Shown here: in pieces, positions 1-43,166 of the stretch
Position numbering within the stretch: position 1 is the first letter of the stretch
Layout of the letters: the number at the start of each line of letters is the position of its first letter
Assembly (NCBI GenBank): GCA_958009085.1
Contig: OY253689.1
Coordinates: 434,001-477,166, forward strand
Direction of reading: 5' to 3'
Source of the DNA: Protoeuglena noctilucae
Lineage: Eukaryota
Length of the DNA stretch: 43,166 nt
Made by a program: the position numbers and the translations under genes
Notes under the pieces: generated by a model
Told to the model about the DNA's origin: nothing
Databases searched by the model: none
What the model saw: only the letters and a program-made list of their open reading frames with translations

Positions 1-862
1 CCGATTGCGGCAGGATCGTCTCCCTGCCGTTGCTGCTCGATCGATACCACCCGGATTTGGACAGGCTGCCGGGGCTGGTGTTGGATCTGGCGACGAGGGT
101 GGAGTGGGGGGAGAAGGCGTGTTTTCGGTGAGGGTTATGTGGGGGGTGGGGGTGTTTCTGGGTGTTGTTGATGTGAGTGGGTAAGAGTGGTGGAGTGGTG
201 GAGTGGTGGAGTGGGGGGAGGAGAAGGCGTGTTTCCGGTGAGGGGGGGGTGGGTGGGGTGTTGTGTGGGGTGCATTTAAATGATGGAGTAGTGTGTTGGG
301 GATGTTAAGGAATGCTGTTGATATGATTGGTTGACGTGGTTGCGAGGGTGGAGTGGTAAGATGGTGGGCATCAATCAAGCACGCATCGCCCAGCATCGTG
401 CTGTGCTGTCCGTGTCAGCAGCACGATCGCGGAGGCGCTGGCGGACTTCTACCGCCTGCAGCCGCCGATGGGGGAGGAGGGGGGTGGGGGAGAGGGGGGT
501 GATGATAAGGGTCAACATGATAAGGGACATGATGAGGGACAGCAAGGCCAGGGAGTGAATGAGGGACACGAGAAGGGGCGTGAGGGCGTGGCGTTGCCTG
601 GTTGGCGGAGGGACGGGCGGCGGGAGTGGGCGGTGCGGCACGTGGTGATGCCGGGTGAGTGGATGAGATGGGCAGTGAGGGAGTGGATGGTTCACATATG
701 TAGCAGCAGTACATATGTGATATCATTCATCATTCCAACACCTCTCTGCCCCTTGCAGCCCTCCGCTCTCTGTTCAAGCCCCCCGCACATCGTGGCAGGG
801 ACGGCACTGTGGTGGAGGTGACGAGGCTGGAGAAGCTGTACCAGATATTCGAGAGGTGCTGA
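1..862 (+). CDS. MLH1: MLH1 (MutL homolog 1), 3' part; exons ~1-127, ~419-654, 759-862; 5' end lies outside the window
   Basis: Spliced translation ..LPLLLDRYHPDLDRLPGLVLDLATRVEWGEKACF|STIAEALADFY..REWAVRHVVMP|ALRSLFKPP..VVEVTRLEKLYQIFERC*. It ends in the MLH1-diagnostic FERC terminus and has GT-AG introns. Confidence 0.93.
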
Positions 863-1058
863 CAATTGAATAAGGGTGTTAACATGTTTGAGTGAGCACA
901 TGTGCTTGTGGGTATCTTCAAACATCCCCATGCCAAATGCGAGGCCCTCGCTGACACTGCATCGCTCGGCACGGCCGCCCTTGAAACACCACGCGACGAG
1001 GGACGGCAGGAGTGTATTGCTAGAACTGTCATCCCCTTCTGGTCTGTGCCTCCCCCCC

Positions 1059-4000
1059 TCACATCCACTCCCTCATGTGCTGGAACACCCTCGCCAGGTT
1101 CTTGAGGTTGCCTAAGATGTGGCTGTGCTCTAACTCGGCATCTGGGGGAGAGGGAGGGGCACACAGCAGGTGACACGCCTTCATCGCACACTCTCCCCCC
1201 ACCTCACACACAACGTCGCGCCAAGCCCACTCTCTCTAACCACACGCGCACATCCAGTATCATACCAAACACACACACACACACACTCTCCCTCCCCATC
1301 TCTCACCGTATATGCACGTGATGTGCTTCCCATACTCCTCCATTTGCTTGCGGATGGCCTGGTGTGGCAGCAGCACGTCACGACCACCCACAAACACCAC
1401 CGCACCCTCGGGGATGTCCTGGGGGGGGGGGAGATTGGATATGAAAATTCAAATAATATATCTATGCATTTAAACATGGACTTGGTATGCGATGACACTG
1501 AAAAAGAACAGGCATCAGCACACACGCCCCGGCCCACACCCACACCCGCACCCGCACCCGCACCCACTCATCCACTCTTACCTCCGGCCACAGGTTGAGG
1601 GCGTGCCAGTAGAACTTGCGGCACATGGTGGCGGCCAGGCAGGGGTCTCTCCTGCCGATCAGCCTCACGCTGTCCTTTAACAGCGACATGAGTGACTCGG
1701 AGTGGGGGCGCTCGTAGATGAACGCGAACTGGGGGAGGTGGATAGCGATAGATATCAACAGTCGATTGATAAGTGATGCTGTCTATCCCAACCACATTCA
1801 CATTGCAATCACCCTCATGTCCCCCTCACCAGCAGCTGCGGTGCCGCCAGCATCAGGCACGCCGGGTCGAGCATCACGACGTTGTGCACCGCGGATGGGA
1901 ACCGCTTGACGATGCGGGCGAGCACGAACGTGCCGTAGGAGTGGGCCACGAAGACGGCACGGGAGAAACCCTTGCGCTTCAAGTCCCAGACTGGGGATGG
2001 GGGACGGGGGGGGTGGTAGTGGTGAGTGGTGGGTGGGGGAGAGGGGTGGGTATGAATGATGGGCGAAAGATAGTGATGAAAGCATGCAGTGGTGCGCAGC
2101 AGGTGTCATGTTGAGCAGTCACTGCAATCCCCTCACCCACATGCACCCACATTCATGCACTTACATGCAACCCCCTCTCCCCTCCCTCACCACTCCACTC
2201 CCCCACATTCACTCACAACATCCAATCGCATCTACACCCCCTCAACCAACCATCCCTCACCGATCCTCTCAGCCACCTCGTCCGGCGTGGGGACCCGGCA
2301 CACCCTCAGCGCGACCCATGGCATCTCCAGCGTCAGAATGGGGTGGCGGGGGAAGGCGCGCGACAGGCGGCGCAGCAGGGGGAGGTAGGGGAGAAGGCCG
2401 ACGCCGATGCCATGAAGGAACACTGAAAGAGGGATGGGGTGAAATGTTTGAATAGGGATGCACCGCACCAATTACGCTCCCCCACCCATCCCATCCCATA
2501 TCATCCACCGCATCCACCCCATCCCACTCACCAATCGTCAGCCCCCCCCTCTCTCTACCGCACCCATCCCATCCCATCACCCACCCCCTACCCAACCCAT
2601 CCCACTCATCCCCATTCCATCCCAACCCCCCCCAACCCATCCCACCACCCATTCCCACTCACCAATCGGCAGTTTCTCCGCCACAGGCTTCCTCCTCCGC
2701 CACCCCGGCTCCCCCGCACCCATCCCCCCGCCCCCACCCATTGCACTCACAGGCGTCCCCGCCGCACCCTCCCCCTGCCCCTCCCCACCCCCAAGCAGCC
2801 GCGCCACCAGTCCCCCGTCCCCCCACATCGCCGGTAACTGCGGCAGGGATCCAGTCAGCGACCCCAGTGACCCCAGTGCCCTCCCACCGTGCGCCTCGTA
2901 GTATCGCCTTGCGTATGCCTCCGCCATCGCCGGCGCCCCACGCAGCCTGGCTGCAATGCCGCCCCTCAGCGCCGCGCTGCGCTCCAGCGTCGCACCCCAC
3001 GCCTCCCGCATGTGCCGCCGGCTCAGAGACTCCTTGCGGCTGAAGAGCTGCCCGGGGGGGCGCGAGCCGGCCACCGCGAACGCGCCGGATGTGATAAATC
3101 CGTCCAATGACGCAGACGAGGCAGTCGATCGCGGGGAGTCGCAATTGTCATCGGCACAGTCACAGGCGCCCTCACAGGGACAGTCTGCGTGGCTGTTACC
3201 GTTGCCATCAACACCGTTGCTTTTGCAACCACAGTCGCCATCGCAGCGACACTCGCCCCTCTGTTTGCGCATGTGGATGGGCGAGGAGGGCAGCGATGGG
3301 TGCAGGGGTGTTTGGGTCTCCTGGCACCGCCGACCCGGCAATGCGTCACTTGCTATGGGAAGCATGGCTGCTGTTGATGGGGCGTGCGATGCACCATCGG
3401 TGTTGGCCGTCGCGTTGACCGCCCCATCTGCTCCCCCCATCGCACCCCCCATGTCATCACCACTCTCCCCCTCCTCTGCAGACGCATACTCCCACCACTC
3501 ATCCACAGACAAGCGGGGAGGAGTGGAGGGGTTGTTGTTGTTGTTGTTATGAGGGGAGATCAGGCCACCGACATTGCTCGTTGCACCGTCCTCATGCGCG
3601 CCCCCATTCCCCACCCCACCCGCACCGTGCTTGGCATGCCCCACCCCATTCCCATTCTCACCCACCCCCTGCCCCTCATCCCCCACCCCATTCCCACTCC
3701 CCACCCCATTCTCCGCCCCCTCCTCCCCCACCCCATTCCCATTCCCATCCTCACCCACCCCATTCCCCGCCCCATTCCCCCCGCTCTCACGCACACCTTG
3801 CCCCTTCCCATTTTGCCTGGGCGGCAGATGCCAAACTTGGTAATCACCGCTCTTATGGAAACCGTAGATGTGGAGGTGGAAAGAGGACCACAGACCGCAG
3901 AGATAGCTGCGGGGGGAAGGGAGAGGGAGGGGGGGTTAGTGTGAGTGGTGCGAGAGGGTGGGAAGGGGGAGCTTGTATGAGTGGTGCAAGCGGGGTGCAA

Positions 4001-5145
4001 GCGGGGTGGGGTGGGGGGAGGGGCAAAGCTGGGTAGCTGGGGTGTGAAGCTGTGGTGTCTGGAGTCAGTTGCATGGCTCTCTCTTAATCAACAACCATCT
4101 CACCTGAACAGGTACAGCAGCAGCGTGTAGTGCCGCGTCCGCAGTGGCTCCCACGTGTGCATGCGGATGCGCAGGTCGGGGTTCTTCCCCGGGGGGAGGG
4201 TAATGCCCCACGTCGCCAGAATGTCGTCGGTCCAGTGCTCCAGCTCGTCCCCGTAGCCGGCCCTGGGGTTGGTGCGGGGGTGGCAATGGGATAAATGGAT
4301 AGGGTTAGTTGGACATGTTGGTCAATTGCACATGTGTCATCGCAAGTCCGGAGTCATGAAAAGCCATTGTCAATCGTTCATATCCCACTCGCCCGCACAG
4401 CTGCTGTGCACTTGCCACCCACTCCACCCCTCACCTCACCTGTACACCTCTCCCACACACCCACTCCTCACCCCTCTCCCTCACTCTCACCTGTACAGTT
4501 CCTCCGTAGTGCAATAGAACCCCCCGTATGCGATCAGATCCCGGAAGTTGTCCCTCTTCATGGCCGCACGGTCAGCGTGATAGAACCACGGCAGGATGAA
4601 GTCCCACGGATCCATCACGCGGCCTATCATGTAGAGATTCTGAACATTGCGGGCGCCGTCCGTGTTGAGAACGACTGGGGGGGGTGGGGGGGAGGTGGAC
4701 AGGGTGAGGGGTGAGGAGAGGCGAGCGTGATGAGTGACGGGGGTGGGGGGGGTGACGTGGGCGACAAGCATAAGGGGTGAGAATGCCAGTGACCATGACA
4801 ATGACTATTGCGATGAGGTACATAGCAGTGGTGCAGACGACGACAGTTATGGTGAAAGGCAGAACCAATGACAGCGCAACACAATGGGCGTGACAATCGT
4901 TGGCATCCGCGCCGCGCGTCTCAGCTCATGTCCGGGGGGTGGGACTGCGCCGGCTCCGACAAGAGTTCGACTCTCGCGAGGTACACCAGGAAATGGGCGG
5001 CCTCGGCCACCGCCCACACCGCCAAGGTGCCCGCCACGCCCAGCGCATAGAGCAGGGCGAACAGCGTGGCGTTCCATATCCCCAGGATGAACACAACCAT
5101 CAGGTGCGTCCAGTTAGCGTCCGAAACGGGGGCGTGGAGGGCTGC
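1059..5145 (-). CDS. Membrane-anchored alpha/beta-hydrolase fold protein, about 9 exons; true 5' end unresolved (may extend to ~5550)
   Basis: N-terminal hydrophobic segment (MVVFILGIWNATLFALLYALGVAGTLAVWAVAEAAHFLVY), VFLHGIGVGLLPY motif, nucleophile elbow AHSYG, VMLDP, acid motif GGRD and His motif EHSH. TGA at 1061-1059. Confidence 0.8.
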
Positions 5146-6481
5146 GGGGGTGGAAGTCGCACGGCATGGGGCGCTCGGCTGACGGTTGCATAAGCGCAGG
5201 GGCGCGAGGCTGGGTGCCGCACGCTGGGCGCGCCGGCCCCGATGCGCGTGCGATCGACGAATCCGTCGACGTAAATTGATTGCAATTCATCAGAAACCCC
5301 GCCGCAATCGCACCGGCGGCGATGTCGGGAGCGTCTGAAGCGTCGCCATCCGCGGACGCCGCGGACACCGAGGGAGACGTCGCGGGGACCTTCTGGGCAT
5401 CCCCGTTGATGCAAGATGCTTTTGCGCGCGTGTCGACGGCGCGAGGGGATCCCGGGGGCGGGCGGTCGGGGACGGCGGGGGCCATGCGCGCGGGGACGGG
5501 ACCCGCCGCGTCGCCGGGCTCGCTGGCCCCGGACCTCGACGCCGCCGATCCCATCGTCCGTCACGACGAGATTCGGACGGCGCGACCGGCACGCGCGGCG
5601 CAGGGAGGGGCGGGCGCGGCACGCCTTGCTGTCAGGCCTGCGGGGAAGGCCGACGCCCCGCTCGCGCCGTGCGCGTGCCCACGAGCAGAGAGGCTGGGAA
5701 CATGGCACTCTACCGGTAGCAGCCGATGGCGAGGGGACGATCGCGCTGCGCTGCGCGGGACCCCAAAGCGTGTTAATGCGGACACAAATGCCCGCTGCAT
5801 CGCGCCGCGTACACCATCAGCCTGTGCGCGCCGCGACAGCCATTTGACGTCTGTCACCTATCGCAGGCAGCCCTACGAGCCCCCCAGGCTGTCACGCTCC
5901 CCCAGATCCCTCGACCGGAGGGCGGAGACCGTTGTGCACCAAGCGGCGAAAAAAGATCGCGAGAAGGTACGCCAGAGCGCTTTTCCGGGTTCGCGTTTGC
6001 GAAAAAGAGGAGGGCTTATCGGATCACCTCGCGCAATTGGCCGCACTGGCGATGGGGGCAACCCTCCGCTGACCGGGCTCCCAGCAAGCTCCGGCTTGTA
6101 GCTTTTGTCCTGACGCCTTCGTGCCGCGCGTACCTTTGATGCGAGCACTTGGATGCGGGCTGTTGTGTGGGCGCTAGCCGAAGATTAGCCGCAGTACTTG
6201 CGTGTGACGTCTTCCGGTGCGACACCGCTTCCGTGAAACTGTCAGCGCTCGCCTCGCCGCTTCGGCGAGCTTGTCGGTTGTCCGATGACACGGGGAGGGC
6301 CCGCCACGGCCACCGCCGGGCCCCGCGCGCCGCGCATCGGGGGCGCTTGCCGCGAAGGACGGGCGATGCGGTCGTTCGAGCAGGCTCTCTCGTCGCTGTT
6401 CCGCGTCACCGATCGCGGTGGGTGGTCTCGTGTCGCGGCCATCCGATTGTCGCGCACCCGACGCGTGCTTGAGGCCACGCC

Positions 6482-7822
6482 ATGCCCAACGCTGCATCAT
6501 GCCTCTCCCGCGCGCCCTCCGCAGGCTTCCTCGGCCCTCCAATCGGTCGCCGCATCCGTGATTCTCGATCTTGTTGGGCTGCGGCACTGGACGGGGACGG
6601 GGCTGCCGCTTCTTCCAGCGCGGCGCTCATCAACCGCGAGCCGCTCGCCGACCCTTCCCGCGACGCGGTGAGTCGTTAGTAAACCTGGCAATAGACGCAG
6701 ATAAGCATAATATATAACTAAGATGCTCGATAGCTTGCTCATGGGCTCTCTTTCTGCCTCAGCACCTCGCAACATATGGCCTTTAACGCCCTTCGCAGTA
6801 CGTGGTCCTTTCGCGTTACCTGGACCCCTCGGGCCGCTACTCGGTGTCGCCGGTGGAGCCGGGGATGGTGTCGGAGGCGGGTGCGCTGCAGGGAGAGAGC
6901 TTCCACGAGCCCATGACGGGTCTGCTGGGCGCATTCGACGGCATGGCGCGAGGTGAGCGGTGGGGTGGTTGTTAGTAAGGGATGAGATGAGATGAGATGG
7001 GATGGGATGGGATGAGCTTAGCTACAAGTCATGGCTCTATTCGTTTGTGCATCATCTCTACCCACGTCTACCGCCGCGTTTGTCTCACTGCCCACCCATG
7101 CTTCGCCTCACCACCTCTACCCACGCATGCCTGTACACATCCCTTTCTCTTTTTCCCCCCAGCTTCCTTCACCGCGGAGGTCCTCGGATCGCTGACTCAG
7201 AAACTCCGCTACAACCGGCACGACCAGTTCGCGTGCCTGGTGGCGACGGCGGTGGGGGGGGCGGCGGGGCAGAGGGACGGGGGAGCGGGTGAGATGATGA
7301 GTGTGGGGTGATGGGGTGTATGGTGCTGCCATGTGCGTGCCACTGTGGATGTTCATGCGGATGATCGTGCATCTACGCAAACACACCAACGCCCCTCACC
7401 CCCACCACCACCCCTCTCCCCCCTCCCCACCCCCAGCCTCCCCCATCCTCGGCGTTGTGGAGCTCTCTCAGCAAAGCGACCCCACCGTAATCGCATCCGC
7501 CCGCCTGCCCCCCACCTCCGTTTACGCGTATGTCGCATGCATGGCGGTGCGATCCTCACATCGCAGACAGGGTGTGTCACAGGCACTGCTATCCGCATGC
7601 GATTATCTCGCTAGTGCGTGGGGCATCGCTTGGCTGGCGCTGCATGTGGATGCGGATAACGCAGCGGCTGTGGGGGCGTATCGCAAGGCGGGGTTTGCAG
7701 AGGTGGCGGCTACGGGTGGGGGGCTGTTTGGGGGCAGGAGGCGGTTGCTGATGGTGCGGCGAGTGGGGGCGGGTGAAGTTGGGGGGGAGGGGGGGGGTAG
7801 GGGAGCGCCCTTGCTGCCGTGA
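6482..7822 (+). CDS. Plastid-type GNAT N-acetyltransferase (resembles Arabidopsis GNAT10); exons 6482-6667, 6799-6952, 7163-7288, 7437-7822
   Basis: Transit-peptide-like N-terminus followed by QGESFH..FTAEVLGSLTQKLRY..FACLVA..GVVEL..AYVACMAVRSSHRRQGVSQALL (acetyl-CoA motif A)..LALHVDADNAAAVGAYRKAGF. Splice phases are compatible. Confidence 0.88.
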
Positions 7823-8091
7823 GGGCGGTGGTGGTAGTAGTGGGTGACGGTGCGTGCTTTCACATTCATAGTATCATCCATAGCGACTGAACGATGGAGT
7901 TGCTTCGATCTGTCCGTGCCAATTGCGATGCGATTTCAAACTCGACGCTGCATTTGAAAGACCCAACGGGCAGTGCCGGCGCTTGCATGTGTGGTAGATC
8001 CCGCTGCATGCGACCCTCGCCATCCGTCTCATGAGTATCACTATCGTCACCCTCCCATCCATCGCCATCGCCCCATCTATCGCCGCTCCCC

Positions 8092-11000
8092 TCACATGGG
8101 CAGCAGGTCCTCCCCCAGCGTCCAATCCTCCTCCTCCCCCTTCCCCCGCCCCCTCCGCTCCCCGTCCCCCTCCTCCTGCACCTTCACCCCCACGTTTACT
8201 GACACGGGCGCCAGGGGCTCCTCTCCCCTCGCCTTGCCCCTCTTGCCCGGCCCCGACTGCGCCTGCTCAGCTGCGTCTGCCTGCGCCTGGGCACGCTGGG
8301 CCTTGGCCAGCTTGTCTGCGATTGACGGGGGGGTGTGTGCGAGGGTAAGATGGCGAGCGAGTGGGGTGGGGGAGAGGTGGGGCTTGGCGATGTCGGGATG
8401 TCTGCAGTTAGTACCCTTAATAACAGCACTTCCACGCTTGTCATTGCGTATTGAGCCTTATGTTATCCAACAGCCCCACACACACACCCAATCCTCTCTC
8501 ACCCGCGTACTTTGCCTCGTCGTTGGTGAACCCCAATTCTCTCCCCAGATCCACCAGATACCGCAAACATTCCACATTATCCGCGTGTCTGGCGTGGATG
8601 GCCTGGTAACGGCGATAGGCGCCGGGGAGGTCGCCGGAGCGACTGGGGGGGGGTATAGGGGGGGAGGGGTGTTGGTAGATGTGATATGGGAGAGGGAGAG
8701 ATACAATTATCGTCAATTACTGGCACGAGCGTACATATGTCATCTACTCTCGCATTCCCATCCACTCATACCCCCACCCCACACACCCCACCCCTCTCTC
8801 ACCGAATGCACGAGGCCGCCATCAGCTCCCACTCACTCACACACACCACCACACCCACTCCACACCCACATCATTCTCTCACCGGATGCACGACGCGGCC
8901 ATGAGTTATCACTCACACCCACTGTCGCATCTCTCACCGAATGCACGAGGCCGCCATCAGCTCCCACTTGGCCTCCGCCGGCTGCAGCTGCGCAAGGATT
9001 TCGAAGAACGGCAGCGCGTCCGCGTAGGCGTTGTTCTTGACGTAGTAGACCCCCAGCCACACCGCCACGTCCATCGACGCGGGGAACACGCGGTAGGCGT
9101 CCTGAATGGGGGGAGAGGGATGGGTGATGATGGTGGGGTTACATGATCAAATGACTGTGGCAACACACTCATGGCACGTGGTGGGCGTCCTGGGAAAACA
9201 CAGCGATGGGATTATGATTATAATTGTGTTGGTGTTGGGTTTATAAAGGGTGTATTGTCGTGCGGTAACACTCGTCGTTGTGCCATACACACGCACAGTG
9301 CTCTCCCCTTCCCCTCTCATTGGCATATGCACGTCCACACACCCCCACATCCACCCACTCACCAGGAACATCCTCAGTGCCTTCCCCTCGTCCTGCTGCG
9401 CTGCGTGGATGCCCCCCAGCTTGACCATCAGAGAGGGATCGGCACCCAGGAACATCTGGGCAGACGCCTGCTCCAGCCACTGCGGATGAGAGATGGGAGT
9501 AAGGTGTATATTGAGAATGGTTATAGCAAGTGATGGTCGCCCAGAGGGATCGGCACCCAGGAACAAGGGATGGGTCTCAAGTGACACGGTGGGTTGAGGG
9601 GGTGTAGAGAGTAGAGTGGGACCGCGAGAGCGTGGCTGACAGTGAGGGGGGTGTACACAGAGTAGTGGGGTGAGACAGAGCGAACCCCAACACTGCACCT
9701 GCAACCCACACACGCACCCCCACCCCTCCCTCACAACACCCCCACACATGCACCCCCCCCCCACACCCCACCCCACACCCCACCCCCCTTGCCTTGACGC
9801 ACGACCGCACCCCCTGCCTCCTCCTCTCCCCTTCGAACTGCGTCAGCTCATAGCATAAAGCGATCTGCACGTGCACGTCCGGCGCGTCCGGCATCAGCAG
9901 GGCGAGCTTCTTGAAGCGGCCCATGGCCTCGCGGACGCGGTCGCTGCGCCACTTGTGTTCAAGTGATGTCCAGTCGATGGCCGCGGGGTCCAGCTGGGGA
10001 GGGAGAGAGGGGGGTAAGATTGAGGGGTGGTAACAAGTGAGGCAAAGGCAATGGTAGCTGTATAGGTCTGTCACCCCACCCACCCCACCCCTTGTGCACC
10101 GCCCCATCTCACATCCATCGCATCCCCACCCACCATGCACATCTCCCTCTCTCCCATTATCCCTCACCTCCCCCCCGCTGGACAGGTCCCTCAGCGCCAG
10201 TTTCCTGGCCACCAGCCCCGCGTTGTAGAGGGCATCGGCACAGTCGGCCTCCACCTCCAGCGCACGCTCGTACTGACTGAGAGTGGGGAGAGAAGGGGAT
10301 GTGTTGATGTCATTGTCTGCCACCTCCAGCGCACGCTCGTACTGGCTGGGGGGGGGGGGGGGGAGAGTGATGAAGGAAATGTGTTGCTATGCTTCTCATC
10401 CATGCTTACCGCAGCGCCTCCTCCAGCTCCCTCATTCACCACACACAACAACAAACACAGCCACCATTTATCACCCCATCTCTCCCCTCACCGCAGTGCC
10501 TCCTTCAGCTCCCCTCACACACTACACACAACACCTCCCCTCATACACACAACACATCACCCATCCCTACCCCCTCCCTCACCGCAGCGCCTCCTCCAGC
10601 TCCCCCCCCGCGGCCATCACGTTCCCCCTCGCCACCAGCGCCTGGGCGTTGTAGGTGTCAGCCGCCAGTGCCAGATCGGCGTTTCGCCTGGCAGCGTCCA
10701 AATCGCCCTCCATGAAAGCAATGGAAGACAAGGAGCCAGCCGCACGGGCGCGGAGGTCCTGGGGGGGAGAGCGGGATGGGGGGTGTTCAGTGAATGGGAG
10801 GTTGTGATGCGAAGATGTGACACTTTCTGAATGCAATTGAAGACAAAGAGCCGGCAGCGCGGGCGCGGAGGTCCTGGGGGGGGGAGAGGGGGGTAAGGGC
10901 GGTGATGTGGGTGAGTGAGTGAGTGAGTGAGTGAGTGAGTGAGTGAGTGAGTGAGTGAGTGAGTGAGTGAGTGAGTGAGTGAGTGAGTGAGTGAGTGAGT

Positions 11001-12156
11001 GAGTGAGTGAGTGAGTGAGTGAGTGAGTGAGTGAGTGAGTGAGTGAGTGAGTGAGTGAGTGAGTGAGTGAGTGAGTGAGTGAGTGAGTGGGTAAGTGAGT
11101 GAGTGAGTGAGTGGGTAAGTGAGTGAGGCTGGAGGTGACTTGTGGTGGGGATGCGTGTTACACTCCCGCCCATGCACACCCATCCACATCACCACCCATC
11201 ACTCGCCTTGTCCTTCCTCTCGAAGCTCTTGAGTATCTCCACCGCCCCCGCAAAGTCCCTCCCCCCCAGCAGCGCCTCCGCCTTGCACAGCTCCACCTCC
11301 CCCGCAAGCCGCGCCATCCCCATCTCCCGCAGCTGCCCCGCCGCCCACTCGAACCCCGCAGCGCGCGTGGGGCCGAGCGCGGGCGCCAGCACCCTCGCCG
11401 CACGCAGCACGGTGGCAGAGACCGCCATGCGCCTGCGCACCAACTCTTCACGCAACGAGTCGACGGCGTCTGGGTCAAAGGCCGTCTCCTCGCTCTCCTC
11501 GTCCAATGCAACGTCCACGGGGTCCAGGCCCTGGGGGGGAGGGATAAGGGGGTGGGTTGATGTGGGTGGGGGTGGGGGTGACATGAGTGGTGAAATTGGG
11601 GTGACATGCGACCCGCGAATGTGTATGTTTGTACATGTGCATATGTGCACATGTGCATGCATGTGTGTGTATAAGCGTGTCTGTGCACCATGCATCTATC
11701 ACTCTCCCCCCTCATCCCCACTCCCCCCATCTCACCCTGAGCAGCATCTGGAAGGCCGCCTTCATGCGCTCCTTGTCCCCCGCCGCGTACGCGCACACCA
11801 CCAGGTTGAACCCCGCTACGTGACTGGGGGCGTGCTCCATGGCCTGCTCGAACTGCTGCAGAGCGTCGCCCATGTGACCCGCACGCACGAACGCCAGCGC
11901 GATGTTTCGCTGCACCTGCCCCCGCAGCTCCTTGGAGGTGTTGGGGAGCTGGTCGACGGCCATGCGCCACATCTGGGGTGGGAGAGGGGGAGAGGGGTGC
12001 GGGTGTGTGTGTGTGTGTGTGTGTTGGGGAGCAAGGGGATAGTGGTTGTACATGATCAAGAGAAGTAGAGACGCTATGGCGACCTTAATTTGACACAATG
12101 CATTCGTCACACATCACCCATATCCTCTCGCATTGCGAAGTGCACCTATCACACAT

Positions 12157-12212
<56 letters not shown>

Positions 12213-13554
12213 ATGCACCCCATCTCCTCGCCTTGATGGCCTTGGCGTACTCCCGCTGCTCAAAGAGCGCCCATCACACATCATACACCATGCATCCCCA
12301 TCTCGCCTTGATGGCCTTCACATGATCGGAACATGCATTATGCACTTAGCTCCCCCCCCTTTCCCATCTCGCCTTGATGGCCTTGGCATACTCCTGCTGC
12401 TCGAAGTGCACGTTCCCCATGTTGATGCGCACGCGGGCGGGGTGCTGGAAGGCCTTGCCCTCCCTTAGCATCTGCGTGTACACCGACAGCGCCTCCCCCA
12501 GCAGGCCGTTGCGGTGCAGGCAGTCACCCAAGTGGAACTGCACCGCGAATGTCAGGTCCGTGTTCTGCATCGCCTCCGCTAGGCCCTTCTCCTGGGGGGG
12601 TAATGGGGTGGGGTGAGGTGGGGGCGACTTGCGATGTGAGCGGGGCAAGGGTATGAGGGGGGAGGGGGGTGCGGTGGGTGCGTTGCGGTTAATCAGTCTC
12701 CACACAGCACCTAGGAACTGTAAACTAACCACCCTGTCCAAGCACTGCACACACCCATCCCCCCTCACCTCTAAGAACCGCACCAGCGCCCTCTCCCTCT
12801 TCACCGCCTCCTTCGCCTTGTCGAGCGCCCCAGCCAGATTGCCCTGCCCCGCCAATGCAGCGCTCTCCTCGAGTGCCTCGTTTGCCGCCAGCTCCATGTC
12901 ACGCGCACGGGCCTCGGCGCTCCTCTCGATGCGGGGGGCGCCCACGCCGCCGCGAGCGCCTGGGGGTTGGGGGGGTGGGGGGGGTGGGTAGGGGTGCGGC
13001 GGTGGTGGGGGCGGTGGTGCGAGGGCTGGACTAGCCACTGTTGCTTGGCTGAGCCGGTCAACGCGAGAAAAGGCTAGGCCAATCCAAGTGTGCACCCTGG
13101 TGATGTGCCCACCTACCCCCTCCATCCCTCACCGAGTGCCATGGGGTCGAACGCCGCCCTGCCGCCCGGTGCCGCGAGTGCCCCCGTGGCGGGGGGGCGG
13201 CTGGTGTACCCAGCGCCGCGGTTGGACGTCATCGGACGGCCGCCCCCGAGACCGCCTGACCCCGTCACGTCCGCATGCCTGGCCATGGCGCTGGGCGGAG
13301 GGATGAAGCCGCCGCCCGGCTGCACGCGGGGGGCGCCCGCGGCGGTGCCCAGAGGCGGGCCGCGCTTGCCGGCGAACGCCGTGGCGCCGGGGTCCGGGGA
13401 GGGCGTCGTGGCGTCGTACCCCGCGTAGAGGTCCTCGTCCCTCTGCGAAAACGAAACGAAACAAGCGGGAGTTTGCAGCGCATTTATTTCTGCAACGAAC
13501 GGCGACGCGCGCGGAGGATGCGACACTGCGGGGACTCGCCGTGGTGCCTGCCAT
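8092..13554 (-). CDS. IFT88: Intraflagellar transport protein 88 (TPR protein), about 13 exons
   Basis: MAGTT|RDEDLYAGYD, RPMTSNRGAG, RVRINMGNVHFEQQEYAKAIK|MWRMAVDQ, KWELMAASC, HADNVECLRYLV and C-terminal DWTLGEDLLPM* are collinear with Chlamydomonas IFT88 as I remember it. Confidence 0.95.
10911..11126. repeat. (GAGT)n tetranucleotide microsatellite, about 50 units, inside an IFT88 intron
   Basis: Directly visible, with a few GGGT/AAGT variants at the right end. Confidence 0.97.
12159..12211. repeat. (CA)n microsatellite in an IFT88 intron
   Basis: Directly visible. A shorter (GT)n lies at ~12003-12024 in the same intron. Confidence 0.95.
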
Positions 13555-14837
13555 GGTGGAGCAGTGGCGTAGCCCTGCTCAGCGGAGGGACCACGACGCC
13601 TATCCCGTAGCGGGAGGTGCTGAGAAATGACTTCTGCGACGACGGAGAGCGACGCGGGCGGGGGTCGTCGCTCAGGCTGCGCGACGCGTCTCGCAGCGAC
13701 ATTTTGCACAGGCGCGGTCCCCCCGGCGCGCGAGGGCGGATTGCGGGCTGGTTACCTGTGCTCGATGCGTCGTCTGTCCTAGCTTGACTGCCGCAGAGGT
13801 CACGCCCAGGTGCTGCGGGAGAGGAAGCGAATCCTGGTTCGCATCTCCCGAGCAAACTCATGAGGCGCGCGAGGGCTCCCGGGACACCCTAAGGTCGTCG
13901 CGGCGAGCCTGCAGCGTCGCTATCGAGCAAACTCTGCTATCGACCGCTAAGCGCGACGCATCTGGCCCGGAAGCCCACGCGGCAGTCAAGCGCAGGCATG
14001 CGCAATTGACAAGGGCCCCAGCGGAACTACGTGGGGGAGCGCTGCCCCTGCCGGACGCGGGATCGACATTCACGTGTTTGGGAGCACGAGAATCCAATCC
14101 CCGGCGAGGCTCAGCTCGATGAAAATGGTCAGCTCGGTCTCACCCTTGGACCCACGATACCACCACGCCCGGCAAACGCAATTTCGCCACCCTGTCGCGG
14201 ATATGCGCCTCCCATCTGCAGAGCTCCATCACATTCGCGACCCCGCGTCCTGCTGTCAGACTGACAGCTTCAAATGCGCAGAGAAATTGTGCAGGCTGCT
14301 TGCCTACTTCAATCTATGTTGAACCTCGCGCATCTCGGGGCGGCTGGGCTGCGTGTCGCCGAGCCGCTGCCTGATTCCGCGCCATTCCGCCGACCCGGCG
14401 CACCGCGGGTGGCGTACATAGGCGCATCTGAGTGTCGAGTGGCAGGAAGGGTCCGCCGTCGCGCCTGCCGTGCACGTCCCGCGCGGCGGGGCCCCCAGAT
14501 TGGCGGCGTGCCTTGCGTCCCTTTCCCGCGGTGAGGCCGCGGTCTCGATCCCTGGCTGCCCTCCGCAGCGCATATCTGCATCTTGCGGAACTGTGCGTTG
14601 CCTTGCTTTACGCTCCCGCCGCCCACACGCGCCGTGCGGGCTCCATCACATGGGGCGAGGTCACAAGCATGGAGTTTGAGCGCGAGCCCCGCAGGGGTGA
14701 TCCAAACACTCCTGCGGCCTTCTTCCTGTTATCAGCTACCGAGGGCAGCCTGGCAGCCCCGCACGGATGCCGCCACCGCACACCAATCAGTCGCAGCGTC
14801 TTTGCGACGCGGTCCACGTCCCCCGCCGCCCCAGGAG

Positions 14838-17800
14838 ATGAGCAAGACGCACCCGGGACACCCCACGCGGTCGGGCGCGCCCAGTCGCGCCGAGGACCTC
14901 GAAGCAGGGCTGAAGGCGGAGCAGCAGAGGCGCCAGGCGAGGGACGCGCGGGTCTCGCATCGATCCCCCTGCGCTGACGGCCCGCTGCGTCCCCCCGGAT
15001 CGTTCGTGCGATTGCGACACTGCATATGCGTCCCATATCCGCAGGCCATGTGGCTCCGCCTCGGCAAATGGCTCGTCGTCGTCTCCCTGGTGTGTCCCGC
15101 GCTCGCCCTCCTCTTTGTGTATCCGACCCCGACTCTCGCGTTTGCTCTTCTCTGCCTACCGCTCTTTCACCCCTCTGCCCCCTCTTGCCTGCCCAGGTCG
15201 GCGTGGCTGGCTTCGCCTTTGCCACCGCCATCCTCAGCACGGGGCTCTACGGCCCAGGTGACAGTCCCGAAGTAACATGACCATTTCAATCATATATTAC
15301 ATCATCTCTGTCGTTCGCTATACCATAACACTCCCCACCCCCCTCCCCTCTCCCCCAGTCAAGATCGCCCATGACGAGAACCACCGCCCCCCCGTCCTGA
15401 TCGACGACTACGAGGAGGCGTGGTGCGAGCTGGACATGTTCAGCATCCCCTACGCATTCGAGCAAGTCACCTCGATTCCCAACCAGTGCTGCAACCTCCA
15501 GGGACAAACCTGGGACATCAAGTACGACTGCTGCGACATGTACGTCAACGTGTGGCCCGCCTACAACGAGACGGACTTCGCCAACTACCTCGGGTACACC
15601 TCCATCCGCAAATTCAACTGCAGCCGGCAGCCCACGACCTTCGTCGAGGTCCCAAGCAACTACGCCCCCGTACCGCAGCCCACGGGGACGTTCACCTACA
15701 ACGGAACCTCCATCAACCCCCAATCCCTCCCGCCCCTCGCCCCCGCCAACGCCACCCCGCGGTCCACCGTCCCCGTCGATCCCCTGGGCACCCCCACGCC
15801 GCCGCAGGGCACCCGCGCAGCCACGGGGCCGGGGGGTGGCGGTGGTCCCGCACCCACCACGGCGGCCGGCGCACCGCAGCCCGGCGCCCCGCAACCCGGC
15901 ACCCCTCACCCGGCCACGCCCATGGGTGGAGCGGGCACGCCCGCCCCCGGGGCCCTGCCCCCAAGCACCGCTGCGCCCGGCGCCCCTCACCCGGCCACAC
16001 CCGCCCCAGGGCCTCAGACGCCCGGGCCGCACCCCCTGCCCACGCCCGCTCCCACCGCCCGGCGCATGCTTCGTGGCAATTCCGAGAACGAGAATCCCGA
16101 TACCCCCGGTCGCTCCCTTCGCTTCCTCCCGTCCCAGGACGCGGGTCAGTGCACGGCCGGCCACCCCTGCGCGTGCACCGAGTGCGTGTTTGGGTGGGTG
16201 ACGGCCACGGGCGCCTTCCAGGGCGACTGCGTGACGTGCACCAAGGATGTCGCCTACGCGACGCGGTGAGAAGGGAAATGAATGGAGATGTGGCTGCAGT
16301 ACACCATGCGACAGCAGTCACGCTTCCATCTCACCCATACGCTACTGACAGGGTCTCAGGGTCAGTGTCCTTCCCTGTCCATACCATCACCCCCATGAGA
16401 TGCGCCGTCATCAGATGCACCATGCATTTCAGACACTACTCACACACCCAGTGCCATCACCCCCCCGCAGCCGCGAGTGTCGACGTCGTCCCAGGTCCAG
16501 CCGGCCTGCAACGCCGCGACCGACACGTGCACGTGTGGTGCGTGCGTCTACACAGACACCTACGACCCCGTCACGGGCAACTACGCGGGCAAGCAGCTGT
16601 CGTGTCAGGCGTGCACGCGCGTGGCGGACGTGTTATTCCAGGAGAACAGCCAGGACCTGGCGGCGCTCGATGCGGGTGAGGGGGAGGGGGGTGGTGGTAT
16701 GTGATGGGTGGGGCCAGAGGAGCAGGGGTGTGAGGGTGACTGCTGGCATGGGTGATGCGGGTGAGGGGTGCGGTCGTATGGCAGTTGATGTGGGTGAGGA
16801 GGGAGAGCGATTGCCATTTAGCAAGTCCGGCTATCTCACACGTCACGCACCCAGTCACAGTATACTGACCACTCAGTATACTATGACTAGTCTCTCATCC
16901 CCCTTTCCCCCCCAGTGTGCTCTGGCCTCCCCGGCGCCAACTGCGCCTGCGAGTGGTGCGACGACTGGGGCGGCCAGGACGGGGACGTGCGGTGCGGCCA
17001 CTGCTACGCGGCAGCCACTCCCGCCTCCGCCCCCGGCCCCGCCCCTGCGCTCTGCTCCGTCGATCAGCCGTGCTTCTGCTCCAAGTGCGAGGCCGTGGTG
17101 GTGCGGCCGGGGGCGTCGGGGACGTACCTGAAGTGCGACAAGCGATACTGCACCACGGCGTCGCTCGTGGGGGACCCCAACGCACCCACGGGGTTCGTGG
17201 TGAGAGCAGGGGGGAGACAGGAGACATGTGCATGGCGAAGGGGCCCTTGCGCGGTCCGGTCGAGTGTTGATGCGGGCGCTGCGATGGCTGCGGATGTGAC
17301 AGATGACACGCCCCGACTGCCCCTGCTCTCGCGTAACCCGCCTCTTGCACCATGCTGTGTTACAAGCGCACCGTCACCTGACATCGCTTGCACCATGCTG
17401 TGTCCACGCACCGTCACCTGACCTCGCATATCTCCCTCCTCCCCCCTTCCTCAGAGCACGGAGCTGCACACCGGCTTCCGCACCATGCTCCCCTGGCGCG
17501 TGCGCACCACCAAGGACTCCCCCGGCCTCGAGTACCTCCTCCCCTTCGACTACGCCAACTTCACGTACGTGTCGTCCAGCGACGGCAACCCCTGCCTGCC
17601 CAGCGGCCTGCTCTCCTACGGGTGGCACCAGCCCACCTACGCGGTGAGGGGGGGGGGATGCGACACAGTGGTGTGTGGGTGTGGGTGTGGGTGCTTGGCT
17701 GCAAGGTGAGGGAACGCGACTTGTGTGGTGTGTGTGTGTGCTTGGCTGCATGGAGACTCGATTGCACACGCTTTGTCTCATGTCAGTGAGGGTCTAGTCT

Positions 17801-20800
17801 CGTTCACCTCGCCTCGCCATGTACCAACGCACCATCAACTCAGACCTTGTCGCATCGCACCTCGTCTCATCCCAACCAACTGACCATACCATCTCACCAG
17901 TCTCACGTCCCCTTATGTAACAACCCAGAAAGACTCTCTTGGCCGATTAACCGACACGCTGGAGTGGGTGGAGTGGACGGAGCAGTCCTTCAAGGCACGC
18001 GGCCTCGACACGCCCCTCTCCGGCCAGCGATTCAAATGCATGATCAGCCGCAAGTGGCTCGACCAGGACCCGGGGGCGTGTGGCATCAGCTACGAGCAGC
18101 CCAGGCGAGAGGGTATGGGGTGCACACATGCGACATAACAGACACCGCAGTCAACCGCAGCCCCCACAGCTGCCCATACTTCCTAGCGCCATCTCAACCG
18201 TCCCTGCATCCACTGCCTCTGCCAAACCCCCGCCTCTCTACCCGTCACCCTGCCATGACCATTCAAATCTCCCGTACCCCCCCAGGTGCGGCAACATCAG
18301 CGGCCAGGTGGAGCCGTCCCTGTGGTCGGCGTCCCATCGCGGTGACTACATGGTCGAGGAGTGCGCCCACTACAACCAGTTCCCCGACTGCGGCATTATC
18401 CCCCACGAGTCCGCATACTGGGACAAGGCGAGACATGCGGGGATGGATGCATTCTCGCAGATGGCATGCTTGCCGCTGATAGTACCTATACGCATGGCCG
18501 GCAATCTCACTTATGGACTCTCGCTGATGGCTTTGCGTGCATGTGCGGTTGCCTGCGATCAATGCTCATGGTCGACCATGCTTTGGTTGGCTCTACTGCT
18601 GTTCATTGTACAGTAGTTGAGAGTGCAACGACGGACCCCCCCCCCCCTACCCCACCCACCCAGGTCAAGCCCGCCAGCGCCATGTCCGGTTGGCACAGGC
18701 ACGTCCGCTCCATCGATTCGATCCTCTACTCCGCCGTGGCCATGTACGTGCTGGGGGGGGTCAGCCTGATGTGCGCGTACCTGGTGCATAGGTACTGGGT
18801 CGAGAGAGAAGTGGGGTTCGAGGTGAGGGGGGAATGGGTCGAGATGGTTGGGTTACGTATTCCCGCTCCTATTCCCACCTAGAGCAGCATTGCAGCAGTG
18901 GGTGGTTCATGCCCTCATCCGCCCCTCACCCACCCCGCCCCACTGTCCCACTGTGTGAATGCTTATTCACAGCATGAGCATGATCGGTGCGTCACCATCT
19001 CCCTTCAACTCCGCCCCCCCCCCCCCCCAGCACACGCTGGTGAGCGGCCCCCGTGCCCGTCACGCCAACGTGGTGCCCAAGCTGCAGGAGGCGAAGCACG
19101 AGGAGGTGTTTGATATTAAAGAGGGGTACCTGGTGAGTGATTGCAATGCATGGAGTGGATGGCAATGTGCATGAGTAGGGATGATGTGTGTTTGACATCA
19201 GAGAGGGGTACCTGGTCAGTGGACGTGATGGGTGGGGAAAGGGGATAGAAAGAGTGATGTGTGCAGAGACTCGGTTGGAAGATCGTTGTCCCCACCGTCA
19301 CCCCCTCTCCCTCTCAACCCCCCTCACTCCCTCCCTCCTCCCCCCCTTAGTCGTACCTGGATGGCTGGGAGGAGTCGGTGCAGATAGTGAATCTGACGAG
19401 CATGGACGTGGACGTGCGCATGATCGACAACGACGTGGGGGACGCGGATGACGACGAGAGGGAAGTCAGCTGCGGGGTCGTGGGGGCGGGGGGGACCATT
19501 GATGCCAAGCTAGCACAGGTGAGGGGGGGATGTCATGCATTGTGGGTGTTAAGCAAGCACAGGTGAGGGGGGGGGGGGATGTAATGCACTATGGATGCCA
19601 AGCTAGCGCAGGTGGGGGGGGGGGGGCTATGGGAGGTGAATGGCAAGTTACTGCAGGTGAAAGAGACAGTAACGACCATACAGGGTAGGGACGACCATGC
19701 ATGCGCAATCCCTCCTCTTCTCTCTTCCCTACCCTCGCATCCCCGGATCCATCCAACCCCTCCCATGCCACCCTCTTTCCTCTCCCACCACTGCCCCACC
19801 ACCCGTTTCCACCACCCTCCCCACCACTTTCCCAACCACCTCCCCCCCCCCCCCCCCAGGGCGTCTGGATCCGCGCCCGCACCGTGGACGGCACCCGCGC
19901 GACGCTCTTCTTAACCGAGGCATTCGCGTACACCTCCACCTACGCGCGCATACTGGGTAGAGACCGGCTGCCCCTCCCCTGCGAGCCGCGCACGGCCTGG
20001 ATGTGCCCGCTTGTGCACTACGATACCTACCGAGTCATCGTGTCCATCCACCAGCTGCAGCCGGGGCAGAGGTGACGAGTTAGATGAATAAGTCGAATGG
20101 GGATTAGTAAGTGGAATGGGGATTGTAGTTGTTTATGTTCATCGTATGCGCCTCTTCTGCCCCCCCCATCTCCTTGCAGCCCCGCCCCTCACCCACCACA
20201 CTCATTGTCAACATCGCCGCTGCACCCCCCGCCACTCCCATTACCCTCTTCTCCCCACCATAACACATAACACCTTCCCCTTTCCCCCCGCAGCCTCACC
20301 CCCGCGAACGTGGACACGGTGGGTCAGATCCACGCCATGCGCAAGGACAAGAGAGTGCGTGCGCTGATCGCTAAGGCACGCGCGGTGGGGGGCATGGCAC
20401 TCGCGGGCAAGGCAGCCAAGGACTACAGGCACAAGGTGGAGGCGGCGAAGGTTACCGCGACCAAGGCGCCCAGCAGCAAGGGTGAGGGGAGGGGGGGCGG
20501 TGGGACAGGGGAGGTGGGTGATGTTCAGTGACGGTGGATGCAGCGACGGTGGGATGACCGGCGATGCCCGATGCGCCCTCTCATGTCGCTGTTGCTCTCT
20601 TCTCCTTTTCTCTCGTCTCCAACACACCTCCCCCTTCCTTCTGAACCCTATGCACCTCCTCCACCCTCCCCTTCCCTCTCATCTCCCCCACCCTCGTCCC
20701 CCCACCCTCCCCTTCCTCTCATATCCCCCACTCTCCCCCTCCCCTCATATCCCCCCACTCCTCCTCCTCCACCCCTTCTCTCATCTCCCCCACACGCAGC

Positions 20801-23800
20801 CCCCCGCACCGTGTCCCTCTCCACCACCGCCGCCACCCACGGACCCCCCTTGACGGACCACCGCGACCGCCCCCGCCCCTCCCGCAAGCCGAGGGGAGCA
20901 TCCGAGTCATCCAAAGGGCAGTGGGCGCTCTCCCCCGCGCTCACGTGGGTGTGGGTGGAGCCGGGCATGCCGGGTTACGATCGCGTGACTGCCCTGGATT
21001 CCCGGGGCCGCCCCGCCCCCGATTCGCGCCCCGCCGATGCGGCGCTGATGGGCGCGGGGGACGGGCAGGGATTCGACGCCCTCGGCAACTGGGCGAGGGT
21101 GGAGGGGGAGTGGGCGTGGGTGGGGCGAGAAGACCCCAGGTGGGGGGCGGAGGGCGATGTATATACATTTGATATTGGATGTTAAGTAGTACTGTCATAA
21201 ATAGTCCCACTCACACGGTCGACAACCTGTAAACACTCTCAGTCTCCTTCGCCATGAACACACCATGCGCACCCTCAGTCCCATTCACTCATCGACATGC
21301 ACATGACGCGCCAGATGTACGCCCATGCACCTCTCTCTCTCTCTCTCCCGCAGGTGGAGTTCGCTGTTCCCGCCCATGCCAGCCGCGATGGAGGCCACGG
21401 ACACTGATTTTGACGAGGAGGGTGACGCGGGGGCGGAGGAGGGGGCGGTGATGGATGAGGACGTGGCGGTGGGGAACGTGCCGGTGAGTGGGGTGGGGGT
21501 AGGGCAATCGATGGGTGCATTGCGGACATGGATAAGACTGTGGATGAGGAGATGAGCAGAGGGGTTATATATGAGAGGCGAGCAGAGGGGCGGCAGGGTG
21601 CTGGGTGATGTGATGTGATGAGAAGGGGTGGGCTGGGTGTGGATGACCGTGGTGTGACTATGGGAGACGTCAGGTAGAAGACAGAGGGTGGTTGCGTGCA
21701 TGTGTGGCTGTCGCCTCATGCGATTGGTTGTGTTCTCTCTCTCCCCCCCAGCACAAGGCGGGGTCGTGGGTGATGCGTGCGGGTGACTGGGTGTGGAAGG
21801 AGGTGGGGGAGGAGTGGCCGGACGCACAGGAGCCCAGGCACGCCGTGTACACGCAGGCAAGCACATAAGCATATGGGGGATCGTGATGGGAGATGGATGA
21901 GCTGTTGGTGTACCATGGGACTGCCACTGCCGCGACTGCCACGATTGGCTGCCTCTGCCACCCTTGCCACCATACCTGCTACCGTCCCCACTGCCACCCC
22001 ACTGCTAACCCCCCTGCCCCCCCCACCACCACCCCCACAGCCACCCCCACTGCCACCACCCCAATGCCACCACCCCCACCCCCCCTGCCCCCCTGTCCCA
22101 TCTCCACACCACCCCCCTCCCCCCCCACTCCCCCAGTCGGACATGCGTCGCCCAGAGGTGCTGGACGTCAGCCCCGTGGCCTCCCCCGACGCTGAGCCGG
22201 GCCGCCCCGTGTCTCTGCTGGTCGCCAATGCCGAGGGGGTGGTGGTGCGGCTGTCGGCCGTCACGCCCGACGGATCCATCGCCGAGCTGCAGACGCTGGT
22301 GAGGGGGGGGAAGGGGGGGCGCGAGTGCGTTTGATCTGGGATGTTCGATCTATCTAAGATGGGGATGCGCTATCAAACACATTAGAAAGACGCAGTCGCT
22401 ATGTGTGTGCGTATGTGTGGCTCTCGCTCAGTGCACCCATGGCATCGCCTTTGCCTCTGCCTCTCTAACAAACACACTGAGCTGTGGACCGATGCACGCA
22501 CTCGTCACCACTAGTGTCAATTAGTGTCAACTATGCTGCCCTCTAACCCTTTTCATACGCAGAAGCCCAAGCGTCGTGCACTCGTTACCACTAGTAGTAC
22601 TGACTATGCTCCCCCCCCTCATTGTCATGCGCAGAAGCCCAAGCGTCGCTGGCGAGGCGAGGTCCCTGCGGGCACGTGGCTGGTGGCGGACAACCTCTCC
22701 GATGACCACGACCCCCTGTTCTTCGAGGAGACACTCGTGCCCGTGGCGGCGGGGCTCAGGGGGAGGGTGAGGGGGGGGTATGGGGGGGTGGGGGTGTCGC
22801 TTGTTGCACAGCGAAGGGCGTGGGGGGGTAGAGGGGTGCAGGGGTGTCGCTCGTTGTTCAGCAGACGGTGTCGCTTGTTGCTTTGCAGATGACGTTGCTC
22901 GTTGCATAGCGAAGGGCGTTGCATAGCAGGGGTGTCGTTCGTCGCATGGCGGGGAGTATGACAGTATCACTGTCATAAGCGACACTGTTTACTTAGTAAA
23001 CAGTATCGCTCATGACATCCATCGGGCAGCCAACATCGTCCCCCTCACTATCCACCCCACCCCCGCAGAAGGACCACCCGTGGGGCGTGAGTCGCCGCAC
23101 CAGCTGGATGGTGCCCTTTGACACGCACAGGGGGTACGACATCCGACTGGAGATGAGACTCGTGTCGGGTGAGGGGGAGAAGGGGTGGTGATTGCAACGG
23201 TGTGGGAGGGGGAAGGGGGGGGATGTGCTTGCAACGCGCGAGCGGGAGCAGGTGCGACTGCGCGTGAGCGGGAGCGGCAGAGAGGACCGTGTTACGTCGT
23301 TCCAGCGCACTGTGGCCACTTCCTCCATCGCTGCTGATACTGACATCTAAACCCCTGCTGATATTGACATCCCCCCCCCCCACCCACGCAGCCATCGACG
23401 GCCGCCTGCTCCCCCTCTCCCTCCCCCACGCCCCCCTCCACGCCGGCCCCGAGGTCGCCCACTTCTCCAACGTCAACTCGTCCGCCCAGGGAGAGGGGAC
23501 GGCCACGGTGCTCATCCGCAACGCGCAGAGGTTCGAGGTGGCGGTGCAGGTGTACGACGCGGAGGGGCGACCCCACACGCACGCCACGCTGCGGGCGGGG
23601 GAGCGGGTGTCGGCCACGCTGCCCAGGGGGGCGTGGATACGGTGAGGGGATGAGCAGCATCGCGTGTCAATGTGTCGTGACGGTCACGAGAATCGCTCGT
23701 CTCCCATCGCATCGCAACAGCCGCATGCTCCATGTTGCATGTTGTCACCAGCCATGTGCATGTCCACCTGGTCATTTCGTGACTCCCATGCAATACCTAC

Positions 23801-24101
23801 CCCCCCCCTCACCTCCCTCCCTCTCCCCCCCAGTGCCGTGGAGGCCAGCGACCCCCAGGCGTCGTTGAAGCGCCTCTTCTGGGACGAGTCGCTGCACTAC
23901 GTGGGGCCGGGCATCCCATCGCAGCGACCCAAGGGCGCGTCCCCGCGCGTGCACTGGATGGTGCCCTACGAGGAGAGGGGGCTGCATGAGACGCGGCTGG
24001 TGGTGCGCAACGCAGCGAGTGCCAAGGCCACGGTGGTCGAGGTGGACCTGGCCGCCACGCAGGACCACGCGCTGTTGCAGCGCATGATGGGCAAGGGATG
24101 A
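14838..24101 (+). CDS. Large uncharacterised membrane protein, about 22 exons: TM1, Cys-rich and Pro-rich ectodomain, TM2, then a cytosolic tail with three VHL-beta-like repeats
   Basis: Phase-consistent exon chain from ATG 14838 to TGA 24099-24101, with strong C/G third-position codon bias. Hydrophobic segments are WLVVVSL|VGVAGFAFATAILSTGL and ILYSAVAMYVLGGVSLMCAYLV. No family recognised. Confidence 0.75.
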
Positions 24102-24675
24102 CGCGTGGTGGCTGAGGGATGAGCGAGGCCGAGCAGCACAGCCACGCAATGCTGCAGCGCATGATAGCCAAGTGAGGCCGAGGGACGCGTGGCTGCGCAG
24201 AGGCTGGCCCCTCGCGACATGCGATATGTGACCTGTGACCTGCGACCCTCCCGCCACGACGCCTGCCACGACTGGCTGTCGGGGTCGCCGCATCAGTCAC
24301 CGTCGTGCCACACTCTGCAGCACGGCGTGTTTCTGATGCAAGCGCTTTACCCCCCTTTGATTTGTGACACGACCTGATCTCTTGCATGCCTTCCCAGCCA
24401 CCTCGGCCCTGTGTTCTCTGTTCCCTGTCTTTGAGCCCTGCCGACGGGTATGGTATGGCTGACCATGCCGACAACGCATTCGCGATAGCGGCGCAACGCG
24501 CATGTTGCGGCAGTTGAACGACCCTGCATGCGCACGCCCGAAAGCCACTGCAGCTGCCGACCGACCAGGGCGCGCGCTCGCTCACACGCAAGAACGGGAC
24601 GGCCGCATCCCCCCTCCCCCTCTCCCTCTTCACTGCTCGTCTGTACGCTCGCGCTAATCCTTCCCCTGAGCAGTC

Positions 24676-25022
24676 CTACTGCCCCGAGGGCTTCCCCTTG
24701 TCCTTCTTCTTGAGCAGATACGCTGCCAGGTACTCGATGGGGTCGCGGGGCCGCTCCTTGACCAGGCTCTGCATCGCTTGCATCAATATCGGCACAACCG
24801 TCTCCTCCAAGTAGTCGCGTATGGGCACCGCGCCGTCCTGCACGCGCTGGTGCACCTGGGGACCAAAGACGGATGCGTCGCGCACGGACGCGCCGGCGGG
24901 GCGCCTTCACGCAGCCAGCCTCGCGTACTTGGGACAATAAAGCCTCCAAAACTCGCCTGCATGGCTGCCTCCTCGGCCTCCCGCGCCAGCTGCGGGTTAT
25001 CAAACTTGGGCTCCGGTGGCAT
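24676..25022 (-). CDS. DPY30: Dpy-30 motif protein (probably the COMPASS subunit); exons 25022-24957 and 24855-24676
   Basis: [39 protein letters not shown] is the Dpy-30 motif. One GC-AG intron. Confidence 0.9.
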
Positions 25023-25750
25023 CCCTGCACGAGACGGTGTGGGGCAGGACGTGGCCGGGACAGCGACGAGAACGGGCGCTCGGAACAATAGGCAGCCGCG
25101 AGCGGTGACGAAAGCGCACAAGCGGCTCACGCCGCGCGGCTTACCCCCGCCCTGCGACATGGTTGCGTCCTCGAGTGCCAACCACGCTTGAAAGCACGAC
25201 CGGCGCAGGCGAGCCTGCAATGCAATTGGAGGGCACGCTTGACGTCGCGGAGGCGGCGCGCACTCGCTTTGCTGCTCAATCTGCCTGGCCCGCATGTGCG
25301 AGCCCCCAGCCCAGCGCAGGTGGCCCCAAGTGTCGCCAGCCATGCAGCCATAAACCACCTCCGCATCCTCACCCGACGCGATGAACGGCTTGGTGTACAG
25401 ACGGAGGCTTGTGCGTCTTCCTGGGGGCTTCAAACCACTCCGTACTCCTGCAAGCGGTAGTGGGGCTGAGACACCGACAGAGTGAGCAAATGAGCGAGAT
25501 GCGGCGGAATAAGCACGGATGGACTGAACCCCCAGGCCGCGTCAGGGACTGGCGCGTGCGGCACCCCTTCCTCGCCGTCACGCTCCCATCGCTGCGCATG
25601 CTTTGCATCCGTGGCATAACACTGAGCTTTCAGATCCTGCCTGAGACTTGCTTACGCTTCGTGCTCGCACAGACGCAGCCTCTTTGTGTGTGCCTGCTCC
25701 CCTCGTCGCAAATCCCAGGACAATACCCGCGCGTCATCGCAGGGACAATA

Positions 25751-27110
25751 ATGAGCAAGAAGAAGGGGCTATCGCTGGAGGTGCTGGATCGGCACGCTGC
25801 TGCAATGGCCGCTCGCACCTCGCGCGGTCGATGTCCGCCCTCCCGGCCCAGCCAAGCAATTCATTGCCGCGCATTGGATCGCAGGAGAAGCGAGACAAGA
25901 TCCTAGAGGTGTTCCACGAGTCGAAGGAGGTCTTCATCCTCAAGGTGCGCGAGGGTCGGGTCCTCACGCTGCGCGCGGCGTGTGGCTGGCCGCGCCTCCT
26001 GCGGCCCAGACCCGGAGCGCTCCGCCGTGTCCTCTGCGCAGGAGGTCGAGAAGAAGGCGGCGGCGAAGGGCGTCGTGCTCCAGAGCGTGAAGGACGTCCT
26101 CCAGACCCTCGTGGATGACGACCTGGTTCACCAAGAGAAGGCACGACCCCGGGCCGCGTGGGCAGCGGTGCGGGACCGGCCGAGACTTGTCACAGGACTG
26201 TGTCTTTGTCTCTCCGCAGATCGGCACCACCAACTTCTTCTGGAGTTTCCCCAGCGAGGCGGGCGTGAAGCTACAGCAGGAGCTGGGGCGACTGCAGGCG
26301 CGAGGGGAGGAGCTGCGGGCGCAGGCGGAGCGGGCAAGAGAGAGCATACGCGCTGAGGTGCGAGCGGGGCAGTGCGGGGGTCCCTAGCACGGTCCCTGCT
26401 GGTCTGGTAGCAGGCTGTTGGGCCCAGCGTGACCGTACCATAACGGTTCACACATTCCATCATGCGTGCCGTGCCTGGCTGTTGTCGCAGGGACAGGGGA
26501 AGGAGGACTCGGAGGAGCGGAGGAGACTGGTACAGGTGTGGTGCAGCCACGGCTGCCAGCTAGATGCCGCACCCATGCGTGCGTTGACAAGCCCGCGATC
26601 CCCACAGTGCCGTGCCCAATTTCGACACCAACACCCTTTCTCCCGCCTTCATCGCAGGACCTGGAGACCCTCCGCGCCGAGCACGCCTCCCTGCGCGCGC
26701 AGCTGCAGGCGTTGGCGGAGAGTGACCCCGAGGCCGTGGATGCGATGCGTGAGGCGACGCGGGTGGCTAGGGACGCGGCCAATCGGTGGACCGACAACAT
26801 ATGGTGCCTGGCCAGCTGGGTGAGGGGTCGGTGGGTCATGAAGTGCGTGGTTAATGGATTGATTGGTTGCCTGGCCAGCTGGGTGAGGGGGCGGGTCATG
26901 AATTGCATGGTTAGTGGAATGAGTGGTTGCATGAGTGGTTGCTTAGCTGCGTTGAGGGGCAGTTAGGGTACAGGTATCGCGGAGAGAGTCACACTCTGCC
27001 TTTGCTGTGTTATCCCGCAGTGCAAGCGCAAGTTCCAGGGCCGGGAGAAGGAGCTGGAGAAGTTCTTCGAGCAGAATGGCATCACGGATGCCCTCGATTA
27101 CGTGGAATGA
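25751..27110 (+). CDS. MND1: Meiotic nuclear division protein 1; exons 25751-25780, 25885-25944, 26042-26140, 26220-26357, 26491-26535, 26658-26819, 27021-27110
   Basis: MSKKKGLSLEEKRDKILEVFHESKEVFILKEVEK..KGVVLQSVKDVLQTLVDDDLVHQEKIGTTNFFWSFPS..AANRWTDNIW..LDYVE* matches MND1 throughout. Confidence 0.96.
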
Positions 27111-27129
27111 GATGCCATGCTGACTGTGG

Positions 27130-27178
<49 letters not shown>
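27130..27178. repeat. (GT)n microsatellite between the convergent 3' ends of MND1 and SEPSECS
   Basis: Directly visible. Confidence 0.95.
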
Positions 27179-27179
<1 letters not shown>

Positions 27180-27390
27180 AGTGAGTTGGGCGATACTGCG
27201 GGGTTCGCCGCTTGGGTCCAGTCCATGCGTTCATGCACACGACTGCGCTTTGCCTCGCGCTTTTCCGTATTGAATTTAAGCGCCGCCGCTGCCTTGGCCA
27301 CTGCTCATGGCTGCCTGCGGAGCGACCCAGACCGTCTACGCAAAAGCCCCTCTCTCAACTTGCTCGCTCCCCCACCCCGCACCGCCGCTG

Positions 27391-30300
27391 CTAGCTGTCC
27401 CCCGCGCCCCACATGGCCGCCACCACCACCGAGTCGTCCTCGCCCCCCTCCCAGTCCCCATGATCCAAGTCTCTCTCCCCCTCCCCCTCCTCCTCCCCCT
27501 CTTTGTCGTCGTCCACCCCACCCTCGGGCATCAGGGCCGGGAGTGACGTCGACGCGGCATGGGACGCCTTGAGACGCTCGTACTCCCGCGCCAGGCGCTG
27601 TGAGGGCAGAGGGCGATGCATGGTGCGTATGGGCGCGAGGCCATACAAAACCAAACGCGCCCATCACTACCGCGTCCCATACCACCCCACACACCACAAC
27701 TGCCCACTGCCCCCCTCCCCCTCACCTCCACGAATCAATCCACCTCCTCCATCTACCCACTGCCCACTGCACTGCTTGCTGAGCACTGCACTGCTAAGTG
27801 CCCACTCCCACCCCCTCCCCCCCTCACCTCCACGAATCGGTCCACGTCCTCCCTCTGCCCCCCCAGCGCCGCCGCTGCCGTCACGTACACGTGGCCGTAC
27901 CCCGCCCGGTGCGCCCCGTACCCCTCCAGCCGCACCCCGCCCACCGTGGCGTCCTTGCCCACAACCACGCGAGCCCCGGACACGCGGCGGAGGAAGAGGC
28001 GGGACCCCAGCATCGTGGCTGAGGCGGCCTGCGGGTGAACAGAGCGAGCATCCCGGGGCTATCGGCTCAGCGCATGGCACGCGGCTGCCGGGGTGCGTGT
28101 TGGGGATGAGCCCTGCTAGGCCTGTGGCACCCTAGCCCGTTTGCATGGAAGCTCGGTAGTCGCCTAGATCACAACAGTGCGAGGGCGGCTGCGTTATCTC
28201 CGACTCGCCTGCATGACGTCCAGCGTCATGGCCACGGATATGGGGTTGCGTGGCGTCACCAGCACACGCTCCCCCAGGTGCTCGGCCACCGCCTGCGGAC
28301 AACGACGCAACACGGCATGCGTCAGAGTCAAGAGCCATTAATCAGTCCCCATCTGTTCCTCACACCCCCTTCATCTCACCTGCACCCGCTCTGTGCATCA
28401 CACTCCCCACCCTCACCCCCCCCTCACCCCCACCCTCACCTGCATCTTCTCCGCCAAATAGTCGTAGAGCTCTGCCCGGCTCTGCCGCACCGCCTCCCAC
28501 CCCGCGCGCCCCCAGTGCAGCAGCGTCATGGCCAAATCCAGCACCGGAGACATGCCCGCGCGGCCAGGCCACAGCTGCTTCACCGCCTCCACAGCACCTG
28601 GGGGGGGGAGGGCAGGGAGCGCGTGTGCTGGCATGCACTTGCCTAGCCCCCTGAGGTGCTTCCCTCTCCGTCACTCATCACTCCGACCCACGCACAGTAC
28701 CCGTGCAAAGCACTCAACTCGCAGCACCCCGGATCCCTCGCGCCGCCCAACATCCCCACTTATCACCCGCACAATGCTCTCGCACCCCAGCCTACCCCAA
28801 CCCATCCCACCCCACCACCCCTCGCCTTCCTGTCCCTCGAAGTCGCACACCAGCGCCCCCCCCACGGGAACCATGAAGTTTTTATCAGTGCTCTGAACAC
28901 CAGCCGTGACCGTGCCGCGTCGCGCGGCGGTCCCCAGCTGCTGGCACAGCCACGCGCTCTGCACGCCGTATGCGTGGTTGACCACGTGCATGGTGCCCAG
29001 GCGGCAACACATCCTGGCCACCTGCAGAGAAAGGGCAGGGGCGGGCACACGTAACGCACCACCACCGCAACTGCGCACGGGGGTCGCCGCGTGCAGGACT
29101 TGGGAGGTCCTATCTCGAGCAGTGCACGCAGCAAACACAATTAGACCCCTCCCTCACCTCCACCACCAGGTCGCATCCCCGGGGAGCGAAGCAGCTCGTC
29201 GTGGTCACCACGCAAAGCACGTTGTCGACGCTGGGGGGCGAGAGCGAAGCGGAAGGGGATGAGTCAAAGACAGAACAGCTGAGGGAGTGCTGGAGTCTTA
29301 GCCATGCCAGCTTAGCAGCCGCGCACCCGAGGTCGGCGATGGCCTTCTCGATCCCTGCCAGGTCCGTCACCAGCTCATCGCCCTGCAGAGAGGGGGAGGG
29401 GTCGTGGGAGCGTCACGACTGACACGGCACGCGAGTGTCATCGTCAAAGGCCGAGACACAACATTCAGCAACAACCACTTAGGCCATCAGCCACTAAGTT
29501 ATAAGCCAGCCAGCCGAATCTGTGTGTGTGTCATTCCCTCCTCTTTAAGTGTCCCTCGCCTGCATGACGGGCTCCACGACGCATACCTCGAGCCCCGCGC
29601 TGAGTATGGCCTTGAGGCACGTCTTCTGGTCGATGCGGCTCCACACCACGAACCGCGCCCCCGGCCGCATGGGCCGCAGCGCCAGCAGCACCATCATCAT
29701 GGCCACGCCCGTGGCGGCAGGCAGCACCACCGACGACGCCACCTCACGCATCCCAGCTTCACTGCGGGCGGGGGGGGCGCACGGGCACGGCTGGTGACCA
29801 ACGGTGCTTGCCCTGCCTCATTGCAGACGCTTGCCGCGCCAAGACCGTCGCAGCCGCCCAGCCATCGGCTCTTCACAGTCGACCCCACTGCCGTCGACAC
29901 CACTAAGCACACAGCACCCCAGGCAGCTCCCCCACACTCCTGCCCCATCCGCGCGCCCAGGCGCGCACCGCAGCGCGTCGGTGGCCAGCAGCGACGCGAC
30001 CTTGAGCAGCAGCGACGAACCCGCCGCCTTGGGCTGCTCCGCTGCCACGTCGCCGCTGCGGCCGATGCCGTGGGCCAGACCCAGCGAACGCGCCCGCACC
30101 AGCGGGCACGCGATGCGGCCCTCGCGCTCCCCGACCCCGGCGTTTCCTGTCGCGAAGGGGAGAGCGAGGTGAGTTGGACACATGCGATCCAGCGAAATCG
30201 TCGCCGCAAGCCGCGGTGGCGACGGCGCACGATTGGCCATCCCCCTGTGGCCTTGGGTCGTGGGACGGGCTCCCGTCCAGGCACCTGGGAAATTGTTCGA

Positions 30301-30772
30301 ATCCATCGCCGCGCAATCCCGGACGAACGCCTCGATCGCGTCATCCGGCCATCCCGTCTCGGGGAGCCTCCGCTGGCTGAGGAGCGTCTTGACCAGCCGG
30401 TTGCGCTGCATGCACCAAGGGGGGATGGCGTGCGCGCGATAGCCGTACGGGACAATCCGGCCGACCAGCGCTGCCGATGCGCATGTTGAAAAGACGACCG
30501 ATGCAACTGCGTCCGCGCCCCTCGCGCCGGAGGAGTCACGCAGCGCCCGTCCGGGTTGCAGAGAGGACCCGGAGCGCCGCGCACGCACTTTGCGCCGATT
30601 GCCGGGGCAGGCAAGACGACTCCCGGCACGCAAAGTTTCGGCCGCTGATCCAGCCTAGCCGCCGTGCCCGGGGCGTGCGCCGGGGCCCCACCTGGATTAG
30701 CGCATCCCCTCCCTGCCGCACATACGTGAGCCCGACGAGTCCGGACGCCAAAGCGAGATTCTCAGCATCCAT
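27391..30772 (-). CDS. SEPSECS: O-phosphoseryl-tRNA(Sec) selenium transferase (selenocysteine synthase), about 11 exons
   Basis: MDAENLALASGLVGLTYVRQG.., MDSNNF.GNAGVGEREGR, HGIGRSGD..QPKAAGSS, WSRIDQKTC, TTSCFAPR, and QSTDKNFMVPVGG with the PLP lysine. Confidence 0.96.
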
Positions 30773-31277
30773 TCCCGATGCAAGCACCGCGCCCGCCTCG
30801 CGCGGGCCCCGTTGCCTCGCGCCCCGGGCGCCCTGGTTCCTCTGCGGTGCCCGTGCGCGCAGGGCCGGGGGCTGCTTCGACAAGTGCCCGACGCAACGTA
30901 ATTCAGATTTGATCACGGATGCCCCAGCACGTCATGGCTCTCGGGATCGTGAAGCGCCTCGGAGGCAATTGCCCTTCCAGCGAGCAGCCAAGACGCCCGC
31001 CCCAATTAGAGCCCACACGATTGCAGTGGCACGTGAACCGGACCACATCATGGAATTAGAACAGGCGGGTGCAATGACAACCGCATTTGAGCCATTGGCC
31101 AAACAGTTCCCCGCTGCTGGCCTCACGTTGCGCAGAGATCTGCCACCAGGGAGATCCCGATTGGGCGCAAATCAGGATCAGAGGCCACATTGATCGAATT
31201 CCGCTTCCGTAGGATTCAAAGGTGCTCATTTCTTTTGAGGGACGCCCGAGGGGGGTCATCCTAGGAAAATCTCGACT

Positions 31278-32892
31278 TCACTCGACGGCTCCCAAGCCTA
31301 GTAAGGGATGTAGGAGGACCCCTCCGCGTACACCCGCACGGGCACCAACGCGCGCTCGGCAGGCACCGTGGCGCCACCGACGCGGCTGCGGGGAGAAGCG
31401 AGCGTGGGGCGCGTGAGCGACACGAGCGGCGCCCATGGGAAACACCAACTCCATAACCGTGCATCCCGCCCCTCACCGCGTGGCCCTGTCCAGCAGCACC
31501 TCGAGCTGCTCCCGCATCCCCCCCGGCACCCGCGCCCGCCTCTCCCGCATCTCCTCCCTCCTCCGCAGCCTCTCCGCCCTCGCGTCGTCCTCCCCCGCGT
31601 TCGCCAGATCCTCCGCTAAGTCCCGCGACCCCACCAGGGACGAGAAGAAGGCCCCCCCGAACACGCCCATGCCCTCGCGCATCTTGTCGGCCGCCGCCTT
31701 GCGCCGCGCCGCGTCCTGGGCCGGCGACCACTTCCGGGCCTCGTTCATCTCTGCGGGCGGGGGAGAGAGCATCGTTGACCTAAGCGTGTGCCAAGAGGGA
31801 GCACCCGCGCTGGTGGACCTCATCCAGCAGCCAACAGCCGCCCCCTCTCCCTCCCCGCCCCCCTCACCCTTCTCTCTCCTCTGCCGCGCCTGGGAGAACC
31901 TCGTGGCGGCGTCGAACACGTCCTGCACCCCCCCGCCCTGCCCCGCCATCATGACGCCCACGTTGGTGCGGTCCACCAGGTACCGCATGGCGTACTCGAG
32001 GTAGGGCAGCTGGGAGGAGGACACCCAGTGGATGCACGACACGGGACACGAATCGATCGCAGACGTGATCTCGTCCTCCGAGTTGAGCCATTGGGCAAAC
32101 ACGCGGGACCGGCCAAAGTCGGGCTCGATGCGGAACATGGCGGGGGCCACCCACACGCACTGCTTGCACCCGATGCAGGAGTTCTCGTCCACGAACACCG
32201 CGCGGTCGTCGCCCTCCGGGCGCTTGCTGCGCTTGTCGCCCACCCACTGCACAGCAGGGACATGGCTGACCGTGGGGCTGCCCTCTCCTGGGACACTGAC
32301 GCGCCCACGCAGCTGCTCAAGGCTCACGTCAAACAGTGAAAGTGTCGCCTAACCCTATGCTCTCACCTTGGACAGCGGCTGCCCCGTAAACCCCGCCCCC
32401 TCGTCCTCCAGGTGCGCGTCGAGCGCCTGGTCGTACAGCCGGCGGAGGGAGGGGCTCGACAGCACGTCGTACGCCTCGTTCAGCAGGATGCACAGGTTGT
32501 GCCCCGCGTCGCCCGTGTAGTCGGGGTGGCACGCCTTGGCGCGCTCCCGGTACGCCGTCTTGACCTGCCCCTCCGTGGCGTCGTCGGGGATGCCCAGGAC
32601 CTCGTAGTAGTCCACGAAGTTACCCTGAAGAGGAGAGACGAGACGCGTGGGTGAAGTGAGCATCCCCGGCATCAGGGGTGGCACAGCTGGCTGCGCGGCA
32701 TGGCTTCGGACCCCGCCCCACCTGCGAGTCCAGCCCCAGGCCCGCCGCCCCGCAGCGCACGTCCTTCGCGCGGCGCGGCGAGGGTGCGGGGACCCACGCG
32801 CGGCGTGCGATCCTCTGCCGCGACGCAGGGCCGGCGGAGCAGGACGCGGCGTGGGCCAGCGCCCCGGGGGCGCCCAGCGCGAGGTTCCTCAT
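31278..32892 (-). CDS. Chloroplast DnaJ-ferredoxin protein (CDJ3/CDJ4-like), 5 exons
   Basis: Transit-peptide-like start, J domain (DYYEVLG..CHPD), ferredoxin domain VFVDENSCIGCKQC..AIDSCPVSCIHW, and a C-terminal VPAERALVP motif. Confidence 0.92.
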
Positions 32893-34160
32893 CTCCCGCC
32901 GCTTCGAATCCGCGTCAGGCCGGCGTCCCTGCAGATGAGCAAGAGGGGCGGGGACTCGGTGCGCGCCCCGCCGCGCCCGTCTGCCGCGCGTCGCAGCTGC
33001 CCGCGCGAGCAGACCGGCGTCGCTGTCGAGGCCCCGCGCGCCACGGTCGACGGCTACCCCGCGAAGCGAGCGGGACGGACAGGAGGCCGTCATGCACACG
33101 GACGCGGGGGAGGGACGGGGGGGCGCGCGAGTGAGCCGGCGGGGCCCGGCGAGCCCAGATTTTCTAGTAATTGGGAGGCCCGGGGCGAGCGCGCGGGAGG
33201 GCCCGGAGGCGCGGAGCGTGCAAATACGGCACCACATGTGACGTGGAAGAATCGGCAAGGGAGAAATCGCGCCGTGGGAATGCCGACGGGGCCTGCCTCC
33301 GACGAGGGCGCGGGTATGCGCCCGGGGCGACTCCGCCGCGTCCCCTCGAGGCAATCCAACATCGCCGGACATCGAATCCGGTCACCAAGATCAGGGTGAG
33401 GTGACCAGGCCCCCCAAACGCCCCCCATTTCGGAACGAAACGGCCGCGTCGAGGCGGGGAGCCCGCCGACGCGCCTATTCAGCCCGCCGCGACTCACCAG
33501 AGCCTGATTGCGAAAACCAAACGACCAACCGCGAGATCGGCGCCCCTCGAGCACTGCTCAGCGCGCGAGGGCTCAAATTCCCTCAAATTGGTAGCACGTC
33601 GTGCTGTATACCGCGGATGAGTCTGTGGTGTTGCCCACGTAGCAGAGGTAGGCGCTGTAGCGGCCTGGGATGCCGCCATTTCCTCCGCGCCTCTTGGCGT
33701 CCCCTGTGTCATGACAGATGCGGGGTTTCAGGGATCGTTTGCGCAGTGCCAGGCGAATCATTGTCGGTCATCGTGTGAAGGATAAAACACATGCCGCGCC
33801 GGCGTGTTGGGGACTGCACGCCAGGCATCGGTAGCCCTTGCGGGAGTGGATGCGGCCATCGCAGCCGAGCTCAGTGACGTGGGGGCGTCGCTGAAGGATT
33901 TGAGTGCCCGCGTCTCAAGGTAACGTTGACAGCTTGTCATGCCGATTGCAGTGGCAGCGCGCCCCAGCCCAATCCTGCGCGCGGGCGGGGAGCGCTACGG
34001 ACCACGCAGTTGGCGAGGGCCAGGCGTCCGCGAGGGCCGCGCCGGGCGGACCGCAGCAATGACGGTCATTCTGATGCTCGCTTTGCACATGCAGATCCCG
34101 TCCACGCGGCGCCATCGCCTCTCAGTCGCAAAGGCCATCCCTTCCAGACAGTGACGCGCG

Positions 34161-37100
34161 ATGTCCGCGCGCATCTGGGCCTCCCCGGGCTCCGCAGCCG
34201 CGCTGTCACAACTATCGTTTGCCGCTAGTCGTCGACACACGGCCCTCATCCTCCGCGCCTCCTCGGAGCGGCGGAGGGGCGACGTGGCTGCACCTGGCCA
34301 GGCACGGGGACAGGCAGGCAACGAGGGGGGATCGGGCGAGGGGAGGAGCGGCGGCCGGCAGCGAGATCCGGGGAGCAAGCGAGGTACGCAGAGACAACCG
34401 GGGCGCTGCCGCTGATACGCTGCCTTGCATCGATTGCCATGGCACACTGGGCTGCGTGCCACCCTTCCCGTGCAGGGCCGGGGGGGGTCTCTCTTGCGGG
34501 CGGTAACGGCGCTCCTACCCCTTCAGATGCGTTTGGAGCATTTGAGGATGAAGAGGTGGGTGTAAGGGGGTTGACAGGCTGGCTGGGGGTCGCGTGCAAT
34601 TGCGGCGTATGGGCTGTCCTGTTACCTGTGCCTCCCATCACCTGTGCCTGCACGGGTCGATGGTGCGTGTAAAAGTGGTCTACGCATGTGTTGCAGGTCT
34701 CACGCTTCCTGTCCGGCGCGCTTGATGCGAGGGGCGGTGTGGGGCGGGGGCGCGGGGGCCGGGGCATGAGGGGGCGGGGCGGGGGCAGAGGGGCCAAGGG
34801 CGGGCGCGGCGGTCGCAGTGGCGGTGGCGGTGGCGGCGGTGGTGGCGGGCAGCGGGAGGCGCGTCGCGGTGGCAGGGGTGGCGGTGAGAGAGGAGACGCG
34901 GGCGTCGCGAAGAGGGGAGGGAGAGGGATGAGTGGGCGTGAAGAGGTGAAAGAGGAGGGGGGGAGGGAAAGTGAGGAGGATGAGGTGGAGGGGACGGGTG
35001 GAGAAGAGGAGACGGTGGTGGAGCAAGGCCGGGGGGTGGATCACGACGCGGGCGATGATGCGATCGCGGGAGAGAGGGAGGGTGAGGTAGCAGTGGAGGC
35101 ATCGAGCGTGGGTGCAGTGGCGACGGGCGAGGTGCCGGGCAGCATGCCGGGCATGGATGGCGCGCCCCCTGCCCCTCTGAGCGTGGAGGACGAGTCGCTT
35201 GTGTCGCTGGGGTGGGCGGGGGTGTGCCGGCAGGTGGCGTTCTTCTGCCAGACTCCGAGGGGGTTCCTGGGGGCGCTGGGGGGCGGGGTGCGGGTGGGGA
35301 GGACGCGGGAGGAGAGCGAGGCACTGCTGGGGGAGACACGGTGAGGGGGAGAGGGAGGGAGTGCGGCATTGTTAGGGAATACTAGTTGTGCAATATGCAC
35401 CCCTCCTCTTGGTGAGTCTCATGACACAACTCACCGCGTCCCTTGCCCGCCCCCTCTGCGCAGAGAGGCCATGGCAATGATGGCAGCAGTCAACAGCGCC
35501 CCCCTCCCCCTCCACGCCCTGTCCTCTGTGCTTGACGTGGCGCCGGCATTGCGGGCGGCGCGTGCGGGGCGCGTCTTCACGCCGCGGCAGGCGCAGGGGG
35601 TGGCAGACACAGTGGCGGCACTGGCGGAGGTGGCGGGGGCGGTGATGGCCGCGAGAGGGGCGCTGGCGAGGGGGGCGGAGGTGGCGGGGGTGGCCCTTGG
35701 GGACCAAGAGGCGAGGGCGCGATGCGTGGCATGACGCATGAATCGATGGTGGAATGGCATGGGTCATGGGTTGTGCATCGCATGCTGTATGTACGGGGTG
35801 GTTAAGCGGTAGCAGCACGCAGTTGGTAATCTCTCCCTCCACACCCCACGCCCACCCATTCCTCCCTCCCCAGGTCGCGTCCCTCTCTCGCCTCGCCTCG
35901 TCTCTGTCGCGGTGCGTGTCGGGGGGCCGCGTGGCGGATGGGGCGGACCCATCCCTGCCGACGGTGCGGGGGGAGCGGAGGGCCAACGCAGAGGAGCTGA
36001 GGAGGAAGGCGACAGAGATGGCACGCGCACTGTTCGCCACAGGTGAGAGGATGCGGTTGATGAAGGGATGTGTTGTTTGGCACCAGTGGAAGCATGTGTT
36101 GAGGTGGCGTGATGATGGGGGGGAGCGATGCGGTGGTGACGGCCACGTCATGTCGCAGACTGTATGGCCCAGTTCCCTCGCTGCATCATGAAACGCTCTC
36201 CTCCCTTCCACATTATACACAGTATGCTATCAAAGCCTTCGTTGCCCCCCTCTTTACTCCCCCCAGGTGCCCTGGAGCGCCCCCAGGTGGTGCAGCGGGA
36301 GGGGCGGTCGTGCCTGGCCGTGCGCAGTGGGCGCATGGGGGAGCTGTCCAGGGGGGCGGTGGTGCTGGGGACGTCGAAATCGGGGCAGACGCTGTTCGCG
36401 GAGCCGCCGGAGCTGGTGGAGAGGAACAACAGGGAGCAGGGTGAGTGGAGATGGCATGCGGTGCGGATGAGCGATGGCACCGACGACGGAGGACAGGTGC
36501 TGTTACGTGCTGTGGCGCTATCAGATATTGTCACTTCATGCCTCACTTATGCTCTCTGCCCATGCTCTGTGCCCATCCTGCCACCCGATGCCTCACTTAC
36601 GCTCTGTGCCCATCCATCATTCCAGACCTGTCGTCGATGGAGGCGGAGATCGAGGAGAGGGTGCTGAGGGGAATGACGCGCGACGTGGACACGCACGCGG
36701 ACCTGGTCGTGAGACGCGGGGTGCGGGGGATGCATTTGTCCATCGCGGTCACCTTGGCTGCAGGGCAGGATGAAGTGCAGCTGCCTCGTCCCACTGCACC
36801 ACCCCTGTGCACCACCCTTGCGCACCATGCCCCACTGTGCCACCCCACTGCGCCCCATGCCTCACTCCTAACCCACTCTCCCCTCTCCCCCAGCTCCGCG
36901 CCGTGTCTCTCGCTTCCCACGTGGACATGGCCCAGGCGCGCGCCCGCCACGCCGCGTGGATGCGGTCCTCGGACGTGCGACTGTGCGGTGCGGGGGAGGC
37001 GCCGCTGCACCTGCCCGGGTGCCGGCACCCCGTCATGATGGAGGCGGGGCTGCCACCGCTGCCGCAGGCGAGGGGGAGAGAGAGGATCGCAGCACATCGC

Positions 37101-39740
37101 AAGCACCCTGGCTCACCAACAGACGCGGTCAGCTCCCAGCACGCATGCTCGGCGCTTCCCCTCATTCTCACACGCGCGTGATGTCTGCTCCCCCAGGCAC
37201 CCCCCTCTCTGCTGATGGAATTCGAGTCGGATTACCTGGGACCCGTGGGGACGCTCGGTGGCCCCAAGGGGGCGGATGGGGAGGGGCGGGAGGGTGCGGC
37301 AGGGGGGCAGTGGGACGAGGCGCGGATGCCGAGGCCGGTCGACTGGGTGGTGCCGGAGGGGACGCGGTGAGTGAGTGGAGATGACTGCATGGTGGGACGG
37401 GTGGCGCGACGGAGCGGGGTGCGCTGGTCGCCGCCTGCATGAGGGCCGCTTGCAACACTAAACCACCCCCCAACCCCTGCTTGTCTTCTGCAGCGTCGTC
37501 GCCATCACGGGTCCCAACACGGGCGGCAAGACGGCCTCCCTCCTCGCCCTGGGCCTGGCGTCCCTCATGGCGCGCGCGGGGCTCTTCCTGCCCTGCTCCG
37601 CCAGCATGGGCCTGCCCCGCGTGCCGTGGTTCGACGCGGTGCTCGCGGACATCGGAGACTCCCAGTCCCTCGAGCAGAGCCTCTCCACCTTCTCCGGACA
37701 CGTGCGCAGGTGAGCACACCATGCGACGTGACGTGTGACACGTGTGACTGCGCGCGCTTCCTTGCTGAGTCCATGACCATGCACCCGCGTGTCTCTCTGG
37801 TGACTGCGTGCGCTTCCATGCTGCTTTGCATGACCGTGCACCCGCGTGTCTTTCCGACCCAGGTGCTCCCGCATCCTCTCCCGCGCCACTCCCCAGTCCC
37901 TGGTGCTGCTGGACGAGGTGGGGTCGGGCACGGACCCAGACGAGGGGGCAGGTGAGAGGGGGTGCTGTGGATGTAAGAGTCAGAAGTGGGTCTGCCTTGT
38001 CGCAGTCTGTCTGTAGGGGTCGCGAGTGGGTCTACTTTGTCGCATCTGTGATGCAACCACGCATCGCGTTCCCCCCGCAGCCCTGGCTTGCAGCATCCTC
38101 CTCCACCTCCGCGACACGGCCGCCCTCACCGTGGCCACCACGCACCACGCAGAGACCAAGGCCATGGCTGGCAGCGAGGCGAGTGGCAGGGGCAGGTCGT
38201 GTTGTCACCCATGCACCTGCGACTGCGTCTGGCCCAACCATGCTATGCTCTGTCTCCCCAGCCCGGCTTCGCCCGTGCCAGCGTAGGCTTCGACACGCAG
38301 ACCCTGCGCCCCGCCTACGCGCTGCTGTGGGGCACGGCGGGCGCCAGCAATGCCCTCGACATCGCACAGGCGCTGGGATTCGACCCGGCGGTCGTGGAGG
38401 TGAGCGGTGGAACGGACACACGCTCGTGTGGATGTGAGCGGTGGGGGTGGGCGTTGGACTGGACACACGCTCGTAGGGATGTGAGCGGGGGGCAAGTGTT
38501 AACACCGTGGCATCGGGATACGACAACCCCTCCCACTCTATCGCTGCAAGACCGTGGCATGTCGACGACAACCCGCTTTCGCTCCTCCCCCTTCAGGAGG
38601 CGCGGGCGGTGGCGGCGGGCGTGGGGGTGCGCGCGCTGGCAATGGGCAGCTCTGGCGCGAGGGGGGGGCTGGCTGCTGAGGTGGCGGAGGCGCAGCAAGA
38701 GGCAGAGGCGGCCAGGGGGCGGCTGTCGGCACTGCACGCGGCGTTGGATGAGACGCGGGCGCGGAGGGCGGAGGTGGAGGGGTGGGACGCGGGGGCGGCG
38801 GCGGAGAGCGTGGCGGGGGAGGTGGGGGAGGAGGCGGCACGGTGGGTGGCAGAGGCAGAGGTGAGCGGCGGGGAGTGGTGGCGCGGCAGGCCGTAGCGCG
38901 TATGGCTGCGTCCCGTGTAGCTGCGGTGTGCTGGTGAGTAATCACGCATGCAGGTATGCGTGTGCATGGCCGTGCCCGTCACTGCCCCTATCGTCGCCCA
39001 CACCGCAGCGGGGCCAGGTGTCCGTGGATGCCGCGATAAGCGCATTGGCGGCGATGGCGGGGGAAGCACGGGAGCGGGTGGCAGCCGCGGCGCCAGAGTG
39101 GGCGAGGGCGGGAGGGGACGGCGTGGATGGCGCGGGCGAGGCGGGCGGCGGGAGGGAGGGGTGGCGCCCGTCGGTCGGGCAGCGGGTGCTCGTGGCGGGT
39201 GCTGCGGGCGCCGAGGGGGTGGTGCGCGCGGTGGGCGACGCGTGGGCGGTGGTGGCGATGGGTGCCGTGGAGACGCGGGTGGGCAAGGAGCGTCTGCGGC
39301 CGTGGGACCCCCAGGGGGCAGAGGGGGCGCGGGGCGGGGGGGGAGCGGGGGGAGGGCAGGCGCGGGGGAAGGGGCCGGAGCGCCTGGCCGCCGCGGCAGA
39401 GGCAGTCAAGCAGCGGTGGAAGTGGGCGGGGAGGGGGCGGGCGGGCGGGGCGGTGGCACTGGCGGGGGCGGGCGGCGGGGGCGGCGGGGGCGGCCCGGCG
39501 ATCGCCACGTCCCGCAACACGGTGGACGTGCGCGGCATGGGCGCCGAGGAGGCCGCGGAGGAGGCGGCGCGCGCCGTGGGGGCGGCGGGGGCGGGCGGCA
39601 CGGTGTTCATCGTGCATGGGGTGGGGACGGGGCGCGTGCGTGACGCGGTGCGGGAGCTGCTGGCGAGGGACGCTCGCGTGGCCAGCGTGGCGTACGAGGA
39701 GGGCAGCCAGGGGGGCTGCTCCGTGGTGACCCTGGCGTGA
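34161..39740 (+). CDS. MUTS2: Plastid MutS2 with C-terminal Smr domain, about 15 exons; start codon inferred
   Basis: [17 protein letters not shown]-terminus, [11 protein letters not shown], Walker [57 protein letters not shown], and Smr motifs [17 protein letters not shown] at 39738-39740. Confidence 0.93.
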
Positions 39741-39815
39741 GGGTCGCTCTATGGGACGAGTAAGCGTGGGTGGCGCACCGCAGTGTTTGCCGGTTTTCAT
39801 CTAGTCCGTCGTTTT

Positions 39816-40933
39816 TCAAAAGTCCACGTGCAGCCTCACTCGCGCGATGTCCTTCACCCCGATCGACACCACCTCCTCCCTCTGCCGCCGCGTCAGCCCC
39901 GCCCGCCCCTTGCCGCGGTTGGCACGCACGTCCGCCAGGTGCCAGCGGGTGCACTCCGCGTCCCACGACACGACGCTCAGCACCCTGGAGTCCGCGCGCC
40001 CCTCCCCGTCCACGTAATCCACCCGCATGGGCAGCTCCCTGCGCAGCCACGAGAAGTGCCGTCCGTCCGTCACCCCACTGCCCCCTCACCGCTCTTGTTG
40101 GTCACCTCACGCCCCACACGCGCCTCGCCCTCACCGGAACCTCTCCAGGTCCCTCGGCACCTCCACCTCCCTCTCCGCCCCCGGGGACGACACCTCCACC
40201 TCCAGCGACCCCGCCGCCTCCTCCCCCAGCAGCGCCGACAGCCGCTGCGACAGCTCGCGGGAGAAACGCTCGATGTCGTCCAGAGAAGGCGACCCGTACT
40301 TGTCCGCCATACTCTCCAGCCGAATGTCCAGGCGGGACTGGGGGGAGGGGTCACGCATGCGTCACGCTAGTGCTGCGCAGGGCTGGGTCCCCAAGTGCGC
40401 CTGGGCCATCAGAGACTCGCCTGCTGCGGCACGGCGCGGAACGAGTAGAGTCTCAGGTGGTCGGCGCCGTCCTCGGCCAGGGCATCCCGGGCGGCACGGA
40501 GGGCGGACTCCGCCCAAGGCAGGCCCCCCGTCTCGACGCTGCGGGCCGCGGCCTCCTCGACCTCCTCGGCGACCTCCAGCTCCGCCGAGTCCTCGTCGTC
40601 GCCGTCGCCATCGGCGGGGCTGGCACCGCCCGCGGCCTGCTGGGAGGCGGGGACGGAGGTCGGGTGCACAGGCGCCCAGGCGTGGCGGGCTGGCCGCGAT
40701 GGAGCAGCAGCCGACGAGCGAGGGCTTACCCACTGCTCGCCATCTGCCGGCTGCGGCGTGCGCGGCCGCTGCTTGCCGGCCGCTGCGCACACGGAGCACG
40801 GCCGCCGAAGGGCCGGCCAGCGCGGCAGGTCGGGAACCCGCTGCGAGGGGCCGGGACCTCTCCCCCGTGACGGCAACACGGACGATGCGACCCGCGCCAT
40901 GTCGGCGAGCGATGCACAGCGCGCACCGGACAT
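39816..40933 (-). CDS. RimP/DUF150-like ribosome maturation factor, organellar; start at 40933 or 40900
   Basis: LYSFRAVP..RLDIRLE...DKYGSPSLDDIERFSR..LEVEVSSPGAER.V.VPRDLERF..LPMRV.Y..W.LADVR.N..VRLHVDF* matches the plant/algal RimP-like family. Confidence 0.88.
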
Positions 40934-41469
40934 GGGGACGGGCCGCAGCGCTTTGAGCACCCCGTGCCGACCCGTGCGCGTGTATCGGCAGCCAATACTC
41001 AGGCTGGTGCACCACGTGTCCGTCCTCGCCAACTCGCGAGTGCGACTGCGCGCAGTCGCTTTGAATCCCCCCCACACCGGGTCTGGCACGCCAATTCCGA
41101 CGCGAGTGCGTCGCACCCTTCCCAAAGCAGGCGTCAAGCGCGCAGATGCGCTTATATGTTGCCATCAGGAAGAGACTCGGCCCATCTGCTCGCCTAGGGA
41201 GGGTGCCATCGCATTCCATCGCACCCGAGGCGTCCGAGGCGCCCTCTCGCAGCGCCCTTCGACTCCGTAGGAGTTCTCTGAAGCGTGGTCTGGCTCGGCG
41301 TCCCGCCTGGATCGTGGGGATGGCGGTGGGGCGGGGAGCCACAGGCGTGCGAGTGATGGCTTCGGCACAGCGGTGAAAGCGGCTTATGTTCGAGGCCCTC
41401 ACGGAGCTTATAGGGTATTTCGCCGGAGCAGCTGCCTCCTCGTGCGCCCCGGCCTTCCGATCGGGCAAG

Positions 41470-42317
41470 ATGGTGACGGACTACCAAAGTGAGCCTGGGT
41501 GGCCCGGACGGCGCACGATGCGCCGCGGCGTGCGGGCAGATCCTGCGTCAAATTCGCAGACGCACTCGCGGGGCAGCGGGGCTCGCCCCTCGCCTGGGGA
41601 AGGCGTCGCCGTGGCACTTTTGAGCGCTGCACGTTCCCATCGCAGAGATCGGCCTCGGCCTGACCGTCTGCGGGTTCTGCTTCGTGTTGCTGGGTGTCAT
41701 GCTCTTCCTTGACCGAGGGTTCATCGCCCTGGTGAGGGCGGCTTGGCGCGGTTTTCACACCGGACCGCAACAACGTCGCCCTTTCCCGCACTCCGGCCGC
41801 GAACGATGCCTCTTCCCCCGCGCAGGGGGACGCGATGTTCTTGGCCGGCGTCACGCTCACCATCGGGGCCCAGGCCACGTACAGGTTCTTCACCCGGAGC
41901 CGCAACTACAAGGGGTGAGGAGGCATGGCGCACGGTGCGCCGTGCCGCCCCGGGCCTGTGTTCCCGTCGCCGCCGTCGCCTGCCAGTGCTCAGAGGCATC
42001 CTCGGCGCCGATCCCGCGCCAATGGTCCCCCTTTGTTCCCCTCGCTCTGCATGGAACCCCCCTCCGCGTGCCCCCTCTCCCCCAGGACGGCCTTCTTCTT
42101 CGGCGGCTTCCTCCTCATCCTCTTCAGCCGCTTCCGCATCCTCACGGCCGTGGGCATGGCACTCCAAGCGTACGGCTTCTTCTGCCTCTTTGCCGGGTTC
42201 GCCCCCACCGCCCTCCACTTCCTGCGGCAGGTGCCCTTCCTCAGCAAGGCCCTCGACACCCCCGCGGTCAAGAACGTCGTCAACAAGGTCGCGCCGCCAG
42301 ACTCCCTCCCCATGTGA
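41470..42317 (+). CDS. GOT1: Got1-family Golgi vesicle transport protein; exons 41470-41488, 41646-41731, 41826-41914, 42086-42317
   Basis: MVTDYQKIGLGLT..LGVMLFLDRGFIALGDAMFLAGVTLTIG..FF..NYKGTAFFFGG..YGFFCLF.GF.P...FLRQVP..LPM*. Confidence 0.93.
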
Positions 42318-42912
42318 CGCGCGCGTGCACACGGTGGCATAGAGCATGCAGGGCCCCCGCGCTGGCCGGCCCGCGACAGTGGCGGACGTTGGTCGTGCCA
42401 TTGCCACTGCGATGGGGGCTGGTGTGTGTGTGCGTGCTCAGCCCTGACCCCGGCGTGCTTCAGGAATTGCTGGGCCACAGTCGGCGTGCCGCATCGGATT
42501 TCCAGCCACGCCTGCCAGACTCCTGGGGGGACTCATAGGCCGGTTGCTCTTCTCGGGGATCGCTGGGCCTACGTGTGTTATGCGTCGTCGTGCCGGCGGA
42601 TAGCTTGGAAGGGGTTCTTGAACTCGCAATTTGCTTCACAGACACTTTCTGAGGCCAGCTCTGGCGTCTTCCTCCTTACGCCGACCGCTGGTAGATTGCG
42701 AAGCCGTAGAAACACTCAAATCGCACTAGGCGCCGCGCAAGGCGCCCGCCCCGCGCGCCCTGGAGTTGTCACGGCACAGGTACGAACCGTCTCCCGCTTG
42801 CCGCGCCCCGCGGGGCGCTCTGACGCGGCCAACACATTCGCGTACTTCTTGGCGATGTGTTGGGGTTGTGGCAATCCCTGTCCAGCGTTTGAACATCGCG
42901 AATGGGGCCAGG

Positions 42913-43021
42913 TTTTAGGGTAGGTAGGGTAGGCAGGTTAGGGTTAGGCTAGGCTCAGGTAGGGTTAGGTTAGGGTTAGTTTTAGGGTCACTTTTTAGGG
43001 TTAGGTTAGGGTTAGGTAGGT
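42913..43021 (+). repeat. Degenerate telomere-variant repeats
   Basis: Mixture of TTTTAGGG, TTTAGGG, TTAGG, TAGGG, TAGG and TTAGGG units. Confidence 0.9.
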
Positions 43022-43166
43022 TTAGGGTTAGGGTTAGGGTTAGGGTTAGGGTTAGGGTTAGGGTTAGGGTTAGGGTTAGGGTTAGGGTTAGGGTTAGGGT
43101 TAGGGTTAGGGTTAGGGTTAGGGTTAGGGTTAGGGTTAGGGTTAGGGTTAGGGTTAGGGTTAGGGT
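43022..43166 (+). repeat. Telomere, (TTAGGG)n, 24 perfect units to the window end
   Basis: Perfect array with the G-rich strand running 5'->3' toward the sequence end. Confidence 0.98.

Follow-up and report, generated by a model that had tools for sequence, protein, structure and literature searches.

Results

Introns carry copies of their own splice junctions

About one-fifth of the introns in this marine-alga chromosome end carry silent copies of their own exon-intron junction. Throughout, the window denotes the whole stretch of DNA analysed, 43,166 nt in length. Copies were accepted at a local alignment score of at least 14 and called strong at 17 or above. Thirteen of 120 junction probes, from 12 of the 60 curated introns, scored at least 17 within their own intron and the real copies reached scores of 40, whereas the best value among 7,080 comparisons of a probe with another intron was 16. 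In total we found 17 strong copies, distributed over six genes (MLH1, hydrolase, IFT88, the orphan gene, MND1 and SEPSECS; Table 1); gene models other than those of IFT88, SEPSECS and hydrolase are predicted from sequence. The window contained 16 high-complexity local repeat HSPs, all spaced <375 nt with none spaced >375 nt, compared with no comparable HSP in any of 20 dinucleotide-preserving shuffles of the window.

A preceding sequence-only reading of this DNA had listed 20 such copies in at least seven of 12 genes. Eighteen passed the score threshold of 14. The remaining two fell away, as 4436-4446 scored 12 against a null maximum of 13, and the MutS2 copy at 38427-38443 scored 13.5, equal to its null maximum. 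The gene count accordingly contracts to the six with strong copies.

The site in a copy is of the same kind as that of the neighbouring junction, and GT, GC or AG is retained in all 17 junction-including copies. The exon-derived part measures 7-46 nt, and the copied splice site lies 44-173 nt from the real one. Host introns are 201-448 nt long, the rest of the intron not being exon-derived, and introns with copies are longer than those without (median 306 versus 192 nt, P = 3e-5).

Table 1. Local copies of exon-intron junctions and related duplications in the window (positions in the window).
Gene	Original element	Copy	Strand	Differences and remarks
MLH1	Exon end (98-127) + donor (128)	205-244	+	1 synonymous, 3-nt insertion; score 26.5
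MLH1	Further 14-nt copy	343-356	+	Score 14
Hydrolase	Exon end (2663-2672) + donor	2522-2541	-	1 missense (P>T)
IFT88	Exon end (8938-8968) + donor	8795-8833	-	Identical over 39 nt
IFT88	Same junction (8938-8968), middle copy	8875-8905	-	4 differences, all third-position and synonymous
IFT88	Exon interior (9432-9454)	9543-9565	-	Identical, 23 nt; in upstream intron, without splice site
IFT88	Acceptor + exon start (10251-10276)	10320-10348	-	1 synonymous
IFT88	Exon end (10583-10605) + donor	10405-10431	-	Exon-derived part identical; donor GTAAG
IFT88	Same junction (10583-10605), second copy	10485-10514	-	E>K and 1 synonymous
IFT88	Acceptor + 46 nt of exon start (10713-10758)	10828-10882	-	6 differences, all third-position and synonymous
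IFT88	Exon end (12373-12409) + GC donor	12227-12268	-	2 synonymous, 2 missense; tandem unit, spacer z = 5.7
IFT88	Same GC-donor junction (12373-12409)	12297-12318	-	Identical, 22 nt
Orphan gene	7 exon nt + donor	16754-16768	+	Marginal; score 15, null maximum 11.5
Orphan gene	Exon end (19106-19132) + donor	19188-19221	+	2 synonymous and K>R; donor weakened to GTCAG
Orphan gene	Exon end (19495-19518) + donor	19551-19572, 19588-19621	+	Two copies; together 2 synonymous, I>M, L>Q
Orphan gene	Acceptor + 14 nt of exon start (22635-22648)	22553-22576	+	Tandem unit of ~75 nt (22498-22648)
Orphan gene	Last codons + stop (24065-24101)	24142-24172	+	3' flank, 77 nt downstream; without splice site
MND1	Exon end (26805-26819) + donor	26868-26890	+	Exon-derived part identical; tandem unit 60-63 nt
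SEPSECS	Exon end (27828-27860) + donor	27717-27758	-	1 synonymous, 2 missense, 2 nonsense
	Intron interior, no exon part	36538-36613	+	Direct duplication, 26 nt, two copies
	Intron interior, similar duplications	22796-22919, 37744-37851		

The copies recur in DNA contigs from two samples, which were compared with window positions 1-10905 (a microsatellite occupies 10911-11089). Contigs of X1 span 8939-10905, and those of the independent metagenome X5 span 2035-2706, 8939-9729 and 9799-10347, in each case with 0 differences from the window; over all covered parts of the 10.9 kb compared, X5 differs once. Where they cover, the contigs of these two samples show no difference in length. Contigs of both X1 and X5 end exactly at the identical 39-nt pair in IFT88, breaking at both members (8795-8833 and 8938-8968), and a 156-nt X1 contig bridges the pair. 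As the covered echo regions are reproduced without a difference, the assembly artefact that the earlier reading had named as one possible refutation does not apply.

RNA supports the outer splice sites at three junctions

RNA contigs and loose ends, from two runs of one study, support splicing at the outer site at three junctions (2663, 10758 and 10276) among the joints listed. In the hydrolase intron the RNA joint 2422/2663 corresponds to the outer donor. A loose end at 10277 indicates that the real acceptor is used next to the IFT88 copy at 10320-10348, and loose ends at 10760 (X8, X11) join the real acceptor beside the copy at 10828-10882 to the upstream exon. Among the same joints there was no evidence of inner-site splicing, in RNA contigs that drop rare isoforms.

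Tandem units and patches

Spacer similarity was scored for 19 copies, giving z > 5 for five, 2.8-3.1 for two and <2.3 for 12. The five with z > 5 can be assigned to true tandem units because their spacers are significantly alike; the hydrolase copy is one of these (z = 8). The copies at 10405 and 10485 form a tandem array, since successive unit ends are alike. At MND1 the spacer of the copy matches at 31 of 37 positions, and the locus holds nested short repeats with a common TGGTTGC motif at the unit borders. The remaining copies are patches or too old to tell. The copy at 10828-10882 has a spacer that is not alignable (z = 0.3), and its similarity ends abruptly. Eight of the 19 copies match the exon exactly within flanks that differ, a sign of recent copying or exchange.

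The probable explanation, in which we have moderate confidence, is that junctions are duplicated over short distances or copied in patches, events that are tolerated since the inner sites remain silent. In this GC-rich chromosome end of a marine picoalga, stretches of 20-140 nt beside exon-intron borders have been copied time and again, in the same orientation, to a place a few tens of bases away. Some events are simple tandem duplications of an entire unit, spacer included, while others resemble patches of 22-39 nt set at a splice-site-like motif in the intron. Replication slippage, microhomology-mediated template switching or break repair may have produced them, with later exchange between the copies. 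Wherever a copy straddled the border, a second exon end with its splice site would arise inside the intron. Use of the outermost site would render such copies harmless, so that they survive where other placements are removed; as silent decoys they would then decay and lengthen the intron. The copies, their local placement around junctions, the longer introns and outer-site use at three junctions are observed here, while how the copies arise and whether they are neutral is inferred. De novo events, length polymorphism and a breakpoint signature were not observed, and a link of G-quadruplexes to the 5' copies was not significant (4/9 versus 9/51, P = 0.09).

The same process also acts away from splice sites. 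The copy of the coding end of the orphan gene at 24142-24172 carries two synonymous and three missense differences and lacks one codon, and duplications internal to introns occur as well. Interior-only duplications were seen in three introns and at 37744-37851, versus 12 introns with junction copies, in a comparison of 326 interior with 120 junction probes. This predominance of junction copies counts against duplication followed by decay, and survivorship together with slower decay accounts for it only in part.

Synonymous differences are concentrated in IFT88

The sequence-only reading had counted 18 synonymous against three missense differences over eight copies, taken this as a departure from neutral decay and inferred that the copies were once translated. 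A recount of the same eight copies gave 19:5, and an unbiased tally of 19 copies (429 exon-derived columns) gave 20 synonymous and 11 non-synonymous differences (nine missense, two nonsense), distributed 4/5/22 over codon positions 1/2/3. The earlier tally is confirmed only in part. It had overlooked or excluded the changes H>L, I>M, L>Q and P>T, as well as the copy in SEPSECS (1:4). When the intron copy alone is allowed to mutate, the synonymous excess has P of about 1e-6 to 3e-5. This null is the wrong one, because the exon copy drifts too and does so at synonymous sites only, which raises the expected synonymous share from ~25% to 37-44%; the duplication reading puts the share due to exon drift at about 40-45%. 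Against the corrected null, 20/31 synonymous differences correspond to P = 0.002-0.02 and 22/31 third-position differences to P = 0.002-0.004, an excess that simple duplication and decay leaves over.

The bias was not pervasive. Its whole excess derives from IFT88 (14:3), compared with 6:8 in the other genes (Fisher P = 0.03), and the latter ratio is as predicted by neutral decay plus exon drift. The SEPSECS copy looks like neutral decay, and marginal copies, when added, bring mostly non-synonymous differences. In two IFT88 copies, 8875-8905 and 10828-10882, which contribute most of this excess, all 10 differences are third-position and synonymous (P = 4e-4 under the corrected null, for a pair picked post hoc); they fall on ~23 third positions (4/8 and 6/15, respectively), with none at 46 first and second positions. 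The third-position differences are not explained by CpG transitions, and by eye there was no GC-versus-AT direction among them. A coding template, or former membership in a coding sequence, stays a live idea for these two copies alone.

One alternative is that some copies, notably these two, were templated from, or were once part of, a diverged coding version of the exon, for example that of another allele, of a paralogue or of a hybrid partner, or else a mutually exclusive exon copy that has since been lost. We consider this unlikely. It would account for the 10/10 pattern, for the similar third-position divergence of the two copies, for spacers that cannot be aligned although the exon-derived parts are 83-87% identical (a combination not predicted by simple duplication and decay), for exon-derived indels of whole codons (205-244, 24142-24172) and for the contrast between IFT88 and the other genes. 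Against it, the two copies were singled out post hoc from 11 diverged ones, and a third-position divergence of 0.4-0.5 lies far above that of ordinary alleles. Present-day diversity is tiny, as the single X5 difference indicates, and gave no evidence of diverged alleles. No diverged homologue was found, nor any repeat of such quality >375 nt away within the window; a metagenome scan with an IFT88 exon returned only one unrelated contig (74% GC, without local repeats), and a protein search one distant match, of 54% identity, in Pedinophyceae. The SEPSECS, 12227-12268 and orphan-gene copies show ordinary mixed changes, and the marginal copies likewise speak against such a template. In its general form, repair or exchange at borders would sometimes take a coding sequence that has diverged as the template for a junction, be it an earlier allele, that of a hybrid partner or an exon duplicate since lost, so that introns would hold dated 'fossil' exon ends with the two IFT88 copies as first examples; to this we give a somewhat lower probability, as quite unlikely.

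A possible role for the inner sites

Distinctly unlikely, too, is that the inner copies are functional, either in alternative splicing, through in-frame insertions or through unproductive transcripts that are regulated, or as decoys that recruit splicing factors to define short GC-rich introns. Their consensus can be strong: with our own weight matrix, 10 of 17 inner sites score no more than 5 bits below the real site, and inner versus real scores are 17.5/16.2 for 8795, 22.5/20.3 for 10828 and 13.1/5.6 for 22553. GTGAG occurs 30 times in first intron halves against a shuffle mean of 18.1, at the upper limit of the shuffles. Use of the inner site at 10346, 22562/22563 or 26883 would insert 63-72 nt without a frameshift or a stop codon; these three include 10320-10348 (69 nt) and 22553-22576 (72 nt; the real acceptor of this pair is the predicted one). 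In contrast, 14 of the 17 splice-site copies would cause a frameshift or an in-frame stop. In some the consensus is gone (GTCAG, GTGGG, GTAAG), nonsense changes occur in the SEPSECS copy, and the RNA evidence seen favours the outer sites, weakly, since contigs lose rare isoforms. A function at the RNA level would, moreover, not spare first and second codon positions specifically.

Gene conversion or artefact as possible readings

A further possibility is that occasional gene conversion with the exon preserves the coding character of the copies; a non-synonymous copy would be a harmful donor and be weeded out in a very large population. The eight exon-identical copies inside diverged flanks would fit such ongoing exchange. 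On a back-of-envelope estimate, however, a conversion rate that permits 40% third-position divergence leaves a selection coefficient far too small to be effective, and the SEPSECS copy is unprotected; we regard this reading as very improbable.

That the copies reflect errors of assembly or alignment, or similarity arising by chance in low-complexity DNA, has next to no credence: intron ends do have G-rich or C-rich, low-complexity sequence, and two of the 20 copies first listed do not exceed control scores, but the contigs of X1 and the independent metagenome (both from short reads), the shuffles and the other-intron controls refute it for the 17 strong copies.

Discussion

Our literature search found no account of pervasive junction copies within introns. 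Duplication and patch copying at exon borders shares features with several described systems. The closest is intron 7 of human F7, which contains a 37-bp minisatellite with its first unit straddling the border between exon 7 and the intron; near-identical pseudo-donors that follow the true donor remain silent, the most upstream site being the one selected (PMC1557585). Similarly, at least five of the copies described here (2522, 12227, 19551, 22553 and 26868) are built from tandem units that start in the exon, and the pseudo-sites are near the true site in sequence and in strength (the same 10 of 17). F7 is a single locus in a single genome, whereas here copies occur in 12 of 60 introns, at acceptors as well as donors. 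The units are irregular (44-173 nt), usually with one or two extra copies, and some patches have no unit. No copy-number polymorphism was seen in the contigs of two samples.

Introns can also be created by segmental or tandem duplication of an AGGT-containing piece of exon (PMC3265369). In that model, as here, a local duplication supplies a second, gene-derived splice site. There the exon piece becomes a new intron, whereas here an existing intron is lengthened and the coding sequence stays unchanged. Intron gain by this route was rejected, as the copies lie inside introns of 201-448 nt of which the remainder is not exon-derived.

Introners are transposon-derived introns for which target-site duplications of 3-9 bp supply a splice site (PMC9860276; PMC9481584). 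The setting is similar, namely a marine alga whose introns, of ~200 nt, have both GT and GC donors and are bordered by direct repeats. Unlike introner duplications, the copies consist of 7-46 nt of locus-specific exon with a full splice site, and their place is within the intron, not at its flanks. Within the window, no element was shared between introns. Target-site duplications beyond the AG/G consensus were not found in the 60 introns; identity between exon end and intron end runs for 1-2 nt in 49 of them (maximum 5), and identity between intron start and the start of the next exon for 0-1 nt in 56. There was no intron-specific pairing of the termini (mean -32.6 kcal/mol versus -32.1 for ends of different introns, P = 0.38), and the strong pairing of intron ends is a generic effect of G-rich versus C-rich composition.

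Templated insertions and small tandem duplications arise from polymerase-theta or microhomology-mediated end joining and are known from induced breaks. Short, direct, nearby copies with microhomology at their borders resemble these products, and the identical patches of 22-39 nt would fit them. The junction bias, on the other hand, is not predicted by that mechanism. Tandemly duplicated, mutually exclusive exons were rejected as a model, since no copy has more than one splice site, only 7-46 nt of each are exon-derived and the similarity stops abruptly.

If one-fifth of introns carry stranded copies of their own junction genome-wide, border duplication would be a main route by which these short introns grow. 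Junction duplication could also help to explain why introns here start G-rich and end C-rich. Should the coding-type divergence of IFT88 hold true genome-wide, introns would record past exon alleles. The copies provide a natural test bed for how the spliceosome ignores near-perfect inner sites. They also matter for annotation, because junction copies mislead gene finders: the initial gene prediction chose the inner sites in IFT88.

Gene models at a chromosome end

G+C content along the 43,166-base window lies between 59 and 73%, and its genes are interrupted by short introns. The window closes on a telomere tract and is thus a chromosome end, so that all genes discussed lie at most 43 kb from the telomere. 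Single-exon Pfam matches were obtained for SepSecS, a DnaJ domain, a GNAT domain, an alpha/beta-hydrolase fold, the Smr domain (the end of MutS2) and a Mnd1-type leucine zipper, and a match to chain 8bd7_A (E = 1e-20) backed the identity of IFT88. The window occurs nearly letter for letter in runs labelled 'organism A' and in marine metagenomes and metatranscriptomes. Its G+C content, telomere repeat and GT/GC donor mix agree with those published for Pelagomonas calceolata (PMC9481584). In contrast, the same paper gives 0.45 introns per gene, whereas the dozen or so genes of the window contain at least 60 introns.

Eleven introns were read in IFT88, where the joined exons form an open frame of 803 codons to the stop codon. 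Nine were read in SEPSECS, and RNA joints defined five in the hydrolase gene. The remaining models are predictions only, produced by our own small predictor trained on the introns of these three genes, which weighs most on the 18-intron orphan gene. In this gene the frames at the copies are the sole open reading frames there, and Pfam assigned no family to the one 94-residue exon scanned. The curated list comprises 60 introns, 51 with GT and 9 with GC donors. GC donors typically consist of AAG or CAG followed by GCGAG; the one at 11206 was confirmed by an RNA loose end, and copies of GC-donor junctions retain GC (12227-12268, 12297-12318).

Features located in the window (positions in window coordinates)
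Feature	Position	Strand	Description
Marginal junction copy	343-356		Added by the collection at score ≥14
Weak acceptor copy	9175-9192		Two missense differences; absent from the earlier list
Orphan gene	16066-24101	+	Predicted 1,157-residue cysteine-rich protein, 18 introns; predicted model
Coding-end copy	24142-24172		Last ten or so codons of the orphan gene plus stop codon (24065-24101), 77 nt downstream; absent from the earlier list
(TTAGGG)n telomere tract	42936-43166		Degenerate variants at inner edge

Introns carry local copies of their own junctions

Read on the sense strand, IFT88 contains two kinds of copy: exon end plus donor, lying downstream of its real donors, and acceptor plus exon start, lying upstream of its real acceptors. 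A self-comparison of the window, which is independent of annotation, also picked them up. The window holds 16 high-complexity repeat pairs (≥37 bits) spaced by 25-375 nt. No comparable pair occurred in any of 20 shuffles that kept dinucleotides within 100-nt blocks, or at spacings above 375 nt within the window, demonstrating that the repeats are real and strictly local.

We aligned 120 junction probes (45 nt of exon and 10 nt of intron) to their own introns, using the same probe against the 59 other introns as a control. The control maximum was 16 over 7,080 comparisons, and own-intron scores of 17-39 were reached at nine donors and four acceptors, corresponding to 12 of the 60 introns. At a score of at least 14 we collected 19 copies, each with 7-46 exon-derived bases. 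Eighteen of the 20 copies listed in the sequence-only reading were recovered at this threshold; the other two, 4436-4446 and 38427-38443, did not exceed controls and were rejected.

Assembly artefact was checked over window positions 1-10905 using X1, a DNA run with short-read contigs, and X5, an independent metagenome. X1 contigs showed no differences over 8939-10905, which contains five copies and their originals, and neither did X5 over 2035-2706, 8939-9729 and 9799-10347. Contigs of both break at 8804-8824 and 8939-8959, an identical 39-nt pair that is bridged by a 156-nt X1 contig. The covered copies were thus reproduced without difference, and are not an artefact of one assembly.

The coding-end copy of the orphan gene keeps the stop codon, and short motifs after both stop codons recur in permuted order. 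At 38415-38495 (+ strand) the MutS2 intron holds two tandem units. Each opens with a donor-like GTGAGCGG motif that is similar to the real donor but includes hardly any exon-derived sequence.

Splicing at original and copied sites

Among the joints listed, RNA contigs from two metatranscriptome runs of one study show the hydrolase intron spliced from the outer, original donor (2422/2663). In IFT88, real acceptors are linked to upstream exons by RNA loose ends at 10760 and 10277. Use of the inner, copied site would shift the reading frame or introduce an in-frame stop codon in 14 of the 17 copies carrying a splice site, and would add 63-72 nt in frame in three (acceptor copies 10320-10348 and 22553-22576; donor copy 26868-26890). 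Several inner sites scored level with real sites in our own weight matrix. At 22553-22576 the upstream acceptor outscored the other, the real site of the two being only predicted.

Synonymous divergence is concentrated in IFT88

The 19 copies provide 429 exon-derived columns with 31 differences, of which 20 are synonymous, nine missense and two nonsense; codon positions 1, 2 and 3 account for 4, 5 and 22 of them. If only the intron copy mutates, as the sequence-only reading assumed, the synonymous excess is strong (P about 1e-6 to 3e-5). The exon copy, however, accumulates changes too, confined to sites where selection permits them, so that a synonymous share of 2S/(2S+N), or 0.37-0.44, is expected instead, and a third-position share of 0.44-0.46. 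Tested against this corrected null, synonymous differences gave P = 0.002-0.02 and third positions P = 0.002-0.004.

This excess is not shared by all genes. Synonymous to non-synonymous differences numbered 14:3 in IFT88 versus 6:8 in all other genes pooled (Fisher P = 0.03), and the SEPSECS copy, set aside in the earlier tally, gave 1:4 with two stop codons. Marginal copies, if added, contribute mostly non-synonymous differences, and several may be chance matches. The earlier observation of junction copies was largely right; its mostly synonymous divergence describes IFT88 and not the other genes, and its inference that the copies were once translated is weakly supported, in IFT88 alone.

Two IFT88 copies, 8875-8905 and 10828-10882, stay unexplained by duplication and decay. 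All ten of their differences from the exons are third-position and synonymous, the 46 first and second positions are unchanged, and the spacers next to the copies cannot be aligned. Duplication and decay would give such a pattern with P of about 4e-4, for a pair chosen after seeing the data. A template already diverged at synonymous sites would explain the pattern, as would a lost, once-translated exon duplicate. However, nothing similar to either was found elsewhere in the window, and against a diverged template, the metagenome differed from the window at one position in the covered parts of the 10.9 kb compared. By our own rough reasoning, selection acting indirectly via gene conversion looks too weak a cause.

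Architecture of the copies and their introns

In 5 of the 19 copies (2522, 12227, 19551, 22553 and 26868) the spacer after the copy clearly resembles the spacer before it (z > 5); these five are tandem units, roughly 45-140 nt long. At MND1 a short motif recurs at the borders of the units, and unit ends are also alike in the 10405/10485 array. In eight of the 19 copies the exon-derived part, 7-31 bases long, matches the exon fully within diverged flanks, which suggests that patches were copied recently or that copies exchanged sequence. Exon-free duplications were rarer, occurring in three introns of the list and at 37744-37851, despite 326 interior versus 120 junction probes.

Introns with strong copies (score ≥17) were longer (median 306 versus 192 nt, P = 3e-5). 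The 60 curated introns are strongly asymmetric in composition, G making up 46% of their first 60 nt and C 47% of their last 60 nt, and YYCAG is scarcer than expected in their second halves (14 versus 26.8). Pairing between intron ends can reach about -33 kcal/mol, whether the two ends come from one intron or from different ones, and no target-site-like repeats were found at the window's introns. On both counts the behaviour of the introns in this window is not that of a single transposon family.

Intron birth by segmental duplication is reportedly a related process with a different layout (PMC3265369). The same applies to introners, whose target-site duplications measure 3-9 bp (PMC9860276). 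Closest among known cases is the minisatellite in intron 7 of human F7, where the first unit spans the exon border and the pseudo-donors are silent (PMC1557585). Our literature search returned no report of such junction copies being common across a genome. The window's copies are a border-spanning local duplication, here frequent and at both intron ends.

Simple repeats were also present. A 220-nt four-base microsatellite (10907-11127; TGAG on the + strand, CTCA/CACT on the IFT88 sense strand) shares a 448-nt IFT88 intron with copy 10828-10882. A low-complexity coding stretch at 3640-3790 (- strand), rich in Gly, Asn, Val and Glu with repeated GNGVG-like units, sits between a membrane-like N-terminal part and the hydrolase domain; 1059-5100 may be one gene or two. 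Over 1457-1820, mainly 1533-1567, contig depth rose about a hundred-fold in X1 to several hundred-fold in X5. The peak lies in a hydrolase intron, at a low-complexity tract of CACCCG type where many unrelated loose ends occur; the tract is a simple repeat common to much other DNA.

Follow-up and report, generated by a model that had tools for sequence, protein, structure and literature searches.

We confirmed that GC donors are frequent in Protoeuglena noctilucae, both in the window (the whole analysed stretch of 43,166 nucleotides; contig OY253689.1, positions 434,001 to 477,166) and in a wider sample of the genome. The introns concerned are most likely ordinary U2-type introns in which position +2 drifts to C under G+C-biased substitution where pairing is strong on the exon side as well as on the intron side.

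The original prediction had placed 17 GC donors among about 88 introns of the window. Read directly, the sequence has GC at +1 and +2 on the predicted strand at 17/17 coordinates. An exonic AG precedes 16 of them (the exception, 13539, follows CG) and 13 read AG|GCGAG, in agreement with the claim that almost all follow an exonic AG and most share this motif. A gene model trained on other contigs only and then applied to the window called 89 introns (70 GT, 18 GC and 1 GA), recovering 17/17 GC donors and 14 of the 15 RNA-supported coding junctions. The 18th GC call, 12231, was rejected as a duplicated exon end that is skipped in RNA; without it the GC share is 17/88, or 19% (95% CI 12–29%), which reproduces the predicted count. 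The introns are given below with donor, gene and support.

9480..9792, minus strand: GC-AG intron, AAG|GCAAG, TPR-protein gene 8092-13554; model, 6.9 nats, stop on read-through; outside the RNA-compared stretch
10759..11206, minus strand: GC-AG intron, AAG|GCGAGT, TPR-protein gene 8092-13554; model, and an X3 loose end joining 11206 to 10758
11973..12372, minus strand: GC-AG intron, AAG|GCGAGA (AIK|MWR), TPR-protein gene 8092-13554; model donor and X4 loose end
13443..13539, minus strand: GC-AG intron, ACG|GCGAGT, TPR-protein gene 8092-13554 (its first coding intron); model, 8.9 nats
14937..15044, plus strand: GC-AG intron, CAG|GCGAG, unnamed membrane-protein gene 14838-24101; model only, 8.1 nats
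18105..18285, plus strand: GC-AG intron, CAG|GCGAGA, unnamed membrane-protein gene 14838-24101; model, 9.5 nats
18428..18663, plus strand: GC-AG intron, AAG|GCGAGA, unnamed membrane-protein gene 14838-24101; model, 12.9 nats, in-frame GT absent within 30 bases
21857..22136, plus strand: GC-AG intron, CAG|GCAAGC, unnamed membrane-protein gene 14838-24101; model, 7.4 nats
24856..24956, minus strand: GC-AG intron, CAG|GCGAGT, Dpy-30 gene (Pfam Dpy-30); RNA joint in X1, X3 and X4
26141..26219, plus strand: GC-AG intron, AAG|GCACGA (HQEK|IGTT), atypical context, Mnd1 gene; model, 3.4 nats, in-frame GT alternative at 26168
28029..28208, minus strand: GC-AG intron, CAG|GCGAGT, SepSecS gene 27391-30411 (Pfam SepSecS); RNA joint
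28598..28825, minus strand: GC-AG intron, AAG|GCGAGG, SepSecS gene 27391-30411; RNA joint
29383..29559, minus strand: GC-AG intron, CAG|GCGAGG, SepSecS gene 27391-30411; RNA joint
35711..35873, plus strand: GC-AG intron, GAG|GCGAGG, MutS-family gene 34766-39740 (Pfam MutS_V); model, 6.7 nats
37068..37196, plus strand: GC-AG intron, CAG|GCGAGG, MutS-family gene 34766-39740; model, 8.9 nats, in-frame GT absent within 30 bases
38179..38261, plus strand: GC-AG intron, GAG|GCGAGT, MutS-family gene 34766-39740; model, 10.4 nats, in-frame GT absent within 30 bases
40338..40420, minus strand: GC-AG intron, CAG|GCGAGT, gene 39816-40900; model, 9.8 nats

The gene at 8092-13554, for which Pfam gives TPR only, we take to be IFT88, as labelled before, and the gene at 39816-40900 is presumably RimP-like. 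Intron 11973..12372 contains copies of its exon end and donor, and the model split it at the copy at 12231; a (GTGA)n run lies at 10911-11089, inside intron 10759..11206. Intron 14937-15044 had been described as in frame and as the weakest call: it is in frame and also stop-free, and its retention is possible, but splicing is favoured by 8.1 nats and the lowest model score belongs to 26141.

Splicing was assessed with contigs of four marine metatranscriptome runs from one study (X1–X4), compared with positions 11120-31100, a stretch that contains 12 of the 17 GC donors and leaves five outside. Of the joints and loose ends, 15 of 45 and 20 of 34, respectively, were examined. Each of these 15 joints had a single placement and standard ends and was present in X1, X3 and X4; four were GC..AG (24956, 28208, 28825 and 29559) and 11 GT..AG. 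Two of the loose ends examined resolve to further GC junctions (11206 to 10759 in X3, 12372 to 11973 in X4). Spliced RNA, proposed earlier as a check, accordingly documents removal of GC..AG introns from transcripts by four joints and two loose ends, that is for 6 of the 12 donors in the compared stretch, the other six not being among the rows examined. At intron 13443..13539, pieces of X1 and X3 end at 13442 while their records continue, and one X2 contig reaches 13531. Run X2 had 0/15 of the joints and its contigs continue through introns (this GC intron, and one GT intron that is crossed). The share of words present beforehand was below 0.2 in X2–X4, and therefore no habitat claim rests on these runs.

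The wider census covered coding introns in 760 kb on 21 contigs (2.9% of the genome) and relied on our own gene model rather than on genome-wide RNA. With a 1% starting prior, 263 of 1553 predicted introns were GC-AG (16.9%, CI 15.1–18.9%), 1283 were GT and seven had decoy donors (GA 1, GG 6); a 15% prior gave 270/1553, and the held-out half 121/723. The predicted share of one in five fits the window, whereas one in six describes the genome sample better, and the sampled value lies outside the 1–2% that had been named as the contrary outcome. When one GT-trained matrix was used with equal priors, calls were 265 GC, 26 GG and 12 GA, and 220 of the 265 GC calls kept the exonic AG plus +4A+5G, so the GC context was not self-taught. 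Self-reinforcement of the model was ruled out by the symmetric-prior, opposite-start and held-out runs. Forbidding GC made decoys climb to 67/1504, meaning that the model then picks wrong sites, and restriction to GT lost about 2100 nats. Stop-free, in-frame introns were more common among GC than GT calls (50/263 vs 169/1283, p 0.015), suggesting that a few percent of the GC calls may be false. GC introns occurred in 146 of the 258 sampled genes, which hold about six introns each, and resembled GT introns in median length (110 vs 114), G+C, acceptor profile and rank in gene; neither class of census introns had a strong branch-point consensus, and the two classes did not differ in this motif. 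The GC share was even over contigs (12.5–26.9% in 21/21 blocks, chi2 16.8), ruling out a local or subtelomeric effect.

Both halves of the donor proved to matter. In the census, GC made up 53% of AG|GYRAG donors (229/432) and 3% elsewhere, with 2.6% (12/470) at AG| donors lacking RAG at +3..+5 and 4.8% (17/352) at BG|GYRAG donors; the exonic AG alone is therefore insufficient. The earlier interpretation offered two options, a loosened recognition of +2 or a GC-biased drift where the exon pairs strongly; it is best kept with both together, but exonic pairing must be joined by RAG at +3..+5. GC donors carry -2A in 93%, -1G in 98%, +4A in 97% and +5G in 99%, and have 6.25 U1 matches outside +2 vs 5.06 in GT donors. 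Their share climbed from 0.6% to 85% as the count of remaining U1 matches rose towards its maximum of seven (four or fewer, 3/537; five, 85/645; six, 147/331; seven, 28/33) and followed the identity of -3 and +6, as expected from U1 pairing. At MAG|GYGAG it was 59% (155/264) vs 0.52–0.71 where these words occur inside introns or between genes, and at AG|GYAAG 77% (43/56) vs 0.75–0.88. At MAG|GYGAGT, GC was present in 39/43 (91%) vs at most 0.71 at comparable neutral words (p 0.004), an excess that plain drift does not predict.

U1, U5 and U6 were canonical in their pairing regions. We found one U1 gene with the canonical 5' end AUACUUACCUG, scoring 65.9 bits, slightly below the Rfam cut-off of 69.5; the U6 ACAGAGA and U5 loop 1 are canonical as well. 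With the U1 5' end and the U6 ACAGA box, whose inspection had been recommended, both unaltered, no snRNA change explains the GC donors. A variant U1 complementary to GCGAG was rejected, the sole U1 match being canonical (Rfam, 41 of 427 candidates scored; BLAST, one), as were changed U6 or U5 pairing regions and the loss of METTL16 or SNRNP27, since METTL16-family and SNRNP27 genes are present. The introns most likely belong to the major (U2-type) class: their donors are complementary to the U1 5' end, more strongly than GT donors outside +2, U1, U5 and U6 are present, and the donors read GCRAG rather than the U12-type RTATCC. A U6atac search gave no match, nor did its control.

We propose that a donor would rest on three supports: the exon-side AG, probably served by U1 and then U5 loop 1; +2U; and the intron-side RAG at +3..+5, probably served by U1 and then the U6 ACAGA box. 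With both flanking supports present, loss of +2U would be cheap, and G+C-biased substitution in this 65% G+C genome would turn +2 to C at roughly the frequency expected where selection is absent, C being near neutral there; with either support missing, C would be purged. About 17% of major-spliceosome introns would thereby come to carry C at +2, with GT and GC presumably switching in place. A metagenome scan for orthologous GT/GC switching yielded 39 SepSecS loci, all of them distant, but none from a close relative, and in-place switching was therefore not observed. G+C content alone is insufficient because Micromonas commoda (64% G+C) has 2.7% (PMC3033335). Binding by human U1 snRNP is better with +2C than with +2A (PMC4383343), and for mammals it has been proposed that GC donors are surrounded by a stronger consensus and become fixed neutrally where the context is strong (PMC2490688); tolerance of +2C is broader here than in mammals or land plants.

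Other explanations were weighed against this drift at doubly supported donors. An artefact, with nearby GT sites as the true donors or with retained coding sequence mistaken for introns, is highly implausible: an in-frame GT lies within 30 bases of 14 of the 17 window donors, 14937-15044 can be read through and X2 contains unspliced contigs, but GC is used at the six RNA-supported junctions, which refutes the artefact there, decoys are near zero, GC introns are divisible by three in length as often as GT introns (32% vs 34%), and a possibly transcript-derived database protein identical to our U1-C model (203/203 residues) spans a GC intron. It is also improbable that the GC introns descend from introner transposons, now decayed, with a GCGAG end that co-opted the exonic AG. 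In M. pusilla, introners supply many of its GC donors. Introner families can have up to 50% GC donors (PMC9860276), and the nine SepSecS intron positions are nearly absent from the 39 loci of other eukaryotes, which have different positions in common (one of nine, a GT one, is credibly shared, by a crude aligner and with distant relatives only); many introns were therefore probably gained in the lineage. However, all-against-all BLAST of the 1553 introns gave long hits in 13 GC and 12 GT introns, nearly all from duplicated genes, plus one weak pair. Terminal inverted repeats and target-site duplications beyond AG, the latter looked for at both junctions, showed no excess over shuffled pairs, although some introner families have neither and a 2-base AG duplication is invisible to this test; the dependence on -3 and +6 fits U1 pairing instead. 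An ancient burst whose copies have decayed completely, or families scarce enough to escape a 2.9% sample, may still have contributed.

A change in spliceosomal proteins, in the RNase H-like region of Prp8 or the zinc finger of U1-C, that reduced the +2 penalty is possible though doubtful; it is compatible with the drift explanation, of which it would be the cause. In the predicted Prp8, 74 of the 1195 columns that are nearly invariant hold a different residue (6.2%, compared with a median of 0.35% among 120 homologues), about ten of them at approximately human 1783-1884, but the departures are spread along the whole protein, three homologues deviate as much, and the columns are defined by these partly redundant homologues themselves. 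The QACLK segment, which we take to be the GU cross-link site, is unaltered. In U1-C, numbered from Met1, Ser19 is replaced by Val and Arg28 by Leu; in the human structure both residues sit at the RNA backbone, but Ala substitutions at these residues leave yeast growth unaffected (PMC4383343 and work cited therein). Selection for +2C at the strongest donors, keeping the U1 duplex in a stability window for timely release, is an unlikely reading of the excess at MAG|GYGAGT and seven-match donors: GC donors have a mean predicted duplex energy of -6.4, which is within the GT range (-8.0) and would be -10.8 with T, and GT donors avoid combining both halves (218 observed vs 336 expected). Against this, numbers are small, the class was chosen after inspection, GC-biased gene conversion could produce such an excess wherever C carries no cost, and the avoidance is a general donor feature (PMC11732430) that persists with GC donors added (449 vs 528). 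A combination, in which +2C is preferred at the best donors and caps the U1 duplex genome-wide while a spliceosome altered in the Prp8 RNase H-like region or U1-C has largely stopped +2 proofreading, is similarly unlikely. If true, the 'invariant' +2U would be an adjustable third support, with neither transposon origin nor snRNA change, and the altered residues would be candidates to account for the GC-rich donors still unexplained in other plankton.

High GC-donor levels are unusual but precedented, comparable levels being known from a few other GC-rich plankton. The assumption that GC-AG introns are about 1% in most eukaryotes stands for plants and animals and fails for several GC-rich algae, published at 6–40%. 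GC-AG introns reach 39.6% in Aureococcus anophagefferens, 22.2% in Micromonas pusilla and 7.7% in Chlorella sp., GC-rich marine or green algae that likewise have a canonical U1 5' end and in which the authors call the origin an enigma (PMC3033335); introners are present in M. pusilla (PMC11282704) and Aureococcus (PMC9860276), whereas we found no repeat family in this alga. The pelagophytes Ac. anophagefferens (~14–17%) and Pelagomonas calceolata (~14%) match its level, ascribed to high G+C, but are stramenopiles with less than one intron per gene vs about six here, and the available text reports no context rule (bioRxiv 2024.10.30.620910). GC-AG plus AT-AC introns number 173/2044 in Ostreococcus tauri, 8057/114347 in Micractinium conductrix and 7090/124435 in Chlorella sorokiniana; the highest values we computed from this 121-genome survey (8.5% and 7.0%) are about half of the share here, and hinge on annotation (PMC6310983 has M. 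pusilla at 5.6% vs 22.2% in PMC3033335). Mammals also place GC donors in the strongest contexts with a compensating consensus (PMC2490688) but stay below 1%, whereas here C about equals T where both halves match and is the commoner base in the best class. The exon-side/intron-side trade-off among our GT donors (odds ratio 0.21) resembles the division of donors into one class set by pairing with U5 loop 1 and another set by pairing with U6 (PMC11732430). Frequent GC donors are shared with dinoflagellates, the group of this alga's likely host, but Symbiodiniaceae (GC/GA donors 25–74%) use GA donors and have active introners (PMC11453091), whereas in this alga GA and GG do not rise above decoy level. 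A full-text literature search, with subscription papers outside it, found no account of GC donors in pedinophytes; the main text of a pedinophyte genome preprint (10.1101/2021.10.04.463119) holds no splice-site passage, though its supplements may hold intron statistics, and 'GC-AG' and 'spliceosomal' are absent from the text of PMC12574857.

The alga is a pedinophyte with Marsupiomonadales affinity (best named Ycf4 match Marsupiomonas sp., 71%), and a mitochondrial nad5-like frame has 64 AGR vs 15 CGN codons, with AGR at Ala sites by eye. Extrapolation gives several thousand GC donors in the genome, and because one or more GC introns occur in 146 of the 258 genes sampled, gene finders assuming ~1% GC donors would mis-annotate over half of the multi-exon genes. 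The tolerance of +2C in GC-rich plankton has been an enigma (PMC3033335), confounded by introners; with a compact, intron-rich genome, one canonical U1 gene, no introners detected and a clean dose-response, P. noctilucae is a good system for measuring the worth of +2U and selection against over-strong donors.

The DNA reads GC at all 17 sites where the original prediction had placed GC donors, and the exonic AG described before them is present at 16 of 17, with AG/GCGAG at 13 of 17 (slash, exon-intron boundary). Contigs from four marine metatranscriptome runs of one study were placed on window positions 11120-31100, and 15 of 45 spliced placements (joints) and 20 of 34 overhanging ones (loose ends) were listed. 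Four of the listed joints are GC..AG and 11 are GT..AG, each reaching standard ends by one placement only, while two listed loose ends add two further GC junctions; among the placements listed, at least 6 of the 12 GC donors in this range are spliced, as had been predicted. Run X2 supplied 0 of the 15 listed joints, and its contigs lie inside both GC and GT introns, where we provisionally read them as DNA or pre-mRNA. Joints and loose ends also revealed minus-strand 5'-UTR introns with GT donors (25215-25372, 30406-30691 and approximately 13814-14143) in the genes for Dpy-30, SepSecS and a TPR protein.

A two-strand gene model that treats donors with T, C, A and G at +2 as distinct classes was self-trained on 760 kb drawn from 21 nuclear contigs; the window and the two organelle stretches were excluded. 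Applied to the window, it found each of the 17 GC donors and 14 of the 15 coding junctions with RNA support (two 5'-UTR joints were set aside because the model is coding-only). When a GC donor was disallowed, the model score fell by 3.4-13.0 nats (median 8.7; GT median 7.1). In the sample, with a 1% prior per non-T class, the census called 1283 GT, 263 GC, 6 GG and 1 GA donors, a GC share of 16.9% (CI 15.1-18.9%) of predicted, not RNA-derived, introns in 2.9% of the genome, which bore out the expected high frequency. The GC count was 270/1553 with 15% priors after five rounds (29 GA/GG decoys) and 121/723 in the other half when half the contigs were used for training; one GT matrix for all four classes at equal prior gave 265 GC, 26 GG and 12 GA. 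In-frame, stop-free calls were slightly in excess for GC (50/263 vs 169/1283 for GT). Frequent GC donors are real and genome-wide, and an artefactual origin is scarcely credible.

Introns carrying copies of the preceding exon end and donor numbered 6/89 in the window vs 16/1553 in the sample; one such copy misled the gene model, and RNA employs the first donor. These and other features of the window include:

11973-12372, exon-end/donor copy intron
8643-8937, exon-end/donor copy intron
10346-10582, exon-end/donor copy intron
19519-19859, exon-end/donor copy intron
27598-27827, exon-end/donor copy intron
10911-11089, (GTGA)n microsatellite within a minus-strand GC intron, donor-like on the plus strand
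14838-24101, 21-intron gene for a cysteine-rich membrane protein of about 1500 residues (gene model)
27391-30411, SepSecS gene with apparently lineage-specific intron positions
31298-32892, presumably a DnaJ-plus-ferredoxin-like gene
42900-43166, TTAGGG repeats, bordered on the inner side by a few TTTTAGGG and degenerate units

The window is the final 43 kb of its contig and terminates in TTAGGG repeats at a chromosome end; the genome comprises 26.3 Mb in 27 contigs with 65% G+C, and the organelles are two small AT-rich contigs. The window holds 53 copies of CCCCCAG vs 6-18 per 20-40 kb block elsewhere (the acceptor is mostly CGCAG genome-wide), and its introns seem long against a sample median of 113, both possibly a subtelomeric effect. 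The alga, Protoeuglena noctilucae, is mainly an endosymbiont of Noctiluca scintillans (PMC12574857). Plastid Ycf4 has Marsupiomonas sp. as its best named relative (71%), and a mitochondrial nad5-like frame with 64 AGR vs 15 CGN codons is consistent with the AGR-to-Ala code described in Marsupiomonadales (PMC12574857). The mitochondrial contig (63-1091, 2397-4358) also carries a reverse transcriptase/maturase frame, presumably of group II intron type, and AGR codons at Ala-like sites. Each of these two features was previously described for Marsupiomonadales (PMC12574857).

GC donors in the sample share a consensus (-2A 93%, -1G 98%, +3R 99%, +4A 97%, +5G 99%), and their share is 229/432 among AG/GYRAG donors vs 34/1114 among all others. 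It rises with the number of other U1 matches: 0.6% for four or fewer, 13% for five, 44% for six, 85% for seven. GT donors trade exon-side against intron-side halves (odds ratio 0.21), whereas GC donors require both. GC and GT introns resemble each other in length, G+C and acceptor, and in their rank within genes and spread over contigs. At +3, 90% of GT donors in the sample carry G, unlike the A-rich textbook consensus.

Inspection of the spliceosomal RNAs, as proposed for U1 and U6, found one U1 gene (5' AUACUUACCUG), a canonical U6 box (ACAGAGA) and a canonical U5 loop 1; METTL16-family and SNRNP27 genes are present, and a genome search, whose control was weak, gave no match to U6atac. We consider it probable that these introns are of U2 type and that their donors rest on three supports, presumably provided through U1, U5 and U6; +2U would be one of them and dispensable where the other two are present, +2C would then be nearly neutral, and G+C-biased substitution would fill the freed sites with C. 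In the double-match class, C:T lies close to its value for identical words in unselected DNA: 0.59 vs 0.52-0.71 with +3G, and 0.77 vs 0.75-0.88 with +3A. MAG/GYGAGT, a class picked after inspection, is GC in 39/43, above the unselected range (p 0.004). The strongest donors are nevertheless unlikely to be under selection for C. A protein change underlying wide +2 tolerance, compatible with the three-support explanation, is a somewhat doubtful possibility. Predicted Prp8 exceeds most of 120 homologues in divergence over its whole length, with a cluster near human 1783-1884 (numbering anchored at 1506-1752, approximate beyond), and U1-C is altered at positions which, in the human structure, contact the RNA backbone (PMC4383343); these predicted differences are leads, not causes.

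That GC introns are introner relics appears quite improbable, as intron families, inverted repeats and target-site duplications were not found among sampled introns. Five introns 100% identical between blocks of two contigs (C2, C16) and four near-identical introns within a C8 block are recent gene duplications. Nearly all of the nine SepSecS intron positions are missing in 39 distant eukaryote loci (the aligner was crude and made spurious calls where alignments ended), suggesting intron turnover in the lineage; an old, decayed intron burst is a possible past source. These distant loci were the comparison obtained, with no close relative, and in-place GT/GC switching was unseen. SepSecS loci of another GC-rich eukaryote (L111, L112, metagenomic) have apparent GC donors, AG/GCGCG.

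A high GC-AG level is itself already known in other plankton and algae: 39.6% in Aureococcus, 22.2% in M. pusilla and 7.7% in Chlorella sp., with which this alga shares a canonical U1 (PMC3033335), 14-17% in pelagophytes (bioRxiv 2024.10.30.620910), high shares in dinoflagellates (PMC11453091) and 6-7% in some Chlorellales (PMC6310983). The compensation rule for GC donors is likewise known in mammals (PMC2490688). No report of GC donors in pedinophytes was found in the full-text literature searched. What is new here is the lineage, the lack of detectable introners and the sharp dose-response, which makes the worth of +2U measurable.

Follow-up and report, generated by a model that had tools for sequence, protein, structure and literature searches.

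The copied exon start in the IFT88 intron

The 43,166-nt stretch of DNA analysed here (the window) is the telomeric end of contig 22, with TTAGGG repeats, in a genome of 26.3 Mb and 27 contigs. From a by-eye reading of its gene content, including a J-domain plus ferredoxin protein, we take the host to be a flagellated green alga; marine metagenomes contain DNA near-identical to the window. The gene of interest, on the minus strand, is IFT88, whose exons match PDB entry 8bd7_A (E 1.3e-20 and 6.2e-7). One of its introns carries an additional copy of the beginning of the exon that follows, and such intronic copies of exon sequence from a splice site are called echoes below. In the direction of transcription the features are:

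11207..11530, minus strand: upstream exon of IFT88, bordered at 11206 by a GC donor; its end equals the 24 loose letters of the RNA contig at 10760
10911..11089, minus strand: core of an (ACTC)n microsatellite, within the intron 3' half in its upstream version
10874..10910, minus strand: C-rich tract and AG (10875-10874) of the echo, an unused acceptor with a matrix score of 26.0
10829..10873, minus strand: the echo, an intronic copy of the exon's first 15 codons with six silent differences
10759..10828, minus strand: spacer, a second version of the intron's 3' half, with a TGA stop (10789-10787), a C-tract and the used AG (10760-10759)
10583..10758, minus strand: real IFT88 exon of 58 codons, whose first 46 nt are the echo's template; the RNA contig covers it with 0 other letters

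Echo and real exon start match without gaps over 46 nt at an offset of 115 nt, and both translate to DLRARAAGSLSSIAF. The preliminary description had reported an exon-start copy with six differences, all of them silent, and this stands: the pattern with N at the six differing sites has exactly two matches in the window, at 10758-10714 and 10873-10829 (minus strand), and none in 100 shuffles. All six differences lie at four-fold third positions, affecting 6 of 11 four-fold, 0 of 29 zero-fold and 0 of 5 two-fold sites (counts obtained as the whole 66-echo set minus the set without the IFT88 echo). To judge from rare A/T-ending codons, three or four of the six changes seem to have arisen in the echo, yet none is non-silent. 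The intron bounds given earlier needed slight correction, with the upstream exon ending at 11207 and the intron, which has a GC donor, extending over 11206-10759.

The real exon matches IFT88 residues 437-492 of 8bd7_A and is identical to the relative P0002 at 42 of 57 positions (74%). Conservation of the echo-region peptide in that relative indicates that the real exon start is under strong constraint. A protein search of the genome with the echo-bearing exon returned one match and no second IFT88 copy, and neither the echo unit nor the spacer occurs anywhere else in the genome. Scanning metagenomes with the exon protein left one locus (L084) out of 596 pattern hits, a bacterial chance match that was discarded.

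Tandemly duplicated, mutually exclusive exons likewise present an exon-like copy with silent-biased differences beside a working exon. The IFT88 echo differs from them in being partial and absent from the RNA contig; as had been observed before, it has no convincing donor, none being called between the two copies, and if used would run into a stop, the predicted position of ~10787 agreeing with a TGA at 10789-10787, 28 codons into the frame. On these grounds a tandem or mutually exclusive exon was rejected, and so was a recursive splice site, as the echo's AG is followed by GAC and not by GT.

The silent-only differences resemble allelic ones and a long microsatellite adjoins the site, as might be expected if two haplotypes had been joined in tandem during assembly. 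This misjoining, against which the preliminary description had warned, was not found. Four of the 23 listed sequencing runs were compared with positions 8000-10900 of the window in the form of assembled contigs, from which rare forms drop out. One of them, a marine metagenome of an independent study, holds a 549-nt contig that runs across 10349-10897 with neither a differing letter nor a gap, which places both copies in tandem in wild cells and refutes an artefact, to which we assign a practically negligible probability. Over 2.9 kb the wild sample did not differ from the assembly, and at 80% likeness it gave no second haplotype. Two runs under the same species label (X16, X17) had no match on 8000-10900 at 80% likeness and supplied no outgroup codons, which is not evidence of absence. 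As a separate observation, a 2016 marine metagenome equals the assembly over the covered part of 8000-10900 with no listed difference, introns included, though the introns look fast-evolving.

A contig from RNA covers 10583-10760 without mismatch, and the loose letters beyond this are those that close the upstream exon, which establishes the joint from 11207 to 10758. The silent variants of the echo had been proposed as a marker to look for in transcripts; the RNA contig carries the real codons at all six sites, and in the one run of assembled contigs RNA depth over the echo (bin 10813-10900) is zero, with no joint there. In all four echo-bearing introns that the contig crosses, the first donor and the last acceptor are used and seven echoes are bypassed. 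The IFT88 echo is therefore real, not an artefact, and unused in the main transcript as represented by one RNA contig.

Echoes at donors and acceptors across the genome

Our scan covered the window and 99 stretches of 10 kb, altogether 1,033,166 nt or ~4% of the genome, with a codon model trained on the genome. Of these stretches the first 60 were drawn blind from the interiors of chromosomes, and the other 39 were chosen close to chromosome ends or to echo-rich loci; gene models are our own calls, made without annotation, and the scan requires a C-run on one strand. From 1219 called acceptors and 848 called donors, and after 102 raw calls, we obtained 75 echoes (25 acceptor, 50 donor) at 65 splice sites, against 3, 1, 1, 3 and 0 chance echoes in five permutations. 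Their median offset is 90 nt and the median exon part 25 nt. The 20 echoes in 600 kb of chromosome interior translate into roughly 900 per 26.3-Mb genome, a rough figure; some echoes visible by eye were missed by the scan. Dropping two clear false calls (window 38434, intron-internal; L089:5703, a coding repeat) leaves 73 echoes, while the acceptor, donor and pairing figures rest on a set of 67, where six of the eight calls removed by eye were good ones.

Thirteen echoes are identical to their exon, 15 have silent changes only, 47 of the 75 have non-silent changes and 5 have stops, which argues that the class as a whole is not kept coding. The preliminary description had read the IFT88 echo as a case of coding constraint on intronic DNA. 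We cannot uphold this interpretation, as the RNA contig bypasses the echo and the class to which it belongs decays freely. Among donor echoes 39 of 45 retain GTGAG or GCGAG. Echo counts drop as the GC content of the locus rises (rho -0.42), and neither CpG decay nor lower GC3 had a clear effect in echo-covered exon ends (GC3 0.855 vs 0.877, P 0.24). In two genes of low-GC setting (L019:600-2560 and L038:1300-2760), most of the intron ends in these stretches bear echoes, with a maximum of two at one site; by eye we presume the genes to be SPT16-like and GMP-synthase-like, respectively.

Further echoes in this part of the window are:

12232..12323, minus strand: two donor echoes that follow the GC donor at 12372, at offsets of 66 and 141, with 2 silent and 2 non-silent differences in the far one
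10410..10509, minus strand: two donor echoes behind the donor at 10582, at offsets of 91 and 173, bypassed by RNA
10320..10345, minus strand: acceptor echo 69 nt ahead of the acceptor at 10276, bypassed by RNA
9175..9189, minus strand: acceptor echo 88 nt ahead of the acceptor at 9101, with two non-silent differences, bypassed by RNA
8803..8913, minus strand: two donor echoes behind the donor at 8937, bypassed by RNA

In the last pair the near echo (8905-8883) has 4 silent differences in a 23-nt core and the far one is identical over 31 nt. Three of these four silent differences are C-G exchanges, and the order of the copies is odd for a simple stepwise duplication. The arrays at 12250-12320 and 10430-10510 (minus strand) consist of successive decayed copies, that is, pairs of dead with dead sequence that might serve as neutral controls in a larger count. 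Not every echo includes the AG: at 9556-9535 (minus strand) some 22 nt of the following exon's interior recur in the intron, the splice site not being part of the copy. Neither is duplication restricted to splice sites, as intron-internal tandem duplications of 37-98 nt occur at 38394-38487, 22790-22930 and 36540-36620.

Two echoes outside the window deserve mention. A 50-nt acceptor echo at L096:4653-4800 (G000:C8; echo L096:4751) has five differences, all silent, with intron 3' halves that barely align, and is the best independent parallel to the IFT88 echo. A 43-nt donor echo at L100:2490-2660 (G000:C20; echo L100:2532) has three differences, all silent first-position changes in Leu or Arg codons. 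Both were found independently of the IFT88 case.

Silent differences and the origin of the echoes

A processed pseudogene compared with its parent pairs a dead with a constrained copy, and per site the silent differences are then about double the non-silent ones. The same multiplier of 2 is our null expectation for echoes: silent sites accumulate differences along both lineages and non-silent sites along only one, with mutation rates taken from zero-fold sites. Unlike a processed pseudogene, the dead copy here sits within the same intron at a distance of 115 nt, and the echoes as a class are somewhat above the two-fold value. A live exon beside a dead copy already doubles the silent differences, and a codon-shaped pattern may pass to the copy from a working exon even if the copy has no function at present.

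In the 73 echoes the silent multiplier was 2.8, 3.5 and 4.3 at three trimming settings (P 0.03, 0.008 and 0.005), in the set without the IFT88 echo 2.6-3.8 (P 0.02-0.07) and in the 61 echoes outside the window 2.65-3.4 (P 0.03-0.08), all of these P values being modest and dependent on trimming. The earlier, less filtered set of 66 echoes had a four-fold to zero-fold ratio of 2.3 (interval 1.5-3.6). The silent periodicity disappears in shifted frames. At silent sites transitions are even between the copies, with G or C in the real copy in 20 cases and in the echo in 22, near the prediction from zero-fold rates for a dead and a live lineage. The dead/live model explains most of the silent bias and leaves a modest remainder.

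For the IFT88 echo, the chance of six silent differences out of six is 0.001 if both copies are neutral, 0.012 with one dead and one live copy (2x) and 0.038 at the class's own rate (3x). Its earlier portrayal as an outlier is borne out to the extent that under the dead/live null any of 75 echoes would be so extreme with P 0.015, the set including this hand-picked case. All-silent echoes make up 2 of the 8 with at least five differences, against 0.14 expected (P 0.008), where one is the selected IFT88 case and the eight include one false call.

We interpret the IFT88 echo as a dead tandem duplicate across a splice site, its all-silent pattern reflecting chance and selection of the tail, and give this reading a probability of roughly one half. 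A tandem duplication of ~115 nt would have included the 3' half of the intron with its AG as well as 46 nt from the exon start. The downstream copy alone continues into the rest of the exon and would so have stayed the exon start, while the upstream copy would have turned into intron sequence, in agreement with its removal from the one RNA contig. Events of the same kind would account for the copies found at many donors and acceptors of the genome. Thereafter the live exon would have been free to change only at silent sites and the dead copy everywhere, doubling the silent differences, which roughly fits the class; the IFT88 echo would be its extreme tail, picked by a reader seeking striking cases. 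Its differences, all of them silent, probably go back to working exon sequence rather than signal use of the copy.

Duplication inside genes and the gain of introns by tandem genomic duplication have reportedly been treated by Gao and Lynch in 2009 and by Hellsten in 2011. The duplication proposed here resembles that process, as set out in a review (PMC3443670), in being a short tandem duplication within a gene that leaves the protein unchanged; it differs from what is described there in that an existing intron grows, a piece of exon is lost with it and no AGGT pair is used. Intron gain by tandem duplication was rejected for the IFT88 echo, which begins with GAC, has its sole in-register AG in the acceptor itself and faces an RNA with the real codons.

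The main rival reading, which we advance only tentatively, is that the echo is dead but was copied from a long-diverged working allele or a since-lost paralog and represents a fossil allele. A mid-intron break would have been repaired from the homolog's intron half plus 46 nt of exon and then rejoined, or an unequal exchange would have had the same outcome, and both the six silent differences and the unlike intron halves would be older than the duplication. A silent multiplier above 2 even outside the window is in line with such an origin, and so are the echoes with silent differences only (silent/non-silent 6/0 in IFT88, 5/0 in L096:4751, 3/0 in L100:2532 and 4/0 in the core at 8905-8883) and an architecture that reads whole intron, exon piece, half intron. 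It would, however, demand alleles differing at about half of the four-fold sites, whereas the wild sample has no difference over its 2.9 kb, and the genome holds no second copy of the gene.

The intron flanks bear on the same question. They are no more alike than random introns in 34 of the 73 echoes; in the IFT88 intron the anchored flank score has z 1.9, and the local alignment score is matched by 95 of 486 random intron ends (0.195). In 22 echoes with clearly alike flanks pN/pS is 0.39, about the null value, compared to 0.13-0.18 in those with unlike flanks (16 silent and 21 non-silent vs 59 and 31, Fisher P 0.03, likewise modest and trimming-dependent). This difference is what copying from a diverged allele would produce, but flank likeness shows no rank correlation with pS or pN (P 0.32 and 0.66), and slippage in G- or C-runs, expansion of (ACTC)n or the selection of exon parts by the scan can also give unlike flanks. 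C-G exchanges account for 16 of 28 differences at four-fold G/C sites and 6 of 30 at zero-fold sites (P 0.006, post hoc), an excess that would fit what working exons of high GC3 collect. Besides allele copying, faster silent change in live exons may add silent differences.

Improbable in our view is that the echo is in use, its AG being chosen at a low level or conditionally for regulation by decay, or the copy serving as a repair template, with selection keeping its coding sense. Zero non-silent differences at 34 zero- and two-fold sites would be consistent with such selection, the echo acceptor outscores the real one, and assembled contigs drop rare forms. Against this, the one RNA run has neither cover nor a joint at the echo, a transcript stopping at 10787 has no need of the 15 residues, and the lack of GT at the echo start leaves neither recursive splicing nor one-copy excision. 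As for a repair template, we reason that conversion or collapse fast enough for selection would erase the silent differences, and that conversion in either direction keeps the multiplier at 2 or below.

Echoes might alternatively be long target-site duplications left by a mobile element with insertion sites in C- or G-rich intron ends, the spacer being the insert. Long duplications at LINE insertions in Chlamydomonas provide a precedent (PMC9977147), and every called echo abuts a C-run on one strand, as the scan requires. All-against-all comparison of the 75 spacers nevertheless recovered merely low-complexity words of 12-22 nt and no common insert, many spacers resemble the neighbouring intron half, and the silent excess above two-fold would be left unexplained. 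The mobile-element origin was accordingly rejected, and we consider it very improbable.

Choice between real and copied splice sites

How the first AG is skipped was raised as a question by the preliminary description. The acceptor of the IFT88 echo has a matrix score of 26.0, that of the real exon 21.3, and signal strength therefore does not explain the skipping in this intron. Weaker signals were also rejected as a general reason: the real site outscores the echo in 14 of 22 acceptors (P 0.19) and in 28 of 45 donors (P 0.005), and in IFT88 the order is reversed. Folding predicts pairing of the IFT88 intron's G-rich start with the C-rich stretch ahead of the echo AG (fold z only -1.73), and the echo tract is predicted to be more paired than the real one, with unpaired values of 0.60 and 0.22 vs 0.85 and 0.64. 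RNA structure was rejected as a general cause of skipping, as the echo tract is less open than the real one in just 10 of 20 acceptor echoes.

In human F7 intron 7 a minisatellite spans the splice donor, and the intronic pseudo-sites are unused (PMC1557585). There the unit likewise holds the exon end and the splice site, intronic copies keep good signals and only the exon-adjacent site is used. The differences from the case described there are that F7 concerns one donor in one gene with near-identical units of 37 bp, whereas echoes occur at donors and acceptors of many genes in 1-3 copies, often with unlike intron flanks and a codon-shaped divergence. In IFT88 the repeated unit includes the exon-intron boundary, with a C-tract, AG and 46 nt in both copies, and the echo behaves like a splice-site-spanning tandem duplication with unused pseudo-sites.

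Scanning is a widely accepted model for 3' sites according to the Discussion of the F7 report (PMC1557585); simple scanning would favour the upstream AG in the IFT88 intron, the use of which would give a premature stop after 28 codons. Pairing across the exon would lead to the choice of first donor and last acceptor, a pattern that for donors agrees with the F7 case. From its presence in four introns with seven echoes we infer that the spliceosome takes the sites nearest the exon. The matrix scores suggest that the echo site could work if the authentic AG were removed.

The IFT88 echo by itself is most probably dead DNA, and what is of use is the class. Each echo is a natural contest of a real against a copied splice site with nearly equal signals, so that the choice of splice site can be tested on a large scale in a compact microbial genome. 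Should the silent excess above two-fold hold genome-wide, short duplications templated from diverged alleles would be a route of intron growth. A further, rather unlikely extension is that this alga often mends broken introns with sequence from a diverged homolog, so that exon ends and halves of introns from other working alleles accumulate in its introns. At hundreds of splice sites the echoes would then amount to a dated archive of alleles since lost, and the spliceosome would ignore even better-scoring ones by cross-exon pairing. In open-licence papers and bioRxiv we found no report of a genome-wide echo class at both intron ends in an alga, nor of diverged-allele templating of short duplications as a route of intron growth.

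Two minor observations concern the introns themselves. GC donors (GCGAG) look frequent, being present in the IFT88 introns at 12372 and 11206 and also at 18105 and 18428. The introns are G-rich in the 5' half and C-rich in the 3' half, and the two halves could pair.
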